In this document: positions 1 through 64,000 of the stretch, piece by piece
Layout: the number at the start of each line of letters is the position of its first letter
How positions within the stretch are numbered: the stretch's first letter is position 1
Assembly: GCA_035363115.1 (NCBI GenBank)
Contig: DAOSEM010000002.1
Location: 269,088-333,087 of the forward strand
Reading direction: 5' to 3'
From: Syntrophales bacterium
GTDB taxonomy: Bacteria > Desulfobacterota > Syntrophia > Syntrophales > PHBD01
Length of the DNA stretch: 64,000 bases
Program-made: the position numbers and the translations under genes
The notes under the pieces: model-generated
The model's database searches: none
Told to the model about the DNA's origin: nothing
The model's input: only the letters and a program-made list of their open reading frames with translations

Positions 1-812
1 ACCATGTGCATGGGGAAGCCGACGATTCCCATTCCGGCGGTGGTGAGGCCGTTGAAGCCCAGGACGGCGGACCACATCAGCGTCGCCCGGGCCTCGTAGT
101 TCTCCGGCTCCCGGAGGATCACGCCGGTGCTCTCCATGACGCTGTGCATCAGGGCCTCCACCAACCCGTCCTGCAGGTCGCTGGACGTGGCGGTGTTGGT
201 GAAATAGCCCTCCAGCATGTGGGCGATGATGTCGACGGCGCTGTAGGCACTGTAGGCGCGGTCAAGGCTGAAGAGAACCGTCGGATCCAGGACGGAGGCC
301 TTCGGCTGGACCGCCATGTCCCGGATGCTGTATTTTCGGGCTCCATCCTCGTTAGTGATGACGGCGGCGGGATTCATCTCCGATGCGCTGGCGGAGACGG
401 TGACCACGGTGAGGACCGGCAGGGCCTTTTTGATGGCGCTTTTCCGGAGGAAGAAATCCCAGACGTCGCATTCGGCCGGAACGCCTGCGGCGATAGCCTT
501 GGCCGTGTCGATGACGCTTCCGCCCCCTACCGCCAGGACGACGTCGGCTCCTTCGTTCCGGGCCCGTTCGATGCCCAGGCGGACGTGCGAGAGGACCGGG
601 TTTGAACGGGCGCCGGGAAACTCCGCAACGGCGACCCCCGCCTCAGCCAGGGAGGCCATGACCTGGTCGTAGACCCCGTTGCGCTTGATGCTGCCGGTTC
701 CGTAGACGAGGAGCACTTTCGCTCCGTGGCGGCGCACCTCCGCCCCGATCCGCCGGATCTGTCCCTTTCCGAAGAGGATCCGCGTGGGGTTTTCGAAGAT
801 GAAGTTCTGCAT
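1..812 (-). CDS. Iron-containing (group III) alcohol dehydrogenase, YqhD/BdhA-like; the 3' end lies beyond the left edge of the window
   Basis: Own translation of the reverse strand; the ORF is absent from the track because it has no stop in the window. ATG at 812-810 is preceded by GGAGGAG. The protein begins MQNFIFENPTRILFGKGQIRRIGAEVRRHGAKVLLVYGTGSIKRNG and contains VLAVGGGSVIDTAKAIA, the GGGSxxDxAK fingerprint of iron-ADHs. Confidence 0.85.
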   Translation of the reverse strand, partial: MQNFIFENPTRILFGKGQIRRIGAEVRRHGAKVLLVYGTGSIKRNGVYDQVMASLAEAGVAVAEFPGARSNPVLSHVRLGIERARNEGADVVLAVGGGSVIDTAKAIAAGVPAECDVWDFFLRKSAIKKALPVLTVVTVSASASEMNPAAVITNEDGARKYSIRDMAVQPKASVLDPTVLFSLDRAYSAYSAVDIIAHMLEGYFTNTATSSDLQDGLVEALMHSVMESTGVILREPENYEARATLMWSAVLGFNGLTTAGMGIVGFPMHM

Positions 813-896
813 GGCTCCTCCTTCCTTTCGCGGCAGGCGGTTCTTCACGTTTTTCCGGCAGGGGGGTCGGATTTCCGCTCCGCCCCCCTCCGTCCG

Positions 897-1289
897 TTAC
901 GGACAGCGGGACGGACCCTTCCCCCGTCCCGCGGTCTCCACCTTTTTCAGGATCCCCCCCTGAAAGGAGAGGTGGTAGATGAAATCGTTCTCGCCGCAGT
1001 TGTAGGACCAGCGCTCGACGCTCTGCCGCTTTCCTTTCCTGCTGGCCACCTTTTTCCGGGTTCCCTTCTTTTTGTCTTTTGTTTCCTCCTCGACCGACGT
1101 CCCCGTTTCAACGGAGGAAACCTTCTCCTTCAGCAGGGGGTCGCCGCACTCCAGGATGACTTTCGCCTTGCTGTCCCCCTCCGAAACGAGGGCGCCGCCG
1201 CGGCAGCGGAAAGCCTCCGCCGCCGTCGCCGTGCCGGCCAGGAACAGTGTGACCAGGATCACGGTCCCGGCCCATCGCGTTCCTCTCAT
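897..1289 (-). CDS. Small secreted protein, DUF2845-like (family assignment tentative)
   Basis: 130-aa ORF with a signal peptide (MRGTRWAGTVILVTLFLAGTATAAEA), four Cys and a Lys-rich middle. It is the only coherent frame here; the overlapping plus-strand ORFs look like shadow frames. Confidence 0.6.
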   Translation of the reverse strand: MRGTRWAGTVILVTLFLAGTATAAEAFRCRGGALVSEGDSKAKVILECGDPLLKEKVSSVETGTSVEEETKDKKKGTRKKVASRKGKRQSVERWSYNCGENDFIYHLSFQGGILKKVETAGRGKGPSRCP

Positions 1290-1564
1290 CGATGGTTCTC
1301 CTCTCTGTTCCGTATTTTGACTGGCCGGGGAAGCGGATCAAACAGGAACCGGTCATCCACTAACGGAATTTGCCGGGATGGTCAAGGTTTGAAAAAGCGC
1401 GGAGAAGGCCCTTTTTTCAGAGTTGACAATATCTTGCCGATTGGTTACCGATAAGCGCTATATTAAACATAAGGGTTGTTGTGCAAGGGACCTTTCGGCA
1501 TTGCATGTTCGTGTCCTGGCAGCCGGCCCATATCAATAAAATCTTGCGGAGGATCTGGAAAGCC

Positions 1565-4267
1565 ATGGAAAAGAAAATCCCTCTCACCATCGACGGCAAG
1601 GCCGTCAAAGCCCTACCGGGACAGACGATCCTGGAGGTAGCCCGGCAGAACGGGATCTTTATTCCCACGCTCTGCTACATGGATCGGACAACCAGGGTCG
1701 GCGCCTGCCGTGTGTGCGTGGTGGACGTCGAGGGTGCCCGTACGCTCGTCGCGTCGTGCTGTATGCCGGTCAGTCCGGGCATGGTGGTCCGTACGGACAC
1801 GCCGAAGGTCCGCGCGGCCCAGCGGATGGTCGTGGAGCTTCTCTGGTCCTCGGGGGATCACAATTGTCTTACCTGCGAGCGCAACGGCAACTGCGAACTC
1901 CAGGACCTGGTCTACCGGTTCCAGATCGAGAAGCCCCGCTTCGACATCCAGCCCCCCGGGCACGCGAAGGATCAGTCCAACACCATGATCCAGCGGGACC
2001 TGAACAAGTGCATCCTCTGCGGCCGGTGCATCCGGGCGTGCAACGAGATCCAGGTGAACGAGGTTCTCGACTTCAACCGCCGCGGATCCCGGGCCAAGGT
2101 CGGTCCCGCCTTCGACGCCGACTACATCGACTCGAACTGCTTTTTCTGCGGAGAGTGTGCGGACGCCTGCCCCGTGGGCGCCATCACGCTCCGTCCCGCC
2201 CGTTTCTCAGGGAGACCCTGGGAGGTGAAAAAGGTCCGCACGACCTGCACCTACTGTGGCGTCGGCTGCCAGATGGAACTGAATGTCCATGAAGACCGCA
2301 TTGTCTCCGTGACGGGAAATCCGGCCTTCGGCGAGCCCAACCTGGGAAGTCTCTGCGTGAAAGGACGGTTCGGCATGGACTTCGTCCAGCACCCGGACCG
2401 CCTCAAGACGCCGCTGATCCGCAGGGAGAAGGGCGGCGAACTGGAGGAGGCCTCGTGGGAGGAGGCCCTGGACCTCGTGGCGAAACGCTTCGGGGAAATT
2501 CGGGAGAAGAACGGGCCTGACGCCCTGGCTGGCCTCTCCTCGGCCCGCTGCTCCAACGAGGAGAATTACCTCTTCCAGAAGTTCATGCGCGCGGTGATCG
2601 GCACCAACCATGTGGATCACTGCGCACGGCTCTGACACTCCGTAACGGTGGCCGGTCTGGCCGCCGCCTTCGGGAGTGGAGCCATGACGAACTCCATCGC
2701 GGAAATCGAGAGCACCGAGTGCATCCTGGCAACGGGGACGAACACCACGGAGAACCACCCGGTCATCGGGGCCGTGGTGAAGAGGGCCGTCCGCCAGCAC
2801 GGGACGAAGCTGATCGTCATCGACCCGCGGGAAATCACCCTGACCAGATACGCCGACATCTGGCTCCGCCAGAGGCCCGGGACGGACGTGGCCGTCCTGA
2901 ACGGCCTGATGAACGTCATCCTGGCGGAAAACCTTTACGACAAGGCCTATGTCGAGGGCCGGACCGAGAATTTCGAAGCCTTCCGGAAGGTTGTGGAGAA
3001 GTACACTCCGGAGGAGGTCGAGAAGATCTCCGGCGTTCCCGCGGAGGACCTGAAACGGGCGGCCCGGATGTACGCGAAGGCGAAGCGCGCCTCCATTCTC
3101 TACTCCATGGGCATCACCCAGCACATCACCGGGACGGATAACGTCAAATCCATCGCCAACCTGTCGATGCTCTGCGGCAACGTCGGCGTCGAGGGAGGCG
3201 GCGTGAATCCCCTCCGGGGGCAGAACAACGTCCAGGGGGCCTGCGACATGGGGGCCCTGCCGAACGTCCTCCCGGCCTACCAGCAGGTGGCCAGCCCGGA
3301 GGTCCGGGCGTTCTTCGAGAAGGCCTGGGGAGTGAAGGCCCTTCCGGACAAGCCGGGCCTGACGGTCGTGGAGATCATGAATGCCGCCCACCACGGCGAC
3401 ATCCGGGGGCTCTACATCATGGGCGAGAATCCCATGGTCTCCGATCCGGACCTGTCACACGTGGAAGATTCCCTGAAAAAACTCGATTTCCTGGTGGTCC
3501 AGGACATCTTCCTGACGGAGACGGCCCGTCTCGCCGACGTGGTCCTGCCTTCAGCGTCATTCGCCGAGAAGGATGGGACGTTCACCAACACGGAGCGGCG
3601 TGTCCAGAGGATCCGCAAGGCCGTCAGTTCCCCGGGGGAGGCGCTCCCGGACTGGGCGATCATCGCGGGCATCGCAACCCGCATGGGATATCCCATGGCA
3701 TACGGCAATGTGCGGGAGATCTGGGAGGAGATCCGGAAAGTCACCCCGAGCTGCGCCGGCATCTCCTACAAGCGGATCGAGCGGGAGGGGATCCAGTGGC
3801 CCTGCCCGAACGTCGAGCATCCGGGGACGCGGTTTCTCCACAAGGACCGCTTTACACGTGGCCGGGGCCTCTTTGCCGCCATCGAGTACCTGCCGCCGGC
3901 GGAGCAGCCGGACAAGGAGTATCCAATGATCCTGTCCACGGGACGGGTTCTCTACCACTATCACACGGGGACCATGACCCGCCTGGCGAAGGGCCTCTCG
4001 GAGCGGTATCCCGAGAGCCTCGTCGAGATCCATCCCGAGGATGCGTCGCGCCTTGGCATCGACGACGGGCGCGCGGTGCGGCTCACCTCGCGCCGGGGAG
4101 CCGTGGAGGCAAAGGCCAGGGTCACGGACCGCTCACCCGTGGGTACGGTTTTCATGAACTTCCATTTCCGCGAGGCCGCGGTGAATCTCCTCACGAACCC
4201 GGCGCTTGATCCCATCGGGAAGATTCCCGAATTCAAGGTCTGCGCCGTTCGTGTCGAGGCCGCCTGA
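1565..4267 (+). CDS. fdhA: Formate dehydrogenase alpha subunit, selenocysteine-containing. NuoG-like N-terminal 2Fe-2S/4Fe-4S domains are fused to a molybdopterin oxidoreductase; UGA at 2633-2635 is read as Sec.
   Basis: Track ORFs 1481-2635 and 2648-4267 are in the same frame, separated only by TGA. The junction reads [27 protein letters not shown], the classic FDH Sec motif. The N-terminus ([38 protein letters not shown]) is 2Fe-2S ferredoxin-like, and several Cys clusters follow. ATG 1565 follows GGAGGA at 1549-1554, whereas the track start at 1481 is a GTG without an SD. Total length is 900 codons. Confidence 0.9.
2633..2666 (+). promoter_or_regulatory. Selenocysteine recoding signal: UGA plus a bacterial SECIS hairpin
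   Basis: TGA at 2633-2635 is followed 10 nt later by stem CGGUGGCC (2646-2653), loop GGUCU (2654-2658) and stem GGCCGCCG (2659-2666, one G-U pair). The GGUCU apical loop and its spacing from UGA match my recollection of the E. coli fdhF SECIS (GCAGGUCUGC). Confidence 0.75.
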
Positions 4268-4379
4268 ACGGCGGACTGGAAAAAGGTCGAGTCGCATCGT
4301 CTCCCGTCCCCGCGGAAGCGGCGTTCCGCGGAGGCCCGGTGTGGGGGGGGCTGCAGCCAAAACGCCGCAGCCATAACGC

Positions 4380-4408
4380 TTGACAGGCATAGTACCGGGT
4401 GATATACG
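4380..4408 (+). promoter_or_regulatory. Sigma70-type promoter candidate for tRNA-Pro
   Basis: TTGACA (4380-4385), a 17-nt spacer, then TATACG (4403-4408), ending 15 nt before the mature tRNA 5' end. Confidence 0.5.
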
Positions 4409-4422
4409 CTGCTCCAGTGTGT

Positions 4423-4499
<77 letters not shown>

Positions 4500-4585
4500 T
4501 CTTTTAAAAGCCCTGCGGGCACCAATTCTGGCGAGAGACATGGGGAATGCCCGGAAAATCGAGGGTGACCCTTCCGCCCGCTGAA

Positions 4586-4620
4586 AACAGCATCTTTCCG
4601 AGGGAAGGTGCTGTTTTTTT
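4586..4620 (+). terminator. Rho-independent terminator after tRNA-Pro
   Basis: Hairpin CAGCATCTTTCC-gag-GGAAGGTGCTG followed by T7 (4614-4620). It overlaps the track start (4608) of the next ORF, which argues for the later start at 4680. Confidence 0.7.
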
Positions 4621-4679
4621 ATGCCTTGCGGATGGCGGGGCGCCGGAATTACCATGTCCCCGGGAGGAGGCAATCCGGA

Positions 4680-6002
4680 ATGCGTGATGTGACACGAACC
4701 GAGATTCGCGAGGAGATCGGGGACCTGGTTGCGGAGCTGTACGCCGCCGGTCGCGCCGGGGAGCCTTTCGTTCCGGGAGAGACCCCCGTCCATTATGCCG
4801 GGCGCATGTTCGACGAGCGCGAGATCCAGGCAGCCGTTGCGGCATCCCTCGATTTCTGGCTCACCGAAGGCGCCCATGCACAGCGGTTTCAGCAAGACCT
4901 GGCGGAGAAGCTGGGTGTCCGGGAGACCGTTCTCGTGAATTCGGGCTCTTCGGCGAACCTCCTGGCCGTCACGGCCCTGACGTCGCCGCTCCTGAAAGAC
5001 CGCCGCCTGAAGCCGGGAGACGAGATCATTACCGCGGCCGCGGGCTTTCCCACCACCGTGAATCCGATTCTCCAGAACGGTCTCGTGCCGGTCTTCATCG
5101 ACTCTTCCACCCCGACCTACAATCCGCGGGCGGACGACATCGCCGCCGCCGTCGGCCCCCGGACGAGGGCCGTCTTCCTGGCCCATACCCTGGGAAATCC
5201 CATCGACGCCGACGCTGTCCTGGAGATCGTCCGGAGGCACGATCTGTTCCTCATCGAGGACTGCTGCGACGCCCTGGGGTCCACGTACCGGGGCCGGCAG
5301 GCCGGGACGTTCGGGATTCTCTCCACGTTCAGCTTCTACGCCGCCCACCACATCACATTGGGCGAGGGGGGAGCCGTGGCCTGCTCGGATCCGCTTCTGC
5401 TCCGGATACTCCGCTCCCTGAAGGACTGGGGCCGCGACTGCCACTGCGGTCCCGGCCAGAACAACGCCTGTGGACGGCGCTTCACCGGTCGGCACGGCGA
5501 CCTGCCGGAGGGGTACGACCACAAGTACGTCTACTCCCACCTGGGCTACAACCTGAAAGCCACGGACATCCAGGCCGCCATCGGCGTGGAGCAGCTGAAG
5601 AAGCTGGACCGGTTCTGCGCCGCCAGGCGGGAGAACTACCGATCCTGGATGGAGCGATTCCGTCCCCTGGAGGACCGTTTCCTTCTCCCCGAGGCAACCC
5701 CGGGCAGCGATCCCGCCTGGTTCGCCTTCCCCCTGACGGTTCGAGAGGGGGCGGGCTTCACCCGGCGGCAGATCACGGATTATCTGAACGAAAAACGGGT
5801 CGAGACGAGGAATCTCTTCGGGGGGAACCTGCTCCGCCAGCCGGCCTACCTGGACATCCCCCGCCGCGTCGCCGGGGAGTTGGCAGGGGCGGACCGGATC
5901 ATGAACGACGCCTTCTTCATCGGCACCTATCCTGGGATCGGGGAGGCCCAGATCGATTACACCATGGACGTCCTCCGGCGGTTCCTGGAAAGGGAGGTGT
6001 GA
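4680..6002 (+). CDS. rfbH: CDP-6-deoxy-D-xylo-4-hexulose 3-dehydrase (E1; RfbH/DdhC/AscC type), PMP- and [2Fe-2S]-dependent
   Basis: DegT/DnrJ/EryC1 aminotransferase fold. The Schiff-base Lys position is His (FSFYAAHHITLGEGG). The Cys pattern is C-X57-C-X1-C-X7-C (EDCC...DCHCGPGQNNAC), which matches my recollection of the E1 iron-sulfur motif. ATG 4680 follows GGGAGGAGG (4661-4669). Confidence 0.88.
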   Translation: MRDVTRTEIREEIGDLVAELYAAGRAGEPFVPGETPVHYAGRMFDEREIQAAVAASLDFWLTEGAHAQRFQQDLAEKLGVRETVLVNSGSSANLLAVTALTSPLLKDRRLKPGDEIITAAAGFPTTVNPILQNGLVPVFIDSSTPTYNPRADDIAAAVGPRTRAVFLAHTLGNPIDADAVLEIVRRHDLFLIEDCCDALGSTYRGRQAGTFGILSTFSFYAAHHITLGEGGAVACSDPLLLRILRSLKDWGRDCHCGPGQNNACGRRFTGRHGDLPEGYDHKYVYSHLGYNLKATDIQAAIGVEQLKKLDRFCAARRENYRSWMERFRPLEDRFLLPEATPGSDPAWFAFPLTVREGAGFTRRQITDYLNEKRVETRNLFGGNLLRQPAYLDIPRRVAGELAGADRIMNDAFFIGTYPGIGEAQIDYTMDVLRRFLEREV

Positions 6003-6008
6003 ATCGGC

Positions 6009-7091
6009 ATGAACCCGTTTGACGACTTCTATCGCGGCCGCCGGGTCCTGGTGACGGGCCATACGGGCTTCAAGGGCTCCTGGCTCGCGCTGTGGCTCCG
6101 GAAGCTCGGGGCCGAGGTCACCGGCTTCGCCCTGCCGCCGGCGACGGAGCCCTCCCACTTTGCCATCCTGGACCTGGAGAAGCGGATCCGCCACCGGGAG
6201 GGAGACATCCGCGATCTCGAAGCCGTGCGGAACGCCTTCCGGGAGGCGGAGCCGGAAGTCGTCTTCCACCTGGCGGCCCAGGCCATCGTCCGGACTTCCT
6301 ACGACCATCCCAAGGAGACCTTCGACGTCAACGTCGGGGGCACCGTCAACGTCCTGGAGGCCATAAGAAGCGCGCCCTCCGTCCGTGCCGCCGTCGTCGT
6401 GACGTCCGACAAGTGCTACGAGAACCGCGAATGGGTCTGGGGCTACCGGGAAGAGGACCCCCTGGGCGGCCATGACCCCTACAGTGCCAGCAAGGGCGCC
6501 GCGGAGATCGTCTGCGGGGCCTACGGTCGATCGTATTTCAATCCCGCCGGCCGCGGACCGCACCCGGGATTCGCCACGGCTCGGGCCGGGAATGTCATCG
6601 GGGGAGGGGACTGGGCAGCGGACCGCCTCATCCCGGACTGTGTCCGGGCCCTTGCGGCGGGAAAGGCCGTCGTCATCCGGAATCCCGGGGCCACCCGCCC
6701 CTGGCAGCACGTCCTGGAGCCGCTCTCGGGATACCTTCTGCTGGCTCGGCGCCTGGCGGAAGACTCCGTTCGCTTCTCCGGCGCCTGGAACTTCGGACCC
6801 ACCGACGGCTCGGCCATGCCGGTCCGCGAACTGGCGGCCCGCTTCGTTGCCCGTTGGCCGGAGGGCAGGCTCCGGGTGGGAAGGCAGGGAGGGAACGCGC
6901 CTCACGAGGCCCACGCGCTGGCCCTCTGCACCGACAAGGCGCGGAAGATTCTCGGCTGGTGGCCCGTCCTCTCCGCCGGGGAGGCCGTCGACTGGACGGC
7001 AGCCTGGTATCGCGCCTGGCAGGAGGGGAAGGAAAACCTCCGGACCCTCTCGCTCTGCCAGATCCGGCGATACGAAAAATCCTCGACATGA
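6009..7091 (+). CDS. rfbG: CDP-glucose 4,6-dehydratase
   Basis: 360 aa. N-terminus MNPFDDFYRGRRVLVTGHTGFKGSWLALWL is typical of RfbG/DdhB extended SDRs; YSASK catalytic motif (DPYSASKGAAE). Confidence 0.9.
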   Translation: MNPFDDFYRGRRVLVTGHTGFKGSWLALWLRKLGAEVTGFALPPATEPSHFAILDLEKRIRHREGDIRDLEAVRNAFREAEPEVVFHLAAQAIVRTSYDHPKETFDVNVGGTVNVLEAIRSAPSVRAAVVVTSDKCYENREWVWGYREEDPLGGHDPYSASKGAAEIVCGAYGRSYFNPAGRGPHPGFATARAGNVIGGGDWAADRLIPDCVRALAAGKAVVIRNPGATRPWQHVLEPLSGYLLLARRLAEDSVRFSGAWNFGPTDGSAMPVRELAARFVARWPEGRLRVGRQGGNAPHEAHALALCTDKARKILGWWPVLSAGEAVDWTAAWYRAWQEGKENLRTLSLCQIRRYEKSST

Positions 7092-7258
7092 CAGGGTTTT
7101 GATCGTCTGCGTGACGTCCGTCACATTCTTTGATCATGGAATGTGCGCATGAGACAGTCCCGGCGCACCGGATCGGGGATGGAAAGCAGGCCTGAGATCG
7201 TGTATGGTTTCGGCGGGATAAAAGATCGCACCCGGTTTCCGGATGCCGGAGGGAGAGG

Positions 7259-8056
7259 ATGCCCCGGAACATGAGAGGAAAGAAGATGCCGGCCGTCGTG
7301 ATCCTCTGCGGCGGGATGGGGACGAGGCTGGCGGAGCAGACGGAGGTTCGGCCGAAGCCGATGGTGGAGATCGGTGGACGGCCCATGCTCTGGCACATCA
7401 TGAAGCACTATGCCCGGTATGGATGCCGGGAATTCTACCTGGCCCTGGGCTACAAGGGCGAGTACATCAAGCGCTATTTCCTGGAATTCCACACCCTGAA
7501 CCGCGACTTCACGGTCAATCTAGGAGACGGACGCATCGGCGTGCTGGATTGCGCCAACGGGGAGGACTGGACGGTTCACCTCGTGGACACGGGCCTGGAG
7601 ACCATGACGGGGGGGCGCCTGAAGCGCATCGCGCCGCTCCTGCCGAGGGGACGGTTCTTCATGACCTACGGGGACGGCGTGGGCGACGTGGACCTGGATA
7701 AGCTCCTGGCCTTTCACCGTACCCGAAAGGGGCTCGTGACGCTGACCGCCGTGAGGCCGCCCGCCCGCTTCGGTGCCCTGGACTTCGACGGCGACCGCAT
7801 CGTCCGATTCAAGGAAAAATCCGTTGTCCGGGAGGGATGGATCAACGGCGGATTCTTCGTCGTCGAACCAACCGCCCTGGACTGTATCGAGCGGGACGTC
7901 ATGTGGGAGCACGACCCCATGGAGCGGCTCGCCGCGGAAGGCCGGGTGTACGCGTACCGCCATGAGGGCTTCTGGCAGTGCATGGACACGCTGCGTGAAC
8001 TCAAGTACCTGGAATCCCTCTGGGAAAGCGGAAATCCGCCCTGGAAGACATGGTGA
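7259..8056 (+). CDS. rfbF: Glucose-1-phosphate cytidylyltransferase
   Basis: The VVILCGGMGTRLAEQTEVRPKPMVEIGGRPMLWHIMKHY signature of RfbF/DdhA. The start is uncertain: 7259, 7271 and 7286 are all ATG, and both 7259 and 7286 have SD-like purine runs. Confidence 0.88.
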   Translation: MPRNMRGKKMPAVVILCGGMGTRLAEQTEVRPKPMVEIGGRPMLWHIMKHYARYGCREFYLALGYKGEYIKRYFLEFHTLNRDFTVNLGDGRIGVLDCANGEDWTVHLVDTGLETMTGGRLKRIAPLLPRGRFFMTYGDGVGDVDLDKLLAFHRTRKGLVTLTAVRPPARFGALDFDGDRIVRFKEKSVVREGWINGGFFVVEPTALDCIERDVMWEHDPMERLAAEGRVYAYRHEGFWQCMDTLRELKYLESLWESGNPPWKTW

Positions 8057-9189
8057 ACGTGCAGCAGAAGGCATCGGAACGGGTTATGCGGACGGCCGCC
8101 GTGACCGGGAATCGCAGGCGAGGCGGGATGGCCGCCGGGAACCCCCTGGCGGAGGATCTGGACCACGTCCTGGAGCGGACCCGGGACCTCTGGGAAGAAC
8201 TGCGGGGCGGCCGGATCTTCATCACCGGCGGGACGGGATTTTTCGGTTGCTGGCTCCTGGAGAGCCTTCTGTGGGCCAACCGGGAACTGGGGCTGAAGGC
8301 GAGGGCCGTGGTCCTGACCCGCGACCCGGGACGATTCGCGAAAAAGGCGCCACACCTGGCGGGAGACCCGGCGGTCCGGCTGCTCACCGGGGACATGGGA
8401 CGCTTCCGGTTCCCGCGGGGGCCTTTTACCCACCTGATTCATGCCGCCGTTTACCAGGAACCGGAAGGCGGGAAAATCCGGCCCCGGCGGATGGCGGACG
8501 AAATGATCCGGGCGACAAACCGTGTCCTCGATTTCTGCATGGAGGCGGGCGTCCGGAAAATGCTCCTCGTGAGCACCGGCGCCGTATACGGGCCGCCGCC
8601 CGCGGGAATGGACCGGGTTCCGGAGGATTTTACGGGCTCCAGGGATCCCGCCTCGGGGGAAGATGCCTATCATCATGTACGGCGGATCATGGAGACGCTG
8701 ACGGTTCTCCGGGCGGAGGAATGCGGTTTCGAGGCCAAGGTTGCCCGCTGCTTTTCCTTTATCGGGCCGTATCTCCCGCTGGACGGACGCTTTGCCGCGG
8801 GAGATTTCATCCGGGATGCCCTGGCCGGCCGCACGGTTGTCGTCAAGGGAGACGGAAAGGCCGTCCGGTCCTACCTGTACGCGGCCGATCTTGCCGTCTG
8901 GCTGTGGACGATCCTGTTCCGGGGGGTATCCGGCAGGCCGTATAATGTCGGATCCGAGAGGGCGGTCACGATTCGGCAGATTGCCCGGGCGGTCTCCCGG
9001 CAACACGCGCCTCCGCTGAAGGTGACGGTCCTGGGGAAAGAAACGCGGGGTGTCGCGCCGGGCCGGTATGTCCCGGACACATCGAAGGCGAGCTCGGAGC
9101 TTGGATTGGGGCAGGAGATCAACCTTCACAGCGCCATCGGAAAGACGATGCTGTGGAATCGAATTACAAACCAGCAAACGGAGAAATGA
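8050..9189 (+). CDS. NAD(P)-dependent epimerase/dehydratase-family protein (extended SDR), candidate sugar 4-keto or branch-chain reductase
   Basis: Rossmann motif RIFITGGTGFFGCWL. At the expected YxxxK position the sequence reads AYHHVRRIME (Arg instead of Lys), so it may be an atypical SDR. ATG 8050 overlaps the rfbF stop (ATGGTGA); alternative starts are 8086 and 8125. Confidence 0.75.
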   Translation: MVNVQQKASERVMRTAAVTGNRRRGGMAAGNPLAEDLDHVLERTRDLWEELRGGRIFITGGTGFFGCWLLESLLWANRELGLKARAVVLTRDPGRFAKKAPHLAGDPAVRLLTGDMGRFRFPRGPFTHLIHAAVYQEPEGGKIRPRRMADEMIRATNRVLDFCMEAGVRKMLLVSTGAVYGPPPAGMDRVPEDFTGSRDPASGEDAYHHVRRIMETLTVLRAEECGFEAKVARCFSFIGPYLPLDGRFAAGDFIRDALAGRTVVVKGDGKAVRSYLYAADLAVWLWTILFRGVSGRPYNVGSERAVTIRQIARAVSRQHAPPLKVTVLGKETRGVAPGRYVPDTSKASSELGLGQEINLHSAIGKTMLWNRITNQQTEK

Positions 9190-9190
9190 C

Positions 9191-10057
9191 ATGGCGGAAG
9201 TGAGAATCGGAAACGCCCTGGTCGGGGATGGCCATCCCTGCTACATCATCGCGGAGATCGGGATCAACCACAACGGGGATATCGAGATCGCGAAGAAGCT
9301 GATCGACCTGGCCGTCGTGGCGGGATGCAGCGCAGTGAAGTTCCAGAAGCGCACCGTGGACGTCGTCTATTCCGCGGAAGAACTCAATAAGCCCCGGGAA
9401 AGCCCTTTTGGTGATACCAATGGTGATCTGAAGTACGGCCTGGAGTTCGAGAAGCCCGAATACGATGTCATCGACCGGTACTGCCGGGAAAAGAAGATCC
9501 CCTGGTTTGCCTCCTGCTGGGACGAGGGGTCTGTCGATTTCATCGACCGGTACGACGTTCCCTGCTTCAAGATCGCCTCCGCCTCGCTGACGGACGACAG
9601 CCTCCTCCGGCATTACCGGAGCAAAGGGCGGCCCCTCATCATCTCCACGGGGATGAGCACCCTGGAGCAGGTCGATCACGCCGTCGAAGTCCTCGGGAAG
9701 AAGGACCTCGTCATCCTGCACTCCTGCAGCACCTACCCGGCGGATTATTCGGAGCTGAACCTGAAGGTGATTCCTTTCTTCCGCGAACGGTACACGATTC
9801 CCGTCGGCTATTCGGGCCACGAGACGGGCCTTGCCTCGTCCGTGGCGGCATTCGCCATGGGGGCCTGCGCCGTCGAGAGGCACATCACCCTGGAGCGGGC
9901 CATGTGGGGATCGGACCATGCCGCGTCTCTTGGAACCAGCGGCGTTATCCGCCTTGTCCGGGACATCCGGCTCGTGGAAATCTCCATGGGCGACGGCGTC
10001 AAGCGCATTGCCGAGCGGGAAGTCCCGATCATGAAGAAGCTGAGGCGCAAGGGCTGA
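9191..10057 (+). CDS. NeuB-family (sialic-acid-synthase-like) PEP-condensing enzyme, TIM-barrel only with no C-terminal SAF domain
   Basis: MAEVRIGNALVGDGHPCYIIAEIGINHNGDIEIAKKLID is the NeuB N-terminal signature. It is 288 aa, against about 340-350 aa as I recall for NeuB/PseI/LegI, which carry a SAF domain. ATG 9191 lies 1 nt after the upstream stop; the longer track ORF (9050) overlaps the upstream gene. Confidence 0.8.
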   Translation: MAEVRIGNALVGDGHPCYIIAEIGINHNGDIEIAKKLIDLAVVAGCSAVKFQKRTVDVVYSAEELNKPRESPFGDTNGDLKYGLEFEKPEYDVIDRYCREKKIPWFASCWDEGSVDFIDRYDVPCFKIASASLTDDSLLRHYRSKGRPLIISTGMSTLEQVDHAVEVLGKKDLVILHSCSTYPADYSELNLKVIPFFRERYTIPVGYSGHETGLASSVAAFAMGACAVERHITLERAMWGSDHAASLGTSGVIRLVRDIRLVEISMGDGVKRIAEREVPIMKKLRRKG

Positions 10058-10058
10058 C

Positions 10059-10535
10059 ATGAAGCCGAAGATCAAGGCCATTGCGCTGGACGTGGACGGG
10101 GTGCTGACGGACGGGACTTTCTGCTGGGGTCCCGACGGAGCCGAATACAAGCAGTTTTCCTTCTATGACATCATGGGCGTTTCCCTGGGAACCAGGGCCG
10201 GGCTTATGTTTGCACTGATCTCCGGCGAGAGCGGCGAGCTGATCGATCGCTTCGCATCGAAGATGGGCATCGCCGACGTCTTCAAGGGCTGCAAGGACAA
10301 GGCGGCTGCCCTGCGCTCCTTCGCGGAGAATCGGGGGCTTGATCTTTCCGAGGTCTGCTTCATGGGCGACGACGTGAACGATTTGCCGGCACTGGCCCTG
10401 GCCGGCCTGTCCGCCGCGCCCTCCAGCGCCCATAAGCGTGTCAGGGGAGTGGTGAACCTCGTTACAATCCAGCCTGGAGGCCGGGGGGCGGTCCGGGAGT
10501 TGGTCGACCACGTCCTGGCGGACAGCAGCTCATGA
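10059..10535 (+). CDS. HAD-IIIA, KdsC-family ulosonate-phosphate phosphatase (KDO-8-P / KDN-9-P phosphatase type)
   Basis: 158 aa with no cap domain. Motif I IALDVDGVLTDG and motif IV MGDDVNDLPAL, typical of KdsC and of the Bacteroides KDN-9-P phosphatase. Confidence 0.85.
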   Translation: MKPKIKAIALDVDGVLTDGTFCWGPDGAEYKQFSFYDIMGVSLGTRAGLMFALISGESGELIDRFASKMGIADVFKGCKDKAAALRSFAENRGLDLSEVCFMGDDVNDLPALALAGLSAAPSSAHKRVRGVVNLVTIQPGGRGAVRELVDHVLADSSS

Positions 10536-10566
10536 ACCCTTTTATGCTCCCGCATACGGATCCGCG

Positions 10567-12366
10567 ATGAAGCTTTCCGACTTCGTATTCGAGTTTCTTG
10601 CCGGCGCCGGTGTGCGCCATGTCTTCATGCTGCCCGGAGGCGGCGTGATGCATCTGAACGACTCCTTGGGGCGCTGCCCCGGCATCCGCTATGTGGGCTG
10701 CCTCCACGAACAGGCGTGCGCCGTCGCCGCGGAGGCGTACGCCCGGGTGGCGGACGACCTCGGGGTCGCCCTCGTCACGACCGGCCCGGGGGGGACCAAC
10801 GCGATCACGGGAGTGGCGGCAGCCTGGCAGGATTCGACGCCCTGCCTCTTCATCTCCGGGCAGGTCAAGCGGTCCGACCTGGCCGGCACCTCGGGCGTTC
10901 GGCAGATGGGGGTCCAGGAAATCGACATCGTCTCGCTCGTGAAGCCGATCACGAAATACGCCGTCACCGTCATGGACCCCGCGAAGATCCGCCATCACCT
11001 GGAGAAGGCCCTGCACCTCGCCAAAAGCGGCCGTCCGGGCCCCGTCTGGATCGACGTTCCCCTGGACGTGCAGGCCGCGGATGTGGACCCGGGCATCCTC
11101 GAAGGATTCGATCCCGGGGCGGACGCCAGACCGGAAGGGGAGGGGGAACCGGCGGAGGCAGCGGCCCGGGCCATCGACTGGTTGAACGGATCCGAGCGGC
11201 CCGTGGTCCTTGCCGGCAACGGCATCCGCGTGGCGGGGGCATGTGCCGATTTCCGCAACCTGGTCGGCCTGTTGGGAGTCCCCGTCCTGACCACCCGACT
11301 CGGAGTGGACCTGCTTCCGGCAAACCACGGCCTCTGTTTCGGCATGCCCGGGTCCATCGCGGCGCGGGGCTCCAATTTCACGCTGCAGAACGCCGACTGG
11401 CTCCTTGTCCTGGGGGCCCGCCTGGACATGGCGCTGATTGCCTACGAGCCGAAGCGCCTGGCCCGGGGGGCGCGAAAAATCATGGTCAACCTCGATCCCG
11501 CGGAGATGAGAAAGCTGGGCGGGATCCTTGATCTGGAGGTTTGCACGGATGCGGGACGGTTTATCCGGGAAATGATCCGGCAGGCCGGTTGTGTCGAGCG
11601 CCGGGACCGCTCCGCCTGGTTGGACCGCTGCCGGGATTGGCAGGCACGGTACCCCTTTGTCCAGCCGAAGCACCGGGAGAATGCGGCGGGAATCAGTGTC
11701 TATGCCTTCTCGGAGATCCTCGCGGAGGAATTGACGGGAGAGCACATCGTTCTGCCCGGGAACGCCGGGGTCGCCTGCGAGCTCTTTCTCACCGCCTTCC
11801 GGGTCAAGGAAGGGCAGCGCGTTTTTCACAACAAGGGAACCGGCGCCATGGGCTTTGGTCCCCCCGCCGCCCTCGGGGCCGCCCTAGCCAGTAGCGGGCG
11901 GCACGTCGTCTGCATCGACGGGGACGGGGGGTTCCAGATGAACGCACAGGAACTGGAGACGATCCGGCGGCTGGGCCTTCCCGTCACGTTCTTCGTCATG
12001 AACAACCAGGGATACTCCTCCATCCGGGTTTCGCAGAGCGGCTATTTCGGGCGGTTGACGGGGGCCGACGCCTCCAGCAACCTGACGCTGCCGGACCCGC
12101 TCAAGCTTGCCGGGGCTTACGGACTGAGGGCGGTCCGCATTTCGCATCCGGGGGACCTGAAGGAAAAGATCCGGGAGGTTCTCGCCCTGCCGGGGCCCGT
12201 GGTCTGCGACGTCATGCTGATCCCGGACGAGGTCCGGGAGCCGCGGGTGGCGTCGTACCAGAAACCCGACGGCTCCATGGCGTCCAAGCCGCTGGAGGAC
12301 ATGTGGCCTTTCCTCGATCGGGAGGAGTTCCGGGCCAACATGATCGTGGAGCCCGTCGAGGAGTAG
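10567..12366 (+). CDS. Thiamine-diphosphate-dependent enzyme, acetolactate-synthase large-subunit family (YerE-like candidate)
   Basis: 599 aa. N-terminal Pyr domain (VRHVFMLPGGGVMHLND...TTGPGGTNAITGVAAA) and C-terminal ThDP-binding motif GDGGFQMNAQELET...NN. No small regulatory subunit follows. Confidence 0.85.
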   Translation: MKLSDFVFEFLAGAGVRHVFMLPGGGVMHLNDSLGRCPGIRYVGCLHEQACAVAAEAYARVADDLGVALVTTGPGGTNAITGVAAAWQDSTPCLFISGQVKRSDLAGTSGVRQMGVQEIDIVSLVKPITKYAVTVMDPAKIRHHLEKALHLAKSGRPGPVWIDVPLDVQAADVDPGILEGFDPGADARPEGEGEPAEAAARAIDWLNGSERPVVLAGNGIRVAGACADFRNLVGLLGVPVLTTRLGVDLLPANHGLCFGMPGSIAARGSNFTLQNADWLLVLGARLDMALIAYEPKRLARGARKIMVNLDPAEMRKLGGILDLEVCTDAGRFIREMIRQAGCVERRDRSAWLDRCRDWQARYPFVQPKHRENAAGISVYAFSEILAEELTGEHIVLPGNAGVACELFLTAFRVKEGQRVFHNKGTGAMGFGPPAALGAALASSGRHVVCIDGDGGFQMNAQELETIRRLGLPVTFFVMNNQGYSSIRVSQSGYFGRLTGADASSNLTLPDPLKLAGAYGLRAVRISHPGDLKEKIREVLALPGPVVCDVMLIPDEVREPRVASYQKPDGSMASKPLEDMWPFLDREEFRANMIVEPVEE

Positions 12367-12376
12367 GGAACGGATC

Positions 12377-13438
12377 ATGGAAACCGCGAAGCAGAAGAAG
12401 GAGATCGAGGCCGCCCGGAGGGAGAAACTCCGGAGGGAAAAGCCTCTGGTCTATGAGAAAATCATCCGGCTCGACGAACGCTTCCAGGCTGGAATGGCAA
12501 CGCCGGTGGTGGACATCTGCTACAACCGGGCCTGCAACCTGAAGTGCCGCCATTGCTTCACTACCCGCTTCACGAAGAAGGACCGCTCCCTCTCCCCCCC
12601 GGACATGAAGCGCTTCGCCGACGAGGCCCACGAGATCGGACTGTGCCAGCTCGTCCTCTCCGGCGGAGAGCCCCTGATCCTGAAGGACCTGGAAGAAGTC
12701 ATCGCGGCGCTGCAACCAGACAAGTTCCATTTATCCATGAGCACGAACGGGTATTTCTTGACGCCGGAGATGGCAAGAAACCTCAAAACCTGGGGACTCG
12801 ACAAGGTCAAGATCAGCATCGACGACTTCGACGAACGGATGCACAACGACAATCGCCGGAACGACAACGCATACGAGAAGGCCATGGCCGCCCTGTTCAA
12901 CGCGAGAGACGCGGGTCTCAGCGTCGTCATCCAGACGTGCATCACCCATGAAAACTGCCGGACCGACCGGACCATCCAGATGGCAAAATTCGCCCAGGAG
13001 AACGGGTTTGTGGTGGACGTCATGATCGCCCACGCCGTCGGTGAATGGGAGGGCAGGCACGACATGCTGATCGACGAGGCGGACGCCGCTTACATGCGCG
13101 AGGTTCACAGGCAGTACCCGTCCCTGCACCGCGACACGTTTCCGACCTACGGCATCGACCGGGGCTGCGGGAGCGTCCAGTCCAACCTGCACCTCACCCA
13201 GTACGGCGACATCCTCCCGTGCGGCTTCATCCACATTTCCCTCGGCAGCATTTTCGAGGAGAGCCTCGCCGCCATTCTGGAGAGGGGGATGAGCATCCGG
13301 CACTTCAAAGAGTACAATCCGCTCTGCCTCTCCGGGGAGGACCGGTATTTCATCGAAAAATACATGGCGAAATTCTACGGAAAACCGCTTCCCGTCCACT
13401 GGACCGAGGTCTTCGGGGAGGAGGACTTTGTCCGATGA
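12377..13438 (+). CDS. Radical SAM protein with a C-terminal twitch/SPASM-like Cys region
   Basis: CX3CX2C at residues 53-60 (CNLKCRHC, nt 12533-12556), GGEPL motif (LSGGEPLIL), and later Cys in GCGSVQSNLHLTQYGDILPCGF. No cobalamin-binding domain is evident. Confidence 0.85.
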   Translation: METAKQKKEIEAARREKLRREKPLVYEKIIRLDERFQAGMATPVVDICYNRACNLKCRHCFTTRFTKKDRSLSPPDMKRFADEAHEIGLCQLVLSGGEPLILKDLEEVIAALQPDKFHLSMSTNGYFLTPEMARNLKTWGLDKVKISIDDFDERMHNDNRRNDNAYEKAMAALFNARDAGLSVVIQTCITHENCRTDRTIQMAKFAQENGFVVDVMIAHAVGEWEGRHDMLIDEADAAYMREVHRQYPSLHRDTFPTYGIDRGCGSVQSNLHLTQYGDILPCGFIHISLGSIFEESLAAILERGMSIRHFKEYNPLCLSGEDRYFIEKYMAKFYGKPLPVHWTEVFGEEDFVR

Positions 13439-14460
13439 GCGAGTTCACCATCATTTCCCATGACCGGCAACCGCTCCGCGACCGCCTCCCGCTCAAGAAG
13501 CCCCTCTCCCTGTTCGTCGAGCCGACGAACCTGTGCAACTTCCGCTGCACCCCCTGCGTGCACGGCAGCGAGAACACGCGCAACGACCTGAAACCGCTCC
13601 GGAACATGGAGATGGACCTGTACCGGAAGCTCATCCGCGAACTTGCGGATTGGGAAGGGCCGCCGCTGAAGTTGCTCCGGCTGGCCATGCTGGGCGAGCC
13701 TTTCGTGAATACGGAATTTTGCGAAATGGTACGCCTTGCCAGGGAGGCCCATGTCGCCGAGCGGGTGGACACGTTTTCCAACGGCTCCCTGCTGACGGAG
13801 GAGATCTCGGAGAAGCTGATCGACTGCGGGCTGGACATCATCCGCTTCTCCATTTACGCGTCGGAAAACGGGCGCCATCGGGAGGTGACCCGGTCGAATT
13901 GCACCGTGGAGACCATCCGGGATAACATCCGGCGGTTGCGGGAGCTGCGCGACGCCCGGGGAGCCCGAAAACCGTACATCTTTGTGAAAATGTTCGACAC
14001 GTACGGACCGGAGAACGACACGTTCTTCGGGATGTACCGCGACATCGCCGACGAGGTCGGGCTGGAGAAAGTCCACAACGCCACCCGGTACAGCGGGAAC
14101 GACTTGGTCAGGATGTACTACCACGACAGCGAAAAGGAGAAGCAGGCGAAGCGTGAATATGCGGAAGGGCTGAACAGGGGGCGCATCGCCTGCTCACGCC
14201 CCTTCATGGCCATGGTGATCAACAACATCGGCGACTGCCTCATGTGCACCCACGATCCCGCAAAGGGGACGAAGATCGGCAGCGCCCGCGAAAGCACCCT
14301 CCACGAGTTGTGGAACGGCGAAAACATGTTTCAGTTCCGCAAGATGCTCCTGGAGGGCCGAAAACATGAGAACCGGATCTGCGCCCGCTGCGACTGGTTC
14401 AAGCTGTTCCCGGAAGAGGACAGCGTGGACGGATTCCCCGTGGAGAGACTGCGACCGTGA
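13435..14460 (+). CDS. Radical SAM/SPASM-like protein (paralogue A)
   Basis: The start ATG overlaps the upstream stop (ATGA). CNFRCTPC at residues 34-41 (nt 13534-13557). C-terminal Cys cluster (ACSRPF...GDCLMCTHD...ICARCDW). The 471-aa track ORF is an upstream extension that overlaps the previous gene. Confidence 0.85.
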   Translation: MSEFTIISHDRQPLRDRLPLKKPLSLFVEPTNLCNFRCTPCVHGSENTRNDLKPLRNMEMDLYRKLIRELADWEGPPLKLLRLAMLGEPFVNTEFCEMVRLAREAHVAERVDTFSNGSLLTEEISEKLIDCGLDIIRFSIYASENGRHREVTRSNCTVETIRDNIRRLRELRDARGARKPYIFVKMFDTYGPENDTFFGMYRDIADEVGLEKVHNATRYSGNDLVRMYYHDSEKEKQAKREYAEGLNRGRIACSRPFMAMVINNIGDCLMCTHDPAKGTKIGSARESTLHELWNGENMFQFRKMLLEGRKHENRICARCDWFKLFPEEDSVDGFPVERLRP

Positions 14461-15509
14461 TCCGGTACACCAGCCTGAAAAACACGGACCGGCAGAACCT
14501 CAGGGAGGTCATGCCGCTGCAAAAGCCCTTCACGGTGCTCATCGAGCCGTCGAGCCTGTGCAACTTCAAGTGCATCCAGTGCTTTCAGAGCATCAAGGCG
14601 GAATCCTACTTCACCCGCACCCGGGGGAACATGCCGATGGCGCGCTTCCGGCGGGTCATGGAGCAGCTCAAGGCCTGGCCGGGGCCGAAGCTGAAGGTGC
14701 TCAAGCTGAGCCTTTACGGCGAGCCGCTCGTCAACCGGGATTTCTGCGAGATGCTGCGAATGGCCAGGGAAGCGGACGTTGCGGAGAGGATGGAGACCAC
14801 CACCAACGCCTCCCTCCTGACCCGGGAGATCGCCGAAAAATGGGTGGAGCACCAGATGGACTATGCGCGAGTGTCCATCTACGCCTCCGAGCAGGGGAGA
14901 CACAAGGCCATCACCGGTTCGAGCCTGGACATCCGCACCATCCACGAAAACCTGAGGGTTCTCCAGGAAATCAAACGGCGCGAGGGATCGGAGCGGCCCT
15001 TTGTGAGCTGCAAGATGCTGGACGCCTACGGCGACGAGAACGAACGGTTCTTCGAGATGTACCGGGACGTGGCCGACGAGGTGTACCTGGACAAGCCGCA
15101 CTGCTGGATCAAGGTGGAGGGAGCCGACTTCATCCGGGACTACTACCGCGAGGACGCACAGACCGTCCTGGTGGACCTCCGGAGGAACCGGACCCGGCGG
15201 GTCGCCTGTCCCATGGCGTTCACGACGATGGCAATCCGAAGCAACGGAGATGTCTCCCCCTGCTGCGTGGATTTCATCGGCGGCACGAACCTGGGCCGTG
15301 TGGACGACCATAGCCTGCAGGAGATCTGGCATTCCGAGCCCTGGTACGAGTTCCAGAAGATGCAGCTCATGGGCCGCAAACAGGAGAACGAATCCTGCGC
15401 CCGCTGCGATTTTTACCTCAGCGATCACTACACCCTGGACAACATCGACGGCTTCGACGTGGGAAAGCTGCTGGGGGCGGGGGAGTGCAAGACGGGAGGT
15501 GGTTCGTGA
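14457..15509 (+). CDS. Radical SAM/SPASM-like protein (paralogue B, tandem duplicate of 13435-14460)
   Basis: GTG start overlapping the upstream stop (GTGA). CNFKCIQC at residues 35-42 (nt 14559-14582). Collinear with paralogue A along its whole length at roughly 40-45 % identity by eye (shared blocks LYGEPLVNRDFCEM, RVSIYASEQGRH, FFEMYRDVADEV, CARCDF). Confidence 0.85.
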   Translation: MIRYTSLKNTDRQNLREVMPLQKPFTVLIEPSSLCNFKCIQCFQSIKAESYFTRTRGNMPMARFRRVMEQLKAWPGPKLKVLKLSLYGEPLVNRDFCEMLRMAREADVAERMETTTNASLLTREIAEKWVEHQMDYARVSIYASEQGRHKAITGSSLDIRTIHENLRVLQEIKRREGSERPFVSCKMLDAYGDENERFFEMYRDVADEVYLDKPHCWIKVEGADFIRDYYREDAQTVLVDLRRNRTRRVACPMAFTTMAIRSNGDVSPCCVDFIGGTNLGRVDDHSLQEIWHSEPWYEFQKMQLMGRKQENESCARCDFYLSDHYTLDNIDGFDVGKLLGAGECKTGGGS

Positions 15510-16618
15510 AGCTGATGGACCAGATTCGGGACGTCCGGCACGCCGAGAAGGACATCTTCGACACAATCAGGGCCTCGGGTGATCCGGTTGTGCTCTGGGG
15601 GGCCGGCGAGATCGCCTGGTGTGTCTGGACCTATCTGCGCCAGAACGGGATCGATCCGGTGTGTTTCTGTGACAATGATCCGGCCAAGCAGGGAACGAAG
15701 CATCTCGGGCTCCCCGTGTACGGTTACGACGGACTGAAGGAGCGCTTTGCACGGGAGGGTCGCCGCTACCACATTGTGGTGGCGACGGGCATTCAGTACC
15801 GGGCCCCGATCTTCGCGCAGCTGGCCGCTGCCGGGGAGAGGAACCCCATCTGGTACATCAAGGGCTTCGAGGTCTGCGGGGAAAAGATTGATTATCCTTA
15901 TGTCCGGGAGCACGCGGAGCAGTTCGAAGAGGCGTACGCATCCCTGGCGGACGACGTATCGCGGAATGTGTTCGTGCACGTCCTCATCGCCAAACTGTCC
16001 GGCGACTTCGACCTCTATCGGAGGATCATGTCCCCGTGCGAGTATTTTGACGAGGACGTGATTCGCCTGGCCGAAGACGAGGTGTACCTGGACGTCGGCG
16101 CATACCGGGGCAGGGCGATCATTGAATTCGCGAGGCGGACAAGGGGAACATACGACGGGATCATCGCGTTCGAGCCGGACAAAAGGACGCTGGACATGCT
16201 CCGGAGAACCGTCGAGGAGCACGGCATCCGGAAGGTGGAACTGCACAACAAGGGGGCCTGGGACAGGCATGCGTTCCTGAGTTTCCACGATGGGCGTGAG
16301 GGAGGATCGCGCATCCTGGAGCCTTCCGCCGTTGAAATCCCGGCAAACTCCATCGAGGTGGACGCCATCGACAACGTGCTCGACGGCCGCCGGGCGACCT
16401 ACATTTCCATGGATATCGAGGGGGCGGAGCACAACGCCATTCTGGGCGCCGAGCGGACCATCCGGACGTGGAGACCCAAAATGGCGGTTTCCGTCTATCA
16501 CAAGCGGGAGGACCTCTTCGACCTCCTGCTCCTGATCAAGTCCTTCGACCCGCAGTACCGGTTTCACATGAGGCACTACACGGAAAACCAGACCGAAACG
16601 GTGCTGTATGCGGTGTAG
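15506..16618 (+). CDS. FkbM-family SAM-dependent methyltransferase with an N-terminal Methyltransf_14-like (NDP-sugar-binding Rossmann) module
   Basis: FkbM core: VYLDVGAYRGRAIIEFA...IIAFEPDKRTLDML...SMDIEGAEHNAILGAE. N-terminal module: VVLWGAGEIAWCVWTYLRQNGIDPVCFCDNDPAKQGTKHLGLPVYGYD. GTG 15506 overlaps the upstream stop (GTGA) just after GGGAGG; an ATG at 15515 is the alternative start. Confidence 0.8.
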   Translation: MKLMDQIRDVRHAEKDIFDTIRASGDPVVLWGAGEIAWCVWTYLRQNGIDPVCFCDNDPAKQGTKHLGLPVYGYDGLKERFAREGRRYHIVVATGIQYRAPIFAQLAAAGERNPIWYIKGFEVCGEKIDYPYVREHAEQFEEAYASLADDVSRNVFVHVLIAKLSGDFDLYRRIMSPCEYFDEDVIRLAEDEVYLDVGAYRGRAIIEFARRTRGTYDGIIAFEPDKRTLDMLRRTVEEHGIRKVELHNKGAWDRHAFLSFHDGREGGSRILEPSAVEIPANSIEVDAIDNVLDGRRATYISMDIEGAEHNAILGAERTIRTWRPKMAVSVYHKREDLFDLLLLIKSFDPQYRFHMRHYTENQTETVLYAV

Positions 16619-16633
16619 GGCGGGCGGGCACGC

Positions 16634-17818
16634 ATGATCAAGAACGAGCCGATGAGGCCCTGTCCCGTATGCGGGAACGGGGTCGGCGCCGAGCGCCTCC
16701 ACACGCAGGAATTCATTCTGCCGGAGAACCACCCCCTGCCCGCGGCGTATGACGTCGTCGCCTGTGGCCGGTGCGGGTTCGTGTATGCGGACACGCCCGC
16801 CGGACAGGCTGCCTATGACCGGTACTATGCGGACATGTCGCGATACGACATGAATTATACCTGCCCCGAGAGCTCCCTCTACGCCGACCGGGCCGCGTGG
16901 ATCGATTCGTTCATCGGCAACCGGGCGGACAGCGTCATCGACATCGGCTGCGGAAATGGCCTGCTGCTTCTGGAACTGCGGAAACGCGGGCTGTCGGATC
17001 TGACGGGCCTGGATCCGTCCGAGGCATGCATCTCGGCGCTCCGGGAAAAGGGCATCCCGGGGATCGCCGGCAGCATCTTCTCCGTTTCCACGGACAGGAC
17101 GTTCGACTGCGCCGTGCTTTCCGGGGTGCTGGAGCACATCTGCGACGTCGGCGGCGTCATGGAGACGGCCAAGAGGCTTCTGAAGCACGGCGGCCGGCTG
17201 TTTGTCTGCGTTCCCGACGCCTCGCGGTACCGGTTTTTCGATGCTGTTCCCTTCGATTACTTCAACATAGAGCACATCAATCACTTCGAGGAGACGTCGC
17301 TGTTCAACCTCGGACTTCAGCACGGCTTTCATGTGAACGCATTTCTCAAGACGACCATCACGCTGGCCCGGACGACGCAGCCGATGATCTTCTGCGCATA
17401 TGAGAACACGGGGCAACCCGCCGGTGATATGCTTGCATATGCGCGAAATGCCGTCGTTCAGTATATCGTGCAGACGAAGAAAATGGCGGGTGTCAATCGG
17501 GTTCTTGACGAACTGGAGGAAACGGGAGAAGAAGTGATCGTCTGGGGGGCGGGGAATTACACGAGCCGTCTCCTGGCCGGATCGAGTCTGGGCCGATGCA
17601 ACATCGTCCTGATCGTGGACAACGATCCGCACAAGCAGGGCACACGGATTGGAGGAAGAACGGTCCATTCCCCCCGGGCAATCCGCGACGAGGGGAAGGA
17701 CTGTACCATTCTGATCGCTGCGGCGGTTTTCGGCGACGAGATCGCGGCGGAGATCCGGAATATGGGATTGCAGAACAAAATCATATTCTTGGGCAATTCA
17801 GGAGAACGTTCCGCATGA
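16634..17818 (+). CDS. NDP-hexose C-methyltransferase-like protein (TcaB9/TylC3 architecture: Zn-ribbon + class I SAM MTase + Methyltransf_14 C-terminal domain)
   Basis: Four-Cys ribbon CPVCGNG...(x31)...CGRCGF; SAM motif VIDIGCGNGLLLLEL; C-terminal VIVWGAGNYTSRLLAGSSLGRCNIVLIVDNDPHKQGTRIGGRTVHSP. This matches my recollection of the Pfam Methyltransf_13/_14 arrangement. Confidence 0.75.
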   Translation: MIKNEPMRPCPVCGNGVGAERLHTQEFILPENHPLPAAYDVVACGRCGFVYADTPAGQAAYDRYYADMSRYDMNYTCPESSLYADRAAWIDSFIGNRADSVIDIGCGNGLLLLELRKRGLSDLTGLDPSEACISALREKGIPGIAGSIFSVSTDRTFDCAVLSGVLEHICDVGGVMETAKRLLKHGGRLFVCVPDASRYRFFDAVPFDYFNIEHINHFEETSLFNLGLQHGFHVNAFLKTTITLARTTQPMIFCAYENTGQPAGDMLAYARNAVVQYIVQTKKMAGVNRVLDELEETGEEVIVWGAGNYTSRLLAGSSLGRCNIVLIVDNDPHKQGTRIGGRTVHSPRAIRDEGKDCTILIAAAVFGDEIAAEIRNMGLQNKIIFLGNSGERSA

Positions 17819-18762
17819 GCCTGGGCCGGAAGACCATCAGCGTTGTTGCGGGCTGTTTCAACGAGGAGGGAAACCTGCAGCCGTTTTATGACCGGCTGAT
17901 GAAGGTTTTCGAACAGCTGCCCGGGTATGATTACGAGATCATCGTGGCGGACAACTGCTCGACCGACGGCAGCCAGGAGATCCTGCGCCGCCTGGCCTCC
18001 ACCGACAGGAAGTTCAAGGTGATTCTGAACGCGAACAACTTCGGGCAGATCCGTTCCCCGTTCCACGCCCTTCTCCAGGCGAAGGGAGATGCCGTCGTCG
18101 CCATCACCTCGGACCTGCAGAATCCTCCGGAGCTGATTCCGGAATTCGTGAAGAAGTGGGAGGAGGGGCATGAAGTCGTCATCGCGGTGAAGCGGAAAAC
18201 GGCCGAGAACGCCGTCGTCTCGGTGGTCCGGAATTTCTATTATTACCTCCTGTCCCGCTTTTCCGAATCCGACCACATCATCCGCGGCTTCACGGGCTTC
18301 GGCCTCTACGACCGCAAGTTCATGGACGCCCTCGCGCTGTACAAGAATTCATATCCCTATTTTCGCGGACTGGTCGGGGAGATCGGTTTCCGCCGTGCCA
18401 CGGTGCCGTTTGACCAACCGCCGCGCCGGCATGGGCGGTCCAAGAATAATTTCTTCACCCTCTACGATGTTGCAATGACCGGCTTCGTCAACCATTCCCG
18501 GCTTCCCCTGCGCCTCGCAGCCATGACCGGGTTTGGCGTGGCCATCCTGAGCCTCCTGGTCGCCTTCGGCTATTTCGTCTACAAACTCGTTTTCTGGGAC
18601 AGCTTTTCCGTCGGGATCGCGCCCCTGGTCATCGGCCTGTTCTTCTTCGCCTCCGTCCAGCTCTTCTTCATCGGCATCGTGGGCGAGTACATCGGCGCCA
18701 TCCACACCCAGGTGCTTAAGCGCCCGCTGGTCATCGAGAAGGAGCGCATCAACTTTGACTGA
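17815..18762 (+). CDS. GT2 polyprenyl-phosphate glycosyltransferase (GtrB/ArnC/DPM1-like)
   Basis: The start ATG overlaps the upstream stop (ATGA). ISVVAGCFNEEGNL...IIVADNCSTDGS...VVAITSDLQNPPE (DxD-type), followed by two C-terminal TM helices (AAMTGFGVAILSLLVAFGYFVY, LVIGLFFFASVQLFFIGIVGEY). Confidence 0.85.
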   Translation: MSLGRKTISVVAGCFNEEGNLQPFYDRLMKVFEQLPGYDYEIIVADNCSTDGSQEILRRLASTDRKFKVILNANNFGQIRSPFHALLQAKGDAVVAITSDLQNPPELIPEFVKKWEEGHEVVIAVKRKTAENAVVSVVRNFYYYLLSRFSESDHIIRGFTGFGLYDRKFMDALALYKNSYPYFRGLVGEIGFRRATVPFDQPPRRHGRSKNNFFTLYDVAMTGFVNHSRLPLRLAAMTGFGVAILSLLVAFGYFVYKLVFWDSFSVGIAPLVIGLFFFASVQLFFIGIVGEYIGAIHTQVLKRPLVIEKERINFD

Positions 18763-18810
18763 CCGGAAGAGAGCCGTTCCTCCCGAAAGGATGTCCCGCC
18801 GCGGGATCGC

Positions 18811-19287
18811 ATGCCGCACCGTCTTTTCCCGACGGACCCCCGGTTTGCCATGATCCACGAACGCTTCGCACGCCACGGAGTGAAGATCCGGTTTGTCCTC
18901 GTCGGCGTCTGGAACACCTTCTTCGGCTACGGTGTGTACGTCGCCCTGGACTGGCTCTTCGAACGGCTCTTTGCGAGCCGTGCCGCCGCCTACATGTCGG
19001 CCGCGGTCCTGTCGAACATCCTGGCCATCCTGAACGCCTATATCTTCCATAAATTCATAACGTTCCGTTCGGAAGCCCGCGGATGGGCCATGGTGCCGGA
19101 GTTATTCCGGTTTTTCTCGACCTACCTGGTGAGCATTGTCGTGGGGCTTGTGTCGCTTCCCGTCTTCGTGGAGGTGTTCAGGATCGACCCCAAAATCGCG
19201 GGCGCCCTGGTCATGCCGGTGACGGTACTGGTGAGCTGGCTCGGCCACTCCCGGTTTTCTTTCCGGAACGAAAAAACAAAGACATAG
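18811..19287 (+). CDS. GtrA-family membrane protein (polyprenyl-P-sugar translocation)
   Basis: VKIRFVLVGVWNTFFGYGVYVALDWLF, a four-TM profile and a size of 145-158 aa are all typical of GtrA. The start may be 18850. Confidence 0.8.
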   Translation: MPHRLFPTDPRFAMIHERFARHGVKIRFVLVGVWNTFFGYGVYVALDWLFERLFASRAAAYMSAAVLSNILAILNAYIFHKFITFRSEARGWAMVPELFRFFSTYLVSIVVGLVSLPVFVEVFRIDPKIAGALVMPVTVLVSWLGHSRFSFRNEKTKT

Positions 19288-19324
19288 GACGATTACTCCG
19301 TCGGACCGGGATCGACCGGGATGC

Positions 19325-20296
19325 ATGAAGATGGAGGATTGCCACAATCACGGCCAAATCGGGCACACCATGAACAACGCCATGCGGTCCATGATTCAAT
19401 GCCTTGCCGGGCTTTCTTTCCTTCTTTTCCTGGTCCTGGTGCCGGAAATGCTGCATGCCGGCGTGCCCTCCATGAAACTGGATATGAGGGCGGCACCGTC
19501 CCCGGGAAGGCTGGTTGCCGTTTCCACCGCGACGAACAACGGCGGGGAAACCGCATACAATGTCTCCATCATGTCATCCCTCGCCGGCGATACCCGTCGC
19601 TCGGATCCCCTCGGGGACGTCCACGCAGGCAAGCGCCGCAGCCAGCGGGTGGAGTTCAGCCTGGAGGGCCTCAAGCCGGGACGATACATCCTTGCCGCCC
19701 GGCTGGATTACCATGAGCAGAACGGTATGCCCCACCGGATCCATTCCTTCCGTGCCTTTCGAGTGAGCGGGAGCGAGCCGGAAATGCAAAACGCACAGGA
19801 AACCCGGGAGACGGCGGTAGCCTCCGGGATACCGGCCATGGCGGAAATGCCGGGACTGTCCGTAGCGCTGGAAATACCGGCGGCGCGGTGGACACTCTTC
19901 GGCAATGCCGGCACGAAAATCGTGCTGATCGTGAAAAACAGGATGGATACACCCATCCGGCCCGTGTTTTCCATCCATCTTCCCGGCGGCGTAACGGCAG
20001 ACCGGACGGAGCTGCAACTGGAGATGGGACCGGGCGAAGAACGCCGCGAGGAGGTGAGGCTCGACGCCAAACGATCCGTCCGGGGCGGGCATCCGGTATC
20101 CGTGCTGGTGAGTTGCGAGACGGAAGAGGAATACGACAGTCGCCTGCTCAGGACAACGCTCTCCGTTGAGGAGAACTCCATGTCTCTCCCGGCCATGGCA
20201 ATGGTCGCGATTATCCTGACGATCGCCCTTGCGGCTTTCGTGCTGATCGCCTTTCGACGCTCGTCCACAGGGCATACGGGAGAACCGGGCACCTGA
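19325..20296 (+). CDS. Hypothetical exported protein with a C-terminal membrane anchor and two beta-sandwich-like (CARDB/DUF11-like) halves
   Basis: Signal-like segment MRSMIQCLAGLSFLLFLVLVPEMLHA. Two similar segments (LVAVSTATNNGGETAYNVSI... and IVLIVKNRMDTPIRPVFSIHL...). C-terminal TM LPAMAMVAIILTIALAAFVLIAF followed by RR. The start is uncertain (19325, 19370 or 19382). No family was recognised with confidence. Confidence 0.55.
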   Translation: MKMEDCHNHGQIGHTMNNAMRSMIQCLAGLSFLLFLVLVPEMLHAGVPSMKLDMRAAPSPGRLVAVSTATNNGGETAYNVSIMSSLAGDTRRSDPLGDVHAGKRRSQRVEFSLEGLKPGRYILAARLDYHEQNGMPHRIHSFRAFRVSGSEPEMQNAQETRETAVASGIPAMAEMPGLSVALEIPAARWTLFGNAGTKIVLIVKNRMDTPIRPVFSIHLPGGVTADRTELQLEMGPGEERREEVRLDAKRSVRGGHPVSVLVSCETEEEYDSRLLRTTLSVEENSMSLPAMAMVAIILTIALAAFVLIAFRRSSTGHTGEPGT

Positions 20297-20819
20297 TCCT
20301 CTCCCATGCGGTACACCGCTCGGGGATGAAATTCCGCGTCCGATCCGTTTCCCGCCTCGCCCAGCGGCACATTCACCGGCTTCCGGCGATGCACGTCTCT
20401 CCCGGTCCGGCCCCCCGGACTCTTATACTTCTGTAAATACTTCCCTGCCGCCCGTCCCTGTGTTGCCCTGCAGTTCTCTCGTTTCATCAGTGGTTTGTCC
20501 CACCCAGGAATGTTGCACAAAATCACGCAATATCCTCGTAAGGGGTACTTCTGTCATCTTGCTTAAGAACTTAATTTCCATAGGCAAAGTTCAGTTGATC
20601 AACAGGTATTGAATTCTTCGGAATTCCTGTTAAGGGTTCAAGCCGAACATGATTCTCAGGATTGCTTGAATATCCAAGGAATCTCCTTTCCCCTGTTCAC
20701 CGCCGCTCATCATCAGAGACCTCGTCACATGTCCCGGATTTGGAACGTCACGATCCTTCGAACGCGTCATTCCCTGTCCCGGCCCGGAGAATGTCTCCGC
20801 ATTTCCAGATCGGTCCTGC

Positions 20820-22145
20820 ATGAAGATTGACATTCGCAAAAGACAGATGCTCCTGCTGGCGGGTAATGCGCTGATCGTCACGATCTCTTTCCATCTGACG
20901 CCGCTTGTCCTGTCCGGCATGATCCCGTCACCGGGTGCAATATTCCGCTCCCCGGATCTGTTCGCCATCCTGTCTTATCTCTTGGTATTCTACCTGTTTG
21001 ACCTTTTCGACCTCGATCTCCGCTTCAGCAAGGCGCGGTTCCTGGTGCGCCTTGTCCTGGCGCAGGTAACGGTGGCGATCCTCATCGCGGCGGGATCTTT
21101 TGTGTTTCAGGAGCGGCCTTATGGAATGAGGGTGCTGGCTGTACAGGGAATGCTCGTATTCGTTCTTGCCCTTGTATGGTCGATGTTTTTCGAGCGTTTG
21201 ATGACCAATACGACCAAGGCCCTCCGGGTGGCGGTTCTGGGCTGCGAAGACACGGCGGAGAGCCTGCGGCAGGCGCTGGGACGGAGGCCGGACTATGCGG
21301 TGGCCCTGACCCTGAAGAAGGGTTGGGAGGACCGGGTCGGGAGCCTCATCAATGAAAAAGCCTTCGACGAGATTGTTGTGAATACGAAAAGGGGGATCAG
21401 TCCCGAGTCCTACCGGGCCCTCATCGAAGCGAAGATGCGGGGGGTGGCCGTGTCGGACGTTCCCGGATTTTACGAGCGCGTGCTGGAGAGGCTCCCCGTC
21501 AGCGGGATGAGCGACGTCTGGCTGGCCCATGTTCCCCTGTCGGGAGTCCGGAAGACGGTTTACAACCGGAGGCTGAAGAGAATTCTGGGCGTACTGATTT
21601 CCCTGGTTGCGCTGGCAATCCTGTTGCCGGTGATGCTGCTCATTGCCGTGGTCATCCGGATGGAGTCTCCCGGACCTGTTTTGTACCGCCAGCGCAGGAT
21701 CGGTTTGAACCGGGTACCCTTCGATCTGGTCAAGTTCCGATCCATGAAGATGGGGACGGAATTCATGCGGGAGAACGCGGGACGGCAGGATGATCCGAGG
21801 ATTACCCGGGTGGGGGGCGTCATCCGGAAATACCGGCTGGATGAACTGCCCCAGCTCTGGAACGTGCTGCGGGGAGACATGTGCCTGGTGGGACCCCGGG
21901 CGCTGATGGAGGAGGAGGTCGAGGCATTCGAGCGGAGGATTTCCTATTTCACATTGCGTCACTTCATCCGGCCGGGAATCACCGGGTGGGCCCAGATCAA
22001 TTATCCCCACGGGACGACGGTTGAAGACGCCCGGGCAAAGCTCGAGTACGACCTGTACTACATGAAGAACGCCTCGATGTCGATGGACCTGCACATCCTG
22101 CTCCGGACGATGCGAACCGTGCTGCTGGCGAAGGGGGGGAAGTAA
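20820..22145 (+). CDS. Polyprenyl-phosphate hexose-1-phosphate transferase (WbaP/EpsB-type bacterial sugar transferase), the initiating enzyme
   Basis: N-terminal TM helices, a central linker, and a C-terminal PF02397-type core: PGPVLYRQRRIGLNRVPFDLVKFRSM...DPRITRVGGVIRKYRLDELPQLWNVLRGDMCLVGPRA. Confidence 0.88.
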   Translation: MKIDIRKRQMLLLAGNALIVTISFHLTPLVLSGMIPSPGAIFRSPDLFAILSYLLVFYLFDLFDLDLRFSKARFLVRLVLAQVTVAILIAAGSFVFQERPYGMRVLAVQGMLVFVLALVWSMFFERLMTNTTKALRVAVLGCEDTAESLRQALGRRPDYAVALTLKKGWEDRVGSLINEKAFDEIVVNTKRGISPESYRALIEAKMRGVAVSDVPGFYERVLERLPVSGMSDVWLAHVPLSGVRKTVYNRRLKRILGVLISLVALAILLPVMLLIAVVIRMESPGPVLYRQRRIGLNRVPFDLVKFRSMKMGTEFMRENAGRQDDPRITRVGGVIRKYRLDELPQLWNVLRGDMCLVGPRALMEEEVEAFERRISYFTLRHFIRPGITGWAQINYPHGTTVEDARAKLEYDLYYMKNASMSMDLHILLRTMRTVLLAKGGK

Positions 22146-22305
22146 TGGCGGGAGGGATTGTCCGGCCGGGGGGCGGCACGGCGGCAGAGGTACCACTCCT
22201 GGAAAGGTCTGTCGCCGAAATCGGCGGACAGCCGCCCTGTACAAATGGGAGTCGCATTTTCCTGGATCGGTCCGTCAAGGCACGCGGGAAGGCGGTCGGG
22301 AAACG

Positions 22306-24411
22306 GTGAGGATCGATGGGGTACCACTCCAGACCGCGGCGATGTTTCTTCTCCTGGTTCTGCTTTGGCTTGTCCCTTCCAGGCTGCTTGGTGCGGACGC
22401 TCCCTTCACGGGGGCTGCGAACTGGGGCGGCACGGGATTGATGGCGATTCCGACGGCCCGGCTTATGAAAGAAGGAGCTTTCCGGGTCGGTGCCTCCCAG
22501 GTCCATCCATACCGATATTACTACGGCACGATAAGCCCTTTCAGGGGTCTTGAAATCGACGGGCGGATTACGGAGGTAATCGGGGTCCGGGGATTTGCCG
22601 ACAGTCCGGAATACGGAAACTACAAGGACAAGGCCCTGGACGTCAAATACCGGCTTCTGCCGGAGACGAAGTACCTTCCGGCCCTTGCCGTCGGTCTGAT
22701 GGATCCCCATGGGACCAGGCTCTTCAGTTCCCAGTATGTCGTTGCCAGCAAGCAAATTTATCCATTCGATTTCACATTCGGTTTCGCCAACGGGCGGTAT
22801 GGAGGACAGGAACTGGCCGATGTCGGGTCCGGCGATTCCGTCAAGGCCGAAATCTTCACCGATCCCGTAGGGTGGTGGAGCGATGCCAACTGCTTCTGGG
22901 GTGTCGAGTTTTCCCCCGTTGACTGGCTTTCTTTCATGGTTGAGTACGATCCGACGCCCTATCACAATCACCGGCGCGATCCCGCGAATTCCATCTATTT
23001 CCGTGAGCCCGTGCCTTCAAAATTCAACTATGGCTTGCGGATCCGGCCCCGGGACTGGCTGGAGACGGTTGTTAGCTTCCAGCGGGGAGACACGGTCGGG
23101 GTGAACCTGAATGTTACATTTGACCTCGGGCGTCCCCTGCTTCCCATTGCCGATCCTCCCTTGCAGGAAAGCATGGAGATGCGGTCGAGTCCGTTCGTGG
23201 AACGGCTAATGGAAGCCCTTTCCCGGTCCGGTTTCACAGACATCGGGGTTCTGGTGGCCGGGGGAGATCTGTGGGTGCAGGCGGCCAACGGAAGGTACTT
23301 CCATGACATGAAGGCCCTGGGGGTGGTTCTGCGGGTTGTGGATCGAACGGCACCACCGGAAATTCAGGGGGTGCACATCCTTCTGACACAGCAGGGCATT
23401 CCGATGAGGTCCTTCTCGACAACCCGCGAGGATATCCGGCTGTATGTCACGAGACAGTTGAACCTCGATGAGTTCATGCAGGTCTCCGAGCTGCGGGCGG
23501 ATGTTGGGGAACCGCTGAAGACAAAGAAGAGGCACAGGAAAATCTTCGATTACGGGCTGAAACCCGATTTTAGAACGTACCTGAATGATCCCTCGGGTTT
23601 CTTCCAGTACCGCTTCGGCCTGAGCGGGTGGGGAAGCCTCTCGCTCTGGCCGGGGGGCTCCGTGCTGGTCGCGGCGGAAACCTTTCCCCTCAACAACATC
23701 TCTTCTCCCGTCACGCCCTCGTCCAATGCCGTCCGGACGGACCTGGTGGACTACATTGGAGAAAAAGTCAGCCTCAGCGGCCTGCTGGTCAATCAGATCT
23801 GGAAGGGCGGGAACGAGACCTACGGCCAACTCTCCGTCGGGCTCCTGGAGATCCAGTATGCCGGGATCGATGCAGAGATCGCCATGCCCCTCTTCGGAGG
23901 GCGGATGCTCGTCGGGGCGGGCGGGAGTGCGGTCAGAAAACGGGATCCGAAGAATCCCTTCCGGTTCAAGGAAAACGATTACAAGGATTGTTACACGACG
24001 GGTTTTTTCAATGCCCGTCTGAACCTGCCGGAGATGGATGCATGGATCGACGTAAAGGCCGGACGGTTCCTTGCGGGGGACAACGGCATGCGGTTGACCG
24101 TTTCGAAGAGTTTCCACGGCGTGGTCCTTTCCGCCTGGTACAGCGTTTCCGACACGTCCGTCTTCACGGACGATTACAACCGGGGCTACCACGACAAGGG
24201 AATTGCCGTTTCAATTCCGTTGCGTCTGTTCCTTGGACGGGATTCGAGGTCCTCCTACAGCTTCGCGCTTTCTCCCTGGACAAGGGATGTGGCGCAGGAC
24301 ATCGCGCATCCGGTGAGCCTCTTCGATTTTATCGGCCGCAGTGTGAACGCGTTCATGAACACAGATCGGCACATGATTCATGGGTGGACGGGACCGGTGG
24401 CTGCGCCATGA
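22306..24411 (+). CDS. YjbH/GfcD-family outer-membrane polysaccharide-export barrel protein
   Basis: 701 aa (E. coli YjbH/GfcD are a similar size as I recall). N-terminal GGTGLMAIPTARLMKEGAFRVGAS...PFRGLEIDGRITEV and DVKYRLLPETKYLPALAVGLMDPHGTRLFSSQYVVASKQ match the YjbH signature blocks as I remember them. GTG start; a signal peptide is plausible. Confidence 0.75.
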   Translation: MRIDGVPLQTAAMFLLLVLLWLVPSRLLGADAPFTGAANWGGTGLMAIPTARLMKEGAFRVGASQVHPYRYYYGTISPFRGLEIDGRITEVIGVRGFADSPEYGNYKDKALDVKYRLLPETKYLPALAVGLMDPHGTRLFSSQYVVASKQIYPFDFTFGFANGRYGGQELADVGSGDSVKAEIFTDPVGWWSDANCFWGVEFSPVDWLSFMVEYDPTPYHNHRRDPANSIYFREPVPSKFNYGLRIRPRDWLETVVSFQRGDTVGVNLNVTFDLGRPLLPIADPPLQESMEMRSSPFVERLMEALSRSGFTDIGVLVAGGDLWVQAANGRYFHDMKALGVVLRVVDRTAPPEIQGVHILLTQQGIPMRSFSTTREDIRLYVTRQLNLDEFMQVSELRADVGEPLKTKKRHRKIFDYGLKPDFRTYLNDPSGFFQYRFGLSGWGSLSLWPGGSVLVAAETFPLNNISSPVTPSSNAVRTDLVDYIGEKVSLSGLLVNQIWKGGNETYGQLSVGLLEIQYAGIDAEIAMPLFGGRMLVGAGGSAVRKRDPKNPFRFKENDYKDCYTTGFFNARLNLPEMDAWIDVKAGRFLAGDNGMRLTVSKSFHGVVLSAWYSVSDTSVFTDDYNRGYHDKGIAVSIPLRLFLGRDSRSSYSFALSPWTRDVAQDIAHPVSLFDFIGRSVNAFMNTDRHMIHGWTGPVAAP

Positions 24412-24447
24412 AGGATCCCGGTGTTGGAAGGTGAAGGAGCAATGCAG

Positions 24448-25479
24448 ATGGGTGAGGAAGACACAAAAAAAGAGGAGTTCGGGCATTTGGCGGATGGTGT
24501 TCCCGGGGACGAGGCCATGGTTCAGTTGATGGACTTCTGGCTGATCGTCAGGCGTCGGAAGCGTTTCATCAGCCGGTTTGTCCTGACGGTCCTGATATTG
24601 ACCGCCATGTCCACACTGCTGATGAAGGATGTATACCAGGCGACGGCCGTCATCTCTCCCATTGCCGGGAAGGACACCGGCGGGACATTATCGGCGCTGG
24701 CACAGCAGATCGGCGGCCTCACCGGCGCATCACTCCTGGGTGCCCCGGCCAGCGCCAATGACATCATGAATTTCCTGAATTCGAACATCCTGCGGGAAAA
24801 GGTGATCGAGAGAAATAACCTGCTGCCCGTGCTGTTTCCGGACGAATGGGACTGGAAACAGAACCGCTGGAAAAAAGGATGGCTCGACGGCATCAGCCTG
24901 AACCCGCTCGTGTATGTCGAAAGAGCCGCCCGCATGCTGCAGCCGGGACCGGTGTCGCAAAAGCAGGAAAAAAGTGACGGAGTTCCCGACATGTGGGACG
25001 GCCTCCGAAAGCTCGACGACATGGTGACCGTGAAGAACAATCTCGATGAGAATTCCATCACCATTGCCGTCACCGGCCCAAATCCCGATATGGCCGCACG
25101 AATCGTGGAGCATTTCCTGACCGCCCTGAACGACCACATGAGCAGCGAAGCGCGGCGGGTCGTCCTGGTGAACCGCAAGTATCTCGAGGAGCAGCTCGAC
25201 AAGACGGCCGATCCGTTCATCCGGCAGAACATCTACAACATGATCGCCCAGCAGATCGAGCGATCCATGACGGTCGAGGCGAAAGAGAACTTCGCCTTCA
25301 AGGTCATCGATCCGCCCAGGGCGCCCGACCGGAAGTTCAAGCCACAACGGATGCAGATCGTGTTGGTGAGCCTGTTTCTCTCCCTGTTCATGGCCATTGC
25401 CGTCGTGTTCGTCCTGGAAAATCTGGAAGGATGGAAAAATTTTCTGAAGGAGCGAGAGAATGAAAAGCCGTTTCCTTGA
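24448..25479 (+). CDS. Wzz-family polysaccharide co-polymerase (chain-length determinant) without a tyrosine-kinase domain
   Basis: N-terminal TM (FISRFVLTVLILTAMSTLLM) followed by YQATAVISP, a coiled periplasmic region, and a C-terminal TM (IVLVSLFLSLFMAIAVVFVL). No Walker motifs. ATG 24448 lies 8 nt after AAGGAG; 24442 and 24421 are alternative starts. Confidence 0.8.
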   Translation: MGEEDTKKEEFGHLADGVPGDEAMVQLMDFWLIVRRRKRFISRFVLTVLILTAMSTLLMKDVYQATAVISPIAGKDTGGTLSALAQQIGGLTGASLLGAPASANDIMNFLNSNILREKVIERNNLLPVLFPDEWDWKQNRWKKGWLDGISLNPLVYVERAARMLQPGPVSQKQEKSDGVPDMWDGLRKLDDMVTVKNNLDENSITIAVTGPNPDMAARIVEHFLTALNDHMSSEARRVVLVNRKYLEEQLDKTADPFIRQNIYNMIAQQIERSMTVEAKENFAFKVIDPPRAPDRKFKPQRMQIVLVSLFLSLFMAIAVVFVLENLEGWKNFLKERENEKPFP

Positions 25480-28400
25480 ATCCATGATCCTGACGGGCGT
25501 GCTCTTCCTGCTTACAGCCGGATCCGGTTGGGCGCAGGACCCGCCGCTCGACACCGCCATCCGGTTGAGGGATCCTGTGCCGCCGCAGACCCTGTCCCTT
25601 AAAAGCCGTGTTCCAGCCGAAGGCGCTGCGTCGGGCGGCCTCAATGGTTCCGCCGACGGGTTTCGGAACGGGTCCCTGAACACCGGGCCGTCCCAGGACC
25701 CGTCGCTGGATGCCGTCTGCCGGCAGAAGAACCTGTCGCCGCAGCAATGCCAGGCATTGAAGAATCATCTTTCCGGGTTCGGGAACGGAATGAAGTCTGA
25801 TGCGGACGGGAACGGGAAGGCGCCGAGGCAACAGAGCCCGCGAAGTCCAGGATATTCTACGCTTCCGGAAAGGAAGAGCCTATTCGAGCGGTCGCGGCCG
25901 ATGGGGAGGTTCCAGGACGTGTCGGTGGACCTGAAACCCTTCGGGTATGACTTTTTCCGGGAGGCTGCCGTCAACGTGACGGCGGACCGCAGGGACATCC
26001 CCGTTCCGATGAATTACATGGTCGGTCCCGGAGACGAGGTGAAGATTCTCCTGTGGGGCCGCGTAAACGGCCAGCACGACCTGGTGGTCGATCGGGACGG
26101 TAAAATCGTGCTGCCCCAGATCGGTCCGATTTACGTGGCCGGCCTGACCTTCGAGGAAATGTCCAAGAAGGTTATCTCTCAGGCCCACCAGATCGTCGGG
26201 GCCAGTGTCGACATCTCCATGGGATCGCTGAAGACGATCCCCGTGTTCGTCCTGGGTGACGTGTGCAGGCCCGGCACTTATACGGTCGGTTCCCTGGCGA
26301 CGGTTACCGATGCCCTCCTGATGGCCGGCGGCCCGACGGACATCGGGTCGATGCGGAGAATCCAGGTCCGCCGGAAGGGCAGAATCGCCGGATCGTTCGA
26401 CCTTTACGACCTTTTTCTGAAAGGAGACCGGTCCGGCGACATGACCCTTCATCGGGACGATGTGGTGTTCGTGCCCGTAGTGGGTCCGATCGTCGGCGTG
26501 GCCGGCAATGTGCGCCGTCCGGCGATTTACGAGCTGAAGGGCGACGCGGAGCTGGAACACGTCTTTGCCCTGGCGGGGGGGATCATTCCGTCCGCCTATC
26601 TGCAGCAGATCCAGGTGTCGAGGGTGCAGAACAACGAGCGGCAGGTCATCGTCGACCTGAACAACCGGGAACTCGGGAAATCCACGGGCTTCCACATGCA
26701 GGATGCGGATCTGGTCAGGGTCTTCTCCGTTGTCGACATCGACCGGAACGCCGTCCACCTGGCGGGAAACGTGCGCCGGCCCGGCAAGTTCGAATACAAG
26801 CCCGGGATGCGGGTGCGGGACCTCATTGGGGGCATGGACAACCTGCTGGATGAAACGAGCCTTGACTACGCACTGATCAAGAGGGTCAGGCTGCCCGAAC
26901 GGAGCGCGATGCTGGTCCCTTTCAGCCTGCGCCGTCTGTTCATGGAGAAGGATGCGGCCGCCGACATCGAGCTGAAACCCGAGGACCAGGTGTTCGTTTT
27001 TTCCCGCTGGCTCTTCCAGGACAGGCCGTTTGCCATGATCGAGGGAGAAGTCCGGGGAGAATGCCTGGAAATGACCGAGCTCTCCGCCGATGGCCTGGAA
27101 CGTTCCCCCCAGGCAAGGCCGGAGCCTGTAGACAGGAAGAAGAGCCGGTCGGTTCAGGCTGCGGGGCTTCGGAAAATGGGAGAGGATCTGGAACGCGACC
27201 ATCAAAGGATGCTGGCGGAGCGCGTGCTCCTGATCTCCGGGCGCCTGAACAGGGAGAGCCGGTATGATCCGAAGGAAGATCTCCGGGAGGTGGCGGCGGA
27301 GATGAGAAAATTGAATCTATCCGTGTACCTGGAAAAGATGGGGGAGCTGGAGAAAGGATTCTCCGCTGCCTGCCGGTTCCTGGTCACGGATAACCTGCGC
27401 GTCCGGGATGCCATCCTCGGTGCGGGCGGACTGACGCCCGACGCGGACCTGGAGACGGGGGAGATCGTCCGCTTCGGGAATGACCGGGAGTATGAGACCC
27501 TCTATTTTCATGTCGAAAAGGCCATGACCGGAGACCCGGGGGAAAATCATGCCGTTTTGCCGAAGGACCGCATCATCGTGCATTCCATCTGGGAAAAGAT
27601 GCCGCGTCAGTACGTTTACGTGGAAGGGGAAGTGGGCCGGCCCGGAATCCATGTCTACACGAAAGGCATGAAAGTCAGCGACCTTGTCTTCAAGGGCGGC
27701 GGCCTGCTGGAGTCGGCTTATCGGGAAGAGGCGGAGCTCTCGTCGCAGACGGTGGAAGCAGGAAAGAAAGGGGTGCTTGAGCACAAAAAGATCCGCTTGC
27801 GGGACATCCTTGAAGGAAAGCCGGGAGCCGATGTGGAGCTGAATCCCTTCGACCGGCTTCTGGTCCGGAGAATCAGCAACTGGCGTACGGAACAGTTTGC
27901 CTCCGTCTCGGGGGAGATTCTCTTCGAGGGGAAGTATGCCGTTCGGAAAGGCGAGCGCCTGTCGTCGCTGATCGAGCGGGCCGGAGGATACACGGACAAG
28001 GCCTACCTGCGGGGCGCTGTTTTCAGGAGGGATAGCGTGCGGTCGCTGCAGCAGAGCAGCCTGGAGGACATGGCCCGGAGGATGGAAAAGGAGATTCTCA
28101 CCGATGGCGCGACCGGCATTTCCTCTTCCCTCTCCTCCGAGGACGCGGAGTCCAGAAAGATCGAGCTGGAACAGAAAAGGAAGCTGGTCGATGCCATGCG
28201 CCTGCTGAAGGCGACCGGCCGCATGACGATCCACCTCGGACACCTGCGGGTCCTCAAGGGCGGTCCGTATGACATCGAGCTGGAAAACGGCGACAGCCTG
28301 TACATTCCGGCGCGGCCGAGCGTGGTGAACGTGGCGGGTGCCGTGATGAGCCCGACGAGCCATCTTTTTATGGACCGCCTGGATTACGGCGATTATATCC

Positions 28401-28687
28401 GGCTCTCCGGAGGGTACAGCCGGTACGCCGACGAGAATAGCGTCTTCATTCTCAAGGTCGATGGAAGCGCCGTCAGGGCGGGCGATCGATATCTGAGGTG
28501 GAGCGACGGCAGGGAGCGATGGGAGATGGCACCGTTTGCACATCGTGACGACACCATGGAACCGGGAGACGTGGTGGTTGTTCCGGAAAAGCTGGAACGA
28601 ATCGCCTGGCTCAGGGAGATCCGCGACATCGCCCAGATCCTCATGAACATCGCGGCCACGACGGGGATCATCATCAAGGTGTTTTGA
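25460..28687 (+). CDS. Giant Wza-family polysaccharide export protein: Poly_export domain plus at least 6 SLBB-like repeats and a C-terminal amphipathic helix
   Basis: Poly_export block YMVGPGDEVKILLWGRVNGQHDLVVDRDGKIVLPQIGPIYVAGLTFEEM. Repeated SLBB-like units (e.g. VFVLGDVCRPGTYTV...AGGPT, VGVAGNVRRPAIYEL...AGGII, VYVEGEVGRPGIHVY...GGGLL, VSGEILFEGKYAV...AGGYT). C-terminus REIRDIAQILMNIAATTGIIIKVF. The signal peptide has no lipobox Cys. Overlaps wzz by 20 nt. Confidence 0.85.
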   Translation: MKSRFLESMILTGVLFLLTAGSGWAQDPPLDTAIRLRDPVPPQTLSLKSRVPAEGAASGGLNGSADGFRNGSLNTGPSQDPSLDAVCRQKNLSPQQCQALKNHLSGFGNGMKSDADGNGKAPRQQSPRSPGYSTLPERKSLFERSRPMGRFQDVSVDLKPFGYDFFREAAVNVTADRRDIPVPMNYMVGPGDEVKILLWGRVNGQHDLVVDRDGKIVLPQIGPIYVAGLTFEEMSKKVISQAHQIVGASVDISMGSLKTIPVFVLGDVCRPGTYTVGSLATVTDALLMAGGPTDIGSMRRIQVRRKGRIAGSFDLYDLFLKGDRSGDMTLHRDDVVFVPVVGPIVGVAGNVRRPAIYELKGDAELEHVFALAGGIIPSAYLQQIQVSRVQNNERQVIVDLNNRELGKSTGFHMQDADLVRVFSVVDIDRNAVHLAGNVRRPGKFEYKPGMRVRDLIGGMDNLLDETSLDYALIKRVRLPERSAMLVPFSLRRLFMEKDAAADIELKPEDQVFVFSRWLFQDRPFAMIEGEVRGECLEMTELSADGLERSPQARPEPVDRKKSRSVQAAGLRKMGEDLERDHQRMLAERVLLISGRLNRESRYDPKEDLREVAAEMRKLNLSVYLEKMGELEKGFSAACRFLVTDNLRVRDAILGAGGLTPDADLETGEIVRFGNDREYETLYFHVEKAMTGDPGENHAVLPKDRIIVHSIWEKMPRQYVYVEGEVGRPGIHVYTKGMKVSDLVFKGGGLLESAYREEAELSSQTVEAGKKGVLEHKKIRLRDILEGKPGADVELNPFDRLLVRRISNWRTEQFASVSGEILFEGKYAVRKGERLSSLIERAGGYTDKAYLRGAVFRRDSVRSLQQSSLEDMARRMEKEILTDGATGISSSLSSEDAESRKIELEQKRKLVDAMRLLKATGRMTIHLGHLRVLKGGPYDIELENGDSLYIPARPSVVNVAGAVMSPTSHLFMDRLDYGDYIRLSGGYSRYADENSVFILKVDGSAVRAGDRYLRWSDGRERWEMAPFAHRDDTMEPGDVVVVPEKLERIAWLREIRDIAQILMNIAATTGIIIKVF

Positions 28688-28746
28688 CGGGAACGAGCAG
28701 GGCGGATAAGGACGCGCCCATATTACAACAAGCCAAGGAGGAATGT

Positions 28747-29523
28747 ATGAAGCAGGTCTGGATTCGCTGCCTGGTCGTCATGGCCGTCCTGATGCAGTCT
28801 GTCGCTCCCGCGTCCGCGTTCGATGCCGCACGAGCGGGTCGGCTCGTTCTTGTCAACGGCGATGCCGAATTGATACGGGCGGGGACAAAGTTCAGACCGG
28901 ATGTGCAAACCGGTTTGCAGGAGGGGGACATCATCCGGACGGGAAAGGATGGCCTGGTCAAGGGGATATTGGAAGATGAAACCGTGGTCACCATCGACCG
29001 GAACAGCCGTGTCGTCATGAAGAAATTCGTTCTCCGGGGGGGAATCCGGTCGGCGAAGATTTATGTCGAATCCGGTAAAATCACAGCCGATGTGAAGCGC
29101 TTCATGGGGGGTGGGAACACCTTCAACCTGGAGAGCCCGACCGCCGTTGCGGGGTTGACCGGGACGGTGATCGAATTTGCGGTTGTGATCGGTGCCGGAG
29201 GAGTGCCGACGACCACCGTGACCTGTCTGTCCGGGACTGCCGTGGTCATTACGGCAGCGGGATCCGTAACACTGGCGGCCGGACAGACGGCCGTGGCGGT
29301 TGCCTCCGCCGCTCCTGCGGTTACCACGGCGACTGACGCGGTCGCCGCGGCGGGAGCGGCCGGAGGAACGGCGGCAGCCGCGTCCATCGGCGCGGGAACC
29401 ATTGCGGTCGGCGCGCTGGTTGCCGCTGCCGTGGCGGCTGCGGCGGTCCTGGTGTCCGGTGGAGGCGGCGGAGGCGGCGGTGCTGTTTCTGCGCCGACAC
29501 ATGCAACAACATCGCATCATTGA
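28747..29523 (+). CDS. FecR-domain exported protein with an Ala/Gly/Thr/Val-rich tail, a C-terminal TM segment and a Gly8 run
   Basis: ATG 28747 follows AAGGAGGA. Signal peptide MKQVWIRCLVVMAVLMQSVAPASA. FecR-like block LVNGDAELIRAGTKFRPDVQTGLQEGDIIRTGKDGLVKGILEDETVVTIDRNSRV. Tail: ...AVTTATDAVAAAGAAGGTAAAASIGAGTIAVGALVAAAVAAAAVLVSGGGGGGGGAVSAPTHATTSHH. Confidence 0.7.
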   Translation: MKQVWIRCLVVMAVLMQSVAPASAFDAARAGRLVLVNGDAELIRAGTKFRPDVQTGLQEGDIIRTGKDGLVKGILEDETVVTIDRNSRVVMKKFVLRGGIRSAKIYVESGKITADVKRFMGGGNTFNLESPTAVAGLTGTVIEFAVVIGAGGVPTTTVTCLSGTAVVITAAGSVTLAAGQTAVAVASAAPAVTTATDAVAAAGAAGGTAAAASIGAGTIAVGALVAAAVAAAAVLVSGGGGGGGGAVSAPTHATTSHH

Positions 29524-29628
29524 GACGGGACTGGAAATCCCTATCCAGGAAGGCCGTTTCCGATCCCCCATGTTTCTCCTCAGCTTCCGGAATAAGACGA
29601 TATGGGAATGATAACGACCGGATGAATA

Positions 29629-30180
29629 GTGACCGAAATGGAGAGAGCGATGGGATTTGAGAACAAGACGGGAGGCTTCATGCTCCTCTTCCTGATGGCC
29701 TGCATCGTTCTGGATTTGATTTCATGCGGTATTGCACAGAAGAGGGTCATGATAACGGATGAGGAGCAATCCATCTTATCGGCGGCCGAGAAAACCTTCC
29801 TCTGCATGAGCGAAAAACGGTACGGAGAACTATGGGAAAGCATCAGCAGGAGATCAAAAGAAGCCGTTGTCAGGGATGTGCTCGATGCCTGCGATGTAAT
29901 GCACATCCGGTGTGACGGGACGAAGCTTCGTATGAGTTTCGCGAATGAAGGGCCTGATGCGGTGATTTACTGGGAAAATTTCCTGGCCGCGTTCGACCCG
30001 AACTCCGTGATCAGGGAGAGCCGGTGGATGATGGGCAAGGCAGGCGCCGAAAAGGCGGAAATCATCGTCTTTCACAGAGACTCGGACAGGGAGGCCGTCC
30101 TGAAGGTTGTGAAGGAGGACGGTGTCTGGAAAATGGGACTGGAAGAGAGTTTTGGCGTCAGGAAACGGATGCTTTGGTAG
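29629..30180 (+). CDS. Hypothetical lipoprotein
   Basis: Lipobox-like LDLISC after the hydrophobic stretch FMLLFLMACIV. The mature part is a small alpha+beta-looking domain and no family was recognised. The start is uncertain (GTG 29629, ATG 29638 or 29650). Confidence 0.55.
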   Translation: MTEMERAMGFENKTGGFMLLFLMACIVLDLISCGIAQKRVMITDEEQSILSAAEKTFLCMSEKRYGELWESISRRSKEAVVRDVLDACDVMHIRCDGTKLRMSFANEGPDAVIYWENFLAAFDPNSVIRESRWMMGKAGAEKAEIIVFHRDSDREAVLKVVKEDGVWKMGLEESFGVRKRMLW

Positions 30181-30283
30181 AAACGGGACAACAGGGCGCA
30201 GCTTTGTAATTCCGAGGAGCGCGACAGGATGGAAAAGGACCGGCAGATATGCTATGGCTGGGAGCACCGCAAAGGAGGTTGCC

Positions 30284-31081
30284 ATGATCAGAAAGATTCT
30301 TGCCATCTTGTCGTTCCTGCTGGTCGTTCCCGCGTTTATCGCCGTGGACGGAGTTCTCGCAGCCCCGGCAAAGTGGGGCACCATCATGTACGTTCATGAG
30401 AAGACGAACATCCGGGCCAAGCGAACAATCAATTCGGGTCTCAAAGGGCAGCTTCAGGCCGGTCAGGCGGTGCGGGCGGACTTCCCGGAGGACGACTGGT
30501 ACGCCGTGTTCAAGCCGTCCGAGACGAGGCGCTCCGAGCGGTACGCTCTGGGCTACGTATACGCCCCGCGACTCTTCCCGGGTAAGGAGGGCGAGACTGT
30601 CTCCGCAGCGGGCACGAAGCCGAAAACCGGCGGCGATGCGGTGAGTGTTGAGGTGAAGTCCATCCGGTTCAAGGTCACAGCGGACGGAAAGGAATCGGTC
30701 CTGGTGGAGTTCAACCGTTTCTACATGCCGGCGATTTATTATGTCGAGGGGAAGGAGCCGAAGATCATTCTGGACATCACCAACACGACATCCATCCGGA
30801 AGGAATGGCTGGAAATGAAAGTGCAGGGCCAGATGATCCGGCGCGTCCGGGCGACATCCATTCCTGCCGGCAGTATCCTGCGGCTTGCCCTGGATATGGA
30901 TCCCGCGAAAAACTACAATGCAAACCCCATTTTGTACCGGAGCGACAACACCTACGCGGTTGAGGTGAGTGAGGTCGCCGCCGCTCCGCCGTCCGGAACG
31001 GCTCCGGCGGCCGGTGCACCGGCCCCGAAGGCTTCCAGGGAGGCGACGCCGGCGTCGGCGGCTTCAACCGGTGGGAGATAA
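30284..31081 (+). CDS. Exported SH3-like + AMIN-domain protein
   Basis: ATG 30284 follows AAAGGAGG. Signal peptide MIRKILAILSFLLVVPAFIAVDGVLA. SH3_3-like block (VHEKTNIRAKRTINSGLKGQLQAGQAVRADFPEDDWYAV). AMIN-like block (VKSIRFKVTADGKESVLVEFNRFYMPAIYYVEGKEPKIILDITNT...IRRVRA...LRLALDM). Pro/Ala-rich C-terminus. Confidence 0.65.
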   Translation: MIRKILAILSFLLVVPAFIAVDGVLAAPAKWGTIMYVHEKTNIRAKRTINSGLKGQLQAGQAVRADFPEDDWYAVFKPSETRRSERYALGYVYAPRLFPGKEGETVSAAGTKPKTGGDAVSVEVKSIRFKVTADGKESVLVEFNRFYMPAIYYVEGKEPKIILDITNTTSIRKEWLEMKVQGQMIRRVRATSIPAGSILRLALDMDPAKNYNANPILYRSDNTYAVEVSEVAAAPPSGTAPAAGAPAPKASREATPASAASTGGR

Positions 31082-31109
31082 CAGTACAGAGAATCGGTGA
31101 CCGGACGAT

Positions 31110-31140
31110 AAAGGCAGGCCCGCGGGCCTGCCTTTATTTT
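31110..31140. terminator. Rho-independent terminator between the convergent glycan locus and recJ (strong for the plus strand, weaker for the minus)
   Basis: GGCAGGCC-cgcg-GGCCTGCC (31113-31132), flanked by AAA on the left and TTTATTTT (31133-31140) on the right. Confidence 0.75.
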
Positions 31141-31158
31141 GTGCTGCGGGAGTGGATG

Positions 31159-32901
31159 TCAGTTCGACGACGTGATCGCCACATCGTGCATCTTGAGCTG
31201 AATGTCGGAGATGCCGCCCCAGGTGTTGATCTGGGGGGTGAAGGCGATGTCCACGGGAAGCCCGGTGATGGTTTCCAGGTAATGCCCTTTGCTGAACCAG
31301 ATGGAGTTGCAGTTCGTTCCGCTGCTGCTGATCCGCATCCGCAAATGGTTATTGCCGACGACGGACGGGGACAGGACGTTGACGTTGCGCACGCAGAGGA
31401 TGGGTTCGGGATTGCGGGCGCCGTACGGAGCCAGCGTTTCGATCTGGGAGAGGAGGTTGTGCGTGATGTCCTGGAGGCGGCATTCCGCGTCGATGACCGT
31501 CTGGGATACCATGTCGGATGCCTGGGTCTCTTCCTGAATCACCGATTCGAGGAGGGTTCTGAAATCGGGAATATGCTCTTCCCGGATGGAGATGCCCGCG
31601 GCGAATCGGTGGCCGCCATAGGAAAGGAGCAGGGAATCGCAGCGCTGGAGACCGCGGTAGATATCGAAATCGGCGATGCTGCGGCCCGATCCCTTGCCGA
31701 TCCCGTCCTTGAGGCTGATCAGGATGGCGGGCCGATAGTAGCGATCGACCAGCCGGGAGGCCACGATCCCGATGACGCCGGGATGCCAGCGGGACGAGGC
31801 GAACACCAGGGACCGGGAATTCTTCGGATCCATGGTGTCTTCGATTTCCTTGAGGATTTCGCCCAGGATTTCCCGCTCGATGTCCTGCCGCCGCCGGTTG
31901 TAGACATCCAACTGCCGGGCCAGGGTGAGGGCCGTCTCCATGTCTTCCGTCATCAGCAGATTCACCGCGTCCCGGGGGGATGCGATGCGGCCGGCGGCGT
32001 TGATGCGGGGAATCAGGTTGTAGGAGGCCTTCGTGGAGTCGATCAACTGGCTGTCGATGCCGCAGACCTCCTTGAGCGCACGGATGCCGGCAGACCGCCC
32101 CTCCGTGATCAGGTCGAGGCCGATTTTGGCAAGGATGCGATTCTCGTCGATCAGGGGGGATATGTCGCCGATCGTTCCGAGCGCCACCAGGTCCAGGTAT
32201 TGCCGGAGGTTGGGATAGGTGCTGCTGTTCCAGAAACCTTCCTCCCGCAGGACCCCCCGGAGGGCGATGAGGAAATTGAAGGCGATCCCCACTGCGGCCA
32301 TGTCCTTGAAGGGAAAGGGACAGTCCGTGCGGTGGGGATTGATGACGGCGGCGGCATTGGGAAGGCTGGGGGGGACCTCGTGGTGGTCCAGGATGATCGT
32401 GTCGATCCCGAGGCCTTTCGCATAGGCGACTTCATCGGCATCGGAAATGCCGCAGTCGACCGTTACGATCAGGCTGATTCCCTGCGCTTTGAACCGGTCG
32501 ATGGCGGTCCGGTTGAGGCTGTACCCCTCCCCGATCCGGTCGGGGATATGATAGGAAACGGAAGGATCGATGCGACGGAGGAATTTCAGAAGGATCACCA
32601 CCGAGGTAATCCCGTCCGCGTCATAGTCGCCGTAGATGACGATGCTCTCCCGGTTGCGGATCCCCTTGACCAGGCGGTTCACGCCCTTTCTCATGTCCTT
32701 CATCAGGTAGGGGTTGTGGAGGTCCGTCAGGGAAGGGGAGAGAAAGCGCCTTGCGTCGTCGATCTCCAGGATATCCCTGCTGGTGAGGATCTGGGAAACG
32801 ATGGGAGAGAGGCCGAATTCCGAGGACAGTTTTTCCTGAATGGCGGAATCCACTTCGGAGAGGCGCCAGCGGGTTATCGGGAGGCTCTTTGGCTGCATCA
32901 T
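31159..32901 (-). CDS. recJ: Single-stranded-DNA-specific exonuclease RecJ
   Basis: 580 aa. DHH motifs (IVIYGDYDADGITS, TVDCGISD, ILDHH) and DHHA1 (GGHRFAAGISI). Confidence 0.92.
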   Translation of the reverse strand: MMQPKSLPITRWRLSEVDSAIQEKLSSEFGLSPIVSQILTSRDILEIDDARRFLSPSLTDLHNPYLMKDMRKGVNRLVKGIRNRESIVIYGDYDADGITSVVILLKFLRRIDPSVSYHIPDRIGEGYSLNRTAIDRFKAQGISLIVTVDCGISDADEVAYAKGLGIDTIILDHHEVPPSLPNAAAVINPHRTDCPFPFKDMAAVGIAFNFLIALRGVLREEGFWNSSTYPNLRQYLDLVALGTIGDISPLIDENRILAKIGLDLITEGRSAGIRALKEVCGIDSQLIDSTKASYNLIPRINAAGRIASPRDAVNLLMTEDMETALTLARQLDVYNRRRQDIEREILGEILKEIEDTMDPKNSRSLVFASSRWHPGVIGIVASRLVDRYYRPAILISLKDGIGKGSGRSIADFDIYRGLQRCDSLLLSYGGHRFAAGISIREEHIPDFRTLLESVIQEETQASDMVSQTVIDAECRLQDITHNLLSQIETLAPYGARNPEPILCVRNVNVLSPSVVGNNHLRMRISSSGTNCNSIWFSKGHYLETITGLPVDIAFTPQINTWGGISDIQLKMHDVAITSSN

Positions 32902-32983
32902 CCACTCAGGTAAGGAGTCAGATTCGTTAATAAAACTTTGATTCGTCTAACACACGGAGTCCGGACGGTCAAGGAAAGAGTGG

Positions 32984-33018
32984 AAATAAAGAAGGCCATG
33001 GCTTTCGCCATGGCCTTC
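32984..33018 (-). terminator. Rho-independent terminator of the acyl-CoA dehydrogenase gene
   Basis: On the minus strand: GAAGGCCATGGC-gaaa-GCCATGGCCTTC followed by TTTATTT, 35 nt after the stop. Confidence 0.7.
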
Positions 33019-33052
33019 CGTCCTCAAACCGGCAAATACCGGGATGTTGCGA

Positions 33053-34243
33053 TTACAGACCGCTCTTGAAGTCGTCGCGCATCAGCTCGCGGGCGATGAT
33101 CATGCGGCGGATTTCCGACGTGCCGGCGCCGATCTCCCACAGTTTCTGATCCAGGAAATGACGGGAAATGGCGTACTCGGTGCAGTAGCCGTAGCCGCCG
33201 TGGATCTGGATCGCGTCGAGACCGATCTTGGTTCCCATCTCGCCCGTGTACAGCAGGGAGGCCGCGGCCATCCGGTCGAGGTCCGTTCCCTTGCCGCCGG
33301 ACTTGTTTTCCAGCGTGTCGCAGTAGGCCGCGGCGCTGTAGGCCAGCCACTTGCCGGCTTTGTAGCCGCAGTACATGTTCGCCAGCTTTTCCTGGATCGT
33401 CTGGAAGGAGGCGATGGGCTTGCCGAACTGCACTCTTTCCTTCGCATACTTCAGGCAGAGCTCGAGGCAGGTCCTCTGGCCGCCCAGGGTGCAGCCCGAC
33501 AGCGTGATGCGCTCGGTGCAGAGGCCGCTCGTGAGGATCGCGACGCCCTTGTTCTCGCCGCCGATCAGGGCGGACTCCGGAAGTTCCATGTCCTCGAAGG
33601 TGATCAGGGCCGTGGGGGAGGTCCTCATGCCCCACTTCTTGATCTTCTCGCGCTTGCAGCCCTTGACCTTGTCGAACTCGAAGCAGAAAGCGCTGATGCC
33701 CTTGGGGCCGGCAGCGGGATTGGTCTTGGCGTAGAAAACCATGAACTGGGCGACGGGGCCGTTCGTGATGAAGATCTTGGAGCCGTTGATGATGTACTTG
33801 TCGCCCTTCTTCTCGGCCTTGGTGGCCATGGACATGGCGTCAGACCCGGCGTTGGGCTCGGTGATGCCGAGGCAGCCGATCCACTCACCCGTACAGGCCT
33901 TGGGGAGGACATATTCTCTCTGTGCTTCCGAGGCGTTCCGGCGGAAGTTGTCGAAGCAGAGGGTCTGGCTGGCGCCGACCGTCATGGAGAGGGCGTTGCT
34001 GACGCGGGCGATGGTTTCATACACAAGCAGGGTTTCCACGTAACCGAGGGCGGCTCCGCCGTACTTTTCCGGGAAGACGATTCCGTTCACGCCGAGGTTG
34101 CCCAGCTCCTTGAAGATCGTGGGGGGCATCTCGTCCACCTCGTACATGTGCTCCATCTGCGGCTCCAGCCAGGTCATGGCCCAGCGGTAAACCTGATCCT
34201 CCAGCATCCTTTGTTCTTCGGTAAATGAAAAATCTAACGCCAT
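33053..34243 (-). CDS. Acyl-CoA dehydrogenase
   Basis: 396 aa with ACAD N/M/C domain blocks (GCLGITEPNAGSD, FITNG, IHGGYGY, EIGAGTSEIRRMIIAREL). Strong SD (GGGAGGT). Confidence 0.92.
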   Translation of the reverse strand: MALDFSFTEEQRMLEDQVYRWAMTWLEPQMEHMYEVDEMPPTIFKELGNLGVNGIVFPEKYGGAALGYVETLLVYETIARVSNALSMTVGASQTLCFDNFRRNASEAQREYVLPKACTGEWIGCLGITEPNAGSDAMSMATKAEKKGDKYIINGSKIFITNGPVAQFMVFYAKTNPAAGPKGISAFCFEFDKVKGCKREKIKKWGMRTSPTALITFEDMELPESALIGGENKGVAILTSGLCTERITLSGCTLGGQRTCLELCLKYAKERVQFGKPIASFQTIQEKLANMYCGYKAGKWLAYSAAAYCDTLENKSGGKGTDLDRMAAASLLYTGEMGTKIGLDAIQIHGGYGYCTEYAISRHFLDQKLWEIGAGTSEIRRMIIARELMRDDFKSGL

Positions 34244-34814
34244 AACTCTTACCTCCCTTTTATTGAAGTGTGAAAAAAATCAAACCAGTGGCGGAACCCG
34301 CAGAAAAGCGGACAAATTGCACGGACAACCTGCCTCTCTTCATATATGCCGCACACTGGTTCCGGTTGCGGCTGCAAAACGGAGGCGCCGAAGCACCGTC
34401 CTCTTCTTTTCGGTTGGTCCATTTGTACATCAGTGGGAAGGATGAAACGCCGAGCGCTGAATCACATCTCCGGTTTGCTGTCCGAAGGGTGGCCGACCAT
34501 TCCGTGCGGATTCGGATGTCGATGATCTCGGCGTGCATCTGTATTTCACAAGACCCGCTGATTTACAAGGGCAATCTTCCAGTTCCCGAATTTTTCAGGA
34601 AGATTTTGTAGGACTGTCCTCCATGCTGTTGTGACACGAAAAGCGGAAACCGTCGCGGGCCGGTTGCATGGATAGCCGTGGTTTGCCACAGCAAGTCTGT
34701 GAAAAACCCACTCCTTTCTCTTTCGATTCCCCCCTTTCATCATGATTTCTTTGCGATCCGGCATTTCGTCCGGGGATTCCCATTCTGTTGTTTCGTTGAA
34801 AATAATCCGCTTGT

Positions 34815-34976
34815 TCAGTCCGGAAATAGCTTCATATACCGGGCCAAAATGAGCATGAGGCCGATGATCCAGACGATATAGGCCCACAGCCGGATCTTGG
34901 AAAGCTTCTCCCGACGCCGCATGGCCTGGTCGAGTTTTTTCTCCCTTTCCATCTCTACGGGTTGCTTCGTTGCCAT
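34815..34976 (-). CDS. Candidate small single-TM protein (53 aa), below the ORF-track size cut-off
   Basis: Own translation: MATKQPVEMEREKKLDQAMRRREKLSKIRLWAYIVWIIGLMLILARYMKLFPD. ATG 34976 has GGAG about 10 nt upstream. Third-position GC is high, as in the neighbouring genes. It lies between the CoA-transferase and acyl-CoA dehydrogenase genes on the same strand. Confidence 0.35.
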   Translation of the reverse strand: MATKQPVEMEREKKLDQAMRRREKLSKIRLWAYIVWIIGLMLILARYMKLFPD

Positions 34977-35048
34977 GAGATTGCAGCTCCAAGAAAATCC
35001 GCCCCTGGAGAGTCCTGACCGGTTCTCCAGGTGAGATAGAAGAATCCG

Positions 35049-36566
35049 TTACTTTCCGGTCTGGTACCCTTGGTCCCAGTCGTACCCCCAGACGGTGCTG
35101 CCCATGGATACCTTGTAATTCCGGCGCTCCTCGCATGACGGATACCGGCGTCCACCTCCCTCCGCCGGCATCATGGAGACAGGGAACTTCGGCGGCAGGA
35201 GGCCATTCTCACGGGCCTCCCTCTCCAGCCATTCCCGGTCATCCGGGTGGGCGATGGAGATGATCGCCGATGCTCGCTCGTAGCCACTCAGTCCTCGGAG
35301 GTTGACCATTCCGAACTCGGTGCAGACGTAGTTGGTGAACTGGGCCGGCACGTCCACCGTCGAGCCCTCCGGAAGGAACGGAACGATCCGGGAGGTGCCA
35401 TGCTTGCTTCGGGAAGTCATGGCTGCCACGCCGCGGCCGCCCCTGGACTGGGCGGCGAAGACATGAAACTGGAAAAATCCGCCGGACGAGGAGATGGGTC
35501 GCTTCTCATAGAACCCCGTGGAAATCTGGCCCAGGAGGTCGACGGCTACGCAGTTGTTGATGGAGATCATATTGTCGATCCGGGTCAGGACATTCAGGTT
35601 GTTCGTGTAGTCGATGTCGTAGGCCGCCAGGGCCTGGTTACGGTGGATGGTTTCGTAATACCACTTCACGTCCACGGGGAATGCAAATGTCCAGACACTC
35701 TTTCCACGATCCAGTGTCTTGTAGGCGTTTGTGACCTGGCCGGACTCGATCAGCCTCATGAGGCCGAAGTTCAGCATTTCCGTGTGGATACCGAGATCCC
35801 GGAAGCCCGCATCTGCCAGCGCGGCGACGCAGGCCGAGGGCAGCGAGCCGATACCCAGCTGGATCACGTCCCGGTCCCGCATGATCTGCATGACGTTTTT
35901 CGCAATCTGCTGCTCCACGGGGCTTGGACGGATTGCTCGCTCGTTTACCTGGGGCCACCGGTAGCGCTCGCAGTCCACCTCGACCCAGTAGTCGATCTCG
36001 TCGATATGAATCGTATTGAAACGGCCGCTCTCCGCCCAGGGGTAGTCGGGGCGGACCTCGAAGACAATCTTCTTCGCCGTTTGCCGGAAGATATTGCAGT
36101 TGTTCGTCCCGTAGGACATGTTGAAATAGCCACGTTCGTCGGGAACCGTGACGGCGTTGAACCACCAGTCCATCCCGCGCTGTTCTTTCTCGCTGCAGGC
36201 GAACCGGTAGTGGTGGGCGTGCATGCCGTAAGCCCATCCCCACTGAGCCCAGTCAGTGACGTTGTGGGTGTCGCGGGCCTTGCGGTTCCAGGGGAAGAAG
36301 AAGAACTCGTGAATGGTGTGATATTCCTGGTGGGGATCGATCTGTTGGAGTTCCGGATGAGGATAGAACATCGCGTACATCCAAAACTCGATATTCCGCA
36401 ACTGGCCGGAGCCGGGACCCAGCCTCCTGGCTACCGCCTCCGTGCAGACCGTGGAATCCCCGCCGGTACTTCCGTGATTGATCCAGTCGCCCGACTGGAC
36501 CATGTCGGCGATCTGTTCCGGTGTCCGTTTCTTGTCCCGGATCTTCTGCTGCACCGGCGTAGTCAT
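35049..36566 (-). CDS. Acetyl-CoA hydrolase/transferase-family CoA-transferase (4-hydroxybutyrate/succinyl-CoA:acetate type)
   Basis: 505 aa. Family blocks LGIGSLPSA, GIHTEML, NNCVAVDLLGQIS, SSGGFFQF and IAHPDDREWL. Confidence 0.85.
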   Translation of the reverse strand: MTTPVQQKIRDKKRTPEQIADMVQSGDWINHGSTGGDSTVCTEAVARRLGPGSGQLRNIEFWMYAMFYPHPELQQIDPHQEYHTIHEFFFFPWNRKARDTHNVTDWAQWGWAYGMHAHHYRFACSEKEQRGMDWWFNAVTVPDERGYFNMSYGTNNCNIFRQTAKKIVFEVRPDYPWAESGRFNTIHIDEIDYWVEVDCERYRWPQVNERAIRPSPVEQQIAKNVMQIMRDRDVIQLGIGSLPSACVAALADAGFRDLGIHTEMLNFGLMRLIESGQVTNAYKTLDRGKSVWTFAFPVDVKWYYETIHRNQALAAYDIDYTNNLNVLTRIDNMISINNCVAVDLLGQISTGFYEKRPISSSGGFFQFHVFAAQSRGGRGVAAMTSRSKHGTSRIVPFLPEGSTVDVPAQFTNYVCTEFGMVNLRGLSGYERASAIISIAHPDDREWLEREARENGLLPPKFPVSMMPAEGGGRRYPSCEERRNYKVSMGSTVWGYDWDQGYQTGK

Positions 36567-36938
36567 TCCGTTACTCCCGCAAAATCAACAACGCGACCGG
36601 AGCGGTATCAAGCGGACTTCACATGTGTGGAGGCGATGAATCCCATCGTTTCCTCACACGGTGCGCGGTGGCGGATCAATACTTCCCCGTCATATGCCGG
36701 ACCGGTACTGGCTGCTGAACAAAAAAGGATGTCGTTAAGGAAAAACTTTTTTTACGAGAATGTCTCGATCCCCTGCCCGATCGGGCCATGAGCTGCGGAA
36801 GGCCCCCTGAAAACGAGTTCGAATAATCGGTAGAATAATTCGATAGTTACAGGATCCCAGCCGGGTGGGATGAGATTGCGGACAGTCTGTTATCAAGATT
36901 CGGTTCCAAATGCAACCATAAAGAGCCCGGAAATCCGC

Positions 36939-36971
36939 AAAAAAAGGGCGGGCCCTTCGAAGAGCCCGCCC
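36939..36971 (-). terminator. Rho-independent terminator of the YaaH-family gene
   Basis: On the minus strand: GGGCGGGC-tcttcgaagg-GCCCGCCC followed by T7, 26 nt after the stop codon. Confidence 0.75.
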
Positions 36972-36996
36972 TGATTTCTATAATCTGAAAGGTCTG

Positions 36997-37719
36997 CTAC
37001 TTGATCACCGGCGGAGGGGTCCAGAAGACCTTCTTGCCATAGATCGTGTTGCAGACGACGGCGCCCGCCATATACACGCCATACCAGCCGGAGAAGACCA
37101 GCAGATAGCCGATGACCGGTTTCCATGTTTTTGGATCCCCGTACCAGCCCGTATCCATGCCCACGATCATCCAGAGGACGATGTCGATGACGACGACGAG
37201 CAGGAACAGACCGCTCTTGGCGTAAGCGGGTGTCACGGCGGTGAGGAAGCCGGCCCCGGCCATCCACATCCATCCCTCGATGTAGACCATCTTGCCGACT
37301 GCCGCTCCTACAGCCTTGCCGATGCCGGCCTTGGCTGCCGCCAGCTGTTCCGGGGTCAGCATCTTGATGTCCGCGACTCCCGCGGCCGCCATGGCTGCAT
37401 CCATGGCTTCCTTGGCGGCTTTCGGACCGAAAATGAAACTAATGCTGTACCATTTTGCGAAAGTACTGATCGCCGCTGCTAACATGAAGAAGGCGGAGAA
37501 AAACAGGAAGACGTTACCGCCCGTGATGTTGTGATCTTTCAACTCCATAACCGCCGTTGTGTACTGGACGAGGCATCCCCCGATCAGCCACGCAGCAAGG
37601 AGAGGAAAGCCAGACAGGTCGACTTTTCCCATAAATACCGCGCCAAACCCGAAACACGCGACGGCCAGAGCACCCAGACCGGCGGGTCCCGGTGTAGCAA
37701 AACTGTGTTCATGCGCCAT
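36997..37719 (-). CDS. GPR1/FUN34/YaaH-family (SatP-like) acetate/succinate channel with an Ala-rich insertion
   Basis: This is the C-terminal 240 codons of the spurious 1138-aa track ORF. ATG 37719 follows GGAGGA. N-terminus MAHEHSFATPGPAGLGALAVACFGFG (compare the NPAPLGL motif), six hydrophobic segments, and a roughly 50-aa insert GPKAAKEAMDAAMAAAGVADIKMLTPEQLAAAKAGIGKAVGAAVGK. Confidence 0.7.
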   Translation of the reverse strand: MAHEHSFATPGPAGLGALAVACFGFGAVFMGKVDLSGFPLLAAWLIGGCLVQYTTAVMELKDHNITGGNVFLFFSAFFMLAAAISTFAKWYSISFIFGPKAAKEAMDAAMAAAGVADIKMLTPEQLAAAKAGIGKAVGAAVGKMVYIEGWMWMAGAGFLTAVTPAYAKSGLFLLVVVIDIVLWMIVGMDTGWYGDPKTWKPVIGYLLVFSGWYGVYMAGAVVCNTIYGKKVFWTPPPVIK

Positions 37720-38012
37720 GAATGATTCCTCCTTTTTTTGTTTGTTACCGGCAATAATTGTTTTCCCCTTTTGTTTCCTTCCTCTCCTGATTCCGGTGCG
37801 GCATCCCCCCTTCCTAATTTGGCTTTTGGTTGCGTCAGATACGGCTTCACGATGCGAGTGCCTGGTAATCCCGCGGAATGGATTACCGCATTCGTGGTTT
37901 CTTTTGCCGATCCCGCGGGCCTCGCGGGATCCTTCGGAAGCTGTTTGTGAGAATGACTGGGAAGAAAATATTGCAGGGGTATCTAACACAAAGGATTTGC
38001 CTTTTGCAAGTT

Positions 38013-38039
38013 GAAAATCGATTTTCGGATTCCGAAAAT
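38013..38039. promoter_or_regulatory. Overlapping perfect palindromes (candidate operator) upstream of the EF-G paralogue promoter
   Basis: GAAAATCGATTTTC (38013-26) overlaps ATTTTCGGA-T-TCCGAAAAT (38021-39). This gives three GAAAAT/ATTTTC half-sites, ending 14 nt before the -35 box. Confidence 0.4.
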
Positions 38040-38053
38040 ATGATAAATAGTCC

Positions 38054-38082
38054 TTGACAATGGCTTTGCGAGAGGATAGAAG
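38054..38082 (+). promoter_or_regulatory. Sigma70-type promoter candidate
   Basis: TTGACA (38054-59), a 17-nt spacer, then TAGAAG (38077-82). Confidence 0.4.
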
Positions 38083-38114
38083 GCGCAACTTCACACAAAA
38101 TACCAGGCGGGATG

Positions 38115-38136
38115 AACCCTCTCGGAGGGTTTTTTT
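38115..38136 (+). terminator. Intrinsic-terminator-like hairpin inside the leader of the EF-G paralogue (attenuator, or the end of a short RNA)
   Basis: AACCCTC-tcg-GAGGGTT followed by a run totalling T7, ending 24 nt before ATG 38161. It is plus-strand specific (no T-run on the other strand). Confidence 0.45.
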
Positions 38137-38160
38137 GTTTATGGCAGGGATGGAAAGGCT

Positions 38161-40248
38161 ATGACTACGGACATCGAAAAAGTAAGAAACATCGGCATCA
38201 GCGCCCACATCGACTCGGGCAAGACCACGCTGACGGAGCGGATCCTGTATTATACAAAGCGCATCCGCGCCATGCATGACGTAAAGGGAAAAGACGGCGT
38301 GGGGGCCACCATGGATTCCATGGAGCTGGAGAAGGAGCGGGGGATCACCATCGCTTCCGCGGCCACGTTCTGCCAGTGGAAGGGACACGAAATCAACATC
38401 ATCGACACGCCCGGCCACGTGGACTTCACCATCGAGGTCGAGCGCTCGCTCCGCGTGCTGGACGGCGCGATCCTTGTTCTCTGTTCCGTCGGCGGTGTCC
38501 AGTCCCAGTCCATCACCGTGGACCAGCAGATGAAACGCTATCACGTGCCCTGTATTGCCTTTATCAACAAATGCGACCGGAGCGGTGCCGATCCATTCCG
38601 GGTCATCTCGCAGCTGCAGACGAAACTGGGGCACAATGCCGTGGCGATGCAGATTCCCATTGGCCTGGAGATCGATTTTGAGGGTGTGGTGGACCTGCTG
38701 ACCATGAAGGCGCTGTATTTCGACGGCGAGCACGGGGAAGATGTGCGGGTCGAGGAAATCCCCCCGGAGCTTATGGAAACGGCCCGGAAGAAGCGGGAAG
38801 AGATGCTCGACGCGGTCTCGCTTTTTTCGGATGAGTTGACGGAAGCCCTTTTGGAAGGCGGCCTGGTATCGGAAGACATCATCCTGGAGGCTGTGCGCCG
38901 CGGCACCCTGGCCCGCCAGTTGACGCCCGTTTTCATGGGTTCGGCCTACAAGAACCGGGGTGTCCAGCCGCTGCTCGAAGCCGTGAACCGCTATCTGCCG
39001 TGCCCGTCCGATGTCGATAATCAGGCGCTGGACATGGATCATGAGGAAGCGCCGGTCAGCCTGTCCTGCGATTCGGAAAAGCCAACGGTCGCCTTCGCCT
39101 TCAAGCTTGAGGACGGGCCCTACGGGCAGTTGACCTACATCCGCGTCTATCAGGGAAGCGCTGCCCGCGGCACTACCGTAGTCAACGCCCGGAGCGGAAA
39201 GAAGGTCAAGATCGGCCGGGTGGTCCGCATGCACGCCGACCAGATGGAGGACATTGAGGCCGTGAACGCCGGGTACATCGGCGCCCTCTTCGGCATCGAC
39301 TGCTCCTCCGGTGATACCTTCATCACACCCGGCGTGAATTACACCATGACGTCCATGTACGTTCCTGAACCGGTGATCTCCCTGGCCATCGTCCCGAAGG
39401 ACAACAAGTCCCAGACCAACCTGTCCAAGGCCCTGGGACGCTTCACACGTGAGGATCCGACCTTCCGGACCCACGTGGACCAGGAGACCAGTGAGACAAT
39501 CATCGAGGGGATGGGCGAGCTCCATCTGGAGATTTACGTCGAACGGATGCGCAGGGAATACGGCTGCGAGGTGACCACGGGCCATCCGAGGGTCGCTTAC
39601 CGCGAGGCTATCACGCAGAGGGCGGACTTTAACTATACGCACCGTAAGCAGACGGGCGGCTCGGGCCAGTACGGGCGGATCGCCGGCTACCTGGAGCCGC
39701 TTTCGGAAGGCGACTTCGAATTTGTCAACGACGTGACCGGCGGATCCATTCCCACCCAGTTCATCCCTGCCGTGGAGAAGGGATTCCGGCTCTGCCTGGC
39801 CAAGGGGCCGAAAATGGAGTTTCCCGTGACGGGAATCCGGGTCGTGATCAACGACGGGGCCTCCCATGCTGTGGACTCGTCCGACATGGCCTTCCAGGCG
39901 GCGGCCCGGGGGGCATTCCGGGAGGCATACGGGAGAGCGAAGCCGATTATCCTGGAGCCGATCATGAAGGTTGTCGTCGAGACGCCGACGGAGTTCCAGG
40001 GGGCCGTCATGGGGCTGCTGAATCAGCGGCGCGGCATGATCATCGGCGCCCAGGACGAAGGGCCCCAGTGCGTCGTAGAGGCCCAGGTGCCCCTGGCGGA
40101 GATGTTCGGGTATTCGACGGTGCTCCGGTCTGCCACGCAGGGAAAGGCCCAGTTTACCATGGAATTCGCCGCCTACAGGCAGGTTCCCGTATCCGTGGCG
40201 GAGAAGATCGCGGAAGAGGTGGCCCAGCGCAAAAGGAGCGCCGCCTGA
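38161..40248 (+). CDS. fusA: Elongation factor G (stand-alone paralogue, not in a str operon context)
   Basis: 695 aa. G1 [10 protein letters not shown]3 DTPGHVDF, G4 NKCD, and full domains II-V (e.g. [28 protein letters not shown]). No rpsL/rpsG/tuf genes are adjacent. Confidence 0.9.
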
Positions 40249-40369
40249 GATGAAACCGTGCGGGTCTGACGGCCGCCGGAAGGATTCTGCGGATTCATCC
40301 TCGGTCTGCGGGGAAGCGCGGGAAAGAAAGACGGCTACCATCATTCCGTGGAGGAGAAGGAGAAGTGTT

Positions 40370-41083
40370 ATGACGATGCGGGAAGAGCAGATTCGGGAGA
40401 AGCTCCTGGGCACCCTGGCGGGGGAAGCCGAAGGCCTGCTGGAGGCGGGCCGGTTCGGAGCCGTTTTCGCCCATGCAGGGATCGGGAAGACAGCCCTGAT
40501 GGTTCAGCTGGCGATCCGGGCAATGCTGCAGGGAAAGAATGTCCTGCATGTGAGTCTGCATGACCCTGTTCAGAAAGTGGCTCTCTGGTACGAGGAGCTG
40601 TTTCAGGATGCCGCGAGAAGGCAGGGGATGGCGGGAATGCAGCGCCTTTGGGAATCCCTTGTCCCCCACCGCTTCATCATGACGTTCCGCGTCGACGGAT
40701 TCACCGTTCCCCGCCTGGCGGAGCGCCTGGAAGACCTGGCCGCCCAGGGAATCTTCCGGCCGGAAGTGGTGATCATCGACGGCTTTCCGTTTGAAGAGAC
40801 CAGCCGTGAGGCCTTGGCCGACCTGAAGAACATGGCCGGCCTGGGCGGTTTTTACGGGTGGTTCACCGTTCACACACACCGCTACGAGACCCCGGAGGCC
40901 GATGGAATTCCCCAGCGGCTGAGACCGGTTTCCAGCCTTTTCGACGTGATCCTGGAAATGACGCCCGAAAAGGGGAGAATCCGCATCCGTTCTCTGAAAG
41001 GCGGCGGATTGACGTCCGAGGGGGGATCGTTGCTCCTCGACCCGGCGACCATGCTCGTCCGGGCGGAGGTTGCCGGGAGCTGA
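40370..41083 (+). CDS. Hypothetical RecA/KaiC-like single-domain P-loop protein
   Basis: Walker A-like AHAGIGKTAL and Walker B-like PEVVIIDGF. 237 aa from ATG 40370, which follows GGAGGAGAAGGAGAAG. A longer form from ATG 40250, 1 nt after the fusA stop, is possible. The family call is tentative. Confidence 0.5.
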   Translation: MTMREEQIREKLLGTLAGEAEGLLEAGRFGAVFAHAGIGKTALMVQLAIRAMLQGKNVLHVSLHDPVQKVALWYEELFQDAARRQGMAGMQRLWESLVPHRFIMTFRVDGFTVPRLAERLEDLAAQGIFRPEVVIIDGFPFEETSREALADLKNMAGLGGFYGWFTVHTHRYETPEADGIPQRLRPVSSLFDVILEMTPEKGRIRIRSLKGGGLTSEGGSLLLDPATMLVRAEVAGS

Positions 41084-41218
41084 ACCGGCCCGTACCGTGT
41101 AACGCGGATTCGGCGTCCCGCCAGGGAACGCCTGAATGCCTCTTTTCGTTTTGGCGACCAGCCGTTCCTGCGTCGGGCGGTCGCCTCCGCATCAAGATAC
41201 GTTCGTGAATTCCAGGTC

Positions 41219-41665
41219 TTACTCTGCTTTCTTTTCCTTGAAATAGTCGGCGAGGATTTCCTCGTGGTCGAACGCCAGGGATGGCATGGTATCGCGCGTG
41301 AAGACGCCGATCTCTCCCGCGTCGTCGCCGGCCGCCGGTTTCCCGGACGCGCGGCCGACATAGACGGTTGTGATCGTGTGCTGCCTGGGATCCCGGTCCG
41401 GCCTCGAGTAGGTGTGGAGTTGGCGGAGCAGGGTGACTTGCAGTCCCGTTTCTTCCCGGGCCTCCCGGACGGCCGCCTCCTCCAGCGACTCGCCGTAGTC
41501 CACGAATCCTCCGGGGAGAGCCCAGCCGGGAGGCGGGTTCTTCCGCCGGATCAGGACGATCCCTTCTTCCAGTTCGATGATAATGTCCACCGTGGGGACG
41601 GGGTTGCGCCAGCACTCCTCGACGTGCCCGCAGGAGGGGCAGGTTTTCGCGGTCTTTGCGGCCAT
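41219..41665 (-). CDS. NUDIX hydrolase with an N-terminal Zn-ribbon-like CxxC
   Basis: Nudix box [24 protein letters not shown]; N-terminus [13 protein letters not shown]. Confidence 0.85.
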
Positions 41666-41801
41666 GACGGGGCATTTCTCCCTTCCGGCTTTTCAGGGCA
41701 TAGATGGTGGATTCTTTGCGGGTCCGCTTCCGGTGTCTCCGGTTCAAATACCGCTGATGGTTTCATCCCGGGGCGTCGGCGTCCGCCTCTCTCTCCCTTC
41801 A

Positions 41802-42482
41802 TTACAGGAGTTGCAGGAGATCCGGGGCCGAAGGAACAATGACATTGGCACCGGCCCGGAGCAGTTCCTCCCGTTTGCCTGAGCCCGTCAGAACCCCGAC
41901 GGTCCGGGTGCCGGCCTCGCGGCCAGTCCGGATGTCCATGGGGTGGTCCCCTACCACAACGGCGCGGGCGGGTGCGATGCCCATTCTTGAAAGCGACTCC
42001 AGAACATGCCCCGGATCGGGCTTGACGCGTTCGGTTCCATCCCGGGGCAGGAATACATCACAGCAATCGGCAATATCCGGAAAAATCAGGGTGACGGCGG
42101 CCCCGCAGTTCCGAGTGATGATCGCACGTCGGATCTCCCGCTTCTTCATGCCCTCGAGCAGTTCCCGGACACCGGCAATGAGCGAACCATACCGGGCGGC
42201 CTGGATTTCGATAGCAGTGACGAGGCTCATCGCCTCCCGCTGGAACGACAAGGCATGGTCCGGGGATTTGCCCGTCAGCCATGCCCGACCCGCTTCGATG
42301 GTCTCCAGAACGAAAAGGCCGTCCAGAACCTCCGGGGGAATACCGGCATCCGCGGCGAGCTTTCTGACAGCCCCCCGCATGGCTGGGAAGTCGATGTTCA
42401 GGACGGCCAGGGTACCGTCGAAGTCGAAGACCGCTGCATCGGTTCCTCTCAGGATATCCCTTGGGTCCAGATCGCTTTCCAT
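41802..42482 (-). CDS. HAD-superfamily hydrolase (phosphoglycolate-phosphatase-like)
   Basis: Motif I AAVFDFDGTLA and motif IV VVGDHPMDIRTGREAG, with a cap region between them. Confidence 0.8.
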   Translation of the reverse strand: MESDLDPRDILRGTDAAVFDFDGTLAVLNIDFPAMRGAVRKLAADAGIPPEVLDGLFVLETIEAGRAWLTGKSPDHALSFQREAMSLVTAIEIQAARYGSLIAGVRELLEGMKKREIRRAIITRNCGAAVTLIFPDIADCCDVFLPRDGTERVKPDPGHVLESLSRMGIAPARAVVVGDHPMDIRTGREAGTRTVGVLTGSGKREELLRAGANVIVPSAPDLLQLL

Positions 42483-42561
42483 TCGAAATTCCTTCAGAAA
42501 TCAAAGGGTATCCGGGCGAACAGCTCCGTCCCGCCGGTGCGTGTCATCGTGTCCGGGGCGC

Positions 42562-43440
42562 TCAGTCCGCAGCGGGAATTCTTCCCGCAACGCGCTGTCC
42601 CGTCAGGTAATCCGCCCGGAGGCTGCGTTCGATGGGTTGCCCTTTCTGCCAGTCCGGCAGATCGAAATCGAAGACGATCTTCAGCATCTTCATGATGATG
42701 TAAAAAGTCGCTCCCCAGAGGATTTCCGTGGTTCCGTCGGCTTCACGGTGGATCAGGCATGGAAAGTCCTGGCAGACCTCGTCCTTCGAGCCCGAGACCT
42801 CCGTATAGGTCACGATGTAGCGCCCGTAACTCTCCTCCATAAAGAAAGAATCCAGGGGAATCTCGACCACCCGGGCCACCTCGCGGTTGGGCCGGAATGC
42901 CCATGGCGCGTGAACCATCCCCATCAGAGGGAAAATCGTCCTTCGGAACAGGATGAGGGAATAGGTGGGAAGGGGGCCGAGAAAACGGATCCGGAGAGGA
43001 TTCAGACCGACTTCCTCCCAGGTTTCTCGGATGGCGTTCGCCAGGAAGAGGCAGATCAACCGGTGCTCCCGGTGGCCCCGGAGACGGGACAGTTCCCGGG
43101 GACGTCCCTGAATGACGGGCATGGAGCAGGAACACAGAAGGTGCCGGAATGCGACATCTACGGCCCCGTGAAGCATCCCTCCCGGACAGCTCAGGTCGCC
43201 GGGCTGGGCCACTGTGGCGGAGCGTTTGATGAGCTGCAGGTATGGAATGTCTCCATCCATCCGGAGCAGGAGGAGGACCCCTGCGGCCTGCGCCCCCTCC
43301 TTCCGGCCGGCCCGGATGGCGGCATAGCGCTCGGCATAATCGATGGATGTCACGCCCAGGCTTTCTGTGATGCGGGATGGCAGATCCTGGACGGGATGCA
43401 GGGAATATTGTTTTGCCAGCGTTTTCATGGAGGGCACCAT
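42562..43440 (-). CDS. NUDIX hydrolase, CoA-pyrophosphatase-like (NudL/NUDT7 type) with an insertion splitting the Nudix box
   Basis: LQLIKRSATVAQPGDLSCPGG resembles the CoA-pyrophosphatase motif LLTxR...G...FPGG. The REtwEEvGL half (NAIRETWEEVGL) follows only after a roughly 35-40-aa Cys/His/Arg-rich segment. Confidence 0.65.
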   Translation of the reverse strand: MVPSMKTLAKQYSLHPVQDLPSRITESLGVTSIDYAERYAAIRAGRKEGAQAAGVLLLLRMDGDIPYLQLIKRSATVAQPGDLSCPGGMLHGAVDVAFRHLLCSCSMPVIQGRPRELSRLRGHREHRLICLFLANAIRETWEEVGLNPLRIRFLGPLPTYSLILFRRTIFPLMGMVHAPWAFRPNREVARVVEIPLDSFFMEESYGRYIVTYTEVSGSKDEVCQDFPCLIHREADGTTEILWGATFYIIMKMLKIVFDFDLPDWQKGQPIERSLRADYLTGQRVAGRIPAAD

Positions 43441-43527
43441 AGCACCATGCCGGCGGGGGCGTCCATGAAAACAGAAAGCCCGGCCTGGGGCCGGGCTTCT
43501 TGTGTAGCGGTGCCAGAAAAGGGTTGA

Positions 43528-44880
43528 TCAACCCTTTCCGTTTCCGTTTCCGTTCTTTCGCCAGATGTTCATTTTTTCCGCTTCTTTGATCAGGCCGTCC
43601 CGCAGATCCGGATGGGCGATGTTGATCAGGGCTTCGGCTCTCTGCCAGGTGGATTTTCCGGCCAGGTCGGCAACGCCGTATTCCGTAACGATCATGTGGG
43701 CCTGGGTTCGCGGGACCGTTACGATCGATCCGGCGGGCAGGGTGGGGACGATCCGGGACTTGGTCTCCCCCGTCTTCTTGTCCTTGTAGGATGCGTTGCA
43801 GCAGATGAAGGACATGCCGCCGTCGGACATGTAGGCGCCCGTGGCGAAATCAAGCTGTCCGCCGGTGCCGCTGATGTGTCTCGGTCCCGATGACTCGGAC
43901 GACACCTGCCCGAAGAGATCGACTTCCACGCAGGCGTTGATGGAAACCATATTGTCGTGCTGGCACATGACGTGAGGGGCGTTGGTGTAGGAGACGGGAT
44001 AGGACGCCAGCGAGGGGTTCAGGTCGATCCAGTCGTAGAGGAACTGGCTGCCCGCGGCAAACGCATAAGCGCTCTTCTTCTTGTCCACGCCCTTCTTCTT
44101 GTTGGTCAGTTTGCCGGCCTGGTACATGTGATAGTATGCATCCACCAGCATTTCCGTGTGGCATCCCAGGTCCTTGATGTCCGATTCGGCCAGCTGTGTC
44201 CCGATGTAGTTGGGAAGACCGCCGATACCAAGCTGGATGCAGGCGCCGTTGGGAATCATGGGAACGATGTGGCTGGCGATCTTCACATCGATCTCGGTGG
44301 GGGCTGCCGGGGGGATCGCCTCGACCTTCGATTCGTGCTCAACGACATAGTCGACCTCGGAGATGTGCACGACCTCGTCGCGTCCGCCCATGGCCCAGGG
44401 GAGAAGCGGGTTTACTTCGACGATGATCTTCTTGGCGACGTCCATGGCCGCGCGCACGGCCGCGTTGCCCATGTGCGTGTTGAAATAGCCGTCTTTGTTC
44501 ATCTTGGTCACGCGGAGCATGGCAACGTCGACGGACTTGATGCTCTTCTTGTAGAAGAGGGGCTGATTGCGGAAAATCATGGGGTGGTAATAGCACCGGC
44601 CTTTATCGTGAAGCTTGCGTGAATAGCCGGAGAAATGCCAGTCCTGGTAGGTAAAGACTTCTCCTTCGGGGTCGGCTTCGACGCACGCTTGGGGTGTCAG
44701 GCTCAATGTGTGCCGAATGTTGATGTTTTTGAGTTCATCCTTGCGTGCGGCAAGGGCCTTGTCCAAGGCGATCGGCTTGGTGTGGCCGAACCCATAGTCA
44801 ATCCAGTCTCCGCTCTTGACCACTTTCACAGCATCTTCCGGGCTAACGAGTTTCTTCCGATACTCCTCTGCGTACGACAT
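43528..44880 (-). CDS. Acetyl-CoA hydrolase/transferase-family CoA-transferase (butyryl-CoA:acetate / 4-hydroxybutyrate type)
   Basis: Blocks LGIGGLPNY, GCHTEML, NACVEVDLFGQVS, SGTGGQLDF and IAHPDLRDGL. ATG 44880 lies 9 nt after AAGGAGG; the track start at 44886 is a GTG only 3 nt after the SD. Confidence 0.88.
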   Translation of the reverse strand: MSYAEEYRKKLVSPEDAVKVVKSGDWIDYGFGHTKPIALDKALAARKDELKNINIRHTLSLTPQACVEADPEGEVFTYQDWHFSGYSRKLHDKGRCYYHPMIFRNQPLFYKKSIKSVDVAMLRVTKMNKDGYFNTHMGNAAVRAAMDVAKKIIVEVNPLLPWAMGGRDEVVHISEVDYVVEHESKVEAIPPAAPTEIDVKIASHIVPMIPNGACIQLGIGGLPNYIGTQLAESDIKDLGCHTEMLVDAYYHMYQAGKLTNKKKGVDKKKSAYAFAAGSQFLYDWIDLNPSLASYPVSYTNAPHVMCQHDNMVSINACVEVDLFGQVSSESSGPRHISGTGGQLDFATGAYMSDGGMSFICCNASYKDKKTGETKSRIVPTLPAGSIVTVPRTQAHMIVTEYGVADLAGKSTWQRAEALINIAHPDLRDGLIKEAEKMNIWRKNGNGNGKG

Positions 44881-45110
44881 GAACACCTTCCTCCTTAGTT
44901 AGAATTTACACTCCTCCCCCTGTCAGGCGCTGCCGTCAGTTTGCGGAAGACGGAGTCTCCCGGCAACCGCGCCGGAAGTTCAATTTCTCCCGCTGCTACA
45001 CTGCATTCACTTGTATAAGGGGTGCCGTCCCGTAGCATATCGGTTTTGAAAAATCAACATGCGAATAAGGGGTGAAGCAGAATGACCTGATTCAAACAGC
45101 AATCAGCGCC

Positions 45111-45144
45111 AAAAAAGAAAGACCCGGAGTTTCCACTCCGGGTC
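45111..45144 (-). terminator. Rho-independent terminator after tRNA-Met
   Basis: On the minus strand: GACCCGGAG-tggaaa-CTCCGGGTC followed by TTTCTTTTTT, 11 nt after the tRNA 3' end. Confidence 0.8.
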
Positions 45145-45155
45145 CGATTTGTTCA

Positions 45156-45232
45156 TGGTAGCGGTGCCTGGATTCGAACCAGGGACACTACGGATATGAG
45201 CCGTATGCTCTGACCAACTGAGCTACACCGCC
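45156..45232 (-). tRNA. tRNA with anticodon CAT (elongator Met, or Ile2 if lysidine-modified), CCA encoded
   Basis: Hand-folded from the reverse complement: GGCGGTG-TA-GCTC-AGTTGGTCA-GAGC-A-TACGG-CTCATAT-CCGTA-GTGTC-CCTGG-TTCGAAT-CCAGG-CACCGCT-A-CCA. Position 1:72 is a G-U pair. It is not initiator-like: there is no C1:A72 mismatch and no triple G-C in the anticodon stem. Confidence 0.85.
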
Positions 45233-45304
45233 GCTTGCCTTTGCAAAACAGGCGACCGCATTATAACAGAAATACGATCTTGTCAACCCTCCGTTTGAGG
45301 CCTT

Positions 45305-47065
45305 CTATTTCTGGATCTCCATGGGTTCCGCCTGGGGGATCTGGGTGGCCACCGGCGTCATCTTGTAGGCCGCCAGGACGCTCGACTCGCCGAACGATGC
45401 TCCTGTCGAGAGAACAAGGGCCATGACGATCTCGTTTTCCCCATCGTTGTCCACGTCCTTGTACTGGTAATCGGCCACGTACCCGTTGATCTTCCGGGTT
45501 CGCCAGTTCTCTACCATGCCGACGCCGTCCCATTCAATGTTGTAGAACTCGCTCGACGTATAGAGCTTCACGTTTCGCATGATCCGGGCGGATGCGGAGA
45601 TGTTTTTTACCAGCAGGATCTCCCGTCGTCCGTCCTTGTTGAGGTCCGTTGTAAGGATGCGTGTGTTGACCCAGTATTTGCTCAGGTAGGCCTCCACGCC
45701 CGTGGCGCCGGTCGGGGCCTCAACGTAAAGGTTGCTTCCGCCGAAGGGGTCGTCGCTTTTGTACAGGAGTTCGCTGGCGCCACCGAATTTCTGTAGTGAT
45801 TTCAGCGGTTTCTCCGTCTCCTGGTAAATGCAGAGATAGTCGTCCTGATTCAGGGCGATAATCCTCGACGGACCCTGGCCGAGATCGTCAATGGTCAGGC
45901 CGAAGACGGACATGCCAAGGGGGATCTTCATCCTCTGGCCTTCGGTATAACGGGTGCCGTCCCAGACGATTTCATGGATCTGGGTTTCAAAAGGCATGAA
46001 TTCATTGGTGTCCATGGAGATGTTCATGCCGTGGTATCGCTGACCCAGGAGCTGCTGGCTTGCCGGGTTATGCCGGTTGATCACCCGGAAGAACCACGGA
46101 AGCCTCGACGCGATCTGGACGAACTTGCCGTCCTGCCATTCGTAGACGAAGGAGTTGACGGAGTTTTCAAGGGAGTTGGTCACGATGATTTCGGGAACAC
46201 CGTTGCGGTTGATGTCCGCGACGTCCACCGTCATATAATTATCCGAGGATCGCCCGCTGATCTTCTGGAGCATCCGGAATTCCTTTCCCTTTTTCTGAAA
46301 GATCCGGATCTCGTTGCGGGAGATGGTTACGATCTCATTCAGGCCGTCCTTGTTTACGTCCCCGATGTCCATGCCCCGGAACTCGAGGGGGAAACGCTCG
46401 CTCATCCAGAATCCTTTGCGGTCCACCGGCTGCATGGCATTGATGAAGTCGGGATTGATGGCACCCGTGAATGTCCCGGCCTTACCCTTACGCATGCCGG
46501 CGATGATTTCCGATTCCCTTGTGCTCGTGCCCGAGGGCATGACGGCCGTCGGCGGAGGAAGGGGTGTGAGGGGCGTGGCTTCCGGTGCTGCGCCGCCCAA
46601 CACATGGGTCTCAATTTTCTGTGCGAATTCCGTTATTTTTGGAATGACCTCGTCCATCCCCTTCGACGAGGTAAAAACGCCGACGGGTGACTTGCTCGTC
46701 GCGATGTCCACGAGCTTGGCGTCGATGCTCAGGTTGGCACCGATCTTGGTGACGCTGCCTGCGACAACGTAGTCGGCTTTGAGAGATTTTCCCACGGCCT
46801 GTAGCTCCGCCAGGGGCATTTCCTTGCCTGCCCTGTTGCCGAGCACGCCCAGCACCGTATCTTTGCCGGGCACCGCAATCTTGCCGGAGCTCGACAGGCG
46901 GCTGGACAGCATGTTCCAGATACCCTGCTGGACATAGTCGATGTTTTCAGCACTGGAGACTGAGAACGGCAGCACAGCCACAGTCTTGGTGTCCCTGGCC
47001 CAGACCAGCCCGGCCGCCACGACCAGCGCCGCTGCAATTACGAGAACTCCAAAACGCTTCATCAT
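45305..47065 (-). CDS. FG-GAP/VCBS-repeat exported protein with an N-terminal LpoB/CsgG-like domain
   Basis: ATG 47065 (MMKRFGVLVIAAALVVAAGLVWA) follows AAGGA. N-domain VAVLPFSVSSAENIDYVQQGIWNMLSSRL...DYVVAGSVTKIG. Four Ca-binding-like FG-GAP loops: DVNKDGLNEIV, DINRNGVPEIIV, DLNKDGRREILL, DVDNDGENEIVM. Confidence 0.7.
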   Translation of the reverse strand: MMKRFGVLVIAAALVVAAGLVWARDTKTVAVLPFSVSSAENIDYVQQGIWNMLSSRLSSSGKIAVPGKDTVLGVLGNRAGKEMPLAELQAVGKSLKADYVVAGSVTKIGANLSIDAKLVDIATSKSPVGVFTSSKGMDEVIPKITEFAQKIETHVLGGAAPEATPLTPLPPPTAVMPSGTSTRESEIIAGMRKGKAGTFTGAINPDFINAMQPVDRKGFWMSERFPLEFRGMDIGDVNKDGLNEIVTISRNEIRIFQKKGKEFRMLQKISGRSSDNYMTVDVADINRNGVPEIIVTNSLENSVNSFVYEWQDGKFVQIASRLPWFFRVINRHNPASQQLLGQRYHGMNISMDTNEFMPFETQIHEIVWDGTRYTEGQRMKIPLGMSVFGLTIDDLGQGPSRIIALNQDDYLCIYQETEKPLKSLQKFGGASELLYKSDDPFGGSNLYVEAPTGATGVEAYLSKYWVNTRILTTDLNKDGRREILLVKNISASARIMRNVKLYTSSEFYNIEWDGVGMVENWRTRKINGYVADYQYKDVDNDGENEIVMALVLSTGASFGESSVLAAYKMTPVATQIPQAEPMEIQK

Positions 47066-47156
47066 GGTTTTCCTTTCCACAGGTCCCTGTTTGAAACATC
47101 GACGCGGTTCTAACATGGTGAATCCGCGCCTTCAAGGTTTTTAATCTTACATGTTT

Positions 47157-49049
47157 TTAATCTTTTCCCCGGGTTCCTTCTTCGGGGTCCATCAGCGGGA
47201 TCGTCAGGTTGTATATCCCGTATTCCATGACGGCCCGGAGGGGGTAGGGGACCTTCTCGAAGACCTTCATCATGGCCTTGTTGTCGGCGAACACGTCGGC
47301 CGTAAAGGCCTCGATTCCCTGATCCCGGGCCACATGGATCAGCATCTCCAGGAGGAATGAAGCGATTCCCCGGCCCTGGTAGCGCTCTTCCACGACGAAA
47401 GCCATGTCGGCATGGAGGGGGCGGTCGCGGTGACGGACATACCTCCCCTCGGCGACGATCCGCTCCACGCCGTTCTCCTCGACGACGCCGACGATGGACA
47501 GGGCGCGCCGGTAGTCGACATTGACGTACTCCTGCATCTTCGTGTGGGGCATGGCCTTGATGGGGCTGAAGTAGCGGTAATAGACGGTCATGTCGGAGAA
47601 CCGGTAGAAAAGCCGCCTCATTTCTTCTTCGTCGGAAGGCTTGATGGCCCGGAAGCGTACCGTGAGATCACCCTTGAACGTATGGGCGGTCGTTATTTTT
47701 TCGGGATAAAAGAACCCGGCTTCGGAGAGGAAAATCTGGTCCGCGTAGAGAATCCGGGAGTCCTTGGCCTGGCGGACCAGTTCGGCCCGGTCGTCCGGAT
47801 GGGCGATGTCGATGATCGCCTGGGCCCGCTCCCGCACGGTCCGCCCCGTCATGGAGGCGATACCGTACTCGGTGATGATCAGGTCGAGGGACTCCCGGTT
47901 GGTGAACTGGTTCGGATATTCGTCCGCTGACAGGACGATGTTGGACTTGCCCTTGAGGTTCCGGCTGGGCAGGGCGAAGATCGTCCTTCCCCCCTTGGAC
48001 CACTCCGCCCGGGCGAAGATATCCTGGGCCTGCCCCGGTGTGGCGGTGATGTTTCCCCGGCCCACATGAAGGGCGATTCCGCCGGTGATGTCCACCTTCC
48101 GGGCGGGCAGGATCGCGATCATCCTGTCGTTGAGGCTCATGCGCGAGTAGTCGGACACGACGTCGATGGACTGGAATTCCACCATGGGGTTCCGGTGGAG
48201 CCACTTCATCAGTTCGGGGGTTCCCTGGGCATAAACGGTGAGGGACTTCCCGCGGAAATACCCTTTTTTCATGTTCGTGACAGCGCCGCATTTCACCAGT
48301 TCCATCAGGGGATCCGTAAAGAACGTTGAATGGATGCCCAGGTTCCGCTTCCGCGTCAGATGTTTTCCCAGGGCCTCGAAAAGGGTCCCCGAGTAGAAGG
48401 ACAGGCAACTCCCGTCCTCGATGACGGAGGCGATGTTGAATGCCACTTTGTCCAGCACCTCGTCCACGGGCCAGCGGGGGAAATAGATCAGGGGCTCGTC
48501 GGACTGGACCAGGTAATTGAATTCGCTGACGTGGACATGGGTGTTGCCGGTTGTCCAGGGGACGTCGGGATTGATCTCTCCCACGACGAGCGATGCCCGT
48601 TCGAGGGCGTATTTCGGGACGTCCGCCGACACCCCGAGGCTGACGTACCCGTTTTCATCGGGAGGTGTGATCTGCACGAAGGCCACGTCGATGCGGATCG
48701 TGCCGTTATGAATGAGCCGAGGGATGTCGGAGTACCGGCAGGGGATCAGGTCCACGGAGCCGGACGTGATGGCGGGACTGGCCAGCCACCCGGAGAAGAA
48801 CGTCTTCATGCGGAATTTATGGGCGTTGGCCGTGCTGCTGTAGGAAATGGCATCCCCCATGCTGACCAGCTGAATCAGCTCCAGGTCGTTCAAGTTCGGC
48901 AGGCTCGAGTTCATCAGGCGTTTCACGAGGGTCCGGGGCTCAGAAACGCCGGTTCCGAGGAAGATACTCATTCCCGGTTCGATCTTTGTGAGAACGACAT
49001 CCGGGGAAACCATCTTTTTCTGCCAGTCCAGGTCGTCGAGATTGAGCAT
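47157..49049 (-). CDS. Fusion protein: AcetylCoA_hydro/transferase-like N-terminal region + C-terminal Pat-type GNAT acetyltransferase
   Basis: The N-terminal roughly 440 aa are collinear with the two stand-alone CoA-transferases (IAHPDDRAELV block shared). The C-terminal roughly 180 aa form a GNAT (RFRAIKPSDEEEMRRLFYRFS...VVEERYQGRGIASFLLEMLIHVARDQGIEAFTADVFADNKAMMKVFEK). Confidence 0.85.
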   Translation of the reverse strand: MLNLDDLDWQKKMVSPDVVLTKIEPGMSIFLGTGVSEPRTLVKRLMNSSLPNLNDLELIQLVSMGDAISYSSTANAHKFRMKTFFSGWLASPAITSGSVDLIPCRYSDIPRLIHNGTIRIDVAFVQITPPDENGYVSLGVSADVPKYALERASLVVGEINPDVPWTTGNTHVHVSEFNYLVQSDEPLIYFPRWPVDEVLDKVAFNIASVIEDGSCLSFYSGTLFEALGKHLTRKRNLGIHSTFFTDPLMELVKCGAVTNMKKGYFRGKSLTVYAQGTPELMKWLHRNPMVEFQSIDVVSDYSRMSLNDRMIAILPARKVDITGGIALHVGRGNITATPGQAQDIFARAEWSKGGRTIFALPSRNLKGKSNIVLSADEYPNQFTNRESLDLIITEYGIASMTGRTVRERAQAIIDIAHPDDRAELVRQAKDSRILYADQIFLSEAGFFYPEKITTAHTFKGDLTVRFRAIKPSDEEEMRRLFYRFSDMTVYYRYFSPIKAMPHTKMQEYVNVDYRRALSIVGVVEENGVERIVAEGRYVRHRDRPLHADMAFVVEERYQGRGIASFLLEMLIHVARDQGIEAFTADVFADNKAMMKVFEKVPYPLRAVMEYGIYNLTIPLMDPEEGTRGKD

Positions 49050-49093
49050 GTTTGAATCCTTCTAAGGTTAATTGTTTCTGGAAACCGGCTCGT

Positions 49094-49744
49094 TCAGGAG
49101 TTCCCGGCCGGGATGACATGGAAAAGGACGGCAAAGAAGTGGCACAGGCTGCCGCCCAGGACGAAGACGTGCCAGATGGCGTGGGAGTAGGGGAGGCGTT
49201 TCATGAGGTAGAAGAGGGCGCCGACCGTGTAGAAAAGCCCTCCCGCCACGAGCCAGGCCAGTCCTGCAGCGGACAGACCTGCCAGGAGGGGCTTGATGGC
49301 GAACACTGCCAGCCATCCCATGAGGATGTAGGCGATCGTGGCCGCCGTCCGGAATCGATAGACGAAAAAAATCTTGAAGACGATGCCGACGATGGCGATT
49401 CCCCAGACGACGCCGAGGAGCGTCCATCCCCACTCCCCCTGGAGGGTTACCAGCGTGAAAGGCGTGTAGGTACCGGCGATGAGCAAGTAGATGCAGGCAT
49501 GGTCCAGGGTCTTGAAAATGTGCTTCAGATGGGGCGAGCGTGTGCTGTGATAAAGGGTGGAGGCCGTGTACAGGAGGACCAGGCTCGCTCCGAAGACGCT
49601 GCAGCCCACGATATGGCGAGCACTGCCGTGGAGGCTCGCGAAGATCACCATGATGGTCAGGCAGGCGACGCTCAGGAAGGCGCCCGCCCCGTGGGTGAGG
49701 CTGTTGAAGAACTCCTCGTATGAAGAGGTTCGGGGATTGTCCAT
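49094..49744 (-). CDS. Hemolysin-III/PAQR-family membrane protein
   Basis: Motifs NSLTHGAGA, STLYHS, LDHACIYLLIAGTYTPF and HAIWHVFVLGGSLCHFF, with seven TM segments. ATG 49744 lies 2 nt after the upstream stop; the track start at 49759 is a GTG inside the upstream gene. Confidence 0.85.
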   Translation of the reverse strand: MDNPRTSSYEEFFNSLTHGAGAFLSVACLTIMVIFASLHGSARHIVGCSVFGASLVLLYTASTLYHSTRSPHLKHIFKTLDHACIYLLIAGTYTPFTLVTLQGEWGWTLLGVVWGIAIVGIVFKIFFVYRFRTAATIAYILMGWLAVFAIKPLLAGLSAAGLAWLVAGGLFYTVGALFYLMKRLPYSHAIWHVFVLGGSLCHFFAVLFHVIPAGNS

Positions 49745-49746
49745 CG

Positions 49747-50328
49747 CTATGCTTTCCACGGGCCTTCCACGATGATGTCCGACAGGGGCTTCCGGTCGGA
49801 GGGGAATTCCCTTTTCTGAAGGTGTTCCGGAAGATCTTCCATTCTCCCGGGCCGGCCGACGGCGATCATGGCCTCCACCTGGAAAAAGTCGGGCATGGCC
49901 AGCTCCACCTTCGCACGGTCATAGTCGAATCCCTGCATCCCGTGAACGACCAGCCCCATGAGGGATCCCTGAAGGGCCAGGTGCCCCCAGGAGGCACCGG
50001 CGTCATAGCTGTGGGTGCGGGCGAATTTTCCGCTGTCGAAGGTCGTCTTCGAGGCGACCACGACCAGGACCGCCGCCCGGTTTGCCCAGATCCGGTTGCT
50101 TTCCGTGAGGAGGGAAAGAAACAAGGGCCAGTGCCGGGTGTTGCGCCGGCCGTAGAAAAACCGCCACGGCTGGTTATTATTGGACGAAGGCGCCCACCGG
50201 GCGGCCTCGAACAGGGTCATGAGTTCCGCTTCCGTGATCTCCTCGCCGGACATGGCCCGGGGGGACCAGCGGTTCGGAAACAGGAGATCCACCGGATGGG
50301 TCGGCTTGCGGAAGTCTCGGATGTTCAT
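49747..50328 (-). CDS. Nitroreductase-family protein
   Basis: 193 aa with RWSPRAMSGEEITEAELMTLFEAARWAPSSNNNQPWRF, the classic nitroreductase N-terminal block. Confidence 0.85.
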   Translation of the reverse strand: MNIRDFRKPTHPVDLLFPNRWSPRAMSGEEITEAELMTLFEAARWAPSSNNNQPWRFFYGRRNTRHWPLFLSLLTESNRIWANRAAVLVVVASKTTFDSGKFARTHSYDAGASWGHLALQGSLMGLVVHGMQGFDYDRAKVELAMPDFFQVEAMIAVGRPGRMEDLPEHLQKREFPSDRKPLSDIIVEGPWKA

Positions 50329-50566
50329 CGAATCCTTTGCAACATCTCTACGGTATGCGTTTTGCCGCCGTTGTGGGACAGCGGAACGGCCAATTGGCTG
50401 CTCTATAGGTTCACTCGACGGGTCTTGTCAATCCATTTGAAAACCGATGCCTGCCACCCGGCAAATCCGTTTTTGTACAAAGGGACTTGCGCCACACGGG
50501 AATCCGGGGTAGAGGAACCGCCTGGCCGGGATTGCAGAAGCAGCCCGGACACCCGATAGGTTATCC

Positions 50567-51625
50567 ATGACCGAAATCCTGACACGGCACACGTACATTT
50601 TACCCCTGCTCCTGCTTGCGGCGGGATTCTTCTGTGGCCTCGCCGCCGACGTCCTCGCACGCCGGTTCCTGCGCCGGGTCGTCCGTCGTACCGGCTGGGA
50701 GGGTGGTAATGTCCTCGTCACGGCCCTGCGGCGGATGGGAATCTACTGGTTCACGGCTGCAGCCGCGTATGTCGCCATCCACGCGGTTACCCTGTCGGTC
50801 CATCTCACCGGCATCCTGGAAAAGGGCATCCTGGTCCTGGTGATCCTTTCGGTCTCGTTCTTTTTTGCCCGCCTGACCGTGGGCGTCGTCAATCTCTACA
50901 GCAGCCGGGCCGGCGGCGTTTTCGTCACCACGACCCTCTTCGCCAACATCGCGAAGGGGCTGGTCCTGCTCCTGGGATTCCTGGTCATCCTGCAGACCCT
51001 CGGGATCTCCATCACCCCGGTTCTGACAGCCCTCGGCGTGGGCGGCCTGGCGGCGGCGCTGGCCCTCCAGGACACGCTCTCCAACCTCTTTTCGGGGATC
51101 CAGATCATCGCCTCCCGGCAGATCCGGCCGGGAGACTATGTGAAGCTGGCCGGTGGTGAAGAGGGGGTCGTGCATGACATCACCTGGCGAAGCACGACGA
51201 TCAGGGCGATGCCGAACAACATGATCGTGATCCCGAACGCCGAGCTGGCCAAGACCAGAATTACCAACTTCGATCTGGGGGAGAGTGAAATGAGCATCGT
51301 CGTCCCCGTCGGGGTGAGCTATGGCAGCGACCTGGAAAGGGTTGAAAAGATCACGGTGGATGTGGCAAAAGAGGTTCTCGGGGAAATTGAGGGCGGCGTT
51401 CCGGAATTCGAGCCGCTCGTCCGTTTCACCGCGTTCGGCGATTCGAGCATCAACTTCAACGCGGTCCTCCGGGTCCGGACCTATGCGGACCAGTTCCCGG
51501 TCCGCCACGTGTTCATCAAGCGCCTGTTCCAGAGATACCGGAAAGAGGGCATCGAAATTCCCTTTCCCATCCGCACGATATACATGAAGGGCGGCGGGAA
51601 GGAAGACCAGAGGAGCGATTCGTGA
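50567..51625 (+). CDS. MscS-family mechanosensitive channel
   Basis: Four or five TM helices followed by ALQDTLSNLFSGIQIIASRQIRPGDYVKL and the beta-domain. Confidence 0.88.
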   Translation: MTEILTRHTYILPLLLLAAGFFCGLAADVLARRFLRRVVRRTGWEGGNVLVTALRRMGIYWFTAAAAYVAIHAVTLSVHLTGILEKGILVLVILSVSFFFARLTVGVVNLYSSRAGGVFVTTTLFANIAKGLVLLLGFLVILQTLGISITPVLTALGVGGLAAALALQDTLSNLFSGIQIIASRQIRPGDYVKLAGGEEGVVHDITWRSTTIRAMPNNMIVIPNAELAKTRITNFDLGESEMSIVVPVGVSYGSDLERVEKITVDVAKEVLGEIEGGVPEFEPLVRFTAFGDSSINFNAVLRVRTYADQFPVRHVFIKRLFQRYRKEGIEIPFPIRTIYMKGGGKEDQRSDS

Positions 51626-52923
51626 TCCCCAGATATTCCCGAGAAGCCATGACCCGCATCTGGAGCGCCGAGAACCGTTACCAGGCGTGGCTGGACATCG
51701 AAATCCTGGCCTGCGAGGCCTTTGCCGAGCGGGGAGAGATTCCCCGGGAGGCCCTGAACGCAATCCGGGAACGGGCCGGATTCGACGTGGAGCGCATCGA
51801 CGAGATCGAAAAGGTGACCAGGCACGACGTGATCGCCTTTCTCACCTCGGTGACGGAGAAGGTGGGGGAGGAGGGGCGGTTCATCCACATGGGCCTCACC
51901 TCCTCGGACATCCTCGATACGTCCCTGGCGGTCCTGTTGAAAGAGGCCGCGGAAATGCTGCTCGCGGACCTCGACCGCCTCCTTGCCGTCCTGAAAAAGA
52001 GGGCCTTCGAGCACAAACGGACCCTGATGATCGGCCGCTCCCACGGCATTCACGCGGAGCCCATCACCTTCGGGCTTAAAATGGCCCTGTGGTACCAGGA
52101 GATGCAGCGCAACCGGCTCCGCCTCGAACGGGCCCTGGAGATCATCAGCGTCGGCAAACTGGCGGGAGCCGTGGGCACCTTTTCCTTTGTGCACCCGGAC
52201 GTGGAAGAGTACGTCTGCGGAAAGCTCGGCCTGAAGCCCGCCCCGGTCTCCTCCCAGATCGTCCAGCGGGACCGGCACGCGGAGTACTTCTCCACGCTCG
52301 CCATCATCGGCTCCTCCATCGACAAATTCGCCCAGGAAATCCGGCTGCTGCAGAGGACAGAGGTGCGCGAGGCGGAGGAGTACTTCTCTCCCGGCCAGAA
52401 GGGGTCCTCCGCCATGCCCCACAAGCGGAACCCCGTGCTCTCGGAGAATCTCTCCGGCCTCGCCCGCCTGATGCGGTCCTATGCCCTGGCGGCTCTCGAG
52501 GACGTTGCCCTGTGGCACGAGCGCGACATCAGCCACTCGTCGGTGGAGCGCGTCATCGGCCCGGATGCGACGATTCTCCTGGACTTCATGCTGGCCCGCT
52601 TCACGGGCCTCGTGGAGAAGCTGGTGGTCTACCCGGAGCGGATGAAGGCCAATCTGGAGATGACCCACGGCGTGATCTTCTCCCAGATGGTTCTCCTGAA
52701 GCTGGTCGAGAGCGGGATGACCCGGGAGAACGCCTACGCGGCGGTACAGAGAAATGCCATGGCTTCCTGGGAGCGCGGGCTTCCTTTCCGGGATCTGCTC
52801 CGGCAGGACGGCGAGATCACTGCCCGCATCGGGGATGAGGAGCTGGATGAGGCGTTCCGGGTGGAAAATTTCCTCAGGCACGTGGATTACATCTTTCAGC
52901 GCGTTTTCGGGGAGGAGGCATGA
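51622..52923 (+). CDS. purB: Adenylosuccinate lyase
   Basis: [28 protein letters not shown]. Fumarate-lyase signature [11 protein letters not shown]. The GTG start overlaps the mscS stop (GTGA), 6 nt after AGGAG. Confidence 0.93.
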   Translation: [433 protein letters not shown]

Positions 52924-53558
52924 GCGAACCGATTTTTCGACCGCGGGGAGAATCGGCCCGGTTTGCCGCACCGGTGCTGCTTGTTTTGATCCTGGCGTTT
53001 ATGACCGGCTGCGACTATCTGCGGAGCTACGTGGAAATGGTACCGGAGAAGGGGGTCTCCCGGGAGTATCTGGTGGCGCTGGACGCCTCGACGCGAAGCC
53101 GGGGCCTGCATTCTCAGCTCGAGACCCGGGCCGGCCTGACCGCCACGTTCAAGTCCGCCGGGTTCCGGGCCGCTTATGTGAAAGACTACGCCCGGCTGTA
53201 CGGCCTGACGGAAGAGCAGATGAAGTCCCGCCGGGAGGTGCTCGACGAAATGGCCTCCGATTTCGACGAGTTCTTCCTCTATGCCGCCATGCCGGACAGG
53301 GATGCGAATGATTTCGACCGGAGCGGGTCCATCTGGAAAATCTATCTGGTCGACGACCAGGGGACCCGGTTCGAGCCCATGGAGGTGCGGCGCATCGGCA
53401 AAGTGACCCCCCTGGTGACCGCCTTCTATCCCTATGTCAACCCCTACCACGGAACATGCTACAGCCTGAAATTCAAGGCGGGGTCCGTTCCGAAGGAGGG
53501 GTCCTTCCGGCTGGTCTTTACCGGCGTCCTCGGAAAGGTCGAGCTGGCCTGGCTCTGA
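52920..53558 (+). CDS. Hypothetical lipoprotein
   Basis: ATGA overlap with the purB stop; lipobox LAFMTGC after a hydrophobic stretch. No family recognised. Confidence 0.6.
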   Translation: MSEPIFRPRGESARFAAPVLLVLILAFMTGCDYLRSYVEMVPEKGVSREYLVALDASTRSRGLHSQLETRAGLTATFKSAGFRAAYVKDYARLYGLTEEQMKSRREVLDEMASDFDEFFLYAAMPDRDANDFDRSGSIWKIYLVDDQGTRFEPMEVRRIGKVTPLVTAFYPYVNPYHGTCYSLKFKAGSVPKEGSFRLVFTGVLGKVELAWL

Positions 53559-53564
53559 GCAGGG

Positions 53565-55208
53565 TCAGATCGCCAGAGGATTCGAGAAGTTGCCCCGGTA
53601 ATAGGAAGGCTGGACCAGTTCCGTGTCCCGCAGCCAGTGTTCATCGTCCCGTTCCGGGTAGTCGATGGTGAAGTGAAGCCCCCGGCTCTCCTTGCGCTGG
53701 CGGGCACATTGCACGATCAGGCCCGCCACCGTGGCGATGTTCCGCAGCTCCAGCAGGTCTTTCGTGATGAGGAAGTTCCGGTAGTATTCGTCGATCTCCC
53801 GGCTGATCAGCTCGATGCGCCGCTCCGCCCTCTCCAGGCGCTTGTCCGAGCGGACGATCCCTACGTAGTTGGACATGCAGGACCGGATTTCGTCCCAGTT
53901 GTGCGATACCACGATGGATTCGTCGCTTTCAGTGGCGCCGCGGGGGTCCCACGCCGGAATGGGTACGGGATCGTCCGGGACGGACGAGAAGCGCTCCCGG
54001 ATCCGGAGGAACGTCCGGTGGCTGATGACCACCGCCTCCAGGAGGGAGTTGCTGGCCAGGCGGTTCGCCCCGTGCAGGCCGGTGCAGGACACTTCGCCGC
54101 TGGCAAAGACTCCGGGAATGCTCGTTTCTCCGTGGGCGTCCACCACCACGCCCCCGCACTGGTAATGGGCCGCCGGGGCGACGGGAATGGGCTGCCGGGT
54201 AATGTCCAGGCCGAATTCGAGGCACCGGGCATAGATGTGGGGAAAGCGGCCGATGACGAAGTTCCGGTCGCGGTGCGAGATGTCCAGGAGAACGTATTCT
54301 TCCCCGGATTTCTTCAACTCCCTGTCGATCGCCTGGGCCACCACGTCCCGGGGGGCGAGGCTTTTCATGGGGTGGTACCTGTCCATGAACGGGGTGCCGT
54401 TCTTCAGCTTCAGGATCGCTCCTTCGCCGCGGACCGCCTCACTGATCAGGAAAGCCTTGGCTTCCGGGTGGTACAGGCAGGTCGGATGGAACTGGATGAA
54501 CTCCATGTTGGCGATCCGGGCACCGGCCCGGTAGGCCATGGCCACGCCGTCGCCGGTGGCGATGTCGGGATTCGTGGTGATGAGGTAGACCTTGCCGGTG
54601 CCGCCTGTGGCCAGGATCACGAAGCGGGCGCGGAACGTGTGGATCTCGCCGCGGAGGATATCCAGGACGTAGGCGCCGAGGCACCGGTCGTCCTCGGTGA
54701 ACCATTGTCCCGGGATGCGGGACTTCAGGATCAGGTCGATGGCGAAGTGGTTTTCATAAAAGCGGATGTTCGGTTTCGAGGCGGCCATGTCCGACAGGGC
54801 CCGCTCGATTTCCCGGCCCGTCAGGTCGTGGGCGTGCAGGACCCGGCGCGCGCTGTGTCCACCTTCCCGGCCCAGGTCGAAGCGGTCGGGGTGATCCTTG
54901 GCCCGGGTGAACTGGACCCCCCACTCCACCAGTTCCCGGATCCGCTCCGGTCCCTCTTCGATGACGAACTTCACCACGTCGGACCTGCAGAGGCCGGCCC
55001 CGCAGACGAGGGTGTCCTCGATGTGGGCGGCAAAGGAGTCCGTTTCCGCCTGGACGGCGGCGATTCCACCCTGGGCGTAGTTTGTGGAGGATTCGATTTT
55101 TTCCTTTTTGGTGACGATGGCCACGCTGCCCAGGCCGGAGGCTTTGATGGCGAGGCTGAGGCCGGCGATTCCGCTGCCCAGGATCAGAAAGTCCGTCTTG
55201 ATCTCCAT
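53565..55208 (-). CDS. nadB: L-aspartate oxidase
   Basis: FAD motif DFLILGSGIAGLSLA. 547 aa. Succinate dehydrogenase/fumarate reductase flavoprotein-like blocks (ATGGTGKVY, HPT, GLHGANRLASNSLLE). Confidence 0.92.
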   Translation of the reverse strand: MEIKTDFLILGSGIAGLSLAIKASGLGSVAIVTKKEKIESSTNYAQGGIAAVQAETDSFAAHIEDTLVCGAGLCRSDVVKFVIEEGPERIRELVEWGVQFTRAKDHPDRFDLGREGGHSARRVLHAHDLTGREIERALSDMAASKPNIRFYENHFAIDLILKSRIPGQWFTEDDRCLGAYVLDILRGEIHTFRARFVILATGGTGKVYLITTNPDIATGDGVAMAYRAGARIANMEFIQFHPTCLYHPEAKAFLISEAVRGEGAILKLKNGTPFMDRYHPMKSLAPRDVVAQAIDRELKKSGEEYVLLDISHRDRNFVIGRFPHIYARCLEFGLDITRQPIPVAPAAHYQCGGVVVDAHGETSIPGVFASGEVSCTGLHGANRLASNSLLEAVVISHRTFLRIRERFSSVPDDPVPIPAWDPRGATESDESIVVSHNWDEIRSCMSNYVGIVRSDKRLERAERRIELISREIDEYYRNFLITKDLLELRNIATVAGLIVQCARQRKESRGLHFTIDYPERDDEHWLRDTELVQPSYYRGNFSNPLAI

Positions 55209-55284
55209 GATCGGTGCGCTCCCCGTCGTCTTCCCGGCCGGACCGAAGTCTGAACGCTGACCGGACGACCGGGGTCCGGCGAAC

Positions 55285-55313
55285 TTTACAAAATCAGGCG
55301 ACTTCTATATAGT
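55285..55313 (+). promoter_or_regulatory. Sigma70-type promoter candidate for tsaD
   Basis: TTTACA (55285-90), a 17-nt spacer, then TATAGT (55308-13). It is embedded in the inverted repeat AATCAGGC...GCCTGATT (55292-55327). Confidence 0.45.
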
Positions 55314-55357
55314 CTCCCGGCCTGATTGTAAACGAAAAACACCGGGAGAACGTGATC

Positions 55358-56362
55358 ATGCTGGTTCTGGCCATCGAGACATCCTGTGACGAGACGGCGG
55401 CGGCGGTCGTCCGGGACGGTCGCGTCATGCTTTCGAACGTCATCGCTTCCCAGATCGACGTCCACAGCCGATTTGGAGGCGTCGTGCCGGAGATCGCCTC
55501 CCGCAAGCACATCGAGGCAATTGGAGCCGTGATCCTGCAGGCCCTCGACGACGCCGGAACCACACTTGACGAGATTGATGGGATCGCCGTCACACGGGGA
55601 CCCGGCCTGGTCGGATCCCTCCTGGTGGGCCTCTCCGCGGCCAAGGCGGTCGCTTTCGGACGGAAGCTTCCCTTTGTCGGGGTCAACCACCTGGAGGGAC
55701 ACGTAGCGGCCGTTTTCCTGTCCGACCGCCGGCCTTCCTTTCCCTTCGCCGCGCTCGTAGTCTCTGGCGGGCACACGACGATCTACCGGGTGGACGATTT
55801 TTCGCGTTTCTCCATCCTCGGGCAGACGCGGGACGACGCTGCCGGAGAGGCCTTCGACAAGGCGGCGAAGCTCCTCGACATCGGCTATCCCGGCGGGGTT
55901 GTCATCGACCGCCTGGCGAAACAGGGGGACCCGTCCTCCGTTCCGTTTCCCCGGGCCATGCGGGACAGCCTCGAGTTCAGTTTCAGCGGCCTCAAGACGG
56001 CGCTCCTGAACTACGTGAAACAGAAGGGTATGCCGGGAACGGAAGCAATGCCGGGGGTTGTGGCCAGTTTCCAGGAGGCCGTGGTCGACGTGCTCGTGGA
56101 GAAGACCCTCCGGGCAGCAGATGAGAATGGCCTCGGGCAGGTGGTGGTCTGCGGGGGAGTGGCCGCCAACAGCAGGCTCCGGACGCGGTTCCAGGAAGAC
56201 GCCCGGGAGCGGGGAATCGAGGTGCTCGTCCCGCCCCCCGTTCTGTGCACCGACAACGCCGCCATGATCGCCGTCGTGGGCGATTACCGGCTCTCCATGG
56301 GCATGCGGGATTCCTTCGACCTGAATGCCGTTTCCCGGTGGCCCCTGTCTTCGTTCCGATGA
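55358..56362 (+). CDS. tsaD: tRNA N6-adenosine threonylcarbamoyltransferase
   Basis: MLVLAIETSCDETAAAVV, HLEGH, and the GGVAANSRLR block. ATG 55358 lies 9 nt after GGGAG. Confidence 0.93.
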   Translation: MLVLAIETSCDETAAAVVRDGRVMLSNVIASQIDVHSRFGGVVPEIASRKHIEAIGAVILQALDDAGTTLDEIDGIAVTRGPGLVGSLLVGLSAAKAVAFGRKLPFVGVNHLEGHVAAVFLSDRRPSFPFAALVVSGGHTTIYRVDDFSRFSILGQTRDDAAGEAFDKAAKLLDIGYPGGVVIDRLAKQGDPSSVPFPRAMRDSLEFSFSGLKTALLNYVKQKGMPGTEAMPGVVASFQEAVVDVLVEKTLRAADENGLGQVVVCGGVAANSRLRTRFQEDARERGIEVLVPPPVLCTDNAAMIAVVGDYRLSMGMRDSFDLNAVSRWPLSSFR

Positions 56363-56808
56363 ACCCGCTCAAGGAATGGCTCGCCGGATTCTACCGGCGC
56401 TTCGTGAGCCTTCGGGGGGACCCCCGGCACATCTCCCTCGGGTTTGCCATCGGTGTTTTCATCGGCACGACCCCGACGATTCCGTTCCATACGACGCTGG
56501 TTCTGGCCGCATCCGCTCTCTTCCGCCAGCATCTATCATCGGCATACCTGGGGTCCTGGCTCATTTCCAACCCTCTGACGATCCCGATTCTGTACGTGTC
56601 CCAGTACGAGGCGGGCCGCCTTCTGCTGGGCATGGAGCGATGCACCCTGGTCCTTCCCGATTACTCGCTGGCGTCGGTCGCCGGTCTGGGCTGGGAGATC
56701 CTCCTGCCGCTCCAGGTCGGGGGCCTCCTGTTTGCGCCGGTCTTCGCACTGCCGGCCTATCTCGTTACGAGGCGGCTGCTTGTCGCCTGGAGGGCCGAAA
56801 AAGCATGA
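56359..56808 (+). CDS. DUF2062-family membrane protein
   Basis: ATGA overlap with the tsaD stop. GDPRHISLGFAIGVFIGTTPTIPFHTTLVLAAS is typical of DUF2062. Confidence 0.75.
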   Translation: MNPLKEWLAGFYRRFVSLRGDPRHISLGFAIGVFIGTTPTIPFHTTLVLAASALFRQHLSSAYLGSWLISNPLTIPILYVSQYEAGRLLLGMERCTLVLPDYSLASVAGLGWEILLPLQVGGLLFAPVFALPAYLVTRRLLVAWRAEKA

Positions 56809-57680
56809 TCACACCACGGAAAGTTCTCCGTTCCCGGGGGCTCAGGCCGAGAAAAAAGCTGGGGCAGTGTTTTCTCCAGGACCGCAATATCCTGGAGAAG
56901 ATCGCCGCTATGGCGGAGATCGGGGGTGCCGGGACGGTGGTTGAGATCGGCGCCGGGACGGGGGTTTTGACGGAACGGATCGCGGAGGTGGCCGGGCACG
57001 TCCTGGCCGTCGAGGTGGATCCGCGGATGACGGAAATCCTCGAGGAGCGTTTCCAGGACCGGGGCAACGTCGAGATTGTCCACCGCGATGTCCTGGAGGT
57101 CGATTTCTCCACACTTGCAGGCGGTGAGGGCGGGGAGGGGATCACGGTGGTCGGCAACATCCCCTATTCCCTGTCGACGCCGATCCTGTTCCATCTGCTG
57201 GCGCACCGGAGGCGGATCCGGAGGGCGGTGCTGATGTTCCAGAAAGAACTGGCGGAGCGACTGGCGGCGTCTCCGGGGACGAAGGAATACGGCATCCCAT
57301 CGGTCCTGGTGGCCGCCTCTGCCCGCGTTACCCAGCGACTGGACGTTCCTGCCACCTGTTTCTATCCTGTTCCCCGGGTCCACTCCCGGGTGCTGCGCTT
57401 TGACTTTCTCAAGGAACCGCCGTTTCCGCTCGGAGAAGAGGCGTATTTTACGGCGCTTGTCCGGGCGGCCTTTGCCAGCCGGAGAAAGACGATATACAAT
57501 AATCTTTCGAGGGCATCCCTGGGATTGCCCGCGGGCAGCGACCTTGACGTTCTCCTCCGGTCCTCGGGAATCGACCCGGTACGCCGGGCAGAGACCCTGT
57601 CTCCCGCTGAATTCGGCCGGCTCAGTGCCGTACTCCTGGAGACCTCGCGAAAAGGCCTTGACAACAGGGACCCCGTTTGA
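56805..57680 (+). CDS. rsmA: 16S rRNA (adenine1518/1519-N6)-dimethyltransferase
   Basis: ATGA overlap with the upstream stop. KKLGQCFLQDRNILEKI, VVEIGAGTGVLTERI, VVGNIPYSLSTPI. Confidence 0.92.
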   Translation: MITPRKVLRSRGLRPRKKLGQCFLQDRNILEKIAAMAEIGGAGTVVEIGAGTGVLTERIAEVAGHVLAVEVDPRMTEILEERFQDRGNVEIVHRDVLEVDFSTLAGGEGGEGITVVGNIPYSLSTPILFHLLAHRRRIRRAVLMFQKELAERLAASPGTKEYGIPSVLVAASARVTQRLDVPATCFYPVPRVHSRVLRFDFLKEPPFPLGEEAYFTALVRAAFASRRKTIYNNLSRASLGLPAGSDLDVLLRSSGIDPVRRAETLSPAEFGRLSAVLLETSRKGLDNRDPV

Positions 57681-57760
57681 TACGGCGTTTTTGCCGCTTG
57701 GATCCGGAGACGGACTGAGACGGAAAGGTCAGGCAAAGGATTGAGCCAAAAGCAAACCAG

Positions 57761-57792
57761 GCCTCCCGTCTCGCGACGGCGAGGCTTTTTTT
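57761..57792 (+). terminator. Rho-independent terminator after rsmA
   Basis: GCCTCCCGTC-tcgc-GACGGCGAGGC (one bulge) followed by T7. Confidence 0.7.
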
Positions 57793-57798
57793 ATTGGG

Positions 57799-58692
57799 AT
57801 GGAACGAATGATCCAGATCATCGAAACGGTTCGGGAAATGCAGGCTTTCTCGGATTCGCTCCGGCGGCAGGGAAAGACGGTTTCCTTCGTACCGACCATG
57901 GGCTTTTTTCACGAAGGGCACCTCGACCTCATGAGGGAGGGGCGCCGGCGGGCCGACTGCCTCGTGGTCAGCATCTACGTCAACCCGACCCAGTTCGGCC
58001 CCACGGAGGACCTGGACCGCTATCCCCGGAATTTCGACAGGGACCGGGAACTGGCCGAATCGGTCGGAGTGGACGTCATCTATTTCCCGTCGAACCGGGA
58101 GATGTATCCCCCGGGCTATCAGACCTATGTGAATGTGGAGGAAGTCACCGACAACCTCTGCGGCCTCTCGCGGCCCGGGCATTTCCGGGGCGTCACCACC
58201 GTCTGCTGCAAGCTCTTCAACATCGTGAAGCCCCACCTGACCGTCTTCGGCAAGAAGGACTTCCAGCAGCTCGCAGCGATCCGGCGGATGGTGGAGGACC
58301 TCAACATGGACCTGGAAGTGGTGGCCATGCCGACCACGCGGGAGTCCGACGGGCTTGCCATGAGCTCCCGGAATACGTACCTGAAGCCGGAGGAGCGGGA
58401 GTCCGCCCTCAGCCTTTCCCGCTCCCTCAAGATTGCCCAGGAACGGTATGCCGGCGGCGAGCGCGACGCCACGTCCATCCTCGCGGAAGCGAAATCCTTC
58501 ATTTCATCCCACCCCTTCACGAATATCGACTACGTGCAGATCTGTGACGCCGCGACCATGAAGGATGTGGAGCGGATCGAGGGGATCTGCGTCATGGCCC
58601 TTGCCGTACGGGTGGGAAAAACAAGGCTCATCGACAACTCCGTCTTCGGAGAGCCCCTGGACGTGCCGACGCCCGGGACGCCGAAGGCGTAA
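57799..58692 (+). CDS. panC: Pantoate--beta-alanine ligase
   Basis: [21 protein letters not shown] (HxGH motif) and FGKKDFQQL. The start may be 57808. Confidence 0.92.
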
Positions 58693-58723
58693 AAAAAGAA
58701 TCCTTTCGAACAAGGGGCGCGTC

Positions 58724-59083
58724 ATGCAGCGGTTCATGCTGAAATCGAAGATCCACCGGGCCACGGTCACCGATGCGGACCTTCACTACGAGGGCAGCAT
58801 TACCATCGACGAGAAACTCCTGAAGGCGGCGGACATCGTTCCTTATGAGAAGGTGGCGATCTACGACGTCGACAACGGGGAACGGTTCACGACCTACGCC
58901 ATCACCGGGAAGGCCGGATCGGGAGTCATTTGCCTGAACGGCGCGGCGGCCCGCAAGGTCTCCCGGGGCGATCTGGTGATCATCGCCAGTTACGTCACGG
59001 TGGATGATGACGCCGCGCGAACGTGGACCCCCAAGTGCGTCTTCGTGGACGAGAAGAACCGGATCAAGAAGCGCAAGAAGTGA
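58724..59083 (+). CDS. panD: Aspartate 1-decarboxylase
   Basis: [29 protein letters not shown], including the self-processing G-S site. 119 aa. Confidence 0.93.
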
Positions 59084-59136
59084 CACGGTCCGCCGATTTG
59101 CCCCGCCGGAAGGATCTCAAGCCTGCCGGCGGATCC

Positions 59137-59799
59137 ATGAAACAGCTTTCCCTTCCCTTTGCATCCGGTGAGCGGGACCTCCAGGAACGCCTGGAGACCT
59201 GCCTGCGCCGTCCCGTCCATCTCGTCCTTACGGACAATCACGTCTCGATGATCCGCGTCCGGACCGACGCCGACGGCGTCCGGCTCCGCCTGCACCGGAT
59301 CTTTCTCGATGCCGGGGACGACGTCCTCCGGGAAGTCGCCCGTTTTGCCCGCACCCGGAAAAACCCCGGTCGCCTCATCGGCGATTATATCCGCGACCGG
59401 CTTCGGGACCGTCCCGAACAGGCTGCACGCGCCGTCCGCATTGAACCGCAGGGCCGGCACTTCAACCTCCAGGCCGCATTCGACAGCCTGAACAGGCTTT
59501 ATTTCGACGGCCGCCTCTCGGTTCCCATCACATGGGGCCGGGGAAAGGCGTCCCGCCGCGTCCGGCGCCGGATCCTGGGAAGCTTCAGCAGCCGCACCGG
59601 AACCATCCGCATCCATCCGTGGCTGGACCGGAAGACGGTTCCCCTCTACGTATTGGAGTACGTGGTCTATCACGAGATGCTCCATGCCGACATGGGGGCG
59701 GAGATGAGGAATGGGCGGCGGATCGTTCACTCCGCGGAGTTTCGCCGCAGGGAGCGTCTCTTCATCCGCTGGGCTGAGGCGGAGGCCTGGAGAGGGTAG
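59137..59799 (+). CDS. SprT-like zinc-metalloprotease-domain protein
   Basis: YVVYHEMLHADMG (HExxH) followed by HSAEFRRRE. ATG 59137 was chosen because the longer track ORF overlaps panD. Confidence 0.6.
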   Translation: MKQLSLPFASGERDLQERLETCLRRPVHLVLTDNHVSMIRVRTDADGVRLRLHRIFLDAGDDVLREVARFARTRKNPGRLIGDYIRDRLRDRPEQAARAVRIEPQGRHFNLQAAFDSLNRLYFDGRLSVPITWGRGKASRRVRRRILGSFSSRTGTIRIHPWLDRKTVPLYVLEYVVYHEMLHADMGAEMRNGRRIVHSAEFRRRERLFIRWAEAEAWRG

Positions 59800-59828
59800 G
59801 GCCGGCTGCATCGCCGGATGGTGCCGCC

Positions 59829-60653
59829 TTACGGAATTTCCGGGTGGGGGATCGGGGTGCCGGGATCGCCGGCGAGGCCGGAAAGGAATCCCAGGAGGAC
59901 TTCGTTGAAGGTCTCCGGCTGATCGATCGGTGTCAGGTGGCGCGACTGCCGGATCACGGCCAGCTCCGCACCGGGAATCCGCCGGGTGTACGCCTCCTTG
60001 AGGGAAACGGGCGTGTAGTCCTGGTCCGCTGTGACAATCAGGACGGGGCAGCGGATCTCCCCGATGCGATCGGCCACGCTCCAGCCGGTGATGGCCTTCA
60101 TGGAAGCCAGGTAGGCCCGCCGGTCGTTTTCCGCCCAGCGGGCGATCAGGGTGTCATGCAGGTCCTTCTGGTGCGGCTCCGGAAGCAGCATGTCCGCCAG
60201 GATGGCCCCCATCTTCCGCATTCCCAGGAAACGCACGATCAGGCGGCGGAGAAAAAACGCCCGGCGGTCCCTTGCATTCGTGAGAACCATGGCCGGACCG
60301 CTGTTGACGACGGTCAGGCTTTTCACGAGCGTCGGCTCGTCGACGGCAAGCTGGAATGCCGTCATGCCCCCCATGGACAGCCCCACGACGTGGGCCGGTA
60401 CGGTCCCCACGGCCTTCAGGAATGCCGCCGCATCCCCGGCGAACTGACGCACGCTGTAGGGCCCCCGCGGCTTGTCGGTTCGTCCGTGACCCCGGTTGTC
60501 GAAGGCTACGACCTGGAAGCAGCGGGAGAAGAACTCCATCTGCCTTTCCCAGTCGCGGGTGCTTGACCCCAGACCGTGGAGAAACACCAGGGGCTCACCC
60601 GCTCCCGAGGCCTCGAAATAGACATTCAGGTCGTTCACACGGACATGCGGCAA
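59829..60653 (-). CDS. Alpha/beta-fold hydrolase
   Basis: LVFLHGLGSS and the nucleophile elbow VGLSMGG. TTG start at 60653, 5 nt after AAGGAGG; no in-frame ATG is nearby. Confidence 0.85.
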   Translation of the reverse strand: MPHVRVNDLNVYFEASGAGEPLVFLHGLGSSTRDWERQMEFFSRCFQVVAFDNRGHGRTDKPRGPYSVRQFAGDAAAFLKAVGTVPAHVVGLSMGGMTAFQLAVDEPTLVKSLTVVNSGPAMVLTNARDRRAFFLRRLIVRFLGMRKMGAILADMLLPEPHQKDLHDTLIARWAENDRRAYLASMKAITGWSVADRIGEIRCPVLIVTADQDYTPVSLKEAYTRRIPGAELAVIRQSRHLTPIDQPETFNEVLLGFLSGLAGDPGTPIPHPEIP

Positions 60654-60675
60654 GGTTGCCTCCTTCTGTACCCGT

Positions 60676-61188
60676 TTACGTTTCAGTTCGGGATGCGGTC
60701 TCTCCGGACGGATTGCCGTTTGTCTTCCAGAGCCGGTAAGGGTTCCGGGCGAGGTTCACATTGAAATAGCGGGAATCGGTGGAGACTTCCCTGCCTGCCC
60801 AGGGGGGCTCCGACACCGGCTGATCCTCCCGCTCCAGCTCGACCTCCGCCAGGATCAGGCCGTCGTTGTCCCCCAGAAACTCGTCGATCTCCCAGATCAG
60901 GCCGCCATACCGGACCTGCCGGCGCCGCTTCTCGATCCACGGCCGGGGACAGAGCCGCTCCAACATCTCTTCCGCGTCGGCTCGCGGGATCGGATATTCA
61001 TATTCGAGGCGGGTCAGCCCCGAGAGGAGGGACTTAACCGCCAGGAAGGCATGTTCCCCGCAGATCCGGATCCTGACGAGACAGGCCGGATCCGACTTGA
61101 GATACCCTTGGCGATACAGGACGCCGTTATCGTCCGAACGCCACGAGTCGCCGCAGACAAGGTATTTTCGCTCGATTTCACGGGCCAT
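60676..61188 (-). CDS. CYTH-domain protein (triphosphate tunnel metalloenzyme)
   Basis: MAREIERKYLV carries the ExExK signature at the N-terminus. 170 aa from ATG 61188. Confidence 0.8.
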   Translation of the reverse strand: MAREIERKYLVCGDSWRSDDNGVLYRQGYLKSDPACLVRIRICGEHAFLAVKSLLSGLTRLEYEYPIPRADAEEMLERLCPRPWIEKRRRQVRYGGLIWEIDEFLGDNDGLILAEVELEREDQPVSEPPWAGREVSTDSRYFNVNLARNPYRLWKTNGNPSGETASRTET

Positions 61189-61325
61189 GGGGGGCTGCTC
61201 CAGGATCGTATTCTGTAAGTCCTGATCCATGACGGACGGGCATGAGTGATCCATACGGGATGAACCGGGGTGTGTCAAGGGAGGCAAATCATTTCGACCC
61301 CCGGTCCCAGACCGGACCGGCAGGC

Positions 61326-61354
61326 TTGCAAAACCAGAACTCTCCGTTTATCAT
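61326..61354 (+). promoter_or_regulatory. Sigma70-type promoter candidate for cydAB
   Basis: TTGCAA (61326-31), a 17-nt spacer, then TATCAT (61349-54), 37 nt before the cydA ATG. Confidence 0.45.
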
Positions 61355-61390
61355 GGCTTCGCTGTTCGCTTCCCGAGGAGGTCGGTCCCG

Positions 61391-62734
61391 ATGGACGTTC
61401 TTGCGCTGAGTCGCCTGCAGTTCGCCGCCACGGCGGGTTTTCACTTCCTGTTCGTTCCGCTGACCCTGGGATTGTCCATCCTGGTGGCCTTTATGGAGAG
61501 CCGCTGGGTCGCCACGGGAAACCCGATGTACCTGAGGATGACCCGCTTCTGGGGCAAGCTTTTCCTCATCAACTTCATCCTCGGCGTCGTCACCGGACTC
61601 ACCATGGAGTTCCAGTTCGGCATGAACTGGGCGGAATACTCCCGTTTCGTCGGCGATATCTTCGGTGTCCCGCTGGCCATCGAGGCGACGGTGGCCTTCT
61701 TCCTTGAGTCGGTGTTCATCGGACTCTGGATCTTCGGCTGGAACCGAGTTTCGAAGGGCGTGCACGCCTTTGCGATGTGGATGGTCGCCTTCGCCACGAA
61801 CCTGTCGGCCCTCTGGATACTCCTGGCCAACGGCTGGATGCAGCATCCGGTGGGTTACGTGATTCGGAACGGCCGGGCGGAGATGGTCGATTTCTGGGCC
61901 CTGTTGACCAACAGCTATGCCTGGTGGAAGTTTTTCCACACGGTGCTCTCGGGGTATGTCGTGGCCGCATTCTTCGTCCTGGGGATCTCGGCCTGGCATC
62001 TGCTCCGGAGGAACGAAAGACCCCTCTTCACGGCCTCCTTCCGCATGGCAGCAGTCTTCGGCCTCGTCAGCTCCCTTCTCCTGATCGGTGCAGGGGATTT
62101 CGCCGCCAAGGACGTGGCGAAGGCCCAGCCGACCAAGCTGGCCGCCATGGAATCCCACTGGGAGACCGGGAAGGCCGTGCCCTTTTACCTGCTCCTCGTT
62201 CCCGATGCGAAGAACGAACGGAACGCCGTCCAGGCCATCCCCGTTCCCGGCGTCGTCAGTTTTCTCTCCTTCGGCGATTTTCAGGCCGAGGTGAAGGGGC
62301 TGAAGGATTTCCCGAAAGAGAACCGGCCGCCCGTCATGGAGGTCTTTGTCAGCTTCCGGCTGATGGTCGGTCTCGGGGGGCTCTTCGTGCTCCTGTCGGC
62401 CTTCTCCCTCTTTCTTGCATGGAAAGGCCGGATCGAGGCGTACCCATGGTTCCTCAAGATCCTGTTCTATGCCATCCCGCTTCCCTACATCGCGGCCCAA
62501 CTCGGCTGGGCGGTGGCGGAGGTGGGCCGCCAGCCGTGGCTTGTCTACGGTGTCTACAGAACCGCTGAGGGCGTTTCCAGGAACATTTCAACGGAGCAAG
62601 TACTCCTGTCGGTGATCGGTTTCACCCTGTTTTACGGATTCCTTGGGCTTCTGGATATTTACTTGCTGGCGAAATTCGCCCGGAAGGGGCCGGATCCCCT
62701 GCGGGTGAAGGCAGCCGGCCCGGAAGGGGCATGA
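61391..62734 (+). CDS. cydA: Cytochrome bd ubiquinol oxidase subunit I
   Basis: MDVLALSRLQFAATAGFHFLFVPLTLGL, GWAVAEVGRQPW, and a Q-loop region. 447 aa (short Q-loop type). Confidence 0.93.
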   Translation: MDVLALSRLQFAATAGFHFLFVPLTLGLSILVAFMESRWVATGNPMYLRMTRFWGKLFLINFILGVVTGLTMEFQFGMNWAEYSRFVGDIFGVPLAIEATVAFFLESVFIGLWIFGWNRVSKGVHAFAMWMVAFATNLSALWILLANGWMQHPVGYVIRNGRAEMVDFWALLTNSYAWWKFFHTVLSGYVVAAFFVLGISAWHLLRRNERPLFTASFRMAAVFGLVSSLLLIGAGDFAAKDVAKAQPTKLAAMESHWETGKAVPFYLLLVPDAKNERNAVQAIPVPGVVSFLSFGDFQAEVKGLKDFPKENRPPVMEVFVSFRLMVGLGGLFVLLSAFSLFLAWKGRIEAYPWFLKILFYAIPLPYIAAQLGWAVAEVGRQPWLVYGVYRTAEGVSRNISTEQVLLSVIGFTLFYGFLGLLDIYLLAKFARKGPDPLRVKAAGPEGA

Positions 62735-62735
62735 T

Positions 62736-63764
62736 ATGGAATATCAGGTGATCTGGTTCGTTTTGTGGGGTTTGTTGTGGGCGGTCTATTTCATGACCGA
62801 CGGATTCGACCTGGGTGTGGGAATCCTGCTTCCGGTGCTGGGTGGTGACGACACGGATCGCGGGGTGATGCTGCACACGATCGGACCCGTCTGGGACGGC
62901 AACGAGGTCTGGCTCGTGACGGCGGGCGGCGCAACCTTCGCCGCCTTTCCCGGGGTCTACGCCCTGCTCTTCAGCACGCTCTACACACCCCTGCTGCTGG
63001 TGCTGTTCGCCCTCATCGTTCGGGGGGTGGGACTCGAGTTCCGGGGGAAAGGGACGACGGAATCCTGGAAACGGAGATGGGACACGGCGATCTCCATCAG
63101 CAGCACGCTGATCGCGTTTCTCTTCGGGATTACCTTCGGAAACCTGTTTTTCGGACTCCCCATTAATGCCGACGGGTATCAGGGTGGAGTAGCCGGGCTT
63201 CTGAACCTCTATGGAATCCTGACGGGGCTTCTGTTTCTCCTGCTCTTCTCCGTTCATGGAGCCCTGTGGCTTGCCTGGAAGACCGACGGCGCCCTGGCCG
63301 CCCGGGCGGCCGATTTTGCAGGGAAGGCGTGGGCCGCCCTGGCGGTCTTCCTGTTCCTTTTTCTGTTCTACACCGCTTCAACCACCGGGCTCGACCGCAA
63401 TTTCACCGCCTTCCCGATCCTTCTCGGATTCCCCCTGGCGGCGCTGGCGGCCTTGGCGGGCATTCGCTTCTTCATGGGGAGGGGCCATTTCCTGGGGGCA
63501 TTTCTCGCCTCCTGCGCCGCCGTTCTCCTGACGGTGGCAACCGGCATCGCCGGGCTGTACCCGAACCTGGTACCATCCCGGCTCGATCCGGCTTTCAGCG
63601 CTACCGTCTTCAACGCCTCCTCCAGCCCGTACACGCTGAAGATCATGACCATCGTGGCGCTGGTGTTCGTCCCGATCGTCATTGCCTACCAGGTCTGGGT
63701 CTACCGTGTTTTCCGACACAGGGTAAGTGCCTCGGAACTGGCAAAGGATGAAGACGGGTACTGA
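62736..63764 (+). CDS. cydB: Cytochrome bd ubiquinol oxidase subunit II
   Basis: The start lies 1 nt after the cydA stop. FVLWGLLWAVYFMTDGFDLGVGILLP, WDGNEVWL. 342 aa. Confidence 0.92.
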   Translation: MEYQVIWFVLWGLLWAVYFMTDGFDLGVGILLPVLGGDDTDRGVMLHTIGPVWDGNEVWLVTAGGATFAAFPGVYALLFSTLYTPLLLVLFALIVRGVGLEFRGKGTTESWKRRWDTAISISSTLIAFLFGITFGNLFFGLPINADGYQGGVAGLLNLYGILTGLLFLLLFSVHGALWLAWKTDGALAARAADFAGKAWAALAVFLFLFLFYTASTTGLDRNFTAFPILLGFPLAALAALAGIRFFMGRGHFLGAFLASCAAVLLTVATGIAGLYPNLVPSRLDPAFSATVFNASSSPYTLKIMTIVALVFVPIVIAYQVWVYRVFRHRVSASELAKDEDGY

Positions 63765-63799
63765 TGGGATGGGGAGGGTGTGAAAAAGAGATAAAAAAA

Positions 63800-63839
63800 G
63801 GGCGGATGGAAAAGGAGGGAACCTGAAAACCATCCGCCC
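63800..63839. repeat. Hairpin element copy 1 (10-bp GC stem, 20-nt loop AAAAGGAGGGAACCTGAAAA)
   Basis: GGGCGGATGG / CCATCCGCCC. A7 lies immediately to the left, so on the minus strand this reads as an intrinsic terminator. Confidence 0.6.
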
Positions 63840-63847
63840 ATATTAAA

Positions 63848-63879
63848 CTGGGAGGTACCCGGTAACCTATGCCTCCCAG
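63848..63879. repeat. Unrelated 8-bp-stem hairpin between the two element copies
   Basis: CTGGGAGG-tacccggtaacctatg-CCTCCCAG. Confidence 0.4.
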
Positions 63880-63894
63880 AATCGATTTAGGGGG

Positions 63895-63933
63895 TCGGTG
63901 GGTGGAAAGGAGGGAACAGAAACCACCCACCGA
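63895..63933. repeat. Hairpin element copy 2 (11-bp stem, 17-nt loop AAAGGAGGGAACAGAAA)
   Basis: TCGGTGGGTGG / CCACCCACCGA. The loop core AAAGGAGGGAAC is identical to copy 1. The stems differ at three positions, each with a compensating change on the other arm. Confidence 0.6.
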
Positions 63934-64000
63934 TTAAAAACAATCATCACACTCGGCAGTCGCGTCAAAACGTCTCTGGAAGAAAAAAACGGATGCTCTG

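Follow-up and report, generated by a model that had tools for sequence, protein, structure and literature searches.

Gene content and extent of the operon

Twelve genes occupy positions 4680-17818 on the + strand of the window, by which we mean the whole 64-kb stretch of DNA that was analysed. Independent metagenome gene calls concur with these coordinates, which are those given in an earlier sequence-only reading, and the intergenic spacing measured is also as reported there, including the 167 nt before RfbF. A tRNA-Pro(GGG) gene (4423..4499, + strand; ARAGORN, and Rfam tRNA at 57.7 bits) lies directly upstream, forms the left boundary of the cluster, and is a possible insertion site for an island. 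The cluster opens with RfbH/E1 (4680..6002), followed after 6 nt by RfbG (6009..7091) and, beyond the 167-nt gap, by RfbF (7259..8056), which overlaps by 7 nt with the gene for an extended SDR (8050..9189). Gaps of 1 nt separate the SDR gene from that of a NeuB-like synthase (9191..10057) and the latter from a KdsC-like phosphatase gene (10059..10535), and 31 nt further on is the gene for a ThDP enzyme (10567..12366). After another 10 nt come three radical SAM genes, rSAM1 (12377..13438), rSAM2 (13435..14460) and rSAM3 (14457..15509), joined to one another by 4-nt overlaps, then an FkbM methyltransferase gene (15515..16618, with alternative starts at 15485 or 15506) and, 15 nt beyond it, a Zn-ribbon C-methyltransferase gene (16634..17818). 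Profile matches in Pfam and NCBIfam uphold the family assignments previously made for all twelve.

The operon had been proposed to stop at 17818, but it continues on the + strand through GT2 (17815..18762) and GtrA (18811..19287) genes to at least 19287. Because the GT2 gene overlaps the stop codon of the C-methyltransferase gene by 4 nt, we place it in the same operon. A gene for a 323-aa protein (19325..20296, + strand), followed by a 524-nt gap, is probably the last in the transcription unit, which would thus run from 4680 to about 20296. We note that an EPS priming and export cluster adjoins the operon on its downstream side.

The CDP-sugar core, its putative branching enzyme and the proposed source of the branch

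The identities of RfbH, RfbG and RfbF were tested against NCBIfam equivalog cutoffs, and all three lie above them, in agreement with the proposal that this is a CDP-deoxysugar operon founded on these enzymes. RfbH matches NF011936 at 642.7 bits (cutoff 423), RfbG is a CDP-glucose 4,6-dehydratase (TIGR02622, 485 bits, cutoff 278), and RfbF, the sole nucleotidyltransferase of the cluster, is a glucose-1-phosphate cytidylyltransferase (TIGR02623, 327.6 bits, cutoff 300.25). RfbH contains the exact E1 motif C196-X57-C254-X1-C256-X7-C264, has a His-His pair (HH223-224) where the PLP lysine would stand, and is, as judged from its sequence, a PMP- and [2Fe-2S]-dependent CDP-4-keto-6-deoxyglucose 3-dehydrase. 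On the basis of family membership, RfbF, RfbG and RfbH/E1 would convert Glc-1-P to CDP-4-keto-3,6-dideoxy-D-glucose, with the electron donor E3 supplied from a gene elsewhere in the genome. No E3/AscD reductase partner of RfbH is present anywhere in the 64-kb window; in the related loci L090 and L091 an NAD_binding_1 (E3-like) gene directly follows RfbH.

The ThDP enzyme has three ThDP domains (Pfam) and a GDG-N27-NN motif at 452. That it is YerE-like, and not a true acetolactate synthase, had been suggested previously, and comparison with PDB sequences bears this out, as JanthE (8rph; PMC12188165; E 1e-110, 374 bits) and PpYerE (5ahk; E 1e-80, 271 bits) outscore the AHAS matches (E 1e-70 and weaker, at most 242 bits). 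It is a predicted YerE-like ThDP-dependent carboligase and the putative C4-branching enzyme. The physiological substrate of JanthE, its nearest solved relative, is not established (PMC12188165). A general scheme described by Steitz et al. in 2022, which takes in erwiniose, caryophyllose and gastriose, has a functionalised alpha-keto acid made by an aldolase and joined by a YerE-like enzyme to CDP-4-keto-3,6-dideoxyglucose, with a reductase in addition; in vitro donor preferences are reported for ErwE and MyGE (PMC9306805).

The pair of genes preceding the ThDP gene bears on which donor is used here. The NeuB-like synthase is short (288 aa; its top PDB match, 6ncs, has 290 aa) and without a SAF domain. 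It covers the Pfam NeuB domain full-length (239 bits) and keeps the catalytic Glu, Lys, His and Asp of Neisseria meningitidis NeuB, and it scores below every NCBIfam equivalog cutoff, including those of NeuB and PseI; we propose that it is a PEP-dependent producer of a 3-deoxy-2-ulosonate omega-phosphate. The phosphatase is a KdsC/YrbI-family HAD protein (TIGR01670, 109.5 bits, cutoff 106.95), of a family type, assigned by profile, that acts on Kdo-8-P and KDN-9-P, although its 119.6 bits against the KDN-9-P phosphatase profile fall under the cutoff of 180.

The NeuB-like, KdsC-like and ThDP genes are contiguous and co-conserved in Nitrospirota, Planctomycetota, Armatimonadota, Acidobacteriota, Riflebacteria and others, with cross-phyla identities of 67-75%, 54-69% and 54-68% respectively. 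Among 62 ThDP-anchored loci, 52 have a NeuB-family neighbour and in 15 the NeuB-like/KdsC-like pair adjoins the ThDP gene; a KdsC-like gene accompanies the short NeuB in 15 of 21 loci, and the type of NeuB present, either the short form with KdsC or a cupin fusion, follows ThDP identity. All four NeuB-anchored loci have the order RfbF/G/H-SDR-NeuB, with HAD and ThDP genes next in three and the contig ending earlier in the fourth. No CMP-ulosonate synthetase gene is present in the window, in 83 related loci, or in the Pfam-labelled neighbourhoods of L001-L005 and L086-L088, the sole CTP_transf_3 trace being a 38-aa fragment called in L093, from which it follows that the ulosonic acid does not undergo activation as a separate sugar. 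This absence, together with the position of the pair beside the ThDP gene across phyla, indicates that the most likely role of the pair is to provide a 3-deoxy-2-ulosonic acid as donor.

The same evidence weighs against two separate pathways sharing the operon, one for a yersiniose-like CDP-sugar and the other for a free Kdo/KDN-type ulosonic acid serving as a glycan residue of its own. The classic route through KDN-9-P or Neu5Ac-9-P does pair a NeuB enzyme with a KdsC-type phosphatase, and an EPS export cluster is just downstream, but besides the missing cytidylyltransferase and the unbroken contiguity of the NeuB, KdsC and ThDP genes, the minimal clusters L010 and L012 contain no other possible user of an ulosonic acid, and we consider this arrangement distinctly improbable.

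Under the donor-supply reading, the short NeuB-like synthase would join PEP to a phosphorylated aldose by condensation, and removal of the terminal phosphate by the phosphatase would give the free 3-deoxy-2-ulosonic acid; the order is flexible, and dephosphorylation could precede or follow coupling. By analogy with ErwE, MMAR_2332 and MyGE, the YerE-like enzyme would then decarboxylate the ulosonic alpha-keto acid, and addition of the resulting acyl anion at the C4 ketone would yield a tertiary alcohol bearing a 1'-oxo-2'-deoxy-polyhydroxyalkyl branch. Such a donor would most likely give rise to a long polyhydroxyalkyl branch, and not a two-carbon one. The SDR is presumed to be a YerF-like reductase and would, in the manner of YerF, reduce the 1'-ketone of the branch. 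This protein matches Pfam Epimerase (97.8 bits) and has orthologues of 40-56% identity in most related clusters, but is atypical in having Y207-x3-R211 instead of YxxxK, with Arg for the catalytic Lys, a change common to L006 and L086.

An earlier interpretation had the ThDP enzyme transfer a two-carbon unit from pyruvate, as in a yersiniose core, with a NeuB-like PEP extension and methyl branches leading to a multiply C-branched higher-carbon sugar. The YerE-like character of the enzyme, the use of pyruvate by JanthE in vitro, and the TcaB9-type architecture of the C-methyltransferase are in its favour. Yet NeuB-family enzymes require a free aldehyde, which is absent in a CDP-linked pyranose; the presence of a KdsC-type phosphatase implies that the product is an ulosonate in phosphorylated form and not a nucleotide sugar; the co-variation of NeuB subtype with ThDP clade is that expected of a donor-supply and donor-user pair; and pyruvate is rejected by ErwE, an enzyme of an analogous cluster that accepts the aldolase product (PMC9306805). 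We regard this interpretation as unlikely.

Radical SAM enzymes and methyltransferases

The three radical SAM enzymes are of non-B12 type, as predicted, with Radical_SAM and SPASM domains and no B12 domain in Pfam. In rSAM1 the SPASM match is weak, CX3CX2C is at residues 53-60, and there is one C-terminal auxiliary-cluster (twitch-like) region; its AF2 model (pLDDT 91) gives generic fold matches to SkfB, MoaA, BlsE and viperin (TM at most 0.6). rSAM2 is a twitch/SPASM enzyme and a paralogue of rSAM3 (43% identity), and both are BtrN-like. rSAM3 matches the BtrN twitch domain (1.8e-10) and the DesII core among PDB sequences, and the top fold match of its AF2 model is BtrN (TM 0.75 on target), followed by anSME and DesII, which makes this BtrN-like twitch enzyme a candidate radical alcohol dehydrogenase.

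The rSAM1 family shows 63-96% identity across phyla, and the rSAM3 family is likewise conserved across phyla, the range of 63-80% being given jointly with rSAM1. Genes like rSAM1 occur in 17 of the 62 ThDP-anchored loci, of which 16 also have an rSAM2/3-like partner, and all three rSAM1-anchored loci sampled are of the same CDP-sugar/ThDP cluster type. Orthologues of rSAM3 in L008 and L034 (67-71% identity) always adjoin rSAM1, rSAM2 is present as a third radical SAM gene in L006, L007, L086 and L087, and the gene order of L086 is nearly identical to that of the operon. The conservation of the radical SAM genes in these clusters shows that their presence is no accident. An origin as SPASM-type peptide or cofactor maturases with no role in sugar synthesis is suggested by their top NCBIfam matches (tungsten cofactor maturase, AhbD/NirJ and PqqE, all far under cutoff) and by fold matches that include SkfB and SuiB, but is largely refuted by the conserved synteny; the start/stop overlaps within the operon, and the lack of any precursor peptide gene or cofactor-dependent enzyme nearby, make it scarcely credible.

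The FkbM-family enzyme (Methyltransf_21; TIGR01444, 72.9 bits, cutoff 37.7) has an N-terminal NeuD/PglB-like domain and is probably an O-methyltransferase; nearly all group-1 clusters have one copy or two after the ThDP gene. The last of the twelve genes encodes a protein of TcaB9-type architecture, as claimed before, with Methyltransf_23 (78 bits), a C-terminal Methyltransf_14 (30.6 bits, cutoff 23.5), and Zn-ribbon CxxC...CxxC cysteines at residues 10, 13, 44 and 47; its similarity to TcaB9 is weak (E 1e-4) but spans residues 42-360. A multiply C-branched product arising through this enzyme is possible.

The part that these enzymes play can be sketched only speculatively. The radical SAM enzymes might rework hydroxyl-bearing carbons through H-atom abstraction, acting on either the donor or the CDP-sugar, and our best guess is that a BtrN-type oxidation comes first and that epimerisation, deoxygenation or C-methylation then takes place beside the new ketone; the FkbM enzyme could O-methylate, and the TcaB9-like enzyme could C-methylate alpha to a keto group. 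Where the operon has radical SAM genes between ThDP and FkbM, L090 and L091 have NAD-dependent oxidoreductases and a xylose-isomerase-like TIM barrel instead, consistent with a redox or epimerisation role in tailoring.

Proposed delivery to a glycan and relation to known pathways

The GT2 protein (Pfam Glycos_transf_2; top NCBIfam matches PgfS at 170 bits and ArnC at 114 bits, both under cutoff) is a putative GtrB/ArnC/PgfS-like polyprenyl-phosphate glycosyltransferase with orthologues of 50-63% identity in 29 of the 62 loci. GtrA (GtrA_DPMS_TM, 69 bits), a small membrane protein that accompanies GT2 in related loci, is its presumed flippase partner. The 323-aa protein carries a signal/TM segment at its N terminus and a TM segment at its C terminus, has no family match in Pfam or NCBIfam save a sub-threshold Wzt_C, and is kept only in the closest relative, L007. 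The GT2 would move the sugar onto undecaprenyl phosphate, GtrA would aid flipping, and an unlinked GT-C enzyme, none being encoded in the 64-kb window, would then attach the sugar to a surface glycan such as LPS or EPS.

Antibiotic pathways, to which BtrN and DesII belong, typically combine radical SAM, ThDP and C-methyltransferase enzymes in making their sugars, so that a diffusible specialised metabolite (a nucleoside- or aminoglycoside-like product with a high-carbon sugar) might be imagined instead of a surface glycan block. Aglycone, NRPS/PKS, resistance and export genes are lacking, however, the polyprenyl-phosphate GT2 and GtrA close the operon beside the EPS cluster, and characterised YerE-like pathways supply LPS or LOS (PMC9306805; PMC12247030), all of which leaves such a product very improbable. 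We think it reasonably probable that the operon makes a CDP-activated 3,6-dideoxyhexose with a long acyl-derived C4 branch and passes it to a lipid carrier, from which a glycan would be decorated.

This set of genes is met again, with its synteny kept, in many bacterial phyla, and chance co-occurrence of these genes is therefore refuted; we found no paper tying it to a solved sugar structure, in accord with the earlier expectation. The CDP-deoxysugar, YerE-like and TcaB9-type assignments and the conserved synteny thus stand, and the two-carbon branch with a separate PEP extension gives way to donor supply. Krug et al. are said to have surveyed more than 200 YerE-like clusters in 2024, and that survey may already cover the present cluster class. 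The earlier view, which knew of no pathway logic joining a two-carbon YerE branch with a separate PEP condensation, is unsupported or out of date: a general scheme is available from Steitz et al. (PMC9306805), and the NeuB-like/KdsC-like pair fits its donor-supply module and not an independent chain extension. The cluster most likely represents a further form of a branched-sugar pathway type described in 2022, in which the NeuB-like enzyme would build the branch, the ThDP enzyme attach it, and the radical SAM enzymes and methyltransferases modify it afterwards. Some relatives additionally encode a GmhA-like phosphosugar isomerase, in which they resemble KdsD-KdsA-KdsC logic, and where the donor of the Steitz scheme comes from an aldolase, a NeuB-like/KdsC-like pair stands beside the ThDP gene in the present operon instead.

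Organization and surroundings of the operon

The twelve forward-strand genes at 4680-17818 encode, in order, RfbH (E1), RfbG, RfbF, an SDR, a NeuB-like synthase, a KdsC-like phosphatase, a ThDP enzyme, three radical SAM proteins (rSAM1, rSAM2 and rSAM3), an FkbM methyltransferase and a C-methyltransferase. An ORF map, a GC3-based gene pick and the metagenome gene calls on identical contigs agree on the positions that the sequence-only reading had assigned to these genes; the spacing it described also holds, with gaps of 1-31 nt or overlaps of 4-7 nt and a single 167-nt gap ahead of rfbF, and its family assignments are all borne out by profile searches. Its placing of the operon end at 17818 does not stand, because the start of a forward-strand GT2 gene (17815-18762; Glycos_transf_2, 89 bits) overlaps the stop of the C-methyltransferase gene by 4 nt. 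This gene is followed on the same strand by a GtrA gene (18811-19287; GtrA_DPMS_TM, 69 bits) and by a gene for a membrane-anchored 323-aa protein with two transmembrane segments (19325-20296). The start of the FkbM gene is ambiguous, with candidates at 15485, 15506 and 15515. Identical proteins are also encoded by metagenome contigs, the longest of which is 541 kb.

The operon lies between a tRNA-Pro gene and an EPS priming and export block. The latter comprises genes for a polyprenyl glycosylphosphotransferase (20820-22145), YjbH (22306-24411), a Wzz/GNVR protein (24421-25479), an unusually large (1075 aa) Wza-like protein with six SLBB repeats (25460-28687) and a FecR-domain protein (28684-29523), and the glycan of this block may be the target of decoration with the branched sugar. 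A promoter and terminator scan of positions 4200-22400 gave the same counts as in shuffled sequence, and we therefore derive no operon boundary from it; an Rfam scan of the whole window identified two tRNAs only, with no match in the 167-nt gap before rfbF. We note that the sugar operon begins 180 nt beyond the tRNA-Pro gene (4423-4499) and that the G+C content of its first half (4001-12000) is 0.65-0.66, compared to 0.56-0.63 in most of the window, features that are compatible with island-like acquisition.

Several other features of the window deserve mention. The formate dehydrogenase alpha subunit gene (1481-4267) appears as two ORFs, and is cut in two by metagenome gene callers, at an in-frame TGA (2633-2635) that lies within HCARL*HS and is a selenocysteine codon. 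Three acetyl-CoA hydrolase/transferase paralogues lie within 14 kb (35052-36566, 43531-44886 and 47160-49049), the third with a fused C-terminal GNAT acetyltransferase domain, and subunits I and II of a cytochrome bd oxidase are encoded at 61391-63764 in what is apparently a syntrophic anaerobe (a Syntrophales MAG).

Related clusters in other phyla

Scanning with the ThDP protein, using one genome per species, identified 80 loci with 32-91% identity, which are spread over more than ten phyla and also include a few archaea. All of the cluster proteins were searched against these loci by tblastn, and members were counted over the 62 loci that are 14 kb or longer. These represent more than ten phyla; RfbH is present in 45 of them, the complete RfbF/G/H set in 38, and a member of the NeuB family close to the ThDP gene in 52. 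A homologue of either FkbM or the C-methyltransferase occurs in 38/62, GT2 in 29/62, and at least one radical SAM gene in 23/62.

Two cluster types can be distinguished. In the first, to which the window belongs (group 1), a short NeuB gene (67-75% identity) and a KdsC-like gene (54-69%) lie directly upstream of the ThDP gene (54-68%), and its range includes Nitrospirota, Hydrogenedentota, Armatimonadota, Planctomycetota, Acidobacteriota and Riflebacteria, among others. In the second (group 2), a NeuB-cupin fusion and a conserved protein of 206 aa accompany a ThDP enzyme of approximately 50-56% identity. Frequent additions are NUDIX, rSAM1-like and one or two rSAM2/3-like genes, and an occasional one is a B12-binding radical SAM gene. 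Because the two types differ in both NeuB form and ThDP identity, the NeuB subtype tracks the ThDP clade. Group 2 is the commoner type, including L015, L017, L020, L023, L026, L028, L031, L035, L047, L074, L080 and other loci (the L017 cluster, for example, spans 6773-17266); its NeuB-cupin fusion is about 520 aa long and its 206-aa protein belongs to no family. Some group 2 clusters also contain WcbI along with the B12-binding radical SAM gene. At the other extreme, minimal clusters such as L010 and L012 consist only of RfbF/G/H, SDR, NeuB, KdsC, ThDP, two FkbM, GT2 and GtrA genes.

The same cluster type surrounds all three sampled members of the rSAM1 family. The order in the first, L086 (RfbG-RfbH-RfbF-SDR-NeuB-HAD-ThDP-rSAM1-rSAM2-rSAM3-FkbM-(B12 rSAM)-CMT-GT2, where CMT is the C-methyltransferase), is near that of the window; L088 has the same genes rearranged, and L087 is from the cultured Thiorhodococcus mannitoliphagus. 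All four sampled homologues of the short NeuB likewise lie within RfbF/G/H-SDR-NeuB clusters. In three of these (L090, L091 and L093) HAD, ThDP and methyltransferase genes directly follow NeuB, and L093 closes with GT2-GtrA; at the fourth the contig stops one unlabelled gene beyond NeuB. The sequence-only reading had raised against itself the possibility that this gene order is not conserved elsewhere, and the conservation of synteny as viewed from ThDP, rSAM1 and NeuB anchors answers that objection.

The L087 locus of this purple sulfur bacterium (GCA_010915725.1, JAAIJR010000065.1) encodes ThDP, rSAM1, a B12-rSAM, rSAM2, rSAM3, FkbM and C-methyltransferase proteins, together with HddA-like and HddC-like heptose-pathway proteins and a NeuB-SAF-AP_endonuc_2 fusion, and no RfbG was seen within 21 kb. 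Its acceptor may be a different, heptose-type nucleotide sugar.

Proposed building, branching and tailoring of the sugar

RfbH, the CDP-glucose 4,6-dehydratase and the glucose-1-phosphate cytidylyltransferase each score above their NCBIfam equivalog cutoffs. RfbH carries the E1-type signature C-X57-C-X1-C-X7-C, with His-His where the PLP lysine would be expected. The reductase partner (E3/AscD) with which it would complete C3 deoxygenation has no candidate among the window ORFs, none of which is a Fer2/FAD/NAD_binding_1 reductase, and in the relatives L090 and L091 a NAD_binding_1 gene directly follows RfbH; presumably the E3 function is encoded elsewhere or is performed by a general reductase. 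The fourth gene (8050-9189) encodes an extended SDR, a candidate for the YerF-like reductase, that is kept in related clusters. The catalytic Lys of its YxxxK motif is replaced by Arg (Y207-x3-R211, within YHHVRR at residues 207-212), a change common to L006 and L086 (YHQVRR), the two closest full-set clusters, whereas other orthologues retain YGEGK.

The ThDP protein has three ThDP domains, and its closest solved structures are 8rph (E 1e-110) and 5ahk (E 1e-80), the latter of which we take to be PpYerE; both rank ahead of every acetohydroxyacid synthase, and the alignment with 8rph extends from end to end, including the C-terminal tail. 8rph is JanthE, a YerE-like enzyme (PMC12188165), and structures have been solved for both PpYerE and JanthE (PMC12247030). 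JanthE, from Janthinobacterium sp. HH01, differs in having a CDG ThDP-binding motif where the window enzyme has the canonical GDG...NN. These matches and the equivalog-level RfbF/G/H assignments support the earlier view of a CDP-sugar operon with YerE-like branching, and by its gene content the cluster is predicted to belong functionally to the YerE-type acyl-branched sugar pathways.

The sequence-only reading knew of no precedent for its combination of enzymes, a view that is out of date. In a unifying scheme, proposed and partly demonstrated by Steitz et al. 2022, a YerE-like enzyme branches CDP-4-keto-3,6-dideoxy-D-glucose at C4 with a functionalised alpha-keto acid provided by a clustered pyruvate aldolase, and the branch is next processed by a YerF-like reductase (PMC9306805). 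The scheme covers erwiniose (ErwE/F/I/J of Pectobacterium atrosepticum), caryophyllose (MMAR_2331/2332 of Mycobacterium marinum), gastriose (MygE/F/I of M. gastri) and a methylated sugar of R. palustris; ErwE refuses pyruvate and accepts the aldolase product (PMC9306805). The window cluster contains no aldolase-family gene to make the donor in this way, and the equivalent position is occupied by the NeuB-family synthase and the KdsC-type phosphatase.

The NeuB-like protein (288 aa) consists of a NeuB domain only, is lacking the C-terminal SAF/AFP-like domain of full-length sialic and nonulosonic acid synthases, and scores below cutoff against both TIGR03569 (240.6 bits; cutoff 399.65) and TIGR03586 (187 bits; cutoff 340). 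The KdsC/YrbI-family HAD phosphatase scores above the TIGR01670 cutoff and is best matched by KDN-9-P phosphatase. The sequence-only reading envisaged a two-carbon branch, such as YerE makes from pyruvate, together with a separate PEP-dependent chain extension. This is probably wrong, since the NeuB/KdsC pair fits a role in supplying the donor. The genes lie strictly side by side and are co-conserved whether viewed from the ThDP or the NeuB anchor, the NeuB catalytic residues are intact, the phosphatase is of a family whose substrates are Kdo-8-P and KDN-9-P, and the minimal clusters L010 and L012 have no other user of an ulosonic acid. A CMP-ulosonate synthetase is likewise missing: tblastn searches of the window and 83 loci with E. 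coli KdsB gave only P-loop-level matches to RfbF, and in the Pfam-labelled neighbourhoods of L001-L005 and L086-L088 there is no CTP_transf_3, the sole trace being a 38-aa fragment in L093. Sugar isomerases also recur beside the NeuB gene: L008 and L041 have a GmhA-like SIS protein, group 2 the cupin fusion and L087 the AP_endonuc_2 fusion, which parallels KdsD-KdsA-KdsC. The GmhA-like phosphoheptose isomerase paralogues (L008, 6372-7016; L041, 18790-19335) score slightly under equivalog cutoffs and lie inside or beside some group 1 clusters, which hints that the NeuB-like enzyme may use a heptose-7-phosphate-type aldose.

We thus favour a pathway in which the NeuB/KdsC pair would stand in for the aldolase and supply an ulosonic acid donor to the YerE-like ThDP enzyme. 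Coupling would generate a CDP-3,6-dideoxyhexose with a 1'-oxo-2'-deoxy-polyhydroxyalkyl branch, which the SDR would then reduce at C1'; with this pair in place of the aldolase, the predicted branch is terminally hydroxylated and derived from an ulosonic acid.

Genes 8-10 encode radical SAM proteins (rSAM1, 12377-13438; rSAM2, 13435-14460; rSAM3, 14457-15509) with SPASM/twitch regions and no B12 domain. rSAM2 and rSAM3 are paralogues (43% identity), each with a CX3CX2C core and a Cys-rich twitch-type C-terminal domain. By sequence, the twitch region of rSAM3 matches BtrN (1.8e-10) and its core matches DesII; its AlphaFold model (pLDDT 82) has BtrN as best fold match (TM 0.75 normalised to BtrN), followed by anSME, SuiB and DesII. 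The two proteins thus have the core and twitch domain in common with the twitch/SPASM dehydrogenases BtrN, DesII and anSME, at just ~15-18% identity. The radical SAM chemistry of BtrN, anSME and DesII is oxidation or elimination at carbons that bear a heteroatom, which for the BtrN type means two-electron oxidation of a secondary alcohol on a sugar or cyclitol. rSAM1 is without a close functional relative. Its model is confident (pLDDT 91), but a fold search with it returned generic radical SAM/SPASM neighbours only (SkfB, SuiB, MoaA, BlsE and viperin, none above TM 0.6), and its fold therefore assigns it no function. Its family is well conserved (63-96% identity across phyla), and rSAM1 and an rSAM3-type gene are adjacent in 16 of 17 loci.

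The radical SAM genes are replaced in L090 (12201-15460) and L091 (12169-14902), where the genes between ThDP and FkbM encode a xylose-isomerase-like (AP_endonuc_2) TIM-barrel protein and dehydrogenases: three short-chain dehydrogenases in L090, and one together with a Gfo/Idh/MocA oxidoreductase in L091. In related aminoglycoside pathways a NAD-dependent dehydrogenase takes the place of BtrN, and the two slot contents look like alternative tailoring sets, one oxygen-independent and the other NAD-dependent. By analogy, we propose that the radical SAM enzymes tailor the polyol branch or the ring by redox chemistry, epimerisation or deoxygenation.

Gene 11 encodes the FkbM methyltransferase; FkbM enzymes are typically O-methyltransferases, and the product would be O-methylated. 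Gene 12 matches Methyltransf_23 (78 bits) and, at its C-terminus, Methyltransf_14 (30.6 bits; cutoff 23.5), and its Cys residues 10, 13, 44 and 47 make up a Cys4 zinc ribbon. This is the architecture of the TcaB9/TylC3-type NDP-ketosugar C-methyltransferases (N-terminal Cys4 ribbon, class I SAM, Methyltransf_14), although in sequence the protein resembles TcaB9 only very weakly (E 1e-4, residues 42-360). Methylation would be expected alpha to a keto group, at ring C3 or C5 before branching or at C2' of the 1'-oxo branch. The C-methyltransferase occurs in many clusters without any radical SAM gene, which rules out an obligatory link with rSAM2/3 and indicates that it and the radical SAM enzymes are not obligatorily coupled.

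The best NCBIfam matches of GT2 are PgfS and ArnC, which identifies it as a putative polyprenyl-phosphate glycosyltransferase. With GtrA it forms a conserved pair that suggests transfer of the sugar to undecaprenyl phosphate followed by flipping, by analogy with the Gtr, Arn and Pgf systems. The GtrB-like GT2 and the GtrA of a GtrA/GtrB/GtrC-type decoration system are thus both present; no GT-C-type transferase (GtrC/ArnT-like) that could make the final transfer is found among the window ORFs, and the rest of the window consists of housekeeping genes.

Novelty, significance and comparison with known pathways

Krug et al. 2024 reportedly surveyed more than 200 YerE-like clusters in silico, and this class may already be among them. 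Apart from that survey, which lies outside the present comparison, we find no description of the gene set in the literature beyond Steitz et al. 2022 and Bjarnesen 2025, and no experiment on any member of this cluster type; no solved sugar structure is linked to the gene set, in accord with the earlier claim that the product is novel. Three modules are undescribed for YerE-type pathways: the NeuB/KdsC donor supply, the three radical SAM enzymes and the GtrB/GtrA hand-off.

A bolder reading, to which we give only limited credence, is that the window cluster is one of a large, phylum-spanning and uncharacterised class of pathways. In these, decarboxylative grafting would join a Kdo/KDN-like ulosonic acid to a CDP-dideoxyhexose and so form a monosaccharide of 12-15 carbons, and the conserved rSAM1/rSAM3 pair and rSAM2 would then perform chemistry novel to nucleotide sugars. 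Candidate reactions are radical deoxygenation, epimerisation and C-C cyclisation of the branch onto the ring, the last of which, if true, would yield a caryose-like carbocyclic sugar. The biosynthesis of caryose is unsolved (PMC9092360).

Few of the pathways to branched high-carbon sugars are understood; these sugars, caryophyllose and gastriose among them, shape surface antigens in pathogens and environmental bacteria alike. The cluster points to a second general means of branch supply, PEP-dependent NeuB-type synthesis as against a pyruvate aldolase, and places three radical SAM families (63-80% identity across phyla) firmly within nucleotide-sugar biosynthesis. Confirmation would extend the unifying scheme for acyl-branched sugars, would offer biocatalysis a set of YerE-like carboligases that use polyhydroxylated donors, and would probably uncover new reactions of radical SAM enzymes on carbohydrates. 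Thiorhodococcus mannitoliphagus (GCA_010915725.1) is a cultured carrier through which the question is open to experiment.

Among known systems, the yersiniose A pathway (YerE/YerF) of Yersinia pseudotuberculosis O:VI agrees with what is predicted here in its acceptor, in ThDP-dependent branching at C4 and in reduction of the branch ketone, but NeuB, phosphatase, radical SAM and methyltransferase genes are all absent from it. The predicted donor supply resembles that of Kdo and KDN (KdsD-KdsA-KdsC, and the KDN-9-P synthase and phosphatase of Bacteroides), in which PEP and an aldose phosphate give an ulosonate phosphate and then the free ulosonate; the phosphatases are of the same HAD C0 (YrbI) family, and some relatives of the window cluster add a SIS isomerase. 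It is unlike these routes in its truncated NeuB without SAF, in lacking a KdsB/NeuA homologue, so that CMP-activation of the product is not expected, and in the proposed fate of that product, decarboxylative transfer by a ThDP enzyme. The erwiniose, caryophyllose and gastriose pathways are similar in that genes for CDP-4-keto-3,6-dideoxyglucose, a YerE-like carboligase, a neighbouring reductase (in the window the putative one, the SDR) and a dedicated donor-building enzyme are placed in one cluster, and in R. palustris this cluster includes a SAM methyltransferase as well. The known clusters of this scheme feed a surface glycan, as is predicted from the genes for the window cluster, which differs in using a PEP-dependent NeuB-family synthase and KdsC-type phosphatase where the scheme has a class II pyruvate aldolase, and goes beyond it with three radical SAM enzymes, an FkbM and a TcaB9-like methyltransferase, and a GtrB/GtrA export pair.

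Follow-up and report, generated by a model that had tools for sequence, protein, structure and literature searches.

The three consecutive radical SAM genes in the analysed stretch of DNA (the window, 64 000 nucleotides) probably encode sugar-tailoring enzymes of a cassette whose predicted product is an acyl-branched higher-carbon sugar, unusually large and heavily modified, destined for a surface glycan. A sugar, rather than a peptide, is the most likely substrate because the trio lies inside an apparent sugar-building cassette of ∼15 kb (about 4.6–19.3 kb in the window). An acyl-branched higher-carbon sugar is the likely one because the same operon carries a NeuB-like synthase, a KdsC-like phosphatase and a YerE/JanthE-like ThDP-dependent carboligase. 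These three genes were overlooked in the preliminary description, which proposed a plain CDP-dideoxyhexose as the substrate; that proposal now appears less likely.

The trio consists of overlapping open reading frames on the + strand: rSAM1 (12377–13438, 353 residues), rSAM2 (13435–14460, 341 residues) and rSAM3 (14457–15509, 350 residues, GTG start). They are chained by ATGA/GTGA overlaps, and the gene 3′ of rSAM3 likewise begins in a GTGA overlap, at 15506. The CX3CX2C motifs were located at 12533–12556 (CNLKCRHC), 13534–13557 (CNFRCTPC) and 14559–14582 (CNFKCIQC) and are invariant in 120 rSAM1, 112 rSAM2 and 120 rSAM3 homologues. The Pfam Radical_SAM profile (PF04055; gathering threshold 29.5 bits) scored 95.9, 48.8 and 43.0 bits, respectively, and from motif and profile together all three proteins are assigned to the radical SAM superfamily. 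A Pfam search gave no match to the B12-binding domain PF02310 in any of them. Gene arrangement, motifs and the lack of a cobalamin-binding domain agree with the preliminary description, and cobalamin-dependent radical SAM methylases, which carry PF02310 at the N-terminus, were rejected as candidates.

The SPASM profile (PF13186; threshold 21.5 bits) matched rSAM2 at 41.5 bits and rSAM3 at 57.5 bits. Conserved across homologues are the C-terminal cysteines C253, C271, C316 and C319 in rSAM2, C251, C269, C270, C314 and C317 in rSAM3, and C264, C282 and C317 in rSAM1, together with C90 and C194 in the rSAM1 core. The seven-cysteine SPASM motif (CX9-15GX4C...CX2CX5CX3C...C) was not recovered, none of the three sequences containing CX2CX5CX3C. 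The SPASM subgroup, with two auxiliary clusters, was rejected on the number of conserved C-terminal cysteines (four or five in rSAM2 and rSAM3, three plus two core residues in rSAM1). From the PF13186 match and the alignment of their cysteines with the ligands of BtrN, rSAM2 and rSAM3 are predicted to be twitch enzymes with one auxiliary cluster; rSAM1, at 21.2 bits narrowly below the PF13186 threshold and with three invariant C-terminal cysteines, is a borderline case. The additional cysteines, earlier described as being of twitch/SPASM style, are best read as twitch-type auxiliary cysteines.

The nearest solved relative of rSAM2 and rSAM3 is BtrN (2-deoxy-scyllo-inosamine dehydrogenase of the butirosin pathway; PDB entries 4M7T and 4M7S), which was the best match by profile (E = 7e-16, core and twitch domain covered) and by fold (Foldseek E = 1.7e-12, TM score 0.74 relative to BtrN, model pLDDT 89.7). 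DesII and anSME follow in the fold ranking, and the fold scores of SuiB, anSME and other peptide-modifying enzymes are nearly equal to that of BtrN. Like BtrN, both proteins appear to combine a CX3CX2C cluster with one twitch auxiliary cluster; their four conserved cysteines align with the auxiliary-cluster ligands of BtrN (C251, C269, C314 and C317 in rSAM3), and the carbohydrate-like carbinol on which BtrN acts resembles the role proposed here. They differ from BtrN in sequence (only ∼17% identity), in length (∼345 residues compared with 250 and an abridged barrel in BtrN), in the invariant C270 of rSAM3, and in that BtrN serves an aminoglycoside antibiotic pathway with a different substrate. 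Membership of the BtrN (DOIA dehydrogenase) family was rejected on the low identity, the ∼100-residue length gap and the absence of aminoglycoside genes nearby, although rSAM2 and rSAM3 may still act in the manner of BtrN. The direct substrate of DesII (TDP-4-amino-4,6-dideoxyglucose deaminase/dehydrogenase; PDB entry 8HZV) is a nucleotide-linked deoxysugar. E values of 1e-4 to 5e-6 link the N-terminal core of this enzyme to rSAM2 and rSAM3, and it is among the top five by fold, but it has ∼490 residues and no twitch auxiliary cluster, and the likeness is limited to the radical SAM core. With BtrN and DesII among the closest solved relatives, the sugar-acting precedents invoked earlier are pertinent.

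Sugar-acting twitch and SPASM epimerases such as NeoN and HygY are established, and this precedent raises the alternative that rSAM2 and rSAM3 are epimerases of that type rather than BtrN-type dehydrogenases. A cysteine thiol would then return the hydrogen abstracted from the carbinol carbon, on the opposite face. Consistent with this, the fifth invariant cysteine of rSAM3, C270, directly follows the cluster ligand C269, 60% of rSAM2 homologues have an additional C268 three residues ahead of the ligand C271, and the peptide epimerase EpeE is among the fold matches. However, the position of the extra cysteine differs between the two proteins, and a dehydrogenase, BtrN, is the best sequence and fold match (NeoN and HygY sequences being outside the comparison). 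We consider epimerase function unlikely, while granting it an appreciable chance.

The two proteins are 43% identical over 331 aligned positions (E = 5e-98), within the 40–45% previously estimated by eye. The local duplication proposed on that basis did not hold up: identity within the rSAM2 and rSAM3 orthogroups was at least 61% and at least 46%, respectively, against 31–46% between them, and they are therefore not local or recent duplicates. Each of the three proteins belongs to an old, separate orthogroup spread over many, mostly anaerobic, phyla.

For rSAM1, the nearest relative by profile is MoaA (4e-18), and BlsE and the viperins rank high by both sequence and fold. These enzymes act on nucleotides or nucleoside sugars, and rSAM1, with a MoaA/SkfB/viperin-like core closest to that of MoaA, resembles enzymes whose substrates are nucleotides or nucleotide sugars. 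In both MoaA and rSAM1 no more than three C-terminal cysteines are invariant. Unlike these relatives, rSAM1 falls below every family cut-off among its 25 best NCBIfam matches (MoaA models score 93–101 bits versus cut-offs of 231–325), and its top fold matches are the twitch enzyme SkfB, in first place, and SuiB.

Enzymes of the SPASM/twitch class are mostly peptide-modifying, and the rank of SkfB and SuiB for rSAM1, together with weak partial NCBIfam matches to WgkB, ScmE/F, PqqE and anSME, could suggest that the trio are RiPP or protein maturases whose substrate is encoded elsewhere or is a neighbouring protein. NCBIfam models matched at E 0.01 numbered 71 for rSAM1, 38 for rSAM2 and 44 for rSAM3, and among the best 25 for each no equivalog, RiPP and cofactor maturases included, reached its cut-off; every score among these, those of the RiPP families included, lay far below it. 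The Pfam search of the three proteins found no RRE/PqqD domain, and their N-terminal extensions are shorter than 50 residues. The window leaves no space for a peptide gene and, as stated in the preliminary description, the junctions between the three genes cannot accommodate a separate small ORF. The gaps of 44 related loci hold no conserved small ORF (apparent matches were the rSAM1 N-terminus), no further gene family is common to more than five loci, and the neighbourhood is invariably made up of sugar genes. RiPP radical SAM maturases were rejected on the lack of an adjacent precursor gene and of an RRE domain and on the low maturase scores; the reading is already largely refuted, and we find it barely credible.

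It is also highly improbable that the trio are cofactor or metalloenzyme maturases (for a W/Mo cofactor, MoaA-like, or AhbD/NirJ-like for haem) that stand in the operon by chance. The best NCBIfam names do point that way (AhbD, NirJ2 and MoaA for rSAM1, a tungsten cofactor oxidoreductase maturase for rSAM2 and rSAM3), and one database entry labels an rSAM2 homologue MoaA. However, these scores are 85–112 bits against cut-offs of 380–500 (the highest being 112 versus 500 and 99 versus 380) and the matches are confined to the N-terminal radical SAM core; the surroundings contain no partner genes for haem, Moco or an oxidoreductase. The genes hold a fixed syntenic position in sugar cassettes of many phyla, which excludes chance placement. 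The preliminary description had named a conserved precursor peptide in orthologous clusters, or confident assignment of all three proteins to peptide-modifying or cofactor-maturation subfamilies, as findings that would speak against a sugar role; neither emerged, across the 44 loci or from scores far below the cut-offs. The AprD4 diol dehydratase model (NF033070, cut-off 500 bits) was not among the best 25 of the 71, 38 and 44 families; it matched, at 68 bits, only a separate B12-type radical SAM protein of one related locus (L040).

All cassette genes lie on the + strand. A tRNA-Pro(GGG) gene (4423–4499; Rfam RF00005, 57.7 bits; ARAGORN) directly upstream is a possible island boundary. An RfbH/E1-type CDP-6-deoxy-4-keto-glucose 3-dehydrase (4680–6002; NF011936, 642.7 bits, cut-off 423; Pfam DegT_DnrJ_EryC1), a CDP-glucose 4,6-dehydratase (6009–7091; TIGR02622, 485 bits, cut-off 278) and a glucose-1-phosphate cytidylyltransferase (7259–8056; TIGR02623, 327.6 bits, cut-off 300) all exceed their NCBIfam cut-offs, which upholds the CDP-3,6-dideoxyhexose context recognized earlier. 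The RfbH frame is open from 4608 and its start is uncertain. The E3 reductase (E3/RfbI) that RfbH normally needs was not found in the cassette. An SDR of the NAD-dependent epimerase/dehydratase family follows (8125–9189, open from 8050; Pfam Epimerase, 98 bits); 26 of 40 related loci encode one, and it is a candidate YerF-like side-chain ketoreductase. The short NeuB-family synthase (9188–10057; Pfam NeuB, 239 bits) has no SAF domain, and its best PDB match is a 290-residue NeuB (PDB entry 6ncs, 2.5e-36); from its family it is predicted to condense PEP with an aldose. It scores 240 bits against 400 for the NeuB equivalog and 187 against 340 for PseI, and a nonulosonic acid (sialic, pseudaminic or legionaminic acid) pathway was rejected on these scores, the missing SAF domain and the absence of a CMP-nonulosonate synthetase from the cassette. 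Next is the KdsC/YrbI-family sugar-acid phosphate phosphatase (10059–10535; TIGR01670, 109.5 bits, cut-off 106.95; a KDN-9-P phosphatase model gives 119.6 bits, under its own cut-off). The ThDP-dependent carboligase (10567–12366, three TPP domains) precedes rSAM1. Among solved proteins (YerE, ErwE and MMAR_2332 being outside the comparison) it matches PDB entry 8rph at 9.8e-111 versus 1e-79 for acetolactate synthases; 8rph is JanthE, a YerE-like enzyme (PMC12188165).

Downstream of the trio are an FkbM-family methyltransferase (15506–16618, starting at GTG 15506 or ATG 15515; TIGR01444, 72.8 bits, cut-off 37.7; PDB entry 2py6, FkbM, 2e-30) and a TcaB9/TylC3-like class I methyltransferase (16634–17818; Pfam Methyltransf_23 and Methyltransf_14). 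The latter carries a Cys4 motif at its N-terminus, ends in a C-methyltransferase domain and aligns end to end with TcaB9 (E = 1e-4). A PgfS/ArnC-like GT2 polyprenyl-phosphate glycosyltransferase (17815–18762; Pfam Glycos_transf_2; NCBIfam PgfS 170 and ArnC 114 bits, both under cut-off) and a GtrA-family membrane protein (18811–19287; Pfam GtrA_DPMS_TM, 69 bits, cut-off 26.1) complete the cassette, which adjoins EPS export genes and heads an EPS locus.

By analogy, this gene content matches the scheme for acyl-branched sugars such as erwiniose and caryophyllose, in which an aldolase product passes to a YerE-like enzyme and then to a reductase (Steitz et al., 2022; PMC9306805). Pathways of this type are those for yersiniose (YerE/YerF), erwiniose (ErwE/F/I/J), caryophyllose (MMAR_2331/2332) and gastriose (MygE); the erwiniose/caryophyllose scheme has no radical SAM step, and a radical SAM gene is described in none of those clusters (PMC9306805). 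Shared with the cassette are the genes for CDP-4-keto-3,6-dideoxyglucose (RfbF, RfbG and RfbH, here above equivalog cut-offs); candidate counterparts are present for the YerE-like carboligase (nearest solved protein JanthE, 1e-110), the enzyme making a functionalized 2-keto acid and the NAD(P)H reductase. The keto-acid supplier differs, as the published pathways use a pyruvate aldolase; none is present in the cassette, which has the SDR and, as the presumed substitute, the PEP-dependent NeuB-family synthase with the KdsC-like phosphatase. The cassette goes beyond these pathways with radical SAM genes, two to five in number, and with several methyltransferases, and its hosts, unlike those of the published pathways, are mostly anaerobes.

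In the pathway that we propose, RfbF, RfbG and RfbH would, from their family membership, supply CDP-4-keto-3,6-dideoxy-D-glucose. The NeuB-like synthase and the KdsC-like phosphatase would convert PEP and an aldose phosphate to a long 3-deoxy-2-ulosonic acid. One candidate for this aldose phosphate is D-glycero-D-manno-heptose 7-phosphate, since five loci encode a GmhA-like isomerase, either in fusion with the phosphatase (KdsC-like::GmhA-like) or as a separate gene, which in some cassettes lies beside that of the phosphatase; the GmhA-like scores are under the equivalog cut-off. By analogy with erwiniose, caryophyllose and gastriose, the YerE/JanthE-like enzyme would decarboxylate the ulosonic acid and attach the remainder to the keto sugar at C4, and the SDR would reduce the ketone formed by this ligation. 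The conserved pair rSAM1 and rSAM3 would modify the ligated product, with rSAM2 and the FkbM-type and TcaB9-like methyltransferases also tailoring it in the present variant. In rSAM2 and rSAM3, each with one predicted, fully cysteine-ligated auxiliary [4Fe–4S] cluster, the 5′-deoxyadenosyl radical would most likely abstract a carbinol hydrogen; the substrate radical could pass an electron to the auxiliary cluster, turning a secondary alcohol into a ketone, or be re-quenched with epimerization. rSAM2 appears to work together with the TcaB9-like C-methyltransferase, and may do so by making a ketone beside the carbon to be methylated. Candidate reactions for rSAM1 are dehydration or C–C bond formation on a CDP-linked sugar. 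GT2 and GtrA would attach the finished sugar to polyprenyl phosphate and flip it, to be used by the EPS locus next to the cassette; in other hosts flagellin may be the target.

Co-occurrence was counted in 40 related loci from many phyla, as raw locus counts uncorrected for shared ancestry. rSAM1 and rSAM3 occur together in 37 of the 40 and rSAM2 in 14; the TcaB9-like methyltransferase is found in 12 of the 14 loci with rSAM2 and in none of the 26 without it. The core of the cassette is the pair rSAM1 and rSAM3, and rSAM2 is an accessory travelling with this methyltransferase. The trio is thus not singular but an extended form of a common pair, all three orthogroups being widespread. Together with rSAM3 occur FkbM (33 loci), the ThDP enzyme (32), NeuB (28, with the KdsC-like phosphatase in the keto-acid-supplier position), GT2 (22) and RfbF/G/H (19–22). 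Gene order is kept and packing is tight (median gap 53 nt).

This genomic association would be identical if the radical SAM enzymes acted elsewhere in the same pathway, on the free NeuB-derived ulosonic acid before ligation or on a plain CDP-3,6-dideoxyhexose, by further deoxygenation, by epimerization or by replacing the E3 reducing step for RfbH. The missing E3 reductase fits the last of these, but no radical SAM enzyme with a SAM-binding cluster is known to substitute for the NADH–flavin–[2Fe–2S] reductase E3. Thiorhodococcus keeps NeuB, the ThDP enzyme and rSAM genes, with HddA/HddC-like genes in place of visible RfbG/RfbH; the acceptor sugar may therefore differ, and the persistence of the other genes suggests that what the substrates share is the portion derived from NeuB. 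The gene order (ThDP enzyme, rSAM1–rSAM2–rSAM3, methyltransferases, GT2) suggests late tailoring instead, and in Syntrophus buswellii (locus L009) the pair follows four FkbM genes with no NeuB, ThDP or Rfb genes near. Action at another step is quite unlikely in our judgement, and tailoring of the ligated sugar is retained as the preferred explanation.

Other variants include loci in which the pair has neither a NeuB nor a ThDP gene in the surrounding 10 kb, the S. buswellii locus being an example, and cassettes with four or five radical SAM genes, one of them B12-dependent (a separate B12-type gene occurs in six related cassettes and is absent from the window). Loci lacking NeuB and ThDP genes weigh against the preferred explanation, as do the missing E3 reductase, the Thiorhodococcus variant, the low GmhA-like scores, the low identity and greater length relative to BtrN, and the near-equal fold scores of peptide-modifying enzymes. 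In Clostridium chromiireducens and Thiorhodococcus the cassette adjoins flagellin genes and TPR glycosyltransferases. The cassette has spread horizontally across phyla; its novelty is that of an uncharacterized cassette, not a rare one, and its enzymes are a fresh twist on a known type of pathway.

The three radical SAM genes of the window lie on the forward strand as rSAM1 (12377–13438, 353 amino acids), rSAM2 (13435–14460, 341 amino acids) and rSAM3 (14457–15509, 350 amino acids, GTG start). Both junctions carry the ATGA/GTGA overlaps of the preliminary description, a GTGA overlap recurs at 15506, where the gene after rSAM3 starts, and the CX3CX2C motif of each ORF was found exactly where it had been placed. 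In Pfam searches the Radical_SAM domain scored above threshold in all three proteins and a SPASM-type domain did so in rSAM2 and rSAM3 (rSAM1 fell just short, at 21.2 of the 21.5 bits required); a B12-binding domain was detected in none of them, as had been proposed. Among the best 25 of the 71, 38 and 44 NCBIfam families matched by rSAM1, rSAM2 and rSAM3, respectively, all matches were partial and far below cut-off and no AprD4-type model appeared, and since the matches are partial and sub-threshold no family membership can be claimed for the trio. AhbD, NirJ, MoaA, the tungsten cofactor maturase and the N-terminal-twitch family were set aside as identities on the same grounds. The three enzymes belong neither to the BtrN (butirosin twitch dehydrogenase) family nor to the B12-dependent families, nor, as far as the best-scoring models show, to a curated family of RiPP or cofactor maturases.

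Homologues of each enzyme number in the hundreds, at 60–80% identity across phyla. Related loci were collected by scanning a single genome from each species (38 loci) and by named-protein look-ups (five more); co-occurrence was counted over the 40 loci with an rSAM3 orthologue, many of which lie on truncated contigs. The hosts belong to Syntrophales, Geobacter, Victivallales/Lentisphaeria, Nitrospirota, Elusimicrobiota, Omnitrophota, Fibrobacterota, Holophagales, Thermoleophilia, Accumulibacter and Bacillota and include a Parabacteroides MAG; Syntrophus buswellii, Clostridium chromiireducens and Thiorhodococcus mannitoliphagus are among those in culture. Gene order is kept and the genes are tightly packed (median gap 53 nt). 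An FkbM-type methyltransferase is present in 33/40 loci, a ThDP enzyme in 32/40, a NeuB-like synthase in 28/40, an SDR in 26/40, a GT2 glycosyltransferase in 22/40 and a GtrA protein in 14/40, with RfbF, RfbG and RfbH in 20, 19 and 22 of the 40. When all ORFs of at least 90 amino acids were clustered over 38 loci, a search in which high-GC DNA yields spurious antisense ORFs, no additional family (e.g. E3 reductase or GT-C transferase) occurred in more than five loci beyond the gene set of the window.

The trio is not unique: rSAM3 is accompanied by rSAM1 in 37 of these 40 loci and by rSAM2 in 14, and the rSAM1 and rSAM3 pair is therefore the conserved radical SAM unit. The identity of 40–45% estimated by eye for genes 2 and 3 was accurate (43% over 331 aligned positions). 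Identity is at least 61% within the rSAM3 orthogroup, at least 46% within the rSAM2 orthogroup and 31–46% between the two; they are separate old orthogroups, not the outcome of a recent local duplication. rSAM2 is an accessory member.

The preliminary description had argued against a peptide substrate, and the searches bear this out. The small-ORF search of the window gave no non-overlapping precursor ORF that fits between the trio genes; from the ThDP gene through GtrA, the successive gaps are 10, 0, 0, 0, 15, 0 and 48 nt. Conserved peptides sought in the cassette gaps of 44 loci comprised only the unaligned N-terminus of rSAM1 and those of adjacent genes, and no separate peptide gene was found among them. 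With neither a small ORF in the window nor a conserved gap peptide in the 44 loci, the RiPP maturase reading was rejected. The settings of the cassette are glycan loci rather than peptide natural-product loci.

Upstream of the trio in the window, NCBIfam identified the 3-dehydrase RfbH/E1 (643 bits; cut-off 423), the CDP-glucose 4,6-dehydratase RfbG (485 bits; cut-off 278) and the glucose-1-phosphate cytidylyltransferase RfbF (328 bits; cut-off 300). An SDR comes next, followed by a short NeuB-family synthase lacking a SAF domain; the cassette also encodes a KdsC/YrbI-family phosphatase (109.5 bits against 106.95) and a three-domain ThDP enzyme. An FkbM-family methyltransferase, a class I methyltransferase, a PgfS/ArnC-like GT2 and a GtrA protein are encoded downstream of the trio. 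The class I enzyme combines a Cys4 N-terminus with a C-methyltransferase C-terminal domain and aligns, weakly and end to end, with the sugar C-3′-methyltransferase TcaB9. RfbH normally requires the E3/RfbI reductase, which is not in the cassette of any locus; this absence does not sit easily with the model developed below.

Among solved proteins, the ThDP enzyme is nearest to 8rph (E = 1e-110; acetolactate synthases, 1e-79 or worse), which is JanthE, a YerE-like enzyme that couples α-keto acids to ketones (PMC12188165). In the published scheme for acyl-branched sugars, a functionalized 2-keto acid is made by an aldolase, a YerE-like ThDP enzyme decarboxylates it and adds it to C4 of CDP-4-keto-3,6-dideoxy-D-glucose, and a YerF-like reductase reduces the side-chain ketone, giving erwiniose, caryophyllose and gastriose (PMC9306805). 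Candidates for all elements of this scheme are in the cassette, with one substitution: the 2-keto acid is supplied by an aldolase in the scheme, whereas here the corresponding genes encode a PEP-dependent NeuB-type synthase and a KdsC-type phosphatase, the putative source of the keto acid used by the ThDP enzyme. As judged from its gene content, the cassette would represent a variation on the YerE-type pathway, with a new module supplying the donor and with radical tailoring steps added. The substrate first proposed for the trio, a plain CDP-dideoxyhexose, appears less likely, as the NeuB-like, KdsC-like and ThDP genes of the same operon point beyond a dideoxyhexose pathway. The radical SAM genes follow the ThDP gene and precede those for the methyltransferases and the transferase, and from this position we infer that the enzymes act late, tailoring the ligated CDP-sugar.

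A GmhA-like sedoheptulose-7-phosphate isomerase domain is fused to the KdsC-like phosphatase in two Bacillota loci (L039, 3419–4489; L037, 4823–5890), and stand-alone GmhA-like genes occur in three others (L007, 2002–2649; L024, ~7209–7709; L018, ~14923–15279); all GmhA scores are below the equivalog cut-off. On account of this fusion and proximity to the phosphatase, the aldose phosphate used by the NeuB-like enzyme may, with modest confidence, be D-glycero-D-manno-heptose 7-phosphate. The donor would then be a deoxy-ulosonic acid of ten carbons, and the branched sugar made with it would be very large.

The family profile of rSAM2 and rSAM3 had BtrN as its best match (E = 7e-16), with both the radical SAM core and the twitch domain aligned, ahead of anSME, SuiB, MoaA and DesII. 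An AlphaFold model of rSAM3 (pLDDT 89.7, pTM 0.90) likewise gave BtrN as the top Foldseek match (E = 1.7e-12, TM 0.74 relative to BtrN), with SuiB, anSME and DesII next. The four auxiliary-cluster ligands of BtrN align with invariant cysteines of rSAM3 (C251, C269, C314 and C317) and rSAM2 (C253, C271, C316 and C319). The seven-cysteine SPASM motif is absent from both proteins, and one auxiliary cluster each, not two, is therefore predicted. The main alternative to oxidation is that rSAM2 and rSAM3 are epimerases using a cysteine as hydrogen donor, for which C270, a further invariant cysteine of rSAM3, is a candidate. BtrN-like oxidation is the best-supported chemistry: the 5′-deoxyadenosyl radical would take the carbinol hydrogen, and the substrate radical would then lose an electron to the auxiliary cluster, leaving a ketone.

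Distant twitch radical SAM relatives at 35% identity to rSAM2 and rSAM3 were found in L035 (9083–13560) and L036 (409–3712), each as a methyltransferase, radical SAM and ATP-grasp set, with a DegT aminotransferase in L035. Their context is also of sugar type, yet differs from the cassette; these units may be another uncharacterized sugar or amino-sugar tailoring set.

For rSAM1 (structure model, pLDDT 91.9), profiles indicated resemblance to MoaA (4e-18), SkfB and BlsE, and the fold search returned SkfB, SuiB, MoaA, PqqE, BlsE and viperins about equally, so no specific function follows from the fold. Invariant cysteines are C264, C282 and C317 in the C-terminal part and C90 and C194 in the core. 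A dehydration, or the formation of a C–C bond, on a nucleotide-linked substrate would be in keeping with the relatedness of rSAM1 to MoaA, BlsE and viperin. Residues 1–40 (window 12377–12500) form a conserved, highly charged, helical N-terminal extension, smaller than an RRE domain, in which E11, R15, L18, E21, K22, P23 and R35 are nearly invariant.

The TcaB9-like methyltransferase occurs in 12 of the 14 loci with rSAM2 and in none of the 26 without it (Fisher's exact test, p = 1.6e-8, uncorrected for shared phylogeny); of the two exceptions, one lies at the end of a contig and the other has a transposase insertion. A ketone made by rSAM2 could activate the adjacent carbon for methylation by this enzyme. 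We treat this coupling as a hypothesis because methylation could equally depend on the C1′ ketone that the ThDP reaction leaves in the side chain. Six cassettes, all containing rSAM2, carry an additional B12-binding radical SAM gene of ~550 amino acids (L008, 12219–13832; L025, 12173–13780; L031, 6575–8164; L040, 7550–9199; L043, 13228–14865; L044, 12062–13738), usually between the FkbM and TcaB9-like genes, which are adjacent in the window without it. Some cassettes contain four or five radical SAM genes.

In C. chromiireducens (L039, 14652–16733) a TPR glycosyltransferase gene and then flagellin come after the full cassette with all three radical SAM genes, and in T. mannitoliphagus (L040, 14551–21026) the cassette precedes a TPR/GT41-type transferase, flagellin, FlaG and FliD; both loci are flagellin glycosylation islands. 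GT2 and GtrA close the cassette in the window, as they do in many Gram-negative loci, a combination that points to a sugar transferred to polyprenyl phosphate and then flipped across the membrane. Next to the cassette in the window, beyond GtrA, lies an EPS locus encoding a priming phosphotransferase as well as YjbH, Wzz-like and Wza/SLBB export proteins. HddA-like kinase genes are present in the Thiorhodococcus and Accumulibacter variants and an HddC-like nucleotidyltransferase gene also in the former; since RfbG and RfbH are not visible there, a different acceptor sugar is suggested. One locus is unexplained by the cassette model: in S. buswellii DM-2 (L009, 1758–18238) a carbamoyltransferase and four tandem FkbM paralogues precede rSAM1 and rSAM3, which are followed by a C-methyltransferase-like gene and two GT/TPR proteins of ~1000 residues, with no NeuB, ThDP or Rfb genes within 10 kb of the pair.

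The proposal that the trio acts on a sugar stood in outline; the substrate, the age of the duplication and the matter of uniqueness called for correction. Domain content, conserved cysteines, synteny, co-occurrence and the identities of the Rfb enzymes are direct observations, whereas the NeuB-to-ThDP coupling and the substrate and reactions of the radical SAM enzymes are inferred. A literature search of incomplete coverage, pairing radical SAM enzymes with yersiniose, caryophyllose, O-antigen, nucleotide sugars and flagellin glycosylation, returned no description of such a cassette. To our knowledge, nearly all radical SAM enzymes known to modify sugars belong to the biosynthesis of antibiotics, whereas two to five of them form a constant part of the present cassette for ordinary cell-surface or flagellar glycans. 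Horizontal transfer has spread this cassette across many anaerobic phyla, among them gut and rumen Lentisphaerota, Clostridia and Syntrophia. If the logic proposed here is true, the ThDP acyl-branched scheme gains NeuB-type ulosonic acids as a donor class as well as radical tailoring steps, and glycan structures not yet seen are predicted. A more far-reaching combination seems to us rather unlikely: a NeuB-derived deoxy-ulosonic chain grafted by the ThDP enzyme onto CDP-3,6-dideoxy-4-ketohexose would give a new branched sugar of 13 to ~15 carbons, at least one radical SAM enzyme, most plausibly rSAM1, would perform new nucleotide-sugar chemistry (such as radical C–C cyclization to a carbocycle or side-chain radical deoxygenation), and the product would be widespread among anaerobic bacteria as an unrecognized decoration of their flagellins and exopolysaccharides. 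Three defined orthogroups and cultured hosts are now at hand for direct enzymology, of relevance to both radical SAM enzymology and bacterial glycobiology.

A tRNA-Pro(GGG) gene (4423–4499, forward strand) immediately precedes the first gene of the cassette; as the cassette proteins are 60–80% identical across phyla, it may be a site at which DNA acquired by horizontal transfer was integrated. The Rfam scan recovered just two tRNAs and no riboswitch, and promoter and terminator counts over 4–21 kb were no better than in shuffled sequence. After GtrA, an ORF of 323 amino acids (19325–20296, forward strand) with hydrophobic N- and C-terminal segments has no Pfam or NCBIfam match and is kept only in the closest relative, L001 (78%). 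In a formate dehydrogenase-like molybdopterin enzyme whose N-terminus carries an Fe–S domain (1481–4267, forward strand), an in-frame TGA at 2633–2635 occupies the usual selenocysteine position and is directly followed by a hairpin (−26.2 kcal/mol, z = −2.06); the product is likely to be a selenoprotein that ORF callers would split into two genes. Three acetyl-CoA hydrolase/transferase-family paralogues lie within 14 kb on the reverse strand (35049–36566, 43528–44886 and 47157–49049), the third with a GNAT acetyltransferase domain fused to it; all three probably serve syntrophic metabolism as CoA-transferases and have no connection with the cassette.
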